A stretch of DNA of 64,000 nucleotides from Perna viridis (GCA_037379345.1 CM074512.1:66423597-66487596); one strand, 5' to 3'. Positions 1 through 64,000 are shown, counted from the stretch's first letter. Notes: generated by a model not told the origin, from the sequence alone. Numbers and translations: made by a program.

Positions 1-372
1 AAGCTCTTCTTATGACTTATTAAGCTAGTAGTTACATACATCAGTCTAATAATGAATAATTTCAGTTTAATTTACAGTAATAATTTTCTGACATTCTTGA
101 CCACAATCAAGAGGCTCAACATTTAAATAAAAAGGAGTATTTTTGCACATCGACTTAAATTTCATGCAAAGCATATTATTAATTGAGGTATTATTTACAA
201 CAGAACTTTTGTAATTTTTGTTTTGTAAGCAGATTGGGATTATCAGTCTCAACTTATGAACTTGGTCCATACTGGTCAAACTGCAGTTCACATACAAAGC
301 TGAATCTTTTATACACATTAACTTTATACTGTTCTTCAACACTAGTGATCATATCTGGGTTATTCACTCTTT

Positions 373-723
373 CATCATGAACTCATGGATCGTTATGGTG
401 TATCCATCAGCATCATGAAAACTGATTTACTCAACGGGTCATAGTTTTCCTTTCCTCGTTTGTCTACCCTGGACTTGACTTTTTATGAGCAACTCGGTGG
501 GTGTTTCTAGAAAAGCAGAGGACGCTTACCCTACCGGTGCACCTGGTCCATGCTCCCAGTTTTTAGTGGAGTCCGAGTTGCTCATTTACTTTTGTTACTT
601 TGTATGTATGATTTTAGTTACTTTACGTTCTTTGTTGTGTATGTCTGTTTTCCATGTCTGGTCTTTGTCCCTGGATAACATTCTTTTGATTACCGCTATA
701 ACCTTGGTTCCCTTGATTACTCT
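373..723 (+). mobile_element. 3' fragment of a Penelope-like retroelement (last RT codons plus 3' tail)
   Basis: Translates HHELMDRYGVSISIMKTDLLNGS*, matching the end of the RT ORF at 17012-17560; the tail matches 16840-17010 and 49975-50190 in reverse complement. Confidence 0.75.
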
Positions 724-1184
724 TCCAATTAATTATCCTAATATTAAAATTTTAAAGCACTTTGAAATTAAAAGCAAACATGGGACATCCTGCAATCAAG
801 GCTAGGCATCACAAAGGCATTTTCTAACAGCTGTGGACTGAGAAGAAAAAGTGGGGTCTAGGATTTGAAGTTTAAGGGGCAAACAAAACAAGAGAAAGCC
901 ATTCTTGATTATTACCAGTACTAAATGAAAGTATTAATGTTTGCAAATACTTTACTAACTTTATGTGTTATGAAAATCGTTTTGTGTATTGCTATTCTCA
1001 ATTGTCTAATGTTTCAACCTATGCCTTGCCAATTTTAGGGAGGGCCCATACTGGCCAGATGCTCATCTAAATCTGCTCCAGCATTCAAAGTTAATTCAAT
1101 TCAATTTAAATTTTAAATAATTCAAATGTAAACATCAGATTTCTTTCATTTGAAGATTTAAGTTAAATTCAAGAGTTTTTTTTA

Positions 1185-1886
1185 TGAAACTGGGTCCTGA
1201 TCCTTGTCTTATTAATATTGACATTAAGAAACTGTGCCCTGAATTTTGTCATATTCAAACTGACATTTAGAAACTGGGCCATGAGCCTTGTCATATTTAT
1301 ACTGACCATAAGAAACTGTGTCCAGAGACTTTTCTTATTCAAACTGACATTTAGAAATTGGGCCCTCAGCCTAGTCATATGTACACTGACCTTAAAAAAA
1401 TTGGCCCTGAGCCTTGCTAAATCTATACTGACCTTTAGAAACTAGGTCCAGAGCTTTGTTTTATCTCTACAAACCTTTAGAAACTGAGCCCTGAGCCTTG
1501 TCATATTTATGCTGACCTTTGGAAACCGGACCAGGAGCTTGGTTATATCCATACTGACCTTTAGAAAGTGGGCCCAGAGCATTGTTATATCCATACTGAC
1601 CTTTAGAAAGTGGGCCCAGAGCATTGTTATATCTATACTGACCTTTAGAAAGTGGGCCCAGAGCATTGTTATATCCATACTGACCTTTAGAAAGTGGGCC
1701 CAGAGCATTGTTATATCTATACTGACATTTAGAAAGTGGGCCCAGAGCATTGTTATATCTATACTGACCTTTAGAAAGTGGGCCCAGAGCATTGTTATAT
1801 CCATACTGACCTTTAGAAAGTGGGCCCAGAGCATTGTTATATCTATACTGACCTTAAGAACTTAGACCAAGAGCTTTGTTACTAAC
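1185..1886. repeat. 42-bp minisatellite (~16 units) abutting the donor of exon 33
   Basis: Unit atactgacctttagaaagtgggcccagagcattgttatatcy; near-identical units at 1540-1860, more divergent toward 1185. Confidence 0.92.
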
Positions 1887-2042
1887 CTTTAGTCTATCAT
1901 GAGCAATATAGAAAAATTTGGAACCAGTCTGTATGGAATAGCTGTAGATCTGATCCATGTCAACATCAACAGCAGATAGTGTACCAAGTTCTACATCTAC
2001 AGAATTCTCAGGAACACTCAAAGAACCATCATACTGTATATC
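1887..2042 (-). CDS. Exon 33: EC17 first part (gene continues left of the window)
   Basis: DIQYDGSLSVPENS...VDVDMDQ...HDRLK; 156 nt; donor gttagt. Confidence 0.88.
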
Positions 2043-5000
2043 CTAAAAACCAAGACAAACTAATAAACACCTGCAATCACATGATACAGCTTTACCTCCT
2101 CCTTTTTTTGTGGTGTTTCAAGTTTTTGGGAACAACAGAAGCTGATCTTTAATGATGAACATCAAAATGAATCATACTGTGAAAGTACTCTTGTTCGAGG
2201 ATTACCAGTATTTCGTGGTTTTCATGAAAAGGGGATTTCAATTGATGTGTGTACTGAAAACCTCAAAACCACGAATTCAAGGATCCATGAACTTATATTT
2301 CTTCCCTAATCCATGAAAACTTTTTAAAAAAATTGGACAAAAAAAAAAAAAAATGAAAAGAAAGCATATATAAATAAAATTCCACTTGTCAGGAGATTTA
2401 AATCTCCTTATCAACTGTCCATTTACTAAGCTTAGGAGATTTAAAAAATCGTCTTTATACACACTGTTAATATCTTCTAGAAAAAAAAAGGACAATGGGA
2501 GACAAATATCACTAGATGTATATGCCTCACTAACTCCTTTCAACGTTTCCATTACTTTACATTGAAATACAGTGGATTCCGCTTAATTGCATAGCCTATT
2601 TGCCAGTAAAAATTATGCAAATAACCGGGCTATTCTTATAACCGAAATTACGATTTTACCGGAAATGTGAGTTCAGGTAAGACGACGATACTGTGGATCA
2701 ACCAGGGATATCACTGTTCAACATTTCTGATCTGGTATTTAATTGTTATAGACCTTCTCATTGTATGTGTCATTGACCTCGATATATTCCTATGAAGTGT
2801 GGATAGTATGGGGCACCTTAGGGTAGTTGAATTTCATTAGACATTGTACTGAATGAATGAGGACTTTTAATTTTCAGTTGATATTTATGCCTAGTAACCC
2901 AAGCTCACTAAAAACTGTTAAGCTCATTAAAGAAAATTAAATTTACATTGATAATCATTTGTAGTCGGAAGAATTTAAATAGGGACAAAAAATACCCCAA
3001 GCCGCATCATTAGGTGATGTTTGGCATGTCGTCAGAAGTCATCGTTTACCTAGGTGCTTGTTTATTTTAATGTAATTAGAAATCATTTAAATTGTCTTTT
3101 ATGTCCATTATGTTTTTAATCCATTATTAACACCTCTTGATTGATGATAATCTAGTTTTTACAACAATAAATATGATATTTATGACCCAAAGGCTTAAAA
3201 TAGAATTTGGGTAAACCTGTCTTTACCTGGATGAGGCAAAATTCTCTTAATAAACCGAAATGCACCTGCAAGGCCTATGCAAATAAGCGATTTTTTCCCT
3301 AATAGAATAATAGGAAATGGTTATGTGCAGGAGTAAATTATGCTAATAACCGAAATATGCAATAAAGCGATATGCAATTAAGTGGAGTCGACTGTACTAT
3401 AATCAGTCTGTAGAGCATAATTTGCAGTCAAAATTCGTACTAAAAAAAACATAAAAAATCAGTTAACACCTCTGAAAGACAAGCATCAAAATTGAAAACT
3501 TACAGTGGGAGGGTCATTGACATTTCCAATGGACAACACGACCTGTTTGTTGATTTTTATACCTTCACCATCAGCAGCATAAAATAGAAGGTCAACAGAA
3601 GATTCTGTCTCAAAATCAAAGACGACAGCACTTCGTACATCTGATGTACACCTTATTCCCTGAAATGGAAAATATTTCTTTGTTATACAAGATCATTATT
3701 GATTGTTGGGGTTTAATGCCCAAACAGGAATATTTCAGCTATATTCAGGCAATATACAAAATCAAGAATATCTAATAATACTATGATTATTCATCTTCAC
3801 CAATAACAAGACAAGACCTATGGTTAAAAATACTTTTTACTGTTCAGTGTTTTAAAAATATGAATATAGAACATATCATTCATAAAGCTTATCAATGCAA
3901 AACAATTTACTATGATTTCATTATAATTTATTATCATATACTTATAGAAAATAAGTATCATTTCTTACTGTATAATAAAGCAAGTTTTAGGGCCAAAAAT
4001 TTGATATTTTTCAAGATTGTCTAAGCGGGTTGATATCTAAATGTTTTTAAATGCCTTGGAATGATATTACATGGCTTTCCGTAAGTGATATTAAACCCCT
4101 TTCCGTAAACGCTCGGCAATTATCGTATTTGTTTACAATATGGCGTCTAACGACGAAGCAGACAAACAGCTGGGTATGATGGAAATAGAGATTGACAATA
4201 CCATGGAATATATAGAGTGTATGAAGAATATTAATACAAAATGTATAATTGTGAGTGATATGAAAGTGCTATCGCGTTGGCCGGAAGAACATTCAGAACA
4301 ACAACAAACTGAAGAAATTCCAGTTCCCGAACTGGATAAAATATTGGCTCGGTTCTTCAGATGTTGACCAGCAGCTTCTATCTACCTCCAAAGTAGCTGA
4401 ACTGGATTATGCATTAAGAGATATTTCCAACTATGAGACATTAAATGTTAACCTGGTCCAGTAAGAAACTTCATTGATGCTACAGAAGTGAACAATGATA
4501 ATATGAAAGACAAGATAGTAAATATGTTGGCTGGGGCACAGGTGACCGGAAATATAACAATTAACTTTTCAAGTTAAATTCATGACCAAAAAAAATATAA
4601 ATAAACAATAAAAGTTTCAACATCAAATATCTGTTATTATCCCATTATTATTAAATTGTTGAAAAATAAATATTATGTTTTTTGGTGTTTTAAAAATGTA
4701 TGATTTAATAGCCTTATTTTGCACTCCTATTGTGAAGCATATGATAAAAGAACATCACATAACATTTTTGATATGTATTATATGCCCTTGGTTGATATTG
4801 GTCCTCGAGCCTGCAGCTCTTGGGCCAATATCAAACCTTGGGATAATAATACATGTGATATCAAAAATCTCATGTGATAATCTGATAATATCATACACCA
4901 TGATATTAACTTTGATAAACTGATGATAACATAACTTCATACGGTATGATACTTACTTTGATTATTTGAATATAACTTCATACTGCATGCCCGGTGCATG

Positions 5001-8000
5001 ATATTTACTTTGGTTAATTGATTATAACTTTATGCATAAGGCAGGATATTAACTTTAATTAATTGATAACATAACCTAATACAGTATGATATTTACTTTG
5101 GTTAATTGAATATAACTTAATGTCAAACTGCATGATATTTACTTTGATTAACTGATTATAACTTAACGTGATACTTCATAATATTTACTTTGATTAATTG
5201 ATTATAACTATATGCATAAGGCAGGATATTAGCATTGATTAACTGATGATAACATAACCTCGTGCGGCATGATACTTTGATTAATTGATCATTACTTTAT
5301 GTCGTACAGTATGATATTTACTTTGATTTGAAGTCTAGCTGCTGCTGAAAAAAAACAAAATTCCAGCCCTTCCCCACCCTTTCGAGGAGGCTCTTGACTT
5401 CAGTCATTTTTTTTTAGAATGAGTTTGCAAACTTTTCATCCAATGAAAAAGGAGCAACTCATAGAGTATAATGGGAAACAAATTAAATTCTGATCTTTAA
5501 AGAAACAAAAATGTATTTCAACGTTACCTGACTAACAGGAATGCATTTCTGGTTATACAATTTGATTTTGGTAGAGGTTGCTGTAAAGGTCAAAGCATCT
5601 GAACCATCAGGGTCAAACGCCACCAATTGACCAATCAGTGTTTCTGTTACTTTGTTTTCGTCAATGATTGGTTTGTTTTCAGGATATGGGTAGGTCTTTC
5701 CAGAGATTGCCTCTAGTGCTAGGTTATATGGAGATTCATTCACATTGATAACATGAAGGACAAATTCAGCTGATGTCTAAAATAAACCAATAATTATAGT
5801 CATCATAAAAGACATGCAAAAAGAAATGCTGGAATAAAGAGGGTACATCCAAAAACTGCAAAGCATTTTTCAAACTATCTATTTTATTGCAATGATATCT
5901 TTTTGGTGAAAAATAAATGCTGGGCTCAAAGTCACATATAACAAAAAATCTACCTAACCATGAGTTACAGTGGTCTTAACCTCTGACCTACTGATATTAA
6001 AATCAATTGTTTTCCATGCCAATTAAGCTTCTACCTATACAAGTTTCATTCAAATTCCACTGCCATTAAAAGTTATGTGGCAATGAAACCAATCATGGAT
6101 TAATAGAAGGACGGACAAAAGTTTTGGCTAAATACAAACCAACCTCCCTTTTTTAGGAAAATTGGGGGTCAAAAATGCTATATAAAGGCTAGTAGAAGTC
6201 AACCCCCCCCCCCATAAAATATATTACCCCAATTTCAGTTTTCAAAAATGTAACTAGTCCACCACAATCCAGAGTTACACTCAATATAAGAAGAATTTTT
6301 TATATTAAAGGTACAAACAAGAAATTCTTGAACAAAATAATAAACAACAAATAAACACACACACAAAATTTACTGCAAAACACGAAAGAACCAATCAAAT
6401 ACAGCAGTAAAAAACACAAGCAGTTATGGTTAAAGCCCCTTCAGCTCCCCCTCTTGTGATTGTAATAGATACATTAATATTGTGTTAATTTACCTTTTGG
6501 GGGTCAGCCCTACCATCAACAGCCTCCACTGAAATGGTATAACTGGACTTCACTTCGTAATCCAGAGTTCCACTGAGTGTAATTGTGTTATCGACCATAG
6601 TAAAAACCCCTTCAGCTCCTGTGATTGTGTAGATATAGACATCATCTGCATCTTGATCTTCAACCTGCAAGAGGAATGTGATCACAAGATTTAAACAAGC
6701 AAATTAAATTCGCCAGATATACAAAATGTGAAATGCCCAGAAATAATTTGTTGTATCTTCTAACTACTTTATATAAAATATGAAAGTGTATGCATTCAAA
6801 CAATAAATCAATCCTTTATTTGAAGGTTGATTCTTCAGAAATATTTGGTTTTGTAATTTATTTCATTGCTTACAATCATAGTGGCAACTTTACTGCCAGT
6901 AGGCAAATCCTCGGGCAAGTTCTCCATTTTGATGGCAAGGTTGTAAGGTGAATCATTGACATCCTCAACATCAATAGTCAAAGTAAACTCCTTCTCCATT
7001 GGTGGTTTACCATTGTCTGTTACCATGACAACAACAACATGGTTGGTGGCAGACTCAAAATCAAGTAAACATTTGTCATTACCCATGCTTTTACAACCTT
7101 CTCCAACAGATTTTACCTGTGAAAACAAATACAAGTCTGTCTTCAGATGATATAAACCCAGACACTTGTTTAAGTTCATTATGGCTAACTGAATACCTGT
7201 CTAAACAGTGAACCAGTTCTAAAGTACATAAAGGGTTCAGATTAGGACAGTTAACACTGTACTTTCAAAAGAATGCATTTTTCAATGTATCCTATGTAAG
7301 AAGTGGACATGCAATAATGGCTTTTTTTCCAAACTATATATACCAACTGTATACCAAGTGTACCCAAAGTGATGACATTAGCTAATCAAAACACCTGTAT
7401 ACCAAGTGTACCCAAAGTGATGGCATAAGCTAACCAAAACACCTGTATACCAAGTGTACCCAAAATGATGGCATTAGCTAACCATATCTACTGTATACCA
7501 AGTGTACCCAAAGTGATGGCATAAGCTAACCATATCTACTGTATACCAAGTGTACCCAAAGTGATGACATTAGCTAAATATATCTACTGCATACCAAGTG
7601 TATCCCAAGTGATGACATTAGCTAACTATATCTACTGCATACCAAGTGTTTCCCAAGTGATGACATTAGCTAACCATATCTACTGTATACCAAGTGTACC
7701 CGAAGTGATGAAATTAGCTAAATATATCTACTGCATACCAAGTGTATCCCAAGTGATGACATTAGCTAACCATATCTACTGCATACCAAGTGTACCCAAA
7801 GTGATGACATTAGCTAACCATATCTACGGCATACCAAGTGTACCCAAAGTGATGACATTAGCTAACCATAACAACTGTATATCAAGTGTACCCAAAGTGA
7901 TGACATTAGCTAACTATATCTACTGCATACCAAGTGTACCCAAAGTGATGAAATTAGCTAATCATATCAACAGTATACCAAGTGTACACAAAGTGATGAC

Positions 8001-11000
8001 ATTAGCTAACTATATCAACGGTATACCAAGTGTACCCAAAGTGATGACATTAGCTAATCTTAACAATGGTATACCATGTGTACCCAAAGTGATGACATAA
8101 GCTAACTTTATCTACTGCATACCAAGTGTACCCAAAGTGATGACATTAGCTAACTATATCTACTGTATACCAAGTGTACCCAAAGTGATGACATTAGCTA
8201 ATCTTAACAATGGTATACCATGTGTACCCAAAGTGATGACATTAGCTAACCATAACAACTGTATACCAAGTGTACCCAAAGTGATGACATTAGCTAATCT
8301 TAACAACGGTATACCATGTGTACCCAAAGTGATGACATTAGCTAACTATATCAACGGTATACCAAGTGTACCCAAAGTGATGACATTAGCTAACTATATC
8401 TACTGTATACCAAGTGTACCCAAAGTGATGACATTAGCTAACTATATCAACGGTATACCAAGTGTACCCAAAGTGATGACATTAGCTAAATATATCTACT
8501 GTATACAAAGTGTACCCAAAGTGATGACATTAGCTAATCATAACAACTGTATACCAAGTGTACCCAAAGTGATGACATTAGCTAACTATATCTAGTGTAT
8601 ACCAAGTGTACCCAAAGTGATGACATTAGCTAACCATATCTACTGTATACCAAGTGTACCCAAAGTGATGACATTAGATAACTATATCTACTGCATACCA
8701 AGTGTACCCAAAGTGATGACATTAGCTAACTATATCTACTGTATACCAAGTGTACCCAAAGTGATGACATTAGCTAACTATATCTACTGCATACCAAGTG
8801 TACCCAAAGTGATGACATTAGCTAACTATATCTACTGTATACCAAGTGTATCCCAAAGTGATGACATTAGCTAATCTTAACAACTGTATACCAAGTGTAT
8901 CCCAAAGTGATGGCATTAGCTAACTATATCAACTGTATACCAAGTGTATCCCAAAGTGATGACACTGGCTAACCAGGACCAAAAGATAAATGAAGAGCCT
9001 TAACTGTGCCTACAGACCAAATTTACTTCAAGTAAGCAAAATCATAAATCAATTTTTTTTAAAGCATAGAAAATTCATTTTTTTACAAATAATAAAAAAA
9101 ATCATGACATGAGCTGAACCACATAATTGATACTGTGCTTCTGCTAGTACATGATGAACCCAATGACTTAGACTCTCCCTGCTTTCAGACATGATTGCAA
9201 CACCCCTTCCCCTCCACCAACCTCCTTTTGACTGGTTATAGTGTACAATGGTAAACAAAGTTTGGCAGGAAGTTTTCTTTTTTTAATTGAAAAAGATTTT
9301 CACTGACTTTCATTTTAAAAACATTAATTGAACAAAAAACTTTTTTTTGCAGAAGGTACATATAAACTATTTCTGTTGCATGATTCTTTTCTGGAGCTGC
9401 CATTTTAACATAATTAAGTTGCCATATTTGCTTGCTACCAACAGCCCATTTCTTCCAAATAAGAAATACTGTGAACATTCAATGAACAGTGAAATCTGAC
9501 TAAACAGAATCTCTAAGGTACCAGGAAGAAACCATAACAACTGTATATCAAGTGTACCCAAAGTGATGACATTAGCCAACTATATCAATGGTATACCAAG
9601 TGTACCCAAAAAGATGACATTAGCTCACTATATCAAAGGTATACCAAGTGTACCCAAAGTGATGACATTAGCTAACTATATCAACGGTATACCAAGTGTA
9701 CCCAAAGTGATGACATTAGCTAAATATATCTACTGTATACAAAGTGTACCCAAAGTGATGAAATTAGCTAATCATAACAACTGTATACCAAGTGTACACA
9801 AAATGATGACATTAGCTAACTATATCTACTGTATACCAAGTGTACCCAAAGTGATGACATTAGCTAACTATATCTACTGTATACCAAGTGTACCCAAAGT
9901 GATGACATTAGCTAACCATAACAACTGTATACCAAGTGTACCCAAAGTGATGACATCAGCTAACTATATCTACTGCATACCAAGTGTACCCAAAGTGATG
10001 AAATTAGCTAATCATAACATCTGTATACCAAGTGTACACAAAGTGATGACATTAGCTAACTATATCTACTGTATACCAAGTGTACCCAAAGTGATGACAT
10101 TAGCTAACTATATCTACTGCATACCAAGTGTACCCAAAGTGATGGCATTAGCTAACCATAACAACTGTATACCAAGTGTACCCAAAGTGATGACATTAGC
10201 TAATCTTAACAACGGTATACCAAGTGTATGCCAAATATATCTACGGCATACCAAGTATACCCAAAGTGATGACATAAGCTAACCATATCTACTGCATACC
10301 AAGTGTACCCAAAGTGATGACATTAGCTAACCATAACAACTGTATACCAAGTGTACCCAAAGTGATGACATTAGCTTATCATAACAACGGTATACCAAGT
10401 GTACCCAAAGTGATGACATTAGCTAACTATATCAATGGTATACCAAGTGTACCCAAAGTGATGACATTAGCTAACTATATCTACTGCATACCAAGTGTAC
10501 CCAAAGTGATGACATTAGCTAACTATATCAATGGTATACCAAGTGTACCCAAAGTGATGAAATTAGCTAACTATATCTACTGCATATCAAGTGTACCCAA
10601 AGTGATGACATTAGCTAAATATATCTACTGTATACCAAGTGTACCAAAAGTGATGACATTAGCTAACCATAACAACTGTATACCAAGTGTACCCAAAGTG
10701 ATGACATTAGCTTATCATAACAACGGTATACCAAGTGTACCCAAAGTGATGACATTAGCTAATCTTAACAACGGTATACCATGTGTACCCAAAGTGATGA
10801 CATTAGCTAACTATATCTACTGCATACCAAGTGTACCCAAAGTGATGACATTAGCTAACTATATCTACTGTATACCAAGTGTACCCAAAGTGATGACATT
10901 AGCTAACTATATCTACTGCATACCAAGTGTACCCAAAGAGATGACATTAGCTAACTATATCTACTGTATACCAAGTGTATCCCAAAGTGATGACATTAGC

Positions 11001-14000
11001 TAATCTTAACAACTGTATACCAAGTGTATCCCAAAGTGATGGCATTAGCTAACTATATCAACTGTATACCAAGTGTATCCCAAAGTGATGACACTGGCTA
11101 ACCAGGACCAAAAGATAAATGAAGAGCCTTAACTGTGCCTACAGACCAAATTTACTTCAAGTAAGCAAAATCATAAATCAATTTTTTTTAAAGCATAGAA
11201 AATTCATTTTTTTACAAATAATAAAAAAAATCATGACATGAGCTGAACCACATAATTGATACTGTGCTTCTGCTAGTACATGATGAACCCAATGACTTAG
11301 ACTCTCCCTGCTTTCAGACATGATTGCAACACCCCTTCCCCTCCACCAACCTCCTTTTGACTGGTTATAGTGTACAATGGTAAACAAAGTTTGGCAGGAA
11401 GTTTTCTTTTTTTAATTGAAAAAGATTTTCACTGACTTTCATTTTAAAAACATTAATTGAACAAAAAACTTTTTTTTGCAGAAGGTACATATAAACTATT
11501 TCTGTTGCATGATTCTTTTCTGGAGCTGCCATTTTAACATAATTAAGTTGCCATATTTGCTTGCTACCAACAGCCCATTTCTTCCAAATAAGAAATACTG
11601 TGAACATTCAATGAACAGTGAAATCTGACTAAACAGAATCTCTAAGGTACCAGGAAGAAACTCACTCAAATTCTAGCCAGTCATGTATACAATCTTTCAA
11701 TATATTTACTATATGGTTATATATATTTTTGCTAAAATTAGCCAACCCTGCCAAAAAATAGCCAGTCTGGGGCTGGCGACAGGCTACTATTTCTAACTCT
11801 GCTGTGGATAATTTATTCACTTCAGGTAGTTTTTTTTTAGATTTTAATGGATTTCAGAAGATGTAAGTTCACTTAAAAACTAAAGTACTTAACAACAAGG
11901 AAGCTGCTCTTGTTACATAAATAAATTCAGAGAATTACACCTATAGACAGTTATATTAACTTATACTTTAAACCAGACACATTGAAATGGCACTCTCAGA
12001 GTCAATTAAAAATGGACAAATTCCATTGTGATGCCAACTCTGTGAGACAGGCACCAAAATACAATGGTGTTGTGAAGACTGTAAACTTTTAATATGCTGC
12101 AACTGTATAAAACTTCATCTTAAAATAATTAAGATCATAGAATTGTAGATATCAAGTCAGTGGTGATTCCTAAGAAATGTCAAGTCTGTGATACTGTAAC
12201 CAGATTGATGTCAAAATGTGATGACTGCCAATTTTTCCTCTGTGAATCCTGTAAAACTGGACATCTTAAAATACCAGCAACTAAGAACCATAAAATAATA
12301 TCTATAAAGTGAAAATCAATCATTAGAAGTGGGAAATATTGAGGAAATCAGGGAGATCAACTTCAAAGTAGTAAAGCAGTATCCAGTAGATACCAATAGC
12401 ATTCAATATATGGCTGTTGCTAGGTATGGTTCTATGTGGATAGGTGATACTGTTGCTAGGGACAGTTCTATGTGGATAGGTGATACTGGACTGGAAAAAC
12501 TTCTACACATAAAACTTGTTGGTGACAGTGTAAATGTCATGTCAACCTTTGATATCACACCATATGGCCTGGCAATCTCATCTTCTGGTTCTCTTTTGGT
12601 TGTAATGGAAGGAACCTCAAATCTAAAGATAGTCAATGAGTTGACAGAACAAATTCAGGATTCCAAATTCTCTATAGATACCAAGCAAGTATCGTGTGTA
12701 CTAGTGACCAAGGATGAGAAGCTCTATGTAGGGGGATGGAATATAACAAAAGGGATGGTGATACTGATGAACAAGGAAGGAAACAATTAGTGAAGTATGA
12801 CAAAGATAAAGACAAACCATTATTCACATATCCCAGAGCAATAACATTAACAACAAATGACAATATTTTTGTAATAGATAGACATGGAGATCTAAGAAGA
12901 AGTAGATTAGTAGTACTTAAACAAGGGGGTAATGTTAGGTACCATTACGGACATCCAGACATCAACTCAGAAGACAAGCCTGCATTCCTTACTAGCATAG
13001 TTACAACACCAAGTGATAATGTCCTTACTACTGATTACCATACAGCTAATATCTACATACTAAACAATAAGGGGGATTTCATCACTTACTATTACCTAAC
13101 AGATATTGGGGTGTTAAAGCCTTATTCTCTTGATTTGTCTCCTGCTGGTAATATTTACATTGGAAATATAAGATTATCAAAAGATCCAAAGGATGCCAAA
13201 GCAACACTATATGAAGTGAAATGTTCTGGAGTGTAACTGTAAATGAAGATAAATTATGAAGGATTGTTTTTGTACAACTTGTTCTGGAATCACTGGTTAA
13301 GTTCTGTCATAGCATGATATAACATTATCATTTTTCTAATATCATGATTCAGACATAGTTTATAATGGACAGGAATTATACAACAGTCCATTACAATATT
13401 TACCAGTATCATAATGGTCATGAAATGGATTTATTTTTGGCATAACTATAGCAACAGTGAAGATAAATAATAGATGATATTATATGTTTTAAACAAAAAA
13501 TAAAACTTGAAATATTATAAAGTATGATTTAATACAAGAATGATTGCATTGGTAAGACTAGCAAGGCTTAAAATGATGATTGTTATTTCCAAAGTGACTG
13601 AATGAAAACCTTAGTTCTTTATTAGAAACAAAAACTGAATGAAAAATTCTGTTTGTATACCTTGTCAATAACACACTATGTAGTTAACATTATTTATAGA
13701 TGACATCATCAAAAACATTATGAATATGACAATTTTTGCAGGCATGATACAGGGTTGCCACTATTGATTAATAAGTTTTCAAGGATTTACCAGAGTTTTC
13801 AAGGTGTTATACCAATGAAAAACTGCCAAGTATACCATGTTTTGTTATGATTTACATGCATTATTCCTTTATGTAATACACAACTGTACCCTATTGGGTG
13901 TTGTTCTTTGATGAAATTTCATTCATATCCACTGAGCAGTTTCGGAGGAGTTGTGTTTTCATGTGAAACCCTTAATTAGGATTATCTCCCTTTGGAGTTC

Positions 14001-17000
14001 TTTAACAGTAATTATATTCCTTCATGCACATCTAAATATGATACCCAACCTTCCTATAAAATTTTATCAATATCCCATGAGCTTTTTAGGAGGAGTTGCA
14101 CTTAAAAGGTTTTACCATGTAAAACCCTAATTTGGATTATCTCCCTTAGGAGCCCTCTGACAGTAATTATATTCCTTCATGCATATCTACATATGATTTC
14201 CAACCATTCTATAACATTTCATTTAAAGCCCTAGAGCAATGTAAGAGTAGTTGCACTTATGAGGTTTTAACATGTGAAACCCTAAATTTGGATTATCTTC
14301 CTTTGAAGTCCTCTGACAGTAATTCCTATCCTTCATGCACATCTACATACTAAACCCAACCTTCCTATAAAATTTCATCACAATCCCTTGAGTGGTTTAG
14401 TAGGAGTTGCTCTTACAAGAAATGTGGACAGACAGATGGACGGCACAACCTACAGAGAAACGGACAGACAGAGAAACAGACTGAATGGGAGATTCCTATA
14501 TACCCCCAAATTTTGTTTGTGGAGGTATAAAAAGAGGTCTCCCTTAACTGATTTCTGTGAACTCCAACACATTAAATTTTCAATAACTACTAATCATTCA
14601 CAAAAATTTGAATGAAACCCACCAAAAAAGGCACAATCTATGTAACAAGCCAAAATCATTGATTTTATACTGAATTCCCCTCCCAAGAAAGTGGTTCCCC
14701 TGACCAATTTCAGTGTCAATTAAAGCCATACAAGATGTTATTGATAATAACAATTCACCAAAGTTTGAAGGAAACTGGTCAAAAATAGAGGCACTACCTA
14801 GGCAACAACATGTAGGCGTCAAAAACATTATACCTCCAAAACTCTGATATTTGAGGTATAATCATATATGTTCTCTTCTAGACTTAGATGAATGGTCTGA
14901 TACCAGAATATTTCTACTAACATTTAGGTTATTTCAAATATTAAAGCCTTCAATTTCATAAAAATCCATGACAACCATTAACAAAAGTTAATCTCCCCTT
15001 TCCACTCCATAATAAACCACCCTTGGTCTATGATACCTGAATATTTCCACTTACCTTTAGGGTACCTCCATCCAGCATGAATCTACCATCAGCATCATTT
15101 ACCAGGGTATATGTGAAGGTCTGGTTTTGGTCAGGATCTTCTGTAACTAATTCTCCAACGACTGTGCCTTCTGGACTCATCTCAGCTACCTGTTTGAAAC
15201 GAAAGTTTGAAATTGTCACAAAGAATTTGGATCTAGTAATCAAAGATACCCCAGCATTAAACATGAAGTTGCATACCTTGTGGTGCTATGCACACCCCAA
15301 CTTATACAGGAAGGTGGTATTGGTGAGCAATCAAAATTGCTTACAACATATGCCTTATCTATATCTTATCACACACCAAATTTTAATTCAATCCATCCAT
15401 GAGGAGCAGAGAAAATTGCGAGAAAAATTCAGATGGACGGAAAGACAAGGTGATTCCAATTTTCTATCCTCTTGATGAATAGGGCATAAAAATGTGAACA
15501 AAACAGTCTTAACAACTGAAGTGTAAATTATATTATTTCACATGATCTATAATGGACTACAAAATGGGGTTAATATTGTTTACAGTGGTTCTTTAATTGT
15601 TATTCAGAAACTAAAAGCAGTACACTGACTTGCAGTGTTTTGTCAAAGTGAAATGTCAAATAAACAAAAGGACCAAAGAACTGTTGTGTGTTCACATTAA
15701 ATAATGTATTATGCAGTGAATAAATCCACTATTACATGAGAGGAGAGGTAACTCAAACTAAAAATGAGTGACAAACTGCATATAATACTTGTACCATAAC
15801 AAGTTTTAAACAAATCAATCAATTTAAAGTTGAGTTAATTGGAAATAATTCAGACAAACAGAATGATGGAGAGATGGATTGACAAACCAATAAAGTGTTT
15901 TCAACCCATTTGTTGCAATTAACAATACTACATTTGAAAAAAGGTTCAAAACAATTTCTGAACTTCCAGGAAATTTGTTAAAGAACTAATCATTTAGGAC
16001 AAGTCCATTTTTCTTGAATACAACTTCTTTTTGGTGTATTTCACACTTTTGTTGATAGGTTTAGAATAAAGTGATTCCAATATACCACCCATTAGTTGAG
16101 TGGGGGTATAAAATGAATAAAGAGCTGTCGCTTTTTGTTTCTTTCCACTTGCATAACATTAATGAAGGATATCAACTTTTCCACAGGCTGTACACCATTA
16201 TCCTATTATACATACAGTATTCTCTGTCAGCTCCATTTTAGTAGGAAGTTCATTGATGTCTGCAATAACCAATGTAAATGTCTTTGTAACGCTGAGGGCA
16301 CCACTATCTGTGACCTTCACCTCAATATCAATGGATGGCTGTGTCTCATGGTCCAAGTCAGCATCTGTAATTACGAAATTTTTCTGTCAGGTATCATGTA
16401 TATACATAAATATTTACTGGTAAATTAAGAAATTTAGGCAATTATTTTGGTGATATGAATAACCAGGGGAGAAATGCATGGTTTATTTTCATGACTCCCT
16501 TCTTGAATGAAAAAAATAAATCAGGACATTTCAGTGCTTGCTGTTAGTATTTACCAAGTCAAATGTCAGTTAACATTCATTTCTGATTTTGGTACACAAT
16601 ACACATTTCTCTTAAATTCTTTCCCAAACCCTTTCACTGTAATCAAGAGGATAGAGTACTAAAATATTAAACAAATGAACACAATACAACCGTAGGGTGG
16701 GTTTAAAAGAATTATGTAACAACTGACATTTTGGCAGACCTAAAACTGAAGACCCTGAATCGCTCACCTGGCTTGATAAATGCATTCTATTTTTGTAAAA
16801 GCAACCATTTTTCTTTCATAATAAAGAGCATAAAGCAACTAAAATCATACATACAAAGTAACAAAAGCATATGACCAACTTGGACTCCACTAAAAACTGG
16901 AAGGATGGACCAGATGCACCAGTAGGGTAAACATACCCTGCTTTTCTAGAAACACCCGCCGAGTTGATCTTAAAAAGTCAAGTCCAGGGTAGACAAAAGT

Positions 17001-20000
17001 GGAAAGGAAAACTATGACACACTGAACAAATCAGATTTCATGGCGCAGATGGATACACCATAAAGATCCACGAGTTCATGATGACAACCATAAAACTTCT
17101 GTAGTGATGACTTCAATCTAGTAGCAACACAACCCTGTTCAAGAAGCCTATTTGTTAGAATTCTAGCATGATACAAAAAGTCTGTGTAGTTTTGGCAAGC
17201 TCTGGCATAATGTATGAGTTGTGATATGAACAATCCATACACAGGTGCTGAAGGGATGTTGCCACAGATGAAAGGAAAGTTGACAATTTGGAATGAAAAG
17301 TCATTACATTTGTTGTAAAGTTTGGTCAATAGTTTTCCTTCACCATCGATTTCTAAGTGTAGGTTAAGATATGAGGCTGACTTCACAGTGTCTGTAGTAT
17401 CCTTTACCTTAAGTTCTTTGGGGTAGATGTGATGTATCAAATCCCTGAAATTAGGATAGTTTAAAGAGAATAAGTCATATATATAGCAGAAACTTAGTTC
17501 AAAGGATCTAGCAAAACGATATTCTTTCTTTTGGATCTGATTAACTATGAAGTCAGCCAAATAAGAGTGAAGAAATAGACCAGCAAGTAGAAGAAGGGCA
17601 ATAACTCTATTATGGCTTAACAGATTTACATGAATATTTCATCACTAGTAGATCTCATCAATGACACCATGCTGAACAGTTTGCCCTACACAGAATTGGT
17701 TAAACCTAACAGTTTTGGAGATATGTGCAAAAAACTTCTGTCTGACCCAAGAGTCCAGAAATTCTAACAGCCCATGCTGGTCATTTTATCAAACTTCAGC
17801 AGACATCTGTGTCAGTCTTGCTCAGAACGAAAAACAGCCAAAAGCTTCCGAGTGATGAAAAAAGTTGCTTATCTCAAATACATTCTGTATATTTATTTAA
17901 ATGGGTTGTTTACTTCTGCGTTAAAAAGATTCAATTGACAAAATAATAATTACAATCTAAGACTGATTCGTAGATTCAGCACCATATGTGCTTTCGTTAC
18001 CTCTGAAAGATCAGCGGGAAAATGATCGATTGACATCTCAATCATTTTCTATAAATGTATGAAAATTGTCCAAGTCACTTCAATTAATTCGTATATGCAA
18101 TGGGGCAGGACTTGTACCGTTAAATCAATTATGCAATCAACTAATCAGTTACAGGTAAATCACAGTCACAGGTGGCTGCACATTGGCTAAAATTGACACA
18201 CACCTGTCAATCAATTTCCAATTAACAATTAGGAGACAGGTAGACAGGAAGTTTATACACTAATAAAACCACACAGACTGAAATTTATAAGGGTTGACAA
18301 TTTTTTATGTCTGATATTGGAAAATGGTCGTCGTACATTTGCAAAATTTGTTGGTCAATGACCAGCATTTTTTACCATTTCCGGACCAATGGTCTGACCC
18401 CAATGTTGTGTTTTAGAAGAGATTTTTTTTTAAGATTTAAGGTTCCACTATATAGATACATCACTGCAGATAACTTTATGACAATTTGAGGAAATAAAGC
18501 TATATTAAGACACTTAAACAAGCAAATCCAACAATCTTTTCTAATAAAAAGTATTTTTTAAAACCTTACATCACAGAGACCCATGAACTAGAGGCTCAAG
18601 AGAGTCTGAATCGCTCACCTTGTTAACCATTTGCTTAATTGAAAAACTTGAGGAATGAGACAGGCCAAGTTAAAATCAACTAAATTGTCAAATGCAAGAA
18701 ATGCTTTTCATAGCATTTTCATGATCTGAACCAGAATTTTGCTAAAGGCAACAATTTTTGAATTTTTTCCAAAAAACCTGTCTTATGACCCCAAATTCCA
18801 TTTTTAGTATAGGCAGCCATATTTATTCACGGATTAAAAATCACAACAGTCATTTTGAGCACAATACACTAAAGAACTATTATGCTTATTTTCTTTCAAT
18901 GATCTTAAATGGTTTTAGAGAAGAAGATTTTCGAAGTTGTACATGTGAAAAAAAAACAACAAAGAAACTGTTTCAGGAGTCGTAAACTCCTTCATAAGTC
19001 AATGAATGGTTTTGAAAATTTTAGCATCAGTCCTTCTCTTGATGCTTAATAATTTTACCCTATGCCAGAAAGTTGGTAAAGGCAATGGTTTTTGAGCTAT
19101 TTGCAAAAAACTGCCATCTGACACTATGTTCTATTTTTAGTAACGGCGGCCATATTTTTTCATGAATCAACAATCCCAACAGTCATTTTGTGTGGGATAC
19201 CCTCAGGAACATAAATGCCAACTTTCATTGAATTCTGTGCATTGGATTTGAGAAGAAGATTTTCAAAGTCGCACATGCAAAAAATGCAAAAAAAAAACTC
19301 TTTCAGGGGCAATAACTCCTACATCAAATGACCAATTGTTTTGAAAATTTTGGCATAGGTCTGTCTCATAATGCTGAACAATATAATCTGCCAGAAATTT
19401 GCTAAAGGTCAATGGTTTTTGAGTTATTTGCAAAAAACTGCAATCTGACACTATGTTCTATTTTTAGTAATGGCGGCCATGTTTTTTCATGAATCAACAA
19501 TCCCAACAGTCATTTTGTGTGGGATACCCTCAGAAACATAAATGCCTACTTTCATTGAATTCTGTGCAATGGATTTTGAGAAGATTTTCAAAGTTGCACA
19601 TGCGAAAAATGAAAAAAAAAAACTGTTTCAGGGGACGTAACTCCTACGTAAGTTGACCAATCTTTTTGAAAATTTTGGTATAGGTCCATCTCATGATGCT
19701 AAACAATAATTACCCATGACTGAAATTTGTTAAAGGCAACGGTTTTTGAGTTATTGATAAAAAACTGCAATCTGACACCTATGTTCTATTTTTAGCAACC
19801 ATATTTTTTCATGCATCAAAAATCCCAACAGCCATTTTGTGTGGGATACCCTCAGAAACATAAATGCCAACTTTCAATGAATTCTGTACATTGGATTTTG
19901 AGAAGAAGATTTTCAAAGTTGCACATGCCAAAAAAGAAAAAAAAACTCTTTCAGGGGCGATAACTCATACATCAGTTGACCAATTGTTTTGAAAATTTTG

Positions 20001-23000
20001 GCATAGGTCCATCTCATGATGCTAAACAATATTACCCACGCCAAAAATTTGTTAAAGGCAACGGTTTTTGAGTTATTGGCAAAAAACTGCAATCTGACCC
20101 CTATGTTCTATCTTTAGTAACAGCAGCCATATTTTTTCATGGATCAAAAATCCCAATGGTCATTTTATGCAGAACACCCTAAGAAACAATCATACCAAGT
20201 TTAAAACCTGTCAGTCCAGTAGTTTCAGAGAAGAAGATTTTTTAAAATTTGCCCACAACAACGCTGACGACAACGGACGCCAAGTGATGGCATTATTTTA
20301 AAAAAAAAAATTAAAAGTGTACTTTTTCTGCTCATTTGTTCATGATTTTAATTTTTAAAGTTTGAGCAAAAATTTACATTTTTGAAAAGCAGCAACTTGG
20401 TGCAGGGAAGAGGACCCAATCTGGTAAGAACCTGAATCTTTCCCAATAGCTTAAAGCATGCATTGTACACCTCTTTACCTTCACAAGTATTGCAACTATT
20501 TATGTACTCTATGCTCCATTACCCACAATCAACATTTCCACCAAGTTTCACCTTTTATTTTTAAGTTTTACAAAATTAGACCGGGTCAGTTTTGTGTACG
20601 AAACAGTGCACCTCAATCCTATCTGTATAGTGCAACCTAAAATCACAACATCAATTCTATGCAGAATACACTCAGGAACATTCATACCAAGTCTGGTTCA
20701 AACAGGCCCAGTTGTTTCAGAGAAGAGTTTTGAAAAATTGTTAAAGACAATGATGGACGATAACGGACGCCCAGTGATGGCAATAGCTCACATGGCCCTT
20801 TGGGCAAGGTGAGCTAAAAAGAGTATAAAATCAATGTCCTATATGAGAAAGAACAAAAAGTTGATCCACCACTGACATGTAAACAAACTTTTAACACAGA
20901 GGAAAATGTTTTCAAGTCCAACAAAAACTTTAACTACCCATAATTAAGCTTCAATCTACCAAAAGTCATCAAAAAAACCCTGAAATTCCACTGATATTTT
21001 AAAGTAAAGTTCTTTCAAGAATCATGCATGGGTGACTTATTGAAACAAAGGTTTCAGGTTTTTAAAATTTCATCTATGCATTAGGTGCATTTGCTGACAT
21101 TTTCCTTTATATTGATTCTTAAATACAAGTTCAACTAGAACAGCTATATAGGATTTACCCTGTTTCACATTGCAGTAACCATATAGTAAAAATATTAACA
21201 TGCAGTAAGCTGATGTTGTTACAATCAGATATCAAATCCCACAACAGACCTATAAAACAATCTTCTATCAAGTGGCTATATTAAGTAGTTACAGAAAAAA
21301 CTGTAACAGAACTGTAACTGCAAAAGGGGGGTTTGGGGAGGAGGGGGGAATTAAAACATAAAGAAGTAAAGGGTAATGAAGCTTTTCCCAAACTAATCCC
21401 CACTAATTTCTACTACAACCAAAGGGTTGTAATATCTTTGTACCAGCTGACACAGAAAGTTGTCCGTTAGTGCTCAACACAAATTTCCCATCTGCATTGT
21501 TTGTAAGTGTGTACATGTGAGTGTCTGTTTTGTCTGGGTCAACCACACTAAAGATGCCCACAGTCACATCATTTAAGTTTTCCTCAACTTCAGGTTGTCC
21601 GCCAACAAAGGTTATATCCTGTTGTTTTATGGTATAACAGAACAATTAATTTTTAATGCTATATATATATTATGGTTACTTGGAAGCAAACAACTATTCA
21701 AAGCATTCATCTGAACTATTTTTTACTAATCTTTTTACATATTTTTTTCTGAATAAAGCAAGATATTTTTCCACAGTGACACAAGGCTCAGCACTATCAC
21801 CCCAAATTACAATTTGATTTTATTTTCATAAGTTTGTTCCTTAAAAAAAAACAAAACATGTATATAGTAGGTTTCATAGACAACTAACAGCCTTAACACA
21901 AATCTGAACATAAGGCATGATGGATAGACAAAAAAAAAAACACCAAACCCCCTCCCACTCCCCAAATAACTTATGTTGATTTTGAGCAATTTTTTTGTCC
22001 ATGAAAAACTACAGACCAAAAGTAATCTGAAATCAATTTCTAGACAACCTGCTGGATTTAAAATAATGTAAACGTAAAATTTTTGCGGCAAATCTATTTT
22101 CGCTATTTTTGTGGTAAGACTATAAATGCGAATATTTAACTGTTGTTTTGAAGAACATTGTATTTCCATTTGAGGATCGACTTTTATTTAAAACTGCGCA
22201 AAAGCAGATGGATTACAGAAACTGTGAAAAAATTTCCCGATTTACAGTTAACTTTTGGCCATACTTTAGTTGACAGCTTTCATTGTAAATTAACATAGAC
22301 TTACAGAAGGAGCTTCATTTACATCAATTATTGTCAATGGAAATGTTTCTATAGTTTTCTTTCCTGCAGTATTTGTAACTTCTGACAGAAGAGTATACTG
22401 ATTCACATTTTCATAATCTAATGCGGAGTCTACCAACACCTGGGCTGAGCAGATTCTCTTCTGATCCTAAAATAGAAGGTAACAACTTTATTTTCAAAGA
22501 AATCACCTTTTCCTAATGGTGTATACATATTTCTAAGCAAACAAGCAACTCGTAACCATATGCATATCCCCCACCCCCTCTACAAAAAAAGTTGATGTGC
22601 AAAATTCCAATAATTCCTGTAAAATTTGTCAAATCCAAAAGGCAGCAAAATATGATCAACATTAAATGATGACTAACAATCCTATAAAGTTTGAACAAAA
22701 TCTGTCACATGGTTTCCGAGGAGTTGTGTCCACAAGAGCAACAAGATGGACACAGGCTTAAATGGACACTAGCATTTCTATGCCCCCTTCCACATAGTGG
22801 TGGTAGACAAAAAATTTGATCGATTATGGTTTAATATCAATCATGTACTATAATTCATGCATCCCGAATAAGATTGATTGACTTATCAAACAGATCTGCT
22901 TTGTACTAGTCTGACATGCTGAGCCAGATCTTTATTGTGCTGGCTAACACAAGCAACAGCCCCTACATAGGCATGCCACCCCACTCAGACACATTATTAA

Positions 23001-26000
23001 GGCTCAATCATCACTCTGTCCCATCAAATAATGTGTGCTTGGATAAAAAGGCAGTGACAACAAATCTTAACGTCTTTGGCGAGCATGCTACCCAGAGACT
23101 ACCAAGGTGGTTGAAGCCTGACAAGAGACAACTCCTATAGAAACCTGTGGTTTTTAATATAAAAAACTTAACTCCTATAAATTGAGGGCAAAATGCACAA
23201 AAAATTCTAACTAAGGAATCAGTCTAAGGACATCCTACAAAAACATGTCATGGTCCAAGAAGTAAAAACACTCAAACATGTCATGGTCCAAGAAGTAAAA
23301 ACACTCAAACACGTCATGGTCCAAGAAGTGAAAACATTCAAACATGTCATGGTCCAAGAAGTAAAAACACTCAAACACGTCATGGTCCAAGAAGTAAAAA
23401 CACTCAAACACGTCATGGTCCAAGAAGTAAAAACACTCAAACACGTCATGGTCCAAGAAGTAAAAACACTCAAACACATCATGGTCCAAGAAGTAAAAAA
23501 GTAAAAACACTCAAACATGTCATGGTCCAAGAAGTAAAAAAGTAAAAACACTCAAACATGTCATGGTCCAAGAAGTAAAAACACTCAAACACCTCATGGT
23601 CCAAGAAGTAAAAACACTCAAACACGTCATGGTCCAAGAAGTAAAAACACTCAAACACATCATGGTCCAAGAAGTAAAAAAGTAAAAACACTCAAACATA
23701 TCATGGTCCAAGAAGTAAAAACACTCAAACACATCATGGTCCAAGAAGTGAAAACACTCAAACACGTCATGGTCCAAGAAGTGAAAACATTCAAACATGT
23801 CATGGTCCAAGAAGTAAAAACACTCAAACATGTCATGGTCCAAGAAGTAAAAACACTCAAACACATCATGGTCCAAGAAGTAAAAACACTCAAACACGTC
23901 ATGGTCCAAGAAGTGAAAACATTCAAACATGTCATGGTCCAAGAAGTAAAAACACTCAAACATGTCATGGTCCAAGAAGTAAAAACACTCAAACACGTCA
24001 TGGTCCAAGAAGTAAAAACACTCAAACACGTCATGGTCCAAGAAGTAAAAACACTCAAACACATCATGGTCCAAGAAGTAAAAAAGTAAAAACACTCAAA
24101 CATGTCATGGTCCAAGAAGTAAAAAAGTAAAAACACTCAAACATGTCATGGTCCAAGAAGTAAAAACACTCAAACACATCATGGTCCAAGAAGTAAAAAC
24201 ACTCAAACACGTCATGGTCCAAGAAGTAAAAACACTCAAACACATCATGGTCCAAGAAGTAAAAAAGTAAAAACACTCAAACATATCATGGTCCAAGAAG
24301 TAAAAACACTCAAACACATCATGGTCCAAGAAGTGAAAACACTCAAACACGTCATGGTCCAAGAAGTGAAAACATTCAAACATGTCATGGTCCAAGAAGT
24401 AAAAACACTCAAACATGTCATGGTCCAAGAAGTAAAAACACTCAAACACATCATGGTCCAAGAAGTAAAAACACTCAAACACGTCATGCTCCAAGAAGTG
24501 AAAACATTCAAACATGTCATGGTCCAAGAAGTAAAAACATTCAAACATGTCATGGTCCAAGAAGTAAAAACACTCAAACATGTCATGGTCCATGAAGTAA
24601 AAACACTCAAACACATCATGGTCCAAGAAGTAAAAAAGTAAAAACACTCAAACACATCATGGTCCAAGAAGTAAAAACACTCAAACACATCATGGTCCAA
24701 GAAGTGAAAACATTCAAACATGTCATGGTCCAAGAAGTAAAAACACTCAAACACATCATGGTAAAAAAGTAAAAACACTCAAACATGTCATGGTCCAAGA
24801 AGTAAAAAAGTAAAAACACTCAAACATGTCATGGTCCAAGAAGTAAAAACACTCAAACACATCATGGTCCAAGAAGTAAAAACACTCAAACACGTCATGG
24901 TCCAAGAAGTGAAAACATTCAAACATGTCATGGTCCAAGAAGTAAAAAAGTAAAAACACTCAAACATGTCATGGTCCAAGAAGTAAAAACACTCAAACAC
25001 ATCATGGTCCAAGAAGTAAAAACACTCAAACACATCATGGTCCAAGAAGTGAAAACATTCAAACATGTCATGGTCCAAGAAGTAAAAACACTCAAACATG
25101 TCATGGTCCAAGAAGTAAAAACACTCAAACACCTCATGGTCCAAGAAGTAAAAACACTCAAACACATCATGGTCCAAGAAGTGAAAACATTCAAACATGT
25201 CATGGTCCAAGAAGTAAAAACACTCAAACATGTCATGGTCCAAGAAGTGAAAACATTCAAACATGTCATGGTCCAAGAAGTGAAAACATTCAAACATGTC
25301 ATGGTCCAAGAAGTAAAAACACTTAAATATATGAACATTATCAAATCATAAAGTTAACAATTACAAAATGTAATTTGACATGTTTTTTATCATAAAATTT
25401 AACTGACCCATCTCACTAAAAAAAATAACCACAGATGAAAATAATACTGAGTGAGACTTTGATTTCAGCATATTAATATGTGACAACCAAAGCAAAAATG
25501 TGAATCAACAGATGGCAAGTGTCAGTAATGATCTTTTAGAATTCTGGGGTTAACAAATGAGATGTAATAATTATATGACCATATGCTACAAAATGCTCAA
25601 TTCAGTCTTCCTAAGACATCTAACAAAAAACTTAAAATCATGAATCTTTTAAAAACAATACTGTGTAATAAAATACCTGTGAACATGCTTAAGAAACAGA
25701 AACTGCAAACAAACAAAAATTCTGCAAAAACCAAAATCTTTTCTTCTCTAAAACTAGAGGTTATCATAACACCCTTGCATAATAAATATTCGAAGTTTAA
25801 AAAAGGATTACTATTCCTAATAATAAATGATATATATACATCATAATCAGAATTAATCATGAAAATAAGTAATAAGCATTAAAAAAGATTTAGTTGAACA
25901 GTTCTCTCATTATTACCGTAGAGATATAGTGTGCCAGTCTCAAAAAACCAATAACAGAGGAAAGGATTAACTAAACAAAATGAACAATTCTATAATTACA

Positions 26001-27061
26001 TAACTAGTCAAGCAGGGGCATTAAAATGTAGCTTTACCTGTGTTTCACACAATGAGTCTGACAATTTCAGAATTCCCAATCCCTCAGAATCTTTGATATT
26101 AAATGACATATCCAGGGCATCACCATGTTCTCCTTTTAAAGTGCCAATCATTTCATCAACAGTGGAATTCTCCGGAATACTTGGTTTACCATCCTCAAAT
26201 GTAGTGGTGCCACCTTCACTGGTAAATGTCAAGGTTATAAAGGTTTCTCCTATCACAGTAATTGAGAACATCTTATCTGTCTGTGATAAAAAATAAAATG
26301 TCACAAGAAATGGATTCCAAACAACTTCTTTGGTTCCTACCACTCCCAATCAGAGTGGATTTCTAATATGCAAATGTGATAATTGTTAATCGCAGGTAGA
26401 AAATTTATACCTAGTATTATATAATTTATGCAAATTACTTGTTAATTGTAATTCCACACCTTTGGTTGTGAAACAGAAGAAAAAGATTCTTATACTCGTC
26501 ATCTATTGAAGATCTGGGATTTCTTCTGCAAGTGTGAGAAATTCTTTGTTTTTTCACTATTTCTGTGGAGATTCACTCCTCAAAAGATGGAATTTTTCTC
26601 ACTCGTGGAAAAAATCCTTGTCACATATTCAATAGAGACTTATGTAAGAATCTATTATACTTCAATGTTATTCCAATACACTAAAAGCATGCATGTTAAT
26701 TACAAAGAAGACATTGACAGTAATAGTCCTTGTTAAGAAAATGTTGATTTCAAATCAAAAATCAATTTATTGCTCTTATATTTTTGTTTTCTGGTTTTAT
26801 TGAATTAAAATATAAGAAATGTTTCCAATCGTTGGTTAGATTATTGAATATAAACAACTTTGGGTCAGTTTACCCTGCAACATAAACCATCTCCAAGTTG
26901 TTTATATCTTATAATTTAACCAAAAATTAAAAACAATCCTTAAATAAATAACAACAAATTATTGAGAAAACCTATATAATAAACAGGAAAATAATTTGGT
27001 TATCACAAACAATCAATGTATGATTACTCCTACTGACCTTTTTTGTAAGCTTTTTTTTTTT

Positions 27062-27104
<43 letters not shown>

Positions 27105-30100
27105 TTTGTGATCATATTTTGGTTATTCGTTCTATTCCATTAATTATCCTATTATTCACAGTTTATCAGTAGGTGCAAATGTACCTGTTTTTGAGGTTCA
27201 CCATCATCCATGACCCTTATGATAATATCATATACAGTTGATGGATCTAGAATCTCATCTGTTGCTTTGACAATGAACCCTGATACATTGACAGAGAACC
27301 GCCCCTTGTTATCATCATATAATGAAATGATGTGATTCTGGGCTTCATCTTCATCATCAAAAGTCACTTGACCTATTTCTTTCCCATGAGGGGCATTCTC
27401 TTCTATTTTGTTATCTAAAATATAAATCATAACAAATAGAAAAAAAATTATATAATTTTTTTTTTCTAGCTGTAGATAGATAGATAATTGCATATGAAAC
27501 AAACCTGTGTGGCCTAATACTAAGTAAAGATGAATCTAAACATATAACCTGAATAGATGGTTTTATTTTCGATACTTTTCCTGTGAAAGTTCAAGAGTTA
27601 ATGTTATTATATTTATATGATATGGTAACCAAACATGACATTCATGATTGTATGAAACAGTGAAACCTACCTAAACCAACTCAGTAAATAGGATCTGTCA
27701 CTCGAAAATGCTCATTTTTGTCCATTTCTGGCCATTTTTTGCTACATGTTGAGTTCAACAAGAGCAAAACAAAGAGTAAAACACATTCATCCTACAGCCT
27801 GTACCCAATGAAGGCTACCGAAGCCAAATATAGTTCGTTACAGTCATGAAGGTCAGGAGCCTCCTGAAGGGTCACTCTTGTGAAAAATTCAGGATTTTTT
27901 CCAATTTTTGGCCTCTGTTTGGCCTAAAACTGGAAGCAGTCAAAACAAGGGGTTGACATAGAAATTGTGATTACAGACATCATTCTCATTTAGATTCCAG
28001 GCAAAATAGAGCACTACAGATTAATTCTGCTCTGTCGCGGGTCTGAAAAATGAACCCTACTCCCTAAAAGATCTCTTTTTTTTTGTCAGCGGAAACTTGT
28101 GCCGTCTTCTTTCAGCTTTCAAGTCATTATTTTTTAACAAACTCTATATCAGATAGCCTCATTTTAAAGTAGTCACGCTGCTTGCAAAAGGATATAAATT
28201 GTGCTTTCCTAAAGTAAGATTAAAACTGCCAGGACCAATAAAGCAGAACCAGGGCCAATCCCAAAAAGGTCCAGGCGCAGCATGACAAGGGTTAATAGTG
28301 TGTACTGTAAATAATTCTCAAGAGTATCAAATCTACTTTCCTTCAATAGGAAAAAAAATCTATAAATTGATTCAGGTTTTCTCTTAAGGGGTGGTAATTC
28401 ATATTTTACCATCAGCTCTCAATAACCACTTCCAGGTCAAATGGCCACACCCCTATGTAGTACCAAAAACACACAGAACCTAAATCTATACATTGTAAGT
28501 GCATTATTTGTGTGTATTCTGATCAAAAGTAGTAAAAAAAAAAGCTGAGAATGTGTACTTAACAATTATATTTGTAATTTACTACATAAGTGTATGAATA
28601 TTGCTTACATGTATGAGTAATTTGCCTCCATGCTGTCAGTTAGCAGAAAAGGTAAAAATGTGGTTTTTCAGTACTATTCAAGTAAATTTTGTTTAGAATT
28701 TCTACAATCATCATACCATTAGCATGATTTCGGAAGCCTTATTTTTCAAGCTATGCAATGGTATGCAACTTTAACATGTCATTTGTCCTGGGAATTCACA
28801 GTTGAACTTTGAAAATTACTTTTTACTTGAAACAAAATAAAAATGAAATGAATAAAAAAAAAAGAAAAAAGAAAAGAAAACTAAATTGATATTGAAATTT
28901 TGAATCATTGTATTGTGTGGATGTGTATTTCTAGTACTGGTGAAAGTGCCAATCCCATTGTAAATAATTAATCTTTTTGAAAATACAGAAAGAACAAATT
29001 ACCATACCATAAATATCTCACGACTTCAAAGGTCCAACGCCATCAGCACTATTTATTTAACATGTACAGTAATGGAAACGTTAGAAGTGGTTAGTGAGAC
29101 TTTATGGCCTTACTGATATTGGTGGGTAAAACTCTAATCTCAGGACATTTTTCAGTAGCTTATTTAGTCTCTGTTTATGAACCAACAGCCTTAATTCCCT
29201 AGTAACACATTACTCCAACCATTTTTTTCTGATCCCACCAACAGTCGTTCTTACTAAGTACATCTTCTAAAATAATCTCCATACAAGGCAACCATGCAAG
29301 ATCCCAAAAGACAGTCAAGACTGTAAAAACTCCCAAAACCAAGCTTTGTTTATTTGTGTAACTTGTATTTTAAACTATAATAATTCAAAAACCTTCATGG
29401 TTTTTGTATTTTAGCCAAACCTCAAATTCACATGGTAATTAAATGTAAAATTTCCCATTAAGTATAAGAAATTCAAAAATCCAAGAAAACAAAATTCTCT
29501 AATCATGAAAACAGACTGAGAAAACAAATTACTTCACCTTTTTATCATCAATATGATTCAAGGTTTTGTCTATCAGGAACAGAGCTATATGTACTTAAAT
29601 AACCGTGTATTTGGTTGATAATTCCCTGCTATGTTGTTATATCACAATCACTTCCTTTAATATGTAAATTATTCACTTCCGATACATGTCAATTCCTACA
29701 GAACAATTTTGAGCCATTCATATTTCAGAGCATCTGGACATAAAGGACATCACTGACAGTTTGTCCCTATAAATTACCTACTGATGTCATTGTCTTGTAG
29801 ACATCCCTCCTCCAAACATCTTTGTTTCATGTATCAATACAGAAAAGATAGATGTAAGACACAGACAAAAAATACCAACCACTCAGCTGGATATTTTTAG
29901 GTGGATCATTCTGATTGGTCACTTCAACAACGAATGAGAACTTTTTACTTTTGACAGGAACCAGTCCACTGTCAGTGACATCTATCTCCAAAGTAAACTG
30001 ACTGGTTTCTTCATAATCCAGTCTACAAGTTCCACCACCTTCTGACAAACAACCTGCATTACTCTCAGCAACCTGCCAAATTTACAAGTAAACTACTTAT

Positions 30101-33100
30101 AAATCTAACATGAGTTAGGCACAGTCTACAAGGCCACAACGAAGCACCTATACATTTATAATACTTTTGTAAAATCAGAACAGTAATTAAAACTCAAATT
30201 TTTCATTTATTATTACTGATTTATAGATAAGTTTTATTTGATATTGATGATTTTAAATTTCTATTAAAATAACAAGTTTTTAATGATAATTCAATAAAAA
30301 TATTCAAGAATTTTCCACATTTTATTTAAATGTAAGGAAACCGATAAGAAACCTTTATCTGATCTCCATCAACCTTGAATCTACCATCAGCACTGTTAAC
30401 CAGAACAAATCTGAATGTTTGGATTGGCTCCACTGCATTGTCAGGATCAGTAACCAGTACTCTCCCTACAACTGTATCCATGTCACTGCTTTCTGGTACC
30501 TAAATGTTATGGTTATAATTAACAGCCTTTCCAAAGCACACCAATACACCCATCCCTCTTTTTAATGTATGCACAAATTTTATAGAATTTTAACAGGGAA
30601 TCTATACAAAAAACAGGCAGTGGGTGGCACATGACAAATTTTGTTTTAAATTGGTTTTCTCCCATTTCATACCCAAAATCCATCCTTTCTCAAAGTTGAA
30701 CTTTGGTTTTTGGTTTACTTCAACGATCAAAGATAAATCAATTACATACCGGTAGAAAACATTGAAATCCAATGAAGAAATGGTGACAACTCTTTAATTT
30801 GAAGTAAAATTTAGTTGCTTTGTTAGGGAACTTTAAAAATATTTTCAGAGTCATCCATTGTTGATTTAAAACCAATTTTATACTATTGACACACATATGA
30901 TATATTCCTTACATTAGAACAAAAGATCCAGAAGGATAAAATTACCTGTGCCAGGTATCACAGGATCTGCCTGATATTCCCACTGACAGCCTCTTAATAA
31001 CTTAATGAACTTGTCCTTTTCTGTGTAAGGGTTTGTAGCAAACTACATTGGACAGTTTACGGACAGCTTAGAATTGGGATAAATTGGAAAGCTTATAAGC
31101 TATCAAGTAGAGAAGGGGTACCATAATACCAAAATCTTGAGTTTCAAAATTATTAATTTCTGCAATAGATGACAAGACAAACATTCCTGATAACTAATTT
31201 TTCTGTCCATCCTAAAGTCCTCAAAACAATTAATATGTGAGCAATGGCTTACTAGTGATATGTACCCCCTTTTCCATCAAGATATATGGAAAATTCCTGC
31301 CACAATACAATATACCCATATAAAGCTGCCACAATACAGTATACCCATATAAAGCTGCCACAATACAGTATATCCATATAAAGCCACCACCATATAAAGC
31401 TTTGTATAAAATATCAACACCCTGCAATGTACAAAAGCTGAAACTTTGTAACAAAAAATACAAGATAGAATGATGGACACAAGTAAAACAGTATATATAC
31501 CCCCTCCTACAGTGCGAGGCTATAAGAATTAATAAAACATTTTGGATTACTCAGATTTCACAATACCTTGTAGTTGTCTAAAGTCACGTTTGAAGTTTCC
31601 TCATTAATATTATCCACATTGATGGTGACATTCTTGGTGAGTGCCTCAGATGGTGTACCAGAATCCTCAGCAGTAATGGATACAATGTATTCCTTCTGAG
31701 TCTCATAATCTATTACAGCATCTTTCTTAACCTTTTTAGTAAAATAGATGTAGTTCACATGGTAAATTTCTTAAATCTAATTCATAATTTATGTCTCATT
31801 TTTTATGTCTCAATTTTTTTAACCAAGACAATATCAAAGTTTTGTTATGAAATAATACAATTTTATGGTCTTGTATATTCAAGAATTGTATTAAATAACT
31901 GCTTAAGTTTCATTCCAATCTCTTAAATAGAATGGGGAAGAGACCACAAATTTGAAACAAACAGACAGACAAATAGATGGACAAAATAACAGGGCAAATA
32001 TAATCAATCCCCTGTTCAACAATTGGTTTTCATTCCATGACCTAAAAAAAAAAACACATCAAACTTAAATTTGAAAAGTCCACTGTACACAAGTCAGCTT
32101 AAAATTTCATAGAAATCATCTTATCCTCTATGTCAATCCATGCAATATTTTTTTCCATATTGATAGATTTTCTACAAATATTTCTTAAAGCTGCATTAGC
32201 TGCCAAATTTGTTTAGTTCTGATTCCACTGAATTTTGCTGATTCAATGAAATAAGTTTGTAGTATTGCAACTGAAGCAATAAATGTCGATAATACCTACA
32301 GAATATTGTGAAAACAATATTTTTTTAATCAAGGAAGATTGATTGCTCCGATCTAATTATTTTTTGCCATTACTTCCAGGATGAAATAACAAGGATATCA
32401 TAAAAACTTGAAGGTGTTGATAAATCATCCCTGATAATGGTGCATTCACACAGTCAAATAATGCACACTCAATTCACATTAAATGTGAATTCTAATTCAG
32501 TTACACATTCACATATAAAAAGAATTTCCAATTAATGCTGAAATAAAGCACATTTTATAATTTGCTTCTGGATAGTTTTCCATAATGCGAATTCAATAAT
32601 TCATATTCCTTTCAGTAAAAGTGAATTCTTAAAAACAAATGCGTAATTTATCAATGCAATTTGAATGCCTGTGAATGTAAAGCGAATTCATATATGCATT
32701 GATGCAAATTCACAATATGTCTGAATGCAGCAAGAGTAACAGTTGTACAGTAAAACCTTACTAAAGTGACCTTCCAAGGAAGAGCAAAATCTTGGTCATA
32801 TAAGACAGGTGGTCTTTAAAAACAGGTTAATATAACATAGAATGCACTACACAGATATATTTCAATCACAGTCTCATAACACAGATCATTCCTGAATGCA
32901 GGTGGTCTCCAAGTTCGATTTTACTACACCAGAAGACATTTAGCCAGTCATTACCTCCATCATTAAAATTATTCAGTACATTGGAGAGTAAATAGGTATT
33001 GTACAGTGTAACCTGGCTAAATCAAACCCTTAAAAACCAATCACCTGTCTATACCAGACAATTTTTTTTAAAATTCTTTGGTGTCAATTTAGAAGTATTT

Positions 33101-36100
33101 TGAACCTGAGTAAACTAAACACCTGCCTAAACCAAACAAATTCTAGTCCAAAAGGGGTTTCATTTAAACAGGTTACACTGTAAAATATTAGCCATTAATG
33201 TTACCCTTAGTAAGTTGCCCTGTAATTCAAATACACTACTATCTCCACTGATTGTAAAACTGTGAGTCTGTCCTTCATCTGGATCAAGGGCAGATAACTC
33301 TTTTATGTCAACATCATCAACATTCTCTCGGATCCTTAAACTAGTACCATCTTCTCCATTAAATAATATGTCCTGCATAAAAGATTTTTCTTTACCAGAG
33401 AAAGAGCTATAACTGGCATGATAGTGTACAATATCAATGGCATAAACACATTTTCAAGCAGATATATCAAGAATGATTATACCAAATAGAGGTACGATCC
33501 TACATGTAAGATGTAAAGATCGATCGATTGATAATGGTTTAATGTCCTATGTAAGGTTTTTTATGCATTTAAAGATAAGAAAGGTTGACCATTGAACAGA
33601 ACCTGCTTTGTACTAGTCCAACTTGCTGAGCCAGGAGTTTGTGCTAAAATGGGAAGCAAAAATTTAGGCAAAAAAAAATGTTTCTCCTGCTACCCTACCA
33701 ACCTTAGTTTTTTGTGCCTACACTTAACATTTTATGGGCATTTCGGCTCAAGCACTGTTTACTTAAGATTGCTACCCCATTAACTCAATGTAAATTGTTT
33801 TTGAATAATAACATAAATTTCCTATCTATCTACCCTATTTTTGTATTGCTGGTAGCAGGAAACAAGACTATTATTTTCTTTGGCCTTACAATATGTCAAC
33901 TATGACAACAAAATCCATGGCCAATATTTACCTTGGGAGGATCATTTTGGTCCACTATATTTATTGTGTACACTTGATCTACAATAGAACCTTGATGATC
34001 TTGCACTACCATGGTGACAGTATAAACTGATCTATCTGCAAACTTCAATACCTTCTTAGTGGTGAGCTCAGCAATACACTGGGTCCCTGTTGTATTCTGA
34101 AATAGAACCAGTCAAAATTTCTCCACCATTCATAATTTCTTTTGTTGAGATTTTTTTTCTTTTTTTTTTCTCTCTTACACTTCTGAAAATTTCTGATTTT
34201 CAGAATGTTGTAAAGTTAATCATGTAAACAAAAATAAAAGGAAATGCTGTAATCTCTGTCTAATTTTACATATAAAAAGATTGTAATTGAAGGGAATGAT
34301 AGGTACTTGGAGGCTGAAAAACATTGAACAACTTACACCAAAAAGCTCCTTAGCAACAAATCAAAGGCATTTAATAATGTCAAACTATATTACTGTTATA
34401 GAATGATCTAATGAATTAACAATAACAAATAATCCTTCACTTTTGTATTTACATGTTTAGTAAACAAAATTGTTGAACTGCTCAGGACTTTGGCTTCCAT
34501 GATGCAAAAAAAATATCATCATGAATCTCGATTAAAAGGCAGAAAGAAAATTAACATATAATGGGAAAAAAAACTGTTCTATCTTACCTGCTGACCACAA
34601 AGAATGTTGGTCAGATTAAAATCTTGACTGACTCCCTGAATCTCTACTGTCAAGGACTCAGCAATGTCAGGGTCAACTGCAGTTACCATACCAACCACAG
34701 TTGCTATAGGTGATGATTCTGGTACAGATAGGGTTGTGTCTCCTGAGAATGCAGGGTTCTCATTGATATTCAGGACTTCAACAGATATAACTGTGTTACT
34801 CTGAAATAAAGGTGTAGTAAATGAATCTAGTGTTATCAGGCTCATATGTACTTCACCGGTCTTCAAACTGGACACTCACAACCAAAAAGTATCAGTAGTT
34901 CCTTTAAAGGATTTCTGTATAATCAGTCCCATCCAAGCTGTTATATTAACACTTTACTGAAGTAAGAAGGAAATCTGACCAAATATAGATTTATCCAGGA
35001 GTTAACTTAGTGAAGAAAGATGGACAGACAAAGAAACAACCAAAAGTCATCATACCTTTTCCACATTTGTTGCTTTGTGTAAATTAATTTGTTTTTTTAT
35101 GCAATTTATCGTCATGAAATAAACTAATAAATGAAATCTGATCTTAAACATCATTATCTCTGTTATCATGGACAAAAACATTTTCAAAAAGCATAAAACA
35201 CACAGATACAATATTTTGGTGTTTTTATCAAATATACAATAATTATTGAAAAAAAATGAAGACCAATTAAAATATCAGTATTCAAAATTTGTAGTGAAAT
35301 GAAAAAAGGGCCATAACTCTTAAAGGGAAATGTACTACAAGGAAATCTGTATAAACTAAACCAGTTTAAAATTGGTTATGTTTAGTTCGGACATGTGTTT
35401 TACCAAGGTTCAAAATACATATAGGGGCAACTATTTCACCGTACCTGTGAAAAAAAGTTGTTTTGGGGCCAGCTGCAAGGATTTCCTCATCACTTATTAA
35501 AGACCCATGGGTGGCATTTAGCAGACATTTTTTTCACCCCAGTGAGGTTGTTGTCTCTTTGACATATTCAACATATCCAATCTCAGTATATTTAAACTGA
35601 TATAAAGGGTTCTTTAAAAGTGCCTGCTTTAGACAGGTTTTGGAATTATTACAGGGTCAATTTAGAAAGGCTCCATTGTAAATCCTGTAATCAAAAGGCA
35701 CCTGCATTTTGACTAAATGTTTGTTTCAGTTTTAAAAAATATGGTTAAGCAGTTCTTCATTATCATCAGGAAGCCAATATTGTGGCAGACAATTTAACAA
35801 ATAGAGTTGAATATGAGGCTTCCTTCTCTTGGTTAAGTAAACATACACTAGCAACGGGACTTCCATTGTCTGTTGCTTTGATCGTTAGGTTATATCTTGC
35901 TTGTTTTTCATAATCTAATGATTGCTTAGCAACCAAAGTATTATCTTCCTTCAAACTGAAGAGTTCTGTGTTGTCAAGCAACTGTAAGGTAACTGTCTGT
36001 CCATTATCCTGGTCTGTAAATGTCACTAATCCTGAAAAAAAAATTACACATTGAAGGCATCTTTATTAACAGGTGTCAATTTTCTACTTTGTCAAAATTT

Positions 36101-39100
36101 TGCTGGTTCAAGGAGTTTTGAATTCATGGATTTCAGATCCTATAGTATTTTAAAAACATATTCATTTTGTTCGAAATTTAATCAATGGTTTCATTGTCCA
36201 CAAAAACCATAAAAATTTAAACCAATGAATTCTTCCACAGTAGTATTAGCTGCCTATTAAACGATTTTTGTTCTGATATTCAGATCCACTTTAAGTCACA
36301 TTGTTTTGGGAATTTCTGTTGTTTTTTCACTCATCCTCCATGTCACCTTATGTGATGTTTCCTGAAATATTATATAGCTGATCTTCTTTGTATTTCTTAT
36401 GGGTTTAAAAACCCTGAACATTGTGTTTTAAGTGAATTAGACTCAAGTCCTCAAGAACATGTGCTCATGATTTTTATCAATCATGCAACCTTTTTCACTC
36501 AAACAACCAGTATTTAAAAAGCCATTTTCAAATTGCAAGTGTTTACCAATTTCCAGATCAGCCTGGGAGTTTTCAGGAATGGTGTTCCCAGCAATATCAA
36601 CAACAGGTGGGTCATTGATGTCAATGATGGTTAATGTCAAGGTCTTCTCATATGTCAATGTTGGAGTGCCATCATCAGTGACCTTCACCTTGATAGTCAA
36701 GGTCCTTTCATATTCATAATCTAAGATACAAGGCTTATTGTTGCACAGCTCCTTTGATTCTTTAACCTGTACAAATTACAAAGAACAAAACATCAAATAT
36801 CCAGTTTCAATATTTGATTTTTAACTTAATTGTTTTCAAATATTTATATAGCTGTAAGAGCTTTTTATGTAGGACAATGGAACAATAATACCTACAGGAA
36901 TCTGAGAAAAAAATCTTAGCTTCTATTAATGTTTATTTTTAGTAACACAGAATACACTCTCAAAAGAAAAAAGACATTTGAATATGTTTAACAAAAATCA
37001 CAAACAATAAAAAAAACAACAGGATAGTCAAAGACCAATAAAAATCTGTTGAGTTCTGTATCTAGAACATGACTGCCTACTGTCTACCGGCAGTTTACAG
37101 TTCCGCAAAGAGAAATGGTCACTATTTACCAGCAACTGACTGTCCTGTATCAGACACTTGCCTGGTCACTACTTACCTGCAATCGACTGTCCTGTACTTG
37201 ACACCTGCTTGGTCTCTACCTACCCATAATTGACTCATGTACCCGACACCTGCCTTGTCACTATTTACCAGCAATTGACTGTCCTGTATCTGACACCTGC
37301 CTGGTCACTACTTACCTGTAATTGACTGTTCTGTATCTGGAATCTGCCTGCAGAATTATCTACCAACTCATACGTAAATGTCTGTGTAGGATTATTGGTA
37401 TTATCAGGGTCAATTGTAGATAGTTCACCTACTGGAGTACCTGGAGCACTGTTCTCAGCAATCTACAAATATGTACTTAAATAGTTAATTAATCAGCTCA
37501 GATTTTAATTGAATAAAGGACTTCTATTTTACTACTTCAGCAACAGCCAATCAATTTCTGATAAACCATGCTGTATAGGCAAAATAAAAATAAAATAGGC
37601 TCAACAAGCAACCATTTAAGTCTAGATTGTTCCTAATAAACTTAATGTAAAATATTCTTGAAAAATAAAATAATTTCCCTTCCTACCTACCCTATATTTT
37701 TCTTGTTGGTAGCAGGTGCTATGAATTTGTATTTTCATCTGTTTTATGTTTTATTCATACTTTATTTCCGTATTTTTCTAGTGACGACATATATTTGTAA
37801 CATTGACATTGAGGGAGGATGCAAACGACTTTTGTATCCTGTGGACAAGTTTATTCTGTGTGTGATGTTTCTGAATGATTTATGTCCATATTAATTGTTT
37901 ATGTGTATGATAGTATTGTTGATGATGTGAGGAAACAACCGAATAAACGTATATGTTTTTTTCTATAACCTGAACGATAATTGTTACAATGCAACACAAC
38001 ACAATTACGCAACACTTAATCAAGAATGGTAATTTTTACACTTCGTCCCAGACAGAAAAACTGTTAGCATATATTGTTGGAAAACACTACCTGTACACTA
38101 CTGATGATTATCTGAATACTTATTAAGAACTTATTGAAGTTGTGCTATTTATATTTGCAGTAAAAAACAATCAAAACCAGAGAAATTAGACAATCCCAGC
38201 TTTGATATAGAGAAATTAGACAATCCCAGTTTTGATATAGAGAAATTAGACAATCCCAGCTTTGATACAGAGAAATTACATGATCCCAGCTTTGATATAG
38301 AGAAATTATACGATCCCAGCTTTGATATTAATAAAAGACTGAAAGGGATATATTTGTTTACACCAGTTTCCAGCCTTTTGTTTAGTGGAAATTTAGATTT
38401 ATTGACATATTTTTGTTTTAAAAAGATTACAAAATTAAGACAAAAGAGATTAATAAGCTGTCACAACATTTACACACCACAATGAAATCACAAAGTATCT
38501 TTTATGCAACTGCAAATAATTTCTTATGAAATTCAGAGGTTTGTAGGTGGTTTTTGTACATTGGCCACATGTTTCAATAAATTAAATATTTTGTCAAAGT
38601 TTGTCTTGATACAATAAGCTTTCATGGCTGCAGTAGTTACATTGTTACCCATGTGGCCAATATCTCTGGCAAAAAAAAATCTAATGAAATAACATGTTTT
38701 CCACCAATTTGGCAGAATTATGCATGAAGATAAAAACCATTCTATGCATGGTTGAACAATAAAAAGGGTTTTGTTGGCAAAGGATGTGGACATTTACTTA
38801 TATACTATGCAATATCAATGATTATTGATCAAATTCATTTTCAGGAATATGGGTCTTACTAGCTCAATTTATCATGTCCAGCATAACATTTACAGTTCTT
38901 GTGTTGTTAAGAGTAAAGTATCAGTCAACAATACATTAAAATTCCAAACATAACATGAAGCTGTACACTTTGTCCTGCAATGAATACCTCCATTCATACA
39001 GGAAGTTGATATCGGAAAGAAATCAAAATTACTTATAACATATGCCCCATCTATATGAAGCCACATATCATATTTGAAATCAATCTATCCATAAAATAAA

Positions 39101-42100
39101 TAGGAGCCAAGATAATAGCGACAAAAATTTTGATGGACGGACAGACAGAATGACTGACAGACAAGGTGATTCTAATATACCATAGACTCATTGAGTGGGG
39201 GCATATCATATTTTCCAGACTATAAGTCGATATTTTTTTTCAGCAAAGTGTCAGCCTTGACTTATCATCCACTTCAACTTATATAAGGATTTTTCAAGAA
39301 AAAAATGTTCTTCTACAATGAATACAATGCATTTCATTAGATTTGTTTAGTTCAATTTTGATTGATTTAATTCAAATTTTTTGGTAATCTACAATCAACG
39401 AAAGCCGTTTAACAGTCAAACAGTCAAACTGGCAATTGAAATATTACTGATCACTGCTGCTACCCTTAATGAAAAAGGTGTGTTAACACTTGTTGAAGAC
39501 CTTTTGGTAATCTCTAAAAGTATTTATTGTTTTGGATTTAGGTTATATGCATTTGATGCATCTCACCATATCTGTTTTTTTTTTTTTTTATTTTATCCAT
39601 TACCTGGTAACTAGATAATTGTATATCTGTTGGCTCTTCATTGACATTGACAATTTGGACAACAATATCCTTGTCATAAGACATTGGAGGGCTTCCACTA
39701 TCCGTTGTTGTCAAGGTAACCCTGTAACTAGTCCCCTTCTCAAAATCAACTGTTGCTGTATCTGATGTCTGAAAATGAAGTTTAGTTAAAAGTTTTTTTT
39801 TGCACAAACACATGGAACAAACATAAACTTTCAACTAACAAAAGTAATTAAATTCAAAATGTTTTGATACCAAATTTTAAATAGAACTCGAATGAGTTGT
39901 CAGTGTGCATGAAAATACCAGTAACCTACAGAACATGAAAAACCCTGAATTTGGATCATTTCTTGTTTCATTCATGCATATTTACAAATAATGGCCAATC
40001 TTTGTATAATTGTTTTTATAAAATCTCAATAAATGATTTAAGAGTAGAATTAACAAACTTTGGAAGACACTGAGAACATCATCACGATACTCAATTGGTT
40101 TATGTAAATCCATATGATAATTACAGGTGTTAAGAACACCTGGAGAAATATCTTATGCATATATAGCACAAGTTCCACACACACATTAAAGTCTAATGTT
40201 CTTGGGAAACCGTGATAATTTTTTGGATCAATTATCCTATAAACCTTTAATAGATGTCCATCTATGACAAACAGTCCTGATGGGTCATTGATGGAGTACA
40301 CATGTTGATCAGCTGGGTCTTCATCAACACTGGACAGTTGACCAATCACAGTACTTAATTTATTCTCCTCAACAGACACTTCTGTTACAATTGTACCATT
40401 AATTAGAATATCCTAAAGAAAAATATTTTCATACTGTTAATAGGGAAAAATTCATTTTTCTAGTCATTCTTAGGGAATATAATCATGAATAAATTGCTTT
40501 TACCAAGTGGAGCAGGATACGACCACAGTGGTCGAACCCAGAATAGTAGGGGCAAGGCTGGACACAATTTTAGTTTTTGAAGCACTTAAGCATATGGACT
40601 TACAATTTATTATGAACACAACTGGTTCAGACACTATATTGCCCAACATTTTAAATTCAATTAATGATTTTCAAAATTTGATGAAATATAAAACAGTCGT
40701 TCCATTTAGGTGTGGCCCCTTTGACCCCATTTAACTTGGAAACAGTAAAGATATCTGAACTCTGATTAAAAAAAAACACAGACAGGGATTTTTATAAGGA
40801 ATCCTATAAAAAAAAATTGAAATAAGACCAAAAATAAAAAAAAGTAGATTTATTAGGGTATGGTCTGACCCCTTATAGCACAAAAACTATAAGGGATGTC
40901 AAAAAACTGATTGAAAAACACAATAAAAAAATGTTTGCAGACAGGGATTTTTGTTTTTTTTTCAATGAGGAACCAATTAAAAAAAATGTTTTCAATCGGA
41001 CCAAAACTGAAATAGTTGATTCATTATGTGACCCCCTGTAACTTGAAAAAAAATAAAAATCTGCTGATATATTTGTTTACCAGATTTAAATAAAAAAAAA
41101 TAAAAAAAGAATAATTAAAATCAAAGAAAAAACAAATATTTTAATTGGGCTGTAATAAGACACCTAATTTTACCTATTTTGGCCCTTTTTTTCTAAAATG
41201 GTAGGGGTCACAAAGTCCAAATTATATAGAAACCTTCCTTTAATGATTAGTTAAATCATATAAAAATTTCAGAATAATTGGTCAACCATAACTTATGTTA
41301 TTGCACAGAAACGAAGTGTCCTGATTGCATAAACTGAAGACTTGAGAAAAATCTTACGGATTTGAAGAACCCAAATTTGAGATTTTTTTTATGAAACCAG
41401 TCCCTGATGTCTATGTAGGATCAATAGACCCAAACATTAATGCCCATGTCATACCATAAGCTTGGGACATTAAAATATACATAACACTTACTGATGCAGC
41501 ATCATTAACATTTAGGACTTCCAGGGTAACATTGATGACTTGACTTAAGCCAGATTTATCCTCAGCTTTGATGGATATGGGTATGGTTGGTTCTGTCTCA
41601 TAGTTAAAGGAACCATAGGAGATAAGCAGAGCTCTACAGTAAACATTCACCTCCTATAAATATTCAACAGTTCTAATATTGTTAGCTTAATTTTCACGAA
41701 AGTTTCACATTCTTTCATATTTGCAAATATCTAATTATGTGTCTTAGAAAAAATGATTAAATTAAGAGGGTGTCTATTGAAGACCAAGGAAGAAGGTGGC
41801 ACATGCCCAATTATGCTTTTAAACATTTTTCATCCATTTAAGATCACAAACTCATGTTTTCTAAAAAACAAATGTTTGTGATTTTTGGCAACGGCCAGAA
41901 TGAAATGAATTACATCAAAAGCATTACAAATTTTAAAACAAAGGGAAATAACTTCTTTCATCTGTGTATAAGTCTCACTAACCACTTCCGGATCAAATGG
42001 CCACCCCCTTATATAGTACCAAAAACACACTGAACCTAAATATATGCATTGTAAGTGCATTATTTATGTGTATTCTGATCAAAAGTAGTCAAAATAAAGC

Positions 42101-45100
42101 TGAGAATGTGTACTTTAAAATCACATTTGTAATTTTTTTTGGAATGCTGGTATTAAAGTTTCATAAATTTTTACAAACTACTTTTCAAGTTATTGCATGA
42201 ACACCAAGTGTGTTAGCAGGACAAAAACAGCACAGATGCAACACAGAGGACAACACAGATGAAAACAATGACAACATAGATGAAAACAATGACAACATAG
42301 ATACAACACAAAAGACTACACAGATGAAAATATAGATGACTACACAGATGCCAACACAGAAGACAAAACAAGGATGAAAAGACAGAAGACAACAGATGAC
42401 AACACAGATGACAACAATGACAACATAGATTCGTTTGAATATTATCGTTTTCAAATCCACAAATTAAAGATTTTACGAACCAATTATTTCCCCCTAAACC
42501 ACAAAACTTGGTACCCACCAATAAAAGCACTTTTACAGTAACTGAACAGCAATTAACAGCAAAAATTCAAAAAAGGCATTATATACATGAATTGCTAAAA
42601 TTTCATATCATCTTCTCCTGGTTAATTTCAGGACAAATTTAGAAAGCTTTAAATTTCAAAGGAGACAAATATTAACTTCACAAAAAGCTATCAAATTTTT
42701 TACCTGCAAATTGACGCACTTGGGATTTTTCAAGGACAACCTGTCATTTGTATTATCAAACAAGGTCAAGGTCACTTTGTCATCCTTATCATAATCCTTG
42801 ATGACAACTGTACCAACCACCAGTGCTGAAAAAAAAAAATTATATTATTTTTAATTTTCAAATTCAAATTTTAATTCTATATTCAAAGTATTTGCTATAT
42901 TTATTATAGTATATTCTACAACCTTATATCTAACCAAAATATGGAGGTCACTTGTTTTAACTAGAAAAACTATGCAATGTTTACTAAATTGGTACCATTA
43001 AATTGATACCCCCACCCACTACTCCATGTTGGGGAATGGCCAAGTCAACATTTTTCTGTGTCATACCTCAAAAAACATTTAGATCAAAATCTAAAAAAGG
43101 AGGTCACATCAATAATGTAGGAGGAATTGTGAAAAAGAGGGTACCCCCTCTGTATAACGAAAGTATAGATGGAAAGACAGACGTTCCTTATCACTATATA
43201 TTTCCCTGCTTGCAAAATGGGAGAGGGTATAAAAATCACATACAAAATGTTTTTTACATTATGTTCTATGCTGAATGGGTTTATCATAATTTTGAAGTTA
43301 GCAGGTAACAATAAAATAATTACTATGAAAGTACTTTTATTCTGGCATGTCAATTTTCTTGGACTGCAGACCAATCTTTGGTTCATGGATTCTTGAATTC
43401 GTGGTTTGATATTTACCACAGTACAAACAAACAGAAAATATGTATTTTGTCAGGAGTTTAATTTTGTGGTTTGAGTCAACCAAGAAATACACAAAAATTG
43501 GTACCCCACAAATATAAGTATTTTCACAGTATGAAAATTTTTAGCCAAAAGAACAGTTGAAAATGTGTGGAAAAGTCCATAAAAGCACATATGTACAACT
43601 TGTAGTAAATATATACAACAATAAGATATCCATGGACTTCGTGAATCATTCTTAATCATCAAATTTACATGTCAACGTAAACAATGGCCTTATATAACCT
43701 GATCTAGGGTGCGAAAATTTTGACAGACCATGTCAGACATTTTATCAAATTTCAGCAGACGTTTGCATCAGCCTTTTACCTGCCTACATCAAGAATAAAC
43801 TTTAAAAACCCTTTTTTGTAGTTATTTAAAGACAAATACTGGAATTTGTGTTATTCCATCACATACTCTGTCTTTTATAAAATATCTGAACGAGTGAATG
43901 AGTTCAGGTTCGACCACATCTGGCCGTTCTGACATGTAAACAAAACATCGCGTCTCTCAGACTTTTTCATCACATCGCTGAAAACTTCTGAGTGATGAAA
44001 AAAATGTTAATTATTTTAAAAATAAAAACATGAATACATTTTGTATATTGATTTGAATGGGTTGTTGACTTATGTATTAAAAAGATTCAATCGATGAATT
44101 ATTAATTACAAACTACAACTGATTCAGCACATGAGCTTTCGTTACCACTGAAAGATCGGCAAGAAAATGATGGATTTGTCAATCTTTTTCTTATTTAAAT
44201 AAAGTAACACATGTAAGAAAATTCTCCAAATCACTTCAATTAATTCGTACATGCAATGGTGCTGCATGTGTAGCGTTAATTTAATGATGCAATCAACTAA
44301 TCAGTTACAGTTAAATCACAGTCACAGGTGGCTGCACATTGGCTAATTGATACTGACCTACACCTGTCAAATAATTAACAATAAACAATTAGGAGACATG
44401 TAGAAGGATGTTTATACAGCAATAAAACCACGCTGACTGTAATTTATAGTGGTTAACAATTTTTTTATGTACGATATTGGAAAATGGTCGCTGGTCATTT
44501 GCAAAATTTGTCGGGCAATGACCGGCATTTTTGACCATTTCTGGATGATTGAACCTGATTAATAACATTCTCCCTCAGACAGAGCCATGCATATTTTGTA
44601 CTTGTATTGTCCAGCATATACATTTTACATTTAAAAAAAAAGACAAATATAGGACAGCATAATAAGAAACACATGCCAACATCAAGAATTTTTGCAGTAG
44701 CTATAATCAAAGTAGGAGTGTTTATGGCTCCTATAAGGCTAAAATCTACTGAAAATTAATCATCAAATTTTAAAGTGCATATTATGAATTAGGAGACTTG
44801 AATCTATACTGAAAATTGAGAAAAGATCAGAACTTCTGAACATTCTTGCATCAAAAGAACAAAAGAACTGTTTGAATTTGAACAAATATCAGATATTCTG
44901 TTCAGCTTGTACTTTATGGTCACTTTTTGGTCATATTTTGGTGCAACAAAATAGTGTCCATACCAGAGAAACAACTTCATATTTAGTGAATACATTTATT
45001 ATTACATAGTTTATCATTTGTGAAAATATTCTTTGGTGTGGACATAGTTTTCTTTGTGTAAATATGTCAGAAAAGACAATAAAATCCACAATTTCTCAGC

Positions 45101-48100
45101 AGTTATTTTTTTTAAATGATATATAATTGTTGTATGATTGTGAACTTTCCTTTTCCTAACATTAATATATTTTACTATGTTTTGAAATTTTTGTGTGCTA
45201 TTACAAAAAAGTTGATATTTTTTGGGCAATATTCATATCGTAATTTCACAATAAAATATAAAAGAAAAGCACAAACCATTGCCATTTTCTTTCACTTTTG
45301 GCTTGTTGACATCATAATTCAACAAAGCATTCATAGGTGTTATCTCCAATCCAAATGGTGACTCATTGATATCTTCTATTTTAAATGTTATGGTTGATGT
45401 TACCTGTGATAGAACAATGACATATTGTGAAAGTACTTTTTTTCATAGAGTATCAATTTTCATGGTTTTCATGGGTAGGCCAAATAACAAACTTTGGTTC
45501 CCAACGAAAAAGAGATTTCCGCTGATGTGTATACTGAAAACCTAATAACCACATATACAAAAATCCACGGCCTAGTGATTCTTCCCTAATCCATAAAAAT
45601 TGGTATCCACAAATTCAAGTACTTTCACAATATAAAATACATCTACACTATTGGAAATATCAAATCTGTATATACAAACTTTAGGAAAAGGTTAGAATGC
45701 AATACCCATGTGATTCTGACTGTTTTGCAGGAAGTACAAATGAATTTGGTATTTTCCAGCAATGTACATGTATTATAATACCCTGCAAATAAGTTTATAG
45801 TGAGAAATCTCACATATACCCAGGAAAAACATATTAAACCATATCATTTCTGCCATCTCTTGAGTAAATTGTTAGGAAGCCCCTCAAACTGGTTACCAGT
45901 TTTCTGCATTAGATGTACTTCAAAATAAACAGGCATTGTGAGAATATTGCATGGCAATTCAAAGTCCCCAACGGAAGAAAAAACTGTTGAAGAGAACAGA
46001 GTGCAAACTTCATGCATAACTTGTTAACAAGAAAAGTGCTGAAAACTGAGTCTACATTCATTTTCAAAGTCAAAGGACAATAACTCATGAAAAAATCAAC
46101 TGACTGGTACAAAACTCAAACTTGATCTTTAAATTGTCATGGTAAAGCAATGTATCAAATATCAAATCATGATAAAAAAAAAGCATATTTGTTTATACTA
46201 CTTGATGACAATCTGTTTTCACTGTATTCTATGGAAAAGATCCATAAAATCTTGAACTTTGTGAAATTACAACATAGGAAATAATGGAGAGATTACCAAT
46301 TTGCAGTCAAAATTTGTAGAAAATACAGAGAATCCATAAAAGTACAAACAGACAGACAGACAGATAGACACTAAAGTAAAAAAAAAAACTGATCAATTTT
46401 CCATATTTGAATTTTTTTTTAAAATAAGAGCAGTAATAAATGCATGCAAAAATTTACCAGTACATATTAACTTGCAGTACTTACAGATAATGGTTGTCCA
46501 TTCGTCCCATCATCAGTAGATTTTACAACAATGACAAATTCTGTGAACTCTTCTGTCTCAAAGTCAAAGCTTCTGGAAGCACTGAGCACTCCATTCTTGA
46601 TACTAAACAAACCACTGGGGTCATTAACTAGGTCATATGTATGTGCCTGGTCAACATCCTCATCTTCTGTTGTCAGAGCAACCAGATCTTCTCCTGAATA
46701 GAAGAAAACTGAAGTGATTGGAAACAGTACTGAAAATACCATGTGTTGTTTGATGATACACATGTTGAGGTATTTATTTGGTGACCTAATTGTTCACTAA
46801 ATAAACTCCATAACTGTCTTAACCAGAACCTTACTGAAGTATGTTTAAAGTCTCTCACTTTCAATGTGTTTCATTTAAAATGAACTGTCTAAAAATAAGT
46901 CTACAGACCTAAAGAATTTTAAGCAAACTGACAACAAATGGCAAAGTCGCAAAAAAAACCAGTCTTCTGTGGTATGACATCTTGTATAATTTCAATAAGA
47001 TCTATACACAAGTACTCAAGTTATTATCTGGAATCCAAATAATATCCACAGACACCAGAATCAAAATTTTCAGTACTTAGGAATATTGCTACACCTATAA
47101 AATCAGGCAGGTCCAATAGAAACAGTAAAGCATCAATTTCTATTTTTTTGTAGACTCTTTCTTACTGAAATTTATTCACTATAACCAACAAAAAAACCTA
47201 CACACTGTGTAGTGCAGATCTGTAAGGTCAAAAGAGGGTCATAAACCATTCTAACTTGATTGGAATGCAATTCAAAATTCAATTTAAACAGTCCATAAAT
47301 AACTTTCTTCATCAATACTATGTAACCTCTAACTTGAGTTTTTGAGGGATTTTGATTTATAGTTTCAGCAAAATAATGTCTGCAATAAAACTAGGAGTAT
47401 AAAAATATTTACCTGCCTGATTTTCACATAGGCATGATTATATCATACCTTCTATTGGAAATACTGGTCTATTTCCACAACACTAAAAAAAAACACTAGT
47501 TGGCACTGAAAATGATTAAAAGGTATCACCAGAAAAAAAGAACAGCAACTCCTGCAAAAACTTAGCCTGTAGTGCTGAGAGGGGAGCGAAGAAAAACAAC
47601 TAATGTAGAATATAATTTAACCAGTTTAAATATAATTTTAGGATCAGAAAGGACAAATTCTTGACAGATTCTTTTCTCTAGTGCATTGGAGGGTTTTCAT
47701 TTTTGTAAAGAAAAAGGCTGAGTTGTTCCAATTAATCAAACCTGCTTCAGCTTCCTCTGGAATAGATGGTGAGTCCAGTTTTACAGCAGTTGGTTTATCA
47801 TTGACATCAGAGAGTTTGATATGGACATCAAAGTATGCCTTCTCACGAGGACTTCCGTCATCTACAGCCATGATGGTTATGGTTCGGCGCTTTAGTTTTT
47901 CACGGTTCAGTAAACAGAAATTCCCACCCTCTGTAGGACACTTTGGATCAGATTGTCTGGCTACCTGTTTTAGAATTTTCTCAATAATATACATATGTAT
48001 TACATAAGTAACAAGCCTAATATTTTATGAAACATTTTTTAATTCCATGTAAATGAATTCAATACTACTTGTTGTTTGAAAAAAATGTTCATCTAACTAC

Positions 48101-51100
48101 ATTAGTTGACCAACATCAAAAATATTTCCAAAACATTTCTCTTGAATACAGAAATTTTGGAAAGGTCAAATTCTAGCAGAATTCAAATGAGCTAAGTTTT
48201 TGTTATCAAAGTTTCTATTCTCATTTTTAAGAACTAAATTTGATTAAATACTGGCTAATTAAAACCATACAAATAACAGATACAACTTATTTTTTAGGCC
48301 ATGGACTTTAAGTTCTTGGAATGGAATAAGGTACAGGTAAAAAAAAAAAGGGTATCAAAAGGCCTTTGTTTTCAAATGTATTTGTATCGTTTTGATCCAA
48401 AAACAGTTATTGGGGATTTTAGTCAGTGGCAGATCTAGATGAGTTTCCAGAAATTGGAACCCCTTTGATAAGAAAATATGTTAGTTTTGTTCTAAATAAG
48501 GACAAAAACGAGAAAATGATTGCCTGGCCCCCCTCTGAAATTTCTGGATCAAACCCCAACCCCCCCTCCCAATTTTAAAATAAATTCCTTGATCCCCACT
48601 GTTTAATTGTCTATTGTATACATAATTGTTTCAGTTTTAGAAACAACTTTATACCAAAACTTGCCCAGTGCAGCAGGGGACAAAGTCAAATTACCCCAAA
48701 GTTCATAAAAACTACCCATATGTTTGATTTTTACTTCTTCAAAACCCAAGCAACTCTTAACAGATTTGGCTTCCACCATAATTTTAAAACTTTGTCAAGT
48801 GAACAAGAACTAATATTTAACATGGTATTTTGGTATGTTCTTCATCTTTCTTATTGTTTTGTTTCAATATTTGAATTCAACAGAATGTTTCTATATTACC
48901 TTTACACAAGTCTGTCCATTTTCCTGGTAAGTAGCAAACATCTTGAGGTTAGAATTGACAAGAAGAAAGGATAATGTTTGACTTGGATCGTCGTCAACCC
49001 CGGAGATACATCCTACTTTGGTATTGTTCATACTGTTTTCTGGTATAGTATTTGGTGTTAACTGAAACATATAACTAGATATCATTAGATGGTGTCCATC
49101 CATATTGGCCCCACTACAAAAAAAGAAGTTGGTTCGGTAAGGGCAAAATTTTGCCTAAAATTCATGAAGAAAATTTAATTGTTTCTCCAGCTCTTTAATG
49201 TGTTTTATAGTTGATTTGATTGGTTTATGGTAATAATTGGAATATACAGTTGTATATGTCCTTCAAACTTGGCTGAGATTGGGAAAATCTGTTAAAAAGG
49301 CTGGAAAACACCAAATGTTGTGGAGTCTTTCAACCTTTAAACAATGGCCACATGCATGCTGATTCTCATGCTTCATATATTTTGTGTATAATTGTTAGTT
49401 ACAATTCATGTAACAGTACCCTGAGTCAACAGATGTGTGGCCACTTCCATTCCACACAAAAACCATCTTAAAAATTGTAGAAATGTTAAAAGTTAAAGGT
49501 TTTTGTAAAAGCTGCATAAATGCATACTGTTATTTCTGTAATAACTTCATAAATCTTTTCAAAAACATCTTATATTCAGAGTTTGTGATCATTTTACTAT
49601 ACTTTAGCTTTAATCAAATTTTTAAAATGCCCTAATTATGAGGCCAAAAGGGGTCCTTACCAAACTTTCTCCTTTGTAAAAGATAGACTGTTGGCAGAAC
49701 TGCATGTCAAATTTGTAATCAGGTCATCAAAGATAAGAAAGTCAGTCATGACTCATGACACAATTTTTGACAATAACTAAAGTCTTAAAAGAACCCATCA
49801 CTCACCATTAGAAATCTGGTTGCTATGACATTTGATCTAGCAGAAAAGCAGAACAAGATCAAATCATTTATAGAGACCCTTACTGATAGAATTCTCGCTA
49901 ATGAATATAATTTCTACATTAATGACAAGTTTGTTTCTATCTCTAATTCTTTTCATGATGTATTGAGATAAGGATTAATCAAGAAAACCAAGATTCTAGC
50001 GGAAATCAAAAGAATGTAATCCAGGGACAAAGACCAGATATTGAAAACAGACAAACACAACAAAGAATATAAAATAACAAAAATTATACATACAAAGTAA
50101 CAAAAGTAATTAAGCAACTCGGACTCCACTAAAAACTCGGAGCATGGACCAGGTGTACCAGTAGGGTAAGCATGTTCTGCTTTTCTAGAGGATAAAAACT
50201 GCTAAGATCTTCAAAAATCAATAACTCTAATAGGAAGTCATTCTAAAAATTTTGTGGGTGGGCCATAATAAACAGCTGTACATATCACAGTATAGCAGTA
50301 CATCCCAAATACTGGTATTAGTGTTTAGGATCCTATAACTTGGATACAAAATTTTTAAAGGAATAAAAAAAAGAAACAATAGGGAACATTTTCACAAAGA
50401 CAAATACTATACCTAAATATTAATAAAAATGTATTTCTAAAGGCATTTAACCTCTAGTTCTACATGAAACAGCAGAACAATACAATTTGTGAAGGGGAGA
50501 GAATGCAATTAGGTTAGGGTCTCACTAACCACTTCTAACGTTTCCATTACTTTACATGTTAAAAAAGTAATTTTCAAAGTCTCACTGTGAATTCCCAGGA
50601 CAAATGACATCTTAAAGCTGCATACCGTTGCAAAGCTTGGAAAATAAGGCTTCCAAAATCATTATGCTAATGGTACGATGATAGTAGAAATTCTTCACAA
50701 AATTTACTTGAATAAATAATACTGAAAATCCACATTTTTACCTGTTCTGCTAACTGACAGCATGGAGGCAAATTACTCACACATGTAAACAATATTCATA
50801 CACTTTTGTAGTTAATTACATATATGATTTTAAAGTACACATTCTCAGCATTATTTTGACTACTTTTAATCATAATACACACAAATAATGCACTTACAAT
50901 GCATATGTCTAAGCTCATTGTGTTTTTGGTACTACATAGAGGGGTGGCCATTTGACCCGGAAGTGGTTAGTGAGACCTAGGATGCATACAATATACCTAC
51001 ATAGACTGCTCTAGGAGGATCGTTAGCATTTACAATCTCAAAAGGAAACAATTTCTCAATGTAATCACCAGCCAGATCTGTACTTCTGATGGTCAGGTTC

Positions 51101-54100
51101 CATCTACAACACATCAAACAAAAAAGGAAAACCTAAAATATGAACGTCAAAAACCAACTGATCTGACAACATACTTTTTTTTGAGGAAGTCTATTTGAGA
51201 TGACCAACATTGATCTCTTCATAATAAGATGTATATTTTCCAAGGTTTAACAGATCTATATCATGGGAAAAACTGATTTTCCTTAAGCCTATACTTGATT
51301 TAAAGTATTTCTCCTTTCTATGGTAAAATTAAGATTTCAACATCTCGCAAAAGATCCCTTGATGAAAATTTCAATTTTACCAGCTCAAGTGGAGAGTAAT
51401 TTACCAGTAAACCCCATAGATGCCAACCTCCTTGATACAATCAGTAAAGAAAAATTCAGTTATCTGCAATTTGGCACCTTTGTCAGTAATCTTCATTAAA
51501 ACTGAAATTGACATTTCTAATTTGTTTTGGATGAAATGTGTTTTGTTCACTATCTAGAAACAGCAAGATTAATCTTAGCTGAGATTGACAACATTTGTGA
51601 AACCTGAATGCACTGCATGATCTTCATTCCCATTGTTCTTATTTCAATGATATCTGCAAATATTATTTCCGGTTTCCTAAACCGGGAATGGCTTCTACTG
51701 TAAACAATTGAAAATCAAAAAAAAAATTGAAAAATTCATGAAATTATGGACAAATTGTGAAGGTAGGCACTTCTGTAACCTATCATCATTGAACAAGAAT
51801 CTAAATTTAACCTCAACCATTTGAACAATAGAAATTGCTTGTTTTCGCCTAGTATTCAGTTTACTCAGGATCAAAATACATTTCAACTGTTTTGAAAGAT
51901 GTCCACTTTAGACAGGTTTAAAGTTTAAAAAGGATCTGGTTTAGAATGTTTAATTGAATATCTGTATTTTTTCTTTCCCCTATCTTAACTCAGCAAGAAT
52001 CTGTACTTTTCATTACCACTCTAATAGTATAGCTTCCACATATTCAATAATACTGAATAAAAAATCATATTGGTTTACACAAATAATTTCACGGATTTTA
52101 ATGAAATCTACTAACCAGAAATAACTTCAATGGGAAATCAACTTAATGCATTTCATCAAATGTCAACACTGGGTGTAATAGTTACATATGTTACAGAAAG
52201 ATACTGAATAAGAATGGAGAAAGATATGTACAAAATCCATTCCTTGTTGGACATAACTTTTTGTTTACATAGAGTAACTGAGTACAACCCCAAGTGGGAG
52301 GTGTGAGATAGTCACATATCTCAGACATTTATGGAGTACTTTTATTGTGCATTAGGACAAAAAGAAAGTAAAATCGATTAATAAAGTCAAATATAACTTA
52401 TTCTCAAAAAGTTGAAAGAGGTACTTTTACTGATCAAATCAGATGAAAGTTTTGAAAAAAACTGATACTTAATTAAATTTTTTTAACAAGTAGAACAAAG
52501 TACTTTATCATGTTTCCTGTATATATAAACTGTTACATATCATTTGATATTCAAAGCTGAGAGAGTTAAATAAAATACTTCACAGTTTTATATCATAAAC
52601 AATTATAATTAAATCATGATTAATTCAAGCAACAAGTATGGACACGATATTTAAACTTGATTAAGCGCTTAATTTGGGTAGTGATTAAAACTTCCACAAG
52701 TTTCAAACCAGACCTGAAAGTGATCAAAGAATTAATAAAAGAACAGCGTTTCAAAGTCTCCCACCTAAAAAGATACATTTCAAACTTTAAATAACTTCTG
52801 TAAAAATCATTCAGCCACAACCAGAGTCGAACTTAATCAGTAACTTCTCATAGTAAGACTACATACAAAAGATAAAATCAAATGGTAAAAACATTACAAA
52901 AACAAGAGGCTCCCAGGAGCCTGAATCACTCACCTGGTTAAATGTTTGCCTTTCAAGGGCAATAACTCTTAACAAGAAGCTGATGGACAATTTTGACTCC
53001 ATGAAGACTTCGTTAGGACTTATCATGAGGATCCTTTCATCATTGGAAGTTTCATTCAATCTATCATAGTTTTCAAGATATTCAAATGGACTGAAAACTG
53101 CAAAAAAACGTAATGTTTTGCCTTTCAAGGACAATAACTCTTATATGGAGTCGTCTGACAACTTTGATCCCTGGAGACTTTTGTTGGCCTTATAATAAGA
53201 ATCATTTCACCAATTGAAAGTTTCATTCTACCTATCATAGTTTACAAGATATAGGCTGAAAACTGTAAAAAAAGTCATTTTTCACCTCTCAAAGGCAATA
53301 ACCCTTACATGGAGTCGTCTGACAACTTTGGTCCCTTGAAGACTTGTAGGCTCTATAATAAGGATATTTCAGCAACTGAAAGATATTGGCCAAACCTAAC
53401 GGTTTTGGAGATATATGCAAAAAAATACTGTATGACTCCTATGTTCTATTTTTAGTAAAGGCGGCAATGTTTTATAACCGATCAAAAATCCAAACACTCA
53501 TTTTGTCAGGGATACCCTAAAAAACAAAAATATCAACTTTCATTGAATTCTGTATAGTAGTTTTTGAGGGGAAGACTTTTGAAAGTAATAACATCAAAAA
53601 CAGCAAAAAACATCCAAAAAAAGGCAATAACTCCAACTTGGGTCAACAGATTTTCACCAAAATTTGACCACAGATAGATCTCAACATGCTAAATACTTTA
53701 ACACAATGTCAGAATTTGGCTAAACCTAACGGTTTTGTAGAGATAAGCAAAAATCTGCTGTCTGACTCCTGTATTCTATTTTTAGTAACGGCGGTATTGT
53801 TTTTTTTTTAACCTATCAAAAATCCAAACGGTCATTTTGTTAGGGATACCCTAAAAAACAAAAATACCAACTGTCATTGAATTCTGTATAGTAGTTTTTG
53901 AGGGGAAGACTTTTGAAAGTAATAACATCAAAAACAGCAAAAAACGTCCAAAAAGGGCAATAACTCCGACATGGGTCGACAGATTTTCACCAAAATTTGA
54001 CCACATACAGATCTCAGCATGCTGAATAGTTTAATCTACTCAGAATTTGGCTAAACCTAAGGATTTTGGAAATACATGCAAAAATCTGCTGTCTGACCCC

Positions 54101-57100
54101 TATGTTCTATTTTTAGTAATGGTGGGTTTCAGAGGAGAAGATGTTTGAAAAATTATTAACGACGACATCAGACGACGATGACAGACACCAAGTGAAGGCA
54201 ATAGCTCACATGGCCTACATACCAAAAACAAACTTATTTGGTAGGAGCATTACAAAAAAAAAAGATCAGAAAACCCTGACGGACGGACAGACGGCATTTC
54301 CATGTCCCCTCGCGACGTGATGCAATTAAACATACGTATAGGAGATAATCAAAATGCATATTTTTATATTTTTTATATATTTTTACGCCTTTTTGGACCT
54401 TAACTCCAGAAAGAAAAACCATACACACATTCTTAGTTGAAACCTGCTTGATTTTGGCCTTTTTATACCTCTTCTCTTAGAGATTAAGGATAAAAACAAT
54501 AAAGATTTTGGCCTTTTTATAATGATTTCTTTTCCTTGACATTAAGTGTTGAAAAACTAAAAATCAAATAAAAATATTCCTTTTGTAGTATGTCACCTTA
54601 TTTTACAATTACATGGAGATCCATATACTTTTACCTATGCAATTGTTTTGAAACAGGCATACACATTTTTGGCCCTTTTCAGTCCCTTATTCTTAAACAG
54701 ATCAGGTCAAAACTAAGCCTAAACTTTGAGGTATAGAACATAGTGGTAACATATCCTAGAGATTTATATGTTTTATCTTTGAAACAAAGTATCTATAAAC
54801 ACTACCAACAACCCACACAATGACAGCACCATACCATAATATAATGGCAAATTTCACATCTGAATAAAAGTGATCAAATATGTGGCTCAATAAAAAACTA
54901 GAAGCCCTGTTTATCACAGGAGCCCCTGCCTCATTTGTTAATAGTGATTTTTTTTTTTTAGTAAATCAAATGTGTCTGTAAGACAATAATGATGCCCCCG
55001 CTTGCTAGATTTGCCAAATTAGGAACAAGTTTATTTTTTTATGAAGAAATGGTTTGCAGATTCAGAAATCCTTCCAAGACTTGTGCTACTCATGGTCTGG
55101 GGATCAATTTGGGGTTCAGAAATTCCTAAATATATGCATATCTGCATATTGTATCCTGGCCACATAGTGTCATGAGATTCTGTTTGGTAGTGTCAGACAA
55201 GTTGCGATGAGAAAAAGAGGACCGACGGACGTATTAATGAACGCATAAAAAATGTTCATACCAACCATAACAAATCACCTTGTTGCTTGGGATATATTTC
55301 TGACAAAAATAACAAAGTCTAACTTCCACCAATTTCCGTAATATTTCATGAAAAATCAAGATCCTATGACCTTGCACACTATCATTATGTGTAGAAACAT
55401 CCTGCAAAAAATATTTTAGATGTAGTTCAAAAACTATGGAAAGAGAAAGCCATAAAAGCCATATAGCCCTATTTCTGATGAAAATGACTCAGTCTAGCTA
55501 TCACCAATTTCTGTAATATTTCATGAAAATCATAATCCTATGACCCTGCACACCTTCATCATGTGTAGAAATATCCTGTAAAATATTTCAGATGTAGTTC
55601 AAAAATTGTACAATGAGATAGCTGAACAAGCCAGGATCCATATATTTCTGAGTAAAATTGCTAAGTCTAACTATCACCAATTTCCATAATATTTCATGAA
55701 AATCAAAATCCTTTGACCCTGCACACTTTAATCATAGAAATATCCTGTAAAATATTTTAGATGTAGTTCGAAAACTGTACAAGGGGATACCCGGACAAGC
55801 CATGATCATATGTAGTCCGGATGGACAGACAGACGAACAGACGGGCAGGGGTAAATTAATATGCCCCCCCTTTTTATTGCAGGGGCATGAAGTTGCATGG
55901 GCTGTTGTGCCAGAGATATCCCATTGAATTTGATATTGAACCGCACCCAAAATTATTTACAAAGTATTCCCTATCCATATAAAGCCACAAATCAAATATG
56001 AAATCAATCCTTCCATTGGGAGTTGAGGTTTTTGTGATTAAAATTGTCTCTATCAATCCATGGTGAAAAATAGCCAAGTCCCATGAAACAGGAAGTTTAT
56101 ATTGTAAAGCAATCTGTCACAGACCAAATTTAAAATCAAACCATATATTGGGAGCCAAGATAATTGCCACAGAATTTGAATGAACGGACTGACAGACACA
56201 CAAGGTGATTCCAAAATCACCCAGTCATTTCAATATATCAAGTGATATATTTGTGATGTGTATTTGCAGTGATATGTGATGGAAAACTTTGTAACAGACA
56301 AACATGACACTACAACTGTGAAATATTCTAGTATAAACATATTTACCGGTATTTACATGGTAACTTTAGATAGTAATGTCAAGTAAGCATATTTGTGGCA
56401 TCAATTTTTGTGATTTTCACATGATTAATGTTTTTAGTTTTAAAAATAATTTTTGCTCTTACTATTTTTCATGCTTATCTATTCTAGTAAATTAAGTGAA
56501 AATTATTATGCAAAAAATATATAGTCTAACTAAAGATGAGTGATTTACAGTAACCCTTTTCTATAGAGCAGAGGAAAAATATACAATTGTCAAACAGGAA
56601 GTTTAAGCTAATAACTGAGCATAAAGATTGTAGATCACTCACTTTGTAGGTGGTTCCTCATAGTCAGCTGTTCTCTTTAGACAAAGTCTGTGCTCCATTA
56701 TATAAAATCTATCAGATACATCCTGAACAATAGTGTAGACATGTTTGTCATAATCATCATCAACTGTCCCCATATAAAGGCAGTATCCAGCAGGGGTATT
56801 CTCGTCTATCTTTGTCTTGGCTAGGTCTATTTCAATCTGAAATTAGGAGTACACAGTAAATCTAGTTAAGAGGCTGTCCATGTTAAAATCAGGCAGATCC
56901 TGTGATACGAGTGGCACATGGTAAATTTTATCCCACTGAATTTTTTGTTCCAATGTAATGTATATAGCATATGTATGTCAAAAAGTATTAAGTTTATTTT
57001 GAATCAACAATTGATAGCTCAGAAAAAGATATTTAATCTCCCTAACAAAGCAACAAAATTTTCCTCAAATTAAAGAGTTGTCTCCCATTTTTTCAATTAA

Positions 57101-60100
57101 TTTCAATGCTTCCTAAGTAATATATTTTTCTTTTGTCATTGCAGTTTATCCAAAACCAACATTCAATTTTGAGAAAGGACGCATTGTGATATGAAATAGG
57201 TGAAAAAATTTTGAAAACAAAATTTATCATTTAACAACCATTGCCTCGTTTTTAAATGGTCACCGTCTTTAACCTCAAAGCAAAGGCTGTTTCTAGTCTG
57301 AACAGCTAACATTTTGACCCACAGGCCCAAACCATTTTTTTAGATTTTTTTCACATATAACTTGCCTGTAAATGAATTTTTTATGGCCTAAAGCATTTTT
57401 ACAAGCCTTGGGCTTCAGACAACTGGTTTATTGTGATGACTGAGTTTCTGTAGTAAATTTATTTCATATTTCAAAAAGAATACCAGTTTACCCTAGTATT
57501 TTGTATTCTAATTTCCTTGTTTTCTTCCTATTTATAACTTTGAGGAAAGAAATGCAGTCACCAAAACAATTTATTCCTTGTAGTGCAAAACGTTTTTATC
57601 CATATGTCAAGTGACGTTAATATAATGTATTTAACATCATAATTAATTATTAAAGCAAGCTTCACCTAATTACATTGTATAGGACATTAATTGCTGACAA
57701 TGAATATCAAACATCACTAGTGTGGACTGTGAAAAAAGCTTCAATTACAATAAATAGACAGACTGAAAAAAAGTATACAACAAAATGTCTGTCAAAAGAG
57801 AATTGTATTGAAGTAACAGTTGTAGAAATCAGACAGGTGATTCATGCATGTCAAAAACCTACCCATGCTGTCATTAGGTGAAAATACTAATGAAGCATGT
57901 TTGTTCATGGGTTTTTCTACACAAGGAATCACCTCTACCATTGGCAGTGTATGAATTTTATATGGACTTGTACTTCTGGGATGATTATACCAGGTCTACA
58001 AACAAAGTGGAAATTGGCTAAATCAGAAGTAAATATACTGTAAAAAAAGAACCTTAACAGTAAAATCTAGATTTGAAATTGTGGAATTCTGTTAAAAGAA
58101 CGGAAAAATCATCACTCATATTTAAAACTTCTTGGAATCTAAGCAACATTTTACAAGCAGTAACAAGACGTGTTAGTCACTTACATCTTGAGGTGGATTG
58201 TTTTTAGGGCTACAGAAAATTTTTGGCTGAGACCATTTAGCATCTTTCTGACAGATCACTTGATACTTCTCCTGCGGGGGCATCAGCTCTCTGTCCTGTT
58301 GGCAAGAGGCTTTACAAGTTGTGTTGTATGTCTGTAAACAAATTATTATTTCATACATAATAATATACATGAATACATTACACATATAACGTCACTTTGG
58401 AAAAATGAAATTTACAAAGAAAAATTAAAATGCATTTTTCCTTCCTTTATTGTACTGTATATTAAAAAATTGTCATTACGTTCTAATATAGTGATAAATA
58501 TGATTTTCATTTAAAGAGCTACTGTGCTACCAAAAACATGTGAACATTCCTGGACTCAGGAGCTTGGTTATCTCGAATTGCAGGTTCTGTTAATACTTAT
58601 CATTTTTTCATGCATGTCAACGTATGCTGTCTAATATTTCATTATTAACTTGTGCCGAATCTGTATATTTTTTTATAATTCCAATCTAATAAGCATGCAT
58701 TATGATTGGTTTGTTCACCTTTTACAACCTCAGCGATGACAGTTTATATAGTGTAAATTCCATGTAAAAATCATAAACAACGTGGCTACTATCTCTTTGA
58801 CAAAAGACAGAGCCATTTAGAGGCTTAAAATGGTATTATCTGCTTTCTTCCATTCATTTTCGGCATTGCATATTCAAAACAACAATTTTTGAAAAACTAC
58901 AGTTATCAGAAGCCTGTATATACTTAATATTGCAATTGACAACCATGTCACATTGTCAGTTGAATGCAATATCAATTTTGGGTGTCAATTTAACTAAATG
59001 AGAGCATTCACGAAAAGAAAAAAAAACTACTGATATATTTTTGATAGTTAGAGATTGGAAATATAAGGATTAAATACTATTTTTCAAGAATTTTTGGATG
59101 TGTAAAATCAGACCATTCACTCACAAACCTGACATGAAGGTCCTTCACATTTTATTTGTTTAGTAAGCAAATGTTCCAATTTTACACACTGATAAACTCT
59201 GGAAAAACAGTATTTAATCCTATACTATTTCTAGTCAATATACTGATATTATAAATGTCTATACTGCAATAATTTTTTTAATTTTTACTGTATACATTTC
59301 TAGGAAAAAGGCAAAATTGGAAACTGACCTTATAAAAAAAATAGAGATTTAAAAAAAGCCAAAGAAAATCACCAATAACAAGAAGAGAATTCTTTACATA
59401 TTATAAATATTAAGGAAAGCATTTTAGTCATAAATAATGAGTTTACAATAATTGCACCCTGTGACGCACCAAATTTAATTGTTGGTGTTTTTTATTATAA
59501 TCTTTAGTAGACAGGTTTAGAGCAGTTAAACAATAAATCAAAGCATTCCATGTGAAATTCTGGGAATGCACCTCCTCATTGAGTGATAGTACATACATTG
59601 TATTTCATTTGGAATTTGAATTACTATAGTAGTAGCATAGTGTTTAATATTGTTCTACACGTAGGTTACACTATACAGTACCAGTCCTGCTAAAATCATT
59701 CCCATACTACAAAATATTCCTACATTACAAAAAAATAATACCCATAGCATTTGACAGAATCCACAGAAAATAATTTCATCTAATGTTTACAGGACTGATT
59801 TAACCTTTCCAATAAGATTATCAACAAGAGCAGTGTTCAAGGTCCCCTGCCTCGCATTAAAAGTAAAATTTCATGGAATATTGCAAAGTGCAAAATTATA
59901 TTTTGTTAAGTTTGTGTGACCTTATCTTTAACCTACTAACCTCAAATTCAATAAATGTCTTCCTTACCCCATAAGCCTTCATCTGTCTAAGTTTGATGAA
60001 ATTCTATGAAGGCGCTCAAAAGTTGCACACCAGAACCAATTTTCGCCCCCAAAAATATATTTTGTCAAGTCTGTGTGACCTTGGCCTTTAATCTACTAAC

Positions 60101-63100
60101 CTCAAATTCAGTAAGTCTTCCTGATCCCATTAGCCTCCAACTACTCAAGTTTGGTGAAATTCTATGAACGCGTTCAAAAGTTCAAAATTTTATGGATACA
60201 CATATTCCATTTTATCTGCTAAAGAATTTCTTCAACAACTGGACAAAAGAAAACAATTATAGACTATTGTTTTGTTGACGTAAAGAAGCTAGTGAGTTGA
60301 ACGTCAAAATTCAGTTCTAGATAAATAGTTATCACTTACACGCTCGGAACAAGTGGTGAACATGGGAAATGAACAACTTCCAAGATTAGGACGCTCTGGT
60401 GGACAATATGAGAGGGATGGAATTGGTGGACATACAATTAATTTACATGTCACACCATCGGAAGCCAGGGTTTCTCCTTCAGGACAGCTACATACACCCT
60501 GGTTACAAAGTCCTTTACACTTCAAATGGCAGTGTGTAAAACTCTTAAATGAAAAAGAAATAGAAAATTATTGAACAATGACATTAAAAAATGAATACAT
60601 TTTAACATTGTTTTATTGAATTTATTTGAGACATGGTGCCAAACCAGCTGTTACAACAAGGGACTCTGAAATCTGATATAAATATAGGTTGCAATATACT
60701 ATTGTAGCTCCAAGGAACTATTTATGAATAAACTTTAAAAACAAGGGAATGTAGAACATTTGTTTTCCAATAGAATCCTAAAACTTTAACTATCATAAAC
60801 GGGAAGTTAATTGGCCTTTTTCAATCTAATGTTCCATTCAAGACACTGATCTAACAGTAATTCGTTCTACAGAGATTCAAATTTGCTTACAAGAGAAAGG
60901 GTCCTTTACTTTTTTGCATCCAAAATAAAAAGGTCTCCTATAGATTAGAATATTAAAGGTCTTAAATAAGAGTTAACGTAAATATGGTAGAATCTTTTGC
61001 ATGATATTTCTTTTTAAATAATGCTTCCACAATCACAAAGCTGAAATCAACTTGACTAATCAAACAAATCATCATATCTTAAAGAAAATTAGAATTGAGT
61101 GTTGTTAGTTCACCCCAGCTGAATGGAACAATTAGTAAGATAGTTTAACTAAGAGGGTGTCCATGCAAAAACCAGGCAGTGGATTGCACATGACAAATTT
61201 TGTTTTAAAAAAATTTCATCCATTTCAAAATGCAAATGTATCCTTCTCTCAAAGTTCAAATTTTGGTTTCATATTAACTGCAACAGTTTAAGAGAAATAA
61301 ACTACACAGAAAGCATTGAAATTCATTGAAAAAGGGAGATAACTTTCATTTTGTGAAAAAAATTGGTTGCTTTTTTTGGGAACTTTAAAAAATGCTTTCT
61401 GAGTCACCCATTGTTGATTTAAAAAAATCTTTGTACTATTTGACATACATACGATAAAAAACATTACATTGGAACAAAAAAGTTACACGGGAACAAATTT
61501 ACCCCGTGCCAGTCATATCATAGGGTCTGCCTGATTTTTACATGGACCATCTCTTAATTTGAATATAACTTGTAATCAAGATGTACACAACATCAGTTGC
61601 AAAACAGGCTCTAGATGTGATATTCATTTTATGTATTTTCCCTATCTAATAGTTATCCACGGTAAAAAAAAATGTTTTCAAATATTGAATTAACTGAAGA
61701 GTGAAAAAAAATTCAGAAGTTACTCTAAAAGTGTTAAAATCACCCTGATAATTTAAAGAAAACTGTTTTGTTCTTCAAATAGAAGTAAGCTTAACATAAC
61801 TTTAATACCAGGTTAGTATACATTTTATGGAGAGGTAATAGAATAAATTATACAAACCATACTGAAGCATGTACATGTATATAGTTGCATAATTTCTTAT
61901 AACGTTAAATAAATATAAATTGTTAAAATGCGCTGTGAGTTAATATAAAAATCAATGAACAACATGATGTACTCCCAATTCAGAAAGGTCACAACAAAAA
62001 CTCAATGGAAATCTTTTTTCTGATTACATGAAAAAAACCTTGAAATATAACAAATCAAACATATGTGCAGCATGACATCTTCCTCAATACTTTGGATTCC
62101 ATATTATCAATTTATTTTAGCTTCATTTAACCTTATAAAACATTTCACTCATCTGTCAAACTTATTAATACTGCTGTCTTCTTTTCATCTTATCATGAAC
62201 AAAAGTAAGATATATACAAAATAACTGAATCAAGATGTCACCAAAACCGCTCAAATCATCTGAACAAATATATAGTATGTTATGATGTCTAGGAATGTTT
62301 TTGCATAATGGGACATATTGATGTTGAAGAATATATGAACATTGTTCCTACATGAAGTGTGAACACCAAATATACTACAAGGTGCCAAACTCACAAGTAA
62401 ATAATTCCAAATAGAAGGAAAAAAGCAAAAATATTAAATAGAACTATTTTCCCAAAAAAACATTCAGTGATTGGATTATTTAAGGTCCCATGTGTCATTT
62501 ATCACATTTTATTCAGCTGAAAATGTCCCATTTAAATCAGAATTCTTATATGAATTTTAAAGAATACTTAATTGATTTTCTGGAGAGGCCACTAAAAAGA
62601 CCCATTCTGAATTTCACAATTATTTAATCCAAATCACTAGCTGCCTGATTATAAATGAAATAATTTACTTTAATGCATTTTTTTCCCTTTCAGTTATTAA
62701 TTCTATAGCACCATATTTACATAGTGAAAACTGAGGGGAAATGACAAATATATACAAATAAATTAATTTGAGATAAATACTGTAATCTGATTGGTTAAAA
62801 TAATTTTGTTATATCTCAATGGATAAAAAAATATTGACATGCTCCTATTCAATTGAATTCAGAGCTACTTTTCTCATGTTTAAAGATAAAAATATGTTTT
62901 AAAATTAATTTATAAGAATTGGCTATAATAAAAATTTTGTCTATTGAAAAATAACATAAATTTTCAATGTGCATATTTTGTTAACTGCACTTCGTGCAAT
63001 AAGCAATATGCACATGGAAAATTTATCCTATTTTTCAACAGACAAACTTTTATCATTGCCAATTCTAAAATATACATACCCAAGAAGATTTAAACATTCT

Positions 63101-63247
63101 CCAAAAAATAAACATCTACAAACTTACAATACTTGAAGGACATTTGGCTCCACGACATTGTGCATTAATTTTGACTGTCCTTCGACGGATCTGTATGCCC
63201 TCATCACAGTCTCGGTGACAACTTTCCCATTCCTGCCATTCATTCAT
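1887..63247 (-). CDS. Large multi-exon cadherin-superfamily protein (Fat/protocadherin-like; partial at both ends): TSP1-EGF-Sushi followed by >=16.5 cadherin repeats; 33 exons, 1926 aa in window
   Basis: 33 exons with GT..AG boundaries, joined by hand with matching phases into one open frame. Recurrent cadherin motifs PEN/xEN, DxD, LDYE/FDFE, DxG, DxNDxP/NxNExP. No start, signal peptide, TM segment or stop found in the window. Confidence 0.93.
2570..3394. mobile_element. Non-autonomous Tc1/mariner (pogo/Tigger-like) element
   Basis: 24-bp TIRs cagtggattccgcttaattgcata / tatgcaattaagtggagtcgactg (3 mismatches), TA on both sides. Confidence 0.82.
3504..3659 (-). CDS. Exon 32: EC16 end
   Basis: GIRCTSDVRSAVVFDFETES...ADGEG...NVNDPPT; 156 nt. 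Confidence 0.89.
3960..4895 (+). mobile_element. Crypton-like (tyrosine-recombinase transposon) deletion derivative
   Basis: ORF 4140-4367 (KNINT...SDMKVL..W.EE......EEIPVPELDKILARFF) resembles, from memory, the region upstream of DUF3504 in Crypton/ZMYM/KCTD1-type proteins; hairpin at 4790-4838; boundaries approximate. Confidence 0.55.
4900..5330. repeat. Degenerate ~47-50-bp tandem repeat (~9 units)
   Basis: Recurring gatattwactttgrttaattgat..ataactt. Confidence 0.8.
5528..5776 (-). CDS. Exon 31: EC15 end, EC16 first part
   Basis: TSAEFVLHVINVNESP...KPIIDENK...FDPDGSD...QKCIPVSQ; 249 nt. Confidence 0.9.
6494..6664 (-). CDS. Exon 30: EC15
   Basis: VEDQDADD...LDYEVK...VDGRADPQK; 171 nt. 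Confidence 0.9.
6874..7116 (-). CDS. Exon 29: EC14 end (Cys loop A), EC15 start
   Basis: VKSVGEGCKSMGNDKCLLDFES...TDNGKP...DVNDSP...LPED...ATMI; 243 nt. Confidence 0.9.
7343..8975. repeat. 48-bp minisatellite, array 1 (~34 units)
   Basis: Unit ataccaagtgtacccaaagtgatgacattagctaacyatatctactgt. Confidence 0.95.
8975..11661. repeat. Direct duplication of a ~557-bp unique spacer (8975-9532 = 11104-11661, offset 2129)
   Basis: Identical ORF-track peptides at 9049/11178 and 9236/11365; no differences seen by eye. Confidence 0.93.
9531..11104. repeat. 48-bp minisatellite, array 2 (~33 units)
   Basis: Same unit as array 1. Confidence 0.95.
11987..13236 (+). pseudogene. Nested antisense B-box + NHL/beta-propeller (TRIM-like) pseudogene
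   Basis: MALSESIKNGQIPL*CQLCE...CEDCKLLICCNC..H, a second B-box (CQVCD...CDDCQFFLCESC..GH...NH), then NHL-like repeats (PYGLAIS, FTYPRAIT, PYSLDLSPAGNIYIG). In-frame TGA at 12029, TGA near 12310, frameshifts near 12128, 12320 and 12783. Confidence 0.85.
13880..14531 (+). mobile_element. Helentron/HINE-like element with four ~130-bp internal repeats
   Basis: Repeated aaaccctaa..ttggattatct..cagtaatt..ccttcatgca, then a GACA/GACG microsatellite and an atacccc..ggaggtat hairpin. Confidence 0.6.
15055..15189 (-). CDS. Exon 28: EC14 first part
   Basis: VAEMSPEGTVVGELVTEDPDQNQ...GTLK; 135 nt. Confidence 0.9.
16216..16364 (-). CDS. Exon 27: EC13 end
   Basis: (D)ADLDHETQP...VTDSG...DINELP...ENT; 149 nt, phase 1/0. 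Confidence 0.86.
16840..17595 (-). mobile_element. 5'-truncated Penelope-like retrotransposon (RT palm/thumb remnant plus 3' tail)
   Basis: LFLHSYLADF, catalytic YIDD decayed to YIYD, SASYLNL, LYNKCNDFSFQIVNFPFICGNIP, YGLFISQLIHYARAC; the ORF ends after the thumb with no C-terminal endonuclease. Confidence 0.8.
17770..18400. mobile_element. Dispersed repeat, copy 1 (possibly hAT-like DNA element)
   Basis: Colinear with 43705-44545 (e.g. aatcaactaatcagttacag.taaatcacagtcacaggtggctgcacattggctaa). Confidence 0.7.
18587..20816 (+). mobile_element. Helentron/HINE-like element with internal ~327-bp satellite array
   Basis: 5' gctcacct (18613) and 3' aggtgagct with terminal hairpin agctcacatggccc-ttt-gggcaaggtgagct; GAC-rich tract; repeats at about 19114, 19441, 19768, 20091. 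Confidence 0.72.
21444..21618 (-). CDS. Exon 26: EC13 first part
   Basis: DITFVGGQPEVEENL...VDPDKTD...LSVSA; 175 nt, phase 0/1; donor chosen to match the phase of the next exon. Confidence 0.85.
22305..22466 (-). CDS. Exon 25: EC12 end
   Basis: DQKRICSAQVLVDSALDYENV...DVNEAPS; 162 nt. Confidence 0.89.
22893..23112 (-). mobile_element. Decayed tRNA-derived SINE
   Basis: A-box-like head followed by a body (ataatgtgtctgagtgggg...ctagtacaaagcag) that I recall from bivalve SINEs; the tail recurs at ~33596-33640. Confidence 0.55.
23240..25325. repeat. 33-bp minisatellite (~60 units) with 41-bp variant units and a 585-bp higher-order repeat
   Basis: Unit catggtccaagaagtaaaaacactcaaacayrt; ORF-track offsets of 585. 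Confidence 0.95.
26038..26280 (-). CDS. Exon 24: EC11 end, EC12 first part
   Basis: TDKMFSITVIGETFITL...KPSIPENST...SLCETQ; 243 nt. Confidence 0.87.
27051..27102. repeat. T22-G30 homopolymer junction
   Basis: Directly visible. Confidence 0.9.
27185..27414 (-). CDS. Exon 23: EC11
   Basis: (D)NKIEENAPHG...DDEDEAQ...ILDPSTVY...MDDGEPQKQ; 230 nt, phase 1/0. Confidence 0.89.
28415..29101. mobile_element. MITE of the gtctcactaaccacttc TIR family, long form
   Basis: Both TIRs present; reverse-complement match to 50518-50977. Confidence 0.8.
29880..30072 (-). CDS. Exon 22: EC10 end (Cys loop A)
   Basis: VAESNAGCLSEGGGTCRLDYEET...TDSG...NQNDPPKNIQLS; 193 nt, phase 0/1. Confidence 0.88.
30353..30499 (-). 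CDS. Exon 21: EC10 first part
   Basis: VPESSDMDTVVGRVLVTDPDN...DGRFKVDGDQIK; 147 nt. Confidence 0.89.
30594..30993. mobile_element. TTAA-flanked MITE (Kolobok-like)
   Basis: caggcag / ctgcctg terminal inverted motifs, TTAA on both sides; colinear with 61153-61553. Confidence 0.7.
31300..31398. repeat. 29-bp tandem repeat (~3.5 units)
   Basis: gccacaatacagtatacccatataaagct. Confidence 0.85.
31567..31731 (-). CDS. Exon 20: EC9 end
   Basis: VKKDAVIDYETQ...EDSGTP...NINEET...NYK; 165 nt. Confidence 0.88.
33004..33180. mobile_element. TA-flanked Tc1/mariner-type MITE
   Basis: Perfect 12-bp TIR cagtgtaacctg/caggttacactg with TA on both sides. Confidence 0.78.
33205..33372 (-). CDS. Exon 19: EC9 first part
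   Basis: DILFNGEDGTSLRIRENV...LDPDEGQ...NLLR; 168 nt. Confidence 0.9.
33932..34096 (-). CDS. Exon 18: EC8 end
   Basis: NTTGTQCIAELTTKKVLKFAD...VQDHQG...DQNDPPK; 165 nt. Confidence 0.89.
34588..34800 (-). CDS. Exon 17: EC7 end, EC8 first part
   Basis: SNTVISVEVLNINENP...VPESSP...VDPD...ILCGQQ; 213 nt. Confidence 0.9.
35847..36031 (-). CDS. Exon 16: EC7
   Basis: LVTFTDQDNGQ...LDYEKQARYNLTIKATDNGSPVAS; 185 nt, phase 1/0. Confidence 0.9.
36547..36766 (-). CDS. Exon 15: EC6 end (Cys loop A), EC7 start
   Basis: VKESKELCNNKPCILDYEYE...TDDGTP...DINDPP...IPENSQADLEI; 220 nt, phase 0/1. Confidence 0.9.
37117..37349 (-). repeat. 47-bp tandem repeat of the exon 14 donor junction (5 units)
   Basis: Each unit is the last ~34 nt of the exon plus 13 nt of intron. 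Confidence 0.9.
37316..37462 (-). CDS. Exon 14: EC6 first part
   Basis: IAENSAPGTPVGELSTIDPDN...GRFQIQNSQLQ; 147 nt. Confidence 0.9.
38179..38327. repeat. 30-bp tandem repeat (5 units)
   Basis: agagaaattagacaatcccagctttgatat. Confidence 0.9.
39604..39768 (-). CDS. Exon 13: EC5 end
   Basis: TSDTATVDFEK...TDSGSPP...NVNEEPTDIQLSSYQ; 165 nt. Confidence 0.9.
40245..40412 (-). CDS. Exon 12: EC5 first part
   Basis: DILINGTIVTEVSVEENK...DEDPAD...HLLK; 168 nt. Confidence 0.89.
41492..41653 (-). CDS. Exon 11: EC4 end
   Basis: EVNVYCRALL...FNYETEP...EDKSG...NVNDAAS; 162 nt. Confidence 0.89.
41972..42135. mobile_element. Truncated copy of the gtctcactaaccacttc MITE
   Basis: Matches 28415-28580. Confidence 0.75.
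42232..42430. repeat. Degenerate 9-12-bp repeat (acaacacagatg / aaaacaatg)
   Basis: Directly visible. Confidence 0.75.
42704..42825 (-). CDS. Exon 10: EC4 middle
   Basis: (A)LVVGTVVIKDYDKDDKV...NPKCVNLQ; 122 nt, phase 1/0. Confidence 0.87.
43323..43529. mobile_element. TA-flanked MITE (ctgtgaaagtac family)
   Basis: ta-ctatgaaagtact ... agtattttcacag-ta; relatives at 2177-2335 and 45425-45630. Confidence 0.65.
43705..44545. mobile_element. Dispersed repeat, copy 2 (possibly hAT-like; begins tagggtgcg)
   Basis: Colinear with 17770-18400. Confidence 0.7.
45277..45403 (-). CDS. Exon 9: EC3 end, EC4 start
   Basis: VTSTITFKIEDINESPFGLEI...KPKVKENGN; 127 nt, phase 0/1. Confidence 0.85.
45425..45630. 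mobile_element. TA-flanked MITE
   Basis: Perfect 14-bp TIR ttgtgaaagtactt/aagtactttcacaa with TA flanks. Confidence 0.78.
46485..46693 (-). CDS. Exon 8: EC3
   Basis: EDLVALTTEDEDVDQ...FDFETEE...TDDGTNGQPLS; 209 nt, phase 1/0. Confidence 0.9.
47742..47964 (-). CDS. Exon 7: EC2 end (Cys loop A), EC3 start
   Basis: VARQSDPKCPTEGGNFCLLNREK...DDGSP...DVNDKP...IPEEAEA; 223 nt, phase 0/1. Confidence 0.88.
48900..49061 (-). CDS. Exon 6: EC2 first part
   Basis: LTPNTIPENS...VDDDPSQ...TCVK; 162 nt. Confidence 0.9.
49975..50190 (-). mobile_element. Solo 3' tail of the Penelope-like element
   Basis: Reverse complement of ~505-720. Confidence 0.75.
50518..50977. mobile_element. MITE with 18-bp TIRs and 3-bp TSD (PIF/Harbinger-like)
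   Basis: tag-ggtctcactaaccacttc ... gaagtggttagtgagacc-tag. Confidence 0.82.
51001..51103 (-). CDS. Exon 5: EC1 end
   Basis: (K)WNLTIRSTDLAGDYIEKLFPFEIVNANDPPRAVY; 103 nt, phase 2/0. Confidence 0.88.
52901..54216 (+). mobile_element. Helentron/HINE-like element, same family as 18587-20816
   Basis: Same 5' end (agaggctc..gcctgaatcactcacct) and 3' end (gacgac..ccaagtga.ggcaatagctcacatggcc); ~170-bp then ~330-bp internal repeats. Confidence 0.72.
54980..55890 (+). mobile_element. Helentron/HINE-like element with three ~175-bp internal repeats
   Basis: Repeats at about 55315, 55490, 55663; GACA/GACG tract; atgcccc..ggggcat hairpin. Confidence 0.62.
56643..56836 (-). CDS. Exon 4: cadherin EC1 first part
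   Basis: IEIDLAKTKIDENTPAG...DDDYD...ADYEEPPT; 194 nt, phase 0/2. Confidence 0.88.
58185..58331 (-). CDS. Exon 3: Sushi/CCP C-terminal half and link to EC1
   Basis: TYNTTCKASC...ICQKDAKWSQPKIFCSPKNNPPQD (C...W...C pattern); 147 nt. Confidence 0.88.
60340..60543 (-). CDS. Exon 2: end of TSP1, EGF-like module, start of Sushi/CCP
   Basis: SFTHCHLKCKGLCNQGVCSCPEGETLASDGVTCKLIVCPP...TCSER; 204 nt, phase 0/0. Confidence 0.87.
61153..61553. mobile_element. TTAA-type MITE (Kolobok-like)
   Basis: TIRs gagggtgtccatgcaaaaaccaggcag / ctgcctgatttttacatggaccatctc, flanked by ctaa/ttaa; an inverted partial copy starts at 56870. Confidence 0.72.
62915..63066. other. ~150-bp imperfect palindrome
   Basis: agaattggc...tgtgcatatt...tgcac-ttc-gtgca...aatatgcaca...gccaattct. 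Confidence 0.8.
63128..63247 (-). CDS. Exon 1 in window: thrombospondin type-1 repeat (part)
   Basis: MNEWQEWESCHRDCDEGIQIRRRTVKINAQCRGAKCPSSI: WxxWxxC...C..G.Q.R.R signature; 120 nt, phase 0/0; not in the ORF track. Confidence 0.85.
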
Positions 63248-64000
63248 CTACAGTGTGCAAAAATGTGCAGAATGTGCAAATAATGAAATTATAGTGCAAA
63301 ATGCATGCAAGTGCAATAAGTGACTGGGTAGGAACTATGTGAATAACAACTAAGCATTATAAGGAAAACAACACTTCAGTACTAGAAACCTGCAGTCCAG
63401 TGGTTGTCATGGTTTTTCATGTTCAATGTTATTCATTTTACATTTTTTCTATAGATTAGGTTGATTTTCATTTTTTATGAATAGTTTCACTGTCACATCA
63501 TTTAAAGCTTGCTTTATGGTATGTGTTTTGCCCATTTTTGATGACCATGTGGTGATCTGTAGAAGTCTAATTGTTCTTTGCTTGGCATTTGGTGGATGGC
63601 AATGGCATTCATACCACATCTCCTATTTTTATACTTTCAATACTTTTTTTCAATCTTACACATGATTTAATTAAGCCCATATGATTTTCTATAAGAAGTT
63701 CATCTGTCAGCATGAATTTTTAAAACAATTTCTCCTCTTTCCATTGTGAAGTAAAATGGTTGCTCAACTATTAATAAAATCTGTCTCAACCAAAAGTTAA
63801 ACTAGTGTTATAAATCATTTCCATTTAAAATTTTCAATCTTTTTCCTGCATCAATTTATTCTCATTCTGACTGGTTGATTTGTTAAATGGATTTTGCACA
63901 TATGTGAAAGCTACAATTTATTTTTTCAGACTGAGTTGCCACTGTGCTTTATGAAGACCTGGTAACTCCACTCAACTTCATTTGCTGAATGGGTATGTGC

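What the first reader, a model, noticed from the sequence alone, without database searches (positions are those of the whole stretch)
1887..56836. Cadherin ectodomain built from a four-domain super-repeat with two alternating cysteine-loop types
Seen: once spliced, the repeats cycle plain / A / plain / B four times. Type A domains (EC2, 6, 10, 14) carry a short Cys-bounded insert just before the LDYE-type motif: CPTEGGNFC, CNNKPC, CLSEGGGTC, CKSMGNDKC. Type B domains (EC4, 8, 12, 16) carry a different Cys pair: CVNLQ|EVNVYC, CGQQ|NTTGTQC, CETQ|DQKRIC, CIPVSQ|GIRC. In three of four type B domains an extended N-terminal linker ends in KPxV/IxEN. Odd-numbered domains after EC1 have no Cys. Established: typical Fat/Dachsous/protocadherin EC repeats are Cys-poor. 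Inference: every second domain presents a sequence-variable disulfide-closed loop, making a periodic binding or cross-linking rod. This may be an uncharacterised invertebrate cadherin family that generic 'Fat4-like' annotation hides. I cannot verify novelty without a search.
Basis: partly seen in the sequence, partly recalled or inferred. Interest (0 to 1): 0.82.

Follow-up and report, generated by a model that had tools for sequence, protein, structure and literature searches.

The report
Ancient cadherin with four-domain super-repeat
The window holds the middle of a giant, expressed cell-adhesion (cadherin) gene whose domains repeat in a strict plain/loop-A/plain/loop-B order; relatives from sponges and sea anemones to molluscs keep the loop-A/plain/loop-B core, yet they are filed only as 'Fat4-like' and I found no paper on them.

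Summary
Confirmed and extended. On the minus strand, 30 GT..AG exons (56836 to 1887) read as 1769 aa without a stop. This is EC1 to the first half of EC17. Spliced transcript contigs confirm six junctions.

The domains fall into four classes, P1-A-P2-B, encoded by a repeated 7-exon cassette. Position mod 4 predicts class in trees (p=0.0007). In 70 domains from five species, A and B form near-perfect clades.

The gene spans about 109 kb: signal peptide, about 6 TSP1, EGF, a sushi-like module, 30 EC and EGFs. No laminin-G domain was found in the four exons scanned here or in two full-length homologues.

Homologues named 'Fat 4-like' or 'cadherin-23-like' occur in molluscs, nemerteans, cnidarians and three sponges. 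They keep the A-P2-B triad. FAT4, Dachsous and bacterial controls lack it.

The cysteines come in pairs. Two AlphaFold tetrads (pLDDT 92 and 94) place the B pair cross-strand.

Its consensus is C-L-x-x-G-G-x-[YF]-C.

Function is untested. I infer disulfide-stapled loops bracketing the short P2 domain.

Two earlier notes on this window (TSP1 head, repeated donor site) agree with this. The genome-wide word look-up for 'cadherin' showed no title naming the pattern on other DNA.

The parts
63119..63247 (-). Open frame holding a TSP1-repeat exon of the N-terminal head. Exact exon ends were not set.
   Evidence: Pfam TSP1_spondin E=8.7e-11. Collinear tblastn match to Mya P0014 residues 339-374.
60364..60531 (-). 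EGF-like module and start of a sushi-like module. This is the aligned part of the open frame 60307-60567.
   Evidence: Weak cEGF/FXa_inhibition hits. 50% identity to Mya P0014 residues 382-436.
58176..58391 (-). Open frame with the sushi-like C-terminal half, which leads into EC1.
   Evidence: Read by eye against the printed Mya sequence: my reading of its Cys spacing and its '...CSPKNNPP' end resembles the stretch of P0014 just before EC1. No Pfam hit.
56643..56836 (-). Exon 1 of the modelled stretch: EC1, first two thirds (2 Cys).
51001..51103 (-). Exon 2: end of EC1 with the NANDPP linker.
48900..49061 (-). Exon 3: first half of EC2 (type A).
47742..47964 (-). Exon 4: second half of EC2 with A loop CPTEGGNFC (47940-47914), plus the start of EC3.
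46485..46693 (-). Exon 5: middle of EC3 (P2, no Cys).
45277..45403 (-). Exon 6: end of EC3 plus the extended linker ending in KPKVKEN.
42704..42825 (-). Exon 7: first half of EC4 (type B), ending CVNLQ.
41492..41653 (-). Exon 8: second half of EC4, starting EVNVYC.
40245..40412 (-). Exon 9: first half of EC5 (P1).
39604..39768 (-). Exon 10: second half of EC5.
37316..37462 (-). Exon 11: first half of EC6 (type A).
   Evidence: The joint 37316|36766 is seen in RNA contigs.
36547..36766 (-). Exon 12: second half of EC6 with A loop CNNKPC (36745-36728), plus the start of EC7.
   Evidence: Both flanking joints are seen in RNA contigs. Pfam Cadherin E=0.004 on the open frame.
35847..36031 (-). Exon 13: middle of EC7 (P2).
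   Evidence: Joints 36547|36031 and 35847|34800 are seen.
34588..34800 (-). Exon 14: end of EC7 plus the first half of EC8 (type B), ending CGQQ.
   Evidence: Joints seen.
33932..34096 (-). Exon 15: second half of EC8, starting NTTGTQC.
   Evidence: Joints 34588|34096 and 33932|33372 are seen.
33205..33372 (-). Exon 16: first half of EC9 (P1).
   Evidence: Joints seen.
31567..31731 (-). Exon 17: second half of EC9.
   Evidence: The joint 33205|31731 is seen.
30353..30499 (-). Exon 18: first half of EC10 (type A).
29880..30072 (-). Exon 19: second half of EC10 with A loop CLSEGGGTC (30051-30025), plus the start of EC11.
27185..27414 (-). Exon 20: middle of EC11 (P2).
26038..26280 (-). Exon 21: end of EC11 (no DxNDxP motif), linker GKPSIPEN, and first half of EC12 (type B), ending CETQ.
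22305..22466 (-). Exon 22: second half of EC12, starting DQKRIC.
21444..21618 (-). Exon 23: first half of EC13 (P1). The donor is revised to 21444.
   Evidence: No RNA evidence.
16216..16364 (-). Exon 24: second half of EC13. The acceptor is revised to 16364.
15055..15189 (-). Exon 25: first half of EC14 (type A).
6874..7116 (-). Exon 26: second half of EC14 with A loop CKSMGNDKC (7095-7069), plus the start of EC15.
   Evidence: Pfam Cadherin E=3.4e-5 on the open frame. This exon was the query of the representative search.
6494..6664 (-). Exon 27: middle of EC15 (P2).
5528..5776 (-). Exon 28: end of EC15, linker NKPIIDEN, and first half of EC16 (type B), ending CIPVSQ.
3504..3659 (-). Exon 29: second half of EC16, starting GIRC.
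1887..2042 (-). Exon 30: first half of EC17 (P1). The gene continues beyond the window's low end.

Best explanation
SHOWN. The region encodes EC1 to EC17a of one giant single gene of about 109 kb on the minus strand. The product is a cadherin with this order of parts: signal peptide, about six TSP1 repeats, EGF, a sushi-like module, 30 cadherin (EC) repeats, then an EGF cluster. A membrane anchor was not modelled here, and no laminin-G domain was found where scanned.

Its first 20 EC repeats are five copies of a four-domain unit, P1-A-P2-B. Each unit is encoded by a 7-exon cassette (8 exons in the first copy). The introns of cassettes 2 to 5 lie at corresponding places in the domains, so the array very likely arose by tandem duplication of that cassette. 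The domain array itself was already in place before the mollusc and nemertean lines parted, and the A-P2-B triad is shared with sponges.

INFERRED from topology, Cys statistics and AlphaFold secondary structure:
- In A domains, an 8-11 residue insertion between strand E and the Ca-ligand 'LDYE' motif is closed by a disulfide. Its consensus is C-L-x-x-G-G-x-[YF]-C. It lies at the end of the domain that faces the next domain, P2.
- In B domains, two cysteines at the end of strand D and the start of strand E staple a long, variable D-E hairpin. It lies at the end that faces the preceding domain, P2, next to an extended P2-to-B linker.
- Each unit therefore holds a triad, A-P2-B, in which two stapled loops bracket the short, Cys-free P2 domain.

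MOST LIKELY ROLE (inference). The loops fix or stiffen the geometry of these two Ca-dependent junctions. This would give a long rod, roughly 130 nm by the usual 4.5 nm per EC, a regular periodic shape. The TSP1 head would reach matrix or cell-surface ligands.
For: Gene model and expression:
- 30 AG..GT exons, no stop.
- Six spliced joints in transcript contigs.
- Further EC exons below the window, and the TSP1 first exon 15 kb above it.

Super-repeat:
- Exon lengths and phases repeat every 7 exons.
- The window-only tree has class A as a clade, permutation p=0.0007.
- In the 70-domain, five-species tree, A is 18/18 (SH-aLRT 86) and B is 16/17 (SH-aLRT 95). The labels need 5 changes against a shuffled mean of 39. 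Domains group by position across species.

Family:
- 27 to 40% identity, collinear over about 1800 aa, to proteins of Saccostrea, Haliotis, Pecten, Lineus, Oscarella, Sycon and Nematostella.
- Class-HMM scans show P1-A*-P2-B* arrays in molluscs, nemerteans and sponges, and A*-P2-B* triads in cnidarians.
- None of this appears in FAT4, Dachsous, a cadherin-23-like protein, a bacterial cadherin, or echinoderm and hemichordate candidates.

Paired cysteines:
- Class A: 83 of 122 domains have exactly 2 Cys, 19 have 0, and only 2 have 1.
- Class B: 89 of 108 have 2, and 1 has 1.

Structure:
- Two homologous tetrads fold as four-EC rods, pLDDT 91.7 and 94.3.
- Best PDB matches are CELSR1 and protocadherin EC fragments.
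- The B cysteines lie at 381/394 and 383/395, in strands 380-383/392-400 and 382-385/393-401. These are direct cross-strand partners if the hairpin pairs up to the loop.
- The A cysteines lie in a helix-plus-loop between strands E and F.
Against: - No atomic coordinates were available, so no S-S distance was measured. The A-loop region had only about 70 pLDDT in one of the two models.
- The structural role is inferred from position alone. No contact between the loops and P2 was seen.
- EC18 has lost the A loop in the homologues I inspected (Pecten, Ylistrum, Mya, Tubulanus, Lineus), and one nemertean (Tubulanus) lacks several others, so the loop is dispensable at some positions.
- The class HMMs were trained on window, Pecten and Sycon domains, so those three rows are circular.
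- Sequence identity within classes P2 and B inside this protein is no higher than between classes (about 22-25%).
- The folded tetrads come from a homologue (a JGI metatranscriptome contig), not from the window's own protein.
Confidence: 0.55

Rival explanations
1. One reading: the disulfide-closed loops are periodic, sequence-variable binding sites, for a ligand or for partner rods, spaced every second domain.
For: B loops vary in length (7-14 residues) and in sequence between positions and species. They sit on a hairpin that the models place at the top of the domain.
Against: A loops are not variable. They carry a conserved L..GG..[YF] motif, which points to a structural constraint. No partner is known. 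No binding test was run.
Confidence: 0.2
2. The loops are a tolerated relic of the ancestral unit, with little present function. Only the EC rod and the TSP1 head matter.
For: EC18 has lost its A loop in the homologues inspected. Tubulanus lacks loops at EC10 and EC14. The protein UPI00065BAE94 lacks the EC8 loop.
Against: Both loops are kept, with paired Cys, in sponges, cnidarians and molluscs. Cnidarians kept the A-P2-B triad while changing the spacing between triads.
Confidence: 0.1
3. The cysteines form intermolecular disulfides that cross-link rods into a polymer.
For: None directly. The rods are long and periodic, which would suit a lattice.
Against: Cys occur almost only as pairs within one domain: single Cys in 2 of 122 A domains and 1 of 108 B domains. 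The B pair is cross-strand in two models.
Confidence: 0.05
4. It is simply the FAT4/Fat orthologue of this animal, as the database names of its relatives suggest.
For: NCBI names of homologues. It is a giant cadherin with EGF repeats near the membrane.
Against: There is a TSP1/EGF/sushi-like head before EC1. No laminin-G was found in two full-length homologues or in this gene's last large exon. True FAT4 proteins carry PF02210/PF00054, score about a third of the bits (about 400 against 1100-3300), and show no A/B pattern.
Confidence: 0.03

Closest known systems
FAT4 / Drosophila Fat (atypical giant cadherins)
   Same: Giant single-pass-type cadherins with about 30 EC repeats and membrane-proximal EGF repeats. 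This is the name that databases give to the relatives.
   Different: FAT4 starts with EC1 straight after the signal peptide, and has 34 EC repeats and laminin-G domains. This family has a TSP1-EGF-sushi-like head, no laminin-G hit, a P1-A-P2-B super-repeat and paired Cys loops. FAT4 proteins show no such pattern and only 22-25% identity.
CELSR/Flamingo and clustered or delta protocadherin EC fragments (solved structures, e.g. 7sz8, 8d40, 5v5x)
   Same: These are the best structural matches of the predicted tetrad: a four-EC rod, TM about 0.6, Foldseek E about 1e-21.
   Different: 17-22% identity. These are general cadherin-fold matches. The search output reports no match specific to the loops or the extended linker, and I could not inspect them without coordinates.
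Hedgling and other non-bilaterian cadherins with extra N-terminal modules (from memory of the literature; Adamska 2007, as cited in PMC12549020)
   Same: Ancient cadherins of sponges and cnidarians that carry non-cadherin domains N-terminal to the EC array.
   Different: As I recall it, Hedgling has a Hedgehog-N and a vWA domain. Here the head is TSP1 repeats, and the family survives in molluscs and nemerteans.
Titin-type super-repeats (analogy only, from general knowledge)
   Same: A long rod built by repeated duplication of a multi-domain unit, so that domains are most alike at a fixed period.
   Different: Titin is made of intracellular Ig/FN3 domains and is not related. Two full-text searches on this ('cadherin' + 'super-repeat'; 'cadherin repeats' + TSP1 + Lottia) found no paper describing such a super-repeat in cadherins.

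Membership tests
Cadherin superfamily | Extracellular cadherin (EC) repeats: Pfam PF00028 and the seven-strand EC fold. | tested here: met
   Exon-level PF00028 E=3.4e-5 and 0.004. Homologues score E=2.7e-124 and 6.3e-171. The predicted tetrad matches CELSR1 and protocadherin EC rods.
Cadherin superfamily | Ca-binding motifs at the linkers (xPEx, DxD, LDRE-like, DxNDxP). | tested here: met
   15 of 16 linkers in the window carry a D/N-x-N-D/E-x-P-like motif, and most domains have PEN-like and LDYE-like motifs. The EC11-EC12 linker lacks DxNDxP.
FAT4 / Fat | EC array starts directly after the signal peptide. | tested here: not met
   Signal peptide plus TSP1 repeats (Pfam E=1.5e-25, 6.7e-15, 9e-17, 8.7e-11), EGF and a sushi-like module precede EC1. 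These are collinear with the Mya and Tubulanus homologues.
FAT4 / Fat | Laminin-G domain(s) among the membrane-proximal EGF repeats. | tested here: not met
   No Laminin_G hit in the last large exon of this gene (EGF only) or in full-length P0014 and P0028. True FAT4 rows list PF02210/PF00054.
FAT4 / Fat | Conserved Fat cytoplasmic domain. | not tested
   The transmembrane and tail exons of this gene were not modelled. Homologue tails are short (about 50-150 aa, read from the sequences).
Unnamed TSP1-headed cadherin family (P1-A-P2-B) | A-P2-B triads with a paired-Cys loop before LDYE in A and a paired-Cys D-E hairpin in B. | tested here: met
   Four triads in the window and a fifth just outside without the A loop. 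The same triads occur in 30-odd homologues and are absent from six controls.
Unnamed TSP1-headed cadherin family (P1-A-P2-B) | Collinear similarity to family members clearly above that to other giant cadherins. | tested here: met
   Sandbox BLASTP of the model gives 1313 bits to Saccostrea and 716 to the sponge Sycon, against about 530 for repetitive bacterial cadherins. Database search scores fall from 900 or more for family members to about 400 for FAT4.

The most novel reading that the evidence does not exclude
The A-P2-B triad is a discrete structural and functional module: two disulfide-stapled loops clamping a short EC domain. It defines a so-far unnamed cadherin family that was already present in the last common ancestor of sponges and eumetazoans. 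In the searches run here no member appeared among vertebrates, insects, an echinoderm or a hemichordate. If so, this is one of the oldest animal adhesion receptors, and it has escaped study because automatic annotation calls it 'Fat4-like'. The in-frame 7-exon cassettes could also allow the rod length to be tuned by cassette skipping.
Probability: 0.35. Interest if true: 0.75.

Novelty: new variant of a known kind. Interest (0 to 1): 0.62.

Why it matters
Cadherins are central to how animals became multicellular, and the catalogue of ancient cadherin families is thought to be largely known. Here is a giant cadherin with its own head (TSP1 repeats), its own domain grammar (P1-A-P2-B) and its own conserved disulfide loops. 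It is shared by sponges, cnidarians, nemerteans and molluscs, it is expressed, and it is filed under misleading names.

It offers three things:
- a clean case of a multi-domain super-repeat in the cadherin superfamily, with the exon cassette that built it still visible;
- a testable structural idea about how inserted loops may set the geometry of Ca-dependent EC junctions;
- a candidate for early-animal adhesion or matrix biology that can be studied in Nematostella, Hydra, sponges or oysters.

Tried and rejected
- Pfam on single exons gives only weak Cadherin hits, because every EC repeat is split by introns. Identity therefore rests on homologues and on folds.
- The costly representative search with one exon was dominated by repetitive bacterial cadherin-like proteins. 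Only 7 of the 150 listed hits carried the A-type motif and were taken as family members. The word searches with full-length homologues were far more specific.
- A sub-range of a protein id is not accepted as a reference. To fold a tetrad I used a contiguous transcript-like contig of a homologue (L018) instead of the window's own split domains.
- The joined (spliced) protein of the window was never sent to a database search, family scan or fold. It was used only inside scripts, for translation, alignment, trees and BLAST against proteins already fetched.
- Six full-text searches found no paper on a TSP1-headed cadherin family or a cadherin super-repeat. Nichols 2012 is not held. I could not find Hulpiau and van Roy 2011 by term search. 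A prior catalogue entry therefore cannot be excluded.
- The Hydra Fat-like paper (PMC7430989) reports only Fat-like, Dachsous and CELSR in Hydra and does not mention TSP.
- The first choice for the EC13 junction (21454|16383, phase 0, matching the other cassettes) was dropped in favour of 21444|16364.
- No complex prediction was run, because I make no binding claim.

Full report
**What is in the window**

The window is AT-rich eukaryotic DNA (GC about 0.33) with no N runs.

I took the stop-free frames with cadherin motifs. I enumerated frame-compatible GT/AG pairs. This gave a 30-exon model from 56836 down to 1887. Every exon is flanked by AG and GT, and the product is 1769 aa without a stop.

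I built the joined protein only inside scripts. It was not sent to any search, family scan or fold tool. Those steps were done exon by exon by reference, or with database homologues.

**Expression and splicing**

One 6000-base stretch (31500-37499, EC6 to EC9) was laid against three runs kept as contigs and one raw RNA run.

Contigs of X1, X2 and X3 (two studies) skip exactly six of my introns, with CT..AC ends on the plus strand:
- 37316|36766
- 36547|36031
- 35847|34800
- 34588|34096
- 33932|33372
- 33205|31731

This covers one A loop exon and the intron that splits a B loop. The remaining junctions rest on consensus and on collinear alignment to homologues. For EC13 the homologues favour 21444|16364.

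**The repeat**

Splitting the protein at the DxNDxP-like linkers gives 16 full EC repeats and half of EC17. Lengths cycle as 103 / 111-116 / 97-102 / 109-120 residues. Cys counts, EC1 to EC17a, are 2,4,0,2,0,2,0,2,0,2,0,2,0,2,0,2,0.

I call the four classes P1, A, P2 and B.

Exon lengths and phases also cycle. Cassettes 2 to 4 have seven exons each, with corresponding intron positions. These include a phase-0 intron inside every B loop and a phase-1 intron just after the start of P2 in cassettes 1 to 3. Cassette 1 has one extra intron.

Mean identity peaks at offsets 4 and 8: 29%, against 23-27% at other offsets. A permutation of class labels gives p=0.0007. In the maximum-likelihood tree, class A is a clade (79/85). 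The four labels need 5 changes, against 9.5 when shuffled. Classes P2 and B are weak by identity alone within this protein.

**The whole gene**

The window is G000:C2:66423597-66487596. I fetched the flanks and scanned them with a profile of the window's EC repeats.

The EC exons continue for about 26 kb below the window, and none lie above EC1. The fifth cassette (EC17-EC20) again has seven exons. EC18 has no A loop, and EC20 has a B loop. EC21 to EC30 follow. Then comes one 487-codon open frame holding the last EC and several EGF repeats, with no laminin-G.

Above the window, about 15 kb away, one open frame carries a start codon, a signal-peptide-like stretch and three TSP1 repeats. Further TSP1 exons follow. 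The TSP1 and EGF exons run collinearly with the N-termini of the Mya and Tubulanus homologues. The sushi-like exon was placed by eye against the Mya sequence.

The TSP1, EGF and sushi-like exons at 57-63 kb of the window therefore belong to this gene.

**Relatives**

A search of 1.84 billion representatives with exon 26 was dominated by repetitive bacterial proteins. It did return seven true relatives:
- Mya arenaria WAR18645.1
- Pecten maximus XP_033733451.1
- Tubulanus polymorphus XP_074662803.1
- proteins of Potamilus, Tegillarca and Lymnaea
- UPI00065BAE94

Word searches with the Pecten protein and with the EC1-EC12 part of the Sycon protein added many more:
- molluscs: Saccostrea, Haliotis, Gigantopelta, Physella, Babylonia, Mactra, Solemya, Ylistrum
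- a second nemertean: Lineus
- cnidarians: Nematostella, Montipora, Dendronephthya, Rhopilema, Clytia, Hydra
- three sponges: Sycon, Oscarella, Corticium

All are named 'protocadherin Fat 4-like', 'cadherin-23-like', 'protocadherin-16-like' or 'hypothetical'.

My model is 27-40% identical to them, collinearly over about 1800 residues: Saccostrea 40%, Lineus 34%, Sycon 31%. Full-length Mya and Tubulanus proteins have 5-6 TSP1 repeats, cEGF, cadherins and EGF, and no laminin-G. True FAT4, Fat3, Dachsous and protocadherin-23 rows score about a third of the bits and carry laminin-G families.

**Conservation of the pattern**

In a tree of 70 EC repeats from this genome, Pecten, Mya, UPI00065BAE94 and Tubulanus:
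- class A is one clade (18 of 18, SH-aLRT 86);
- class B is nearly one clade (16 of 17, SH-aLRT 95);
- the labels need 5 changes, against 39 when shuffled;
- domains group by position across species (EC1, EC2, EC4, EC13, EC14, EC16).

The array is therefore older than the mollusc-nemertean split.

Class profiles were trained on window, Pecten and Sycon domains, so those three rows are circular. They were applied to 36 proteins:
- P1-A*-P2-B* repeats five times in molluscs and nemerteans.
- It repeats three times in Sycon.
- It repeats nearly six times in Oscarella.
- In six cnidarians and three unplaced proteins with the same layout, the triad A*-P2-B* is kept but is separated by three other EC repeats.
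- A vertebrate FAT4, a scallop Dachsous, a clam cadherin-23-like protein, a bacterial cadherin and the best echinoderm and hemichordate candidates show no such pattern.

The triad, not the tetrad, is therefore the most conserved unit.

**The cysteines**

Over the family:
- Class A: 83 of 122 domains have exactly two Cys, 19 have none, 11 have four, and only 2 have one.
- Class B: 89 of 108 have two, and only 1 has one.

Gain or loss in pairs is what intradomain disulfides predict.

The A loop has 7 inner residues in 75 of 106 cases, with consensus C-L-x-x-G-G-x-[YF]-C. The window's EC2 and EC10 fit it. EC14 fits partly. EC6 is the short CX4C form, as in the EC6 of other species. The B loop has 7-14 variable residues.

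**Structure**

A homologue from a JGI metatranscriptome (P0154) is encoded without interruption on contig L018. This allowed two of its tetrads to be folded by reference, with family alignments.

Both give confident four-EC models: pLDDT 91.7 and 94.3, pTM 0.66 and 0.68. Their best PDB matches are CELSR1 EC4-7 and EC1-4 and protocadherin fragments.

In both models the A cysteines lie in a short helix plus loop between strand E and strand F, just before the LxYE motif. The B cysteines lie at 381/394 and 383/395, in strands 380-383/392-400 and 382-385/393-401. These are cross-strand partners at the base of the D-E hairpin, if the hairpin pairs up to the loop.

The positions of the loops follow from the fold's topology:
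- Strand G ends at the linker to the next domain, and F is its hairpin partner. The E-F connection therefore lies at the end facing the next domain.
- By the same logic, the D-E turn lies at the end facing the previous domain.
- So the A loop faces the A/P2 junction, and the B hairpin, together with the extended linker, faces the P2/B junction.

This last step is inference.

**Interpretation**

The identity of the gene, the super-repeat, its cassette origin and its deep conservation are well supported.

The function is not known. I favour a structural role of the two stapled loops at the junctions that flank P2, for three reasons:
- the A loop is conserved in sequence;
- the cysteines are paired;
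- cnidarians kept the triad while changing the spacing between triads.

Periodic ligand binding through the variable B hairpins remains possible. Intermolecular cross-linking is unlikely, and so is orthology to FAT4.

**Literature**

Six full-text searches found no description of this family or of a cadherin super-repeat.

The Hydra study PMC7430989 reports single Fat-like, Dachsous and CELSR genes and does not mention TSP. The Nematostella matrisome paper PMC12549020 lists 'protocadherin Fat 4-like-2/-3' in its proteome tables. I could not link these to the family member found here.

The main cadherin-evolution surveys could not be consulted: Nichols 2012 is not held, and I did not find Hulpiau and van Roy 2011 by term search. 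A bare catalogue entry for such proteins cannot be excluded.

Noticed in passing
The transcript contigs of X1 and X2 use the first donor, 37316, joined to 36766.
   Followed up: partly
flank below the window (window coordinates about -10600 to -22100; loci L004-L006): The C-terminal EC repeats show a second periodicity of three. EC22, EC25 and EC28 carry a different Cys pair ('Q-T/S-H-S-C' and, later in the domain, 'x-C-x-D-x-G'). The same spacing of two-Cys domains is seen in Ylistrum and in the sponge Sycon (domains 14, 17, 20).
   Followed up: partly
window 48900-49061 and 47742-47964 (EC2): Besides its A loop, EC2 has a second Cys pair (in 'VGCISG' and 'GQTCVK'). It is conserved in Pecten, Mya, UPI00065BAE94 and Sycon, where EC2 also has 4 Cys.
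   Followed up: partly
window 57296-57427 (minus strand): A 44-codon open frame with a sushi-like Cys pattern lies between the sushi-like exon and EC1. The Mya homologue has no counterpart, so it may be an extra or decayed exon. No Pfam hit.
   Followed up: no
window 7339-11102, 23241-25327, 1181-1881, 18731-20188: Large intronic tandem arrays: 48 bp x 78, 33 bp x 61, 42 bp x 16 and 327 bp x 4.4. The first two inflate the two longest introns.
   Followed up: no
window 17015-17638 (minus strand, inside the EC13 intron): A 208-codon open frame unrelated to cadherins. By eye it looks like a fragment of a mobile-element protein. A similar frame lies about 55 kb below the window. Not analysed.
   Followed up: no
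window 32100-32500, 33700-33900, 35500-35700: Intronic stretches with very high contig depth and many variant letters in all RNA-like runs. This is typical of dispersed repeats expressed from elsewhere, not of this gene.
   Followed up: no
window 26038-26280 (EC11/EC12 linker): This one linker lacks the DxNDxP Ca-binding motif ('...ITVIGETF...'), so the EC11-EC12 junction may be Ca-free in this species.
   Followed up: no
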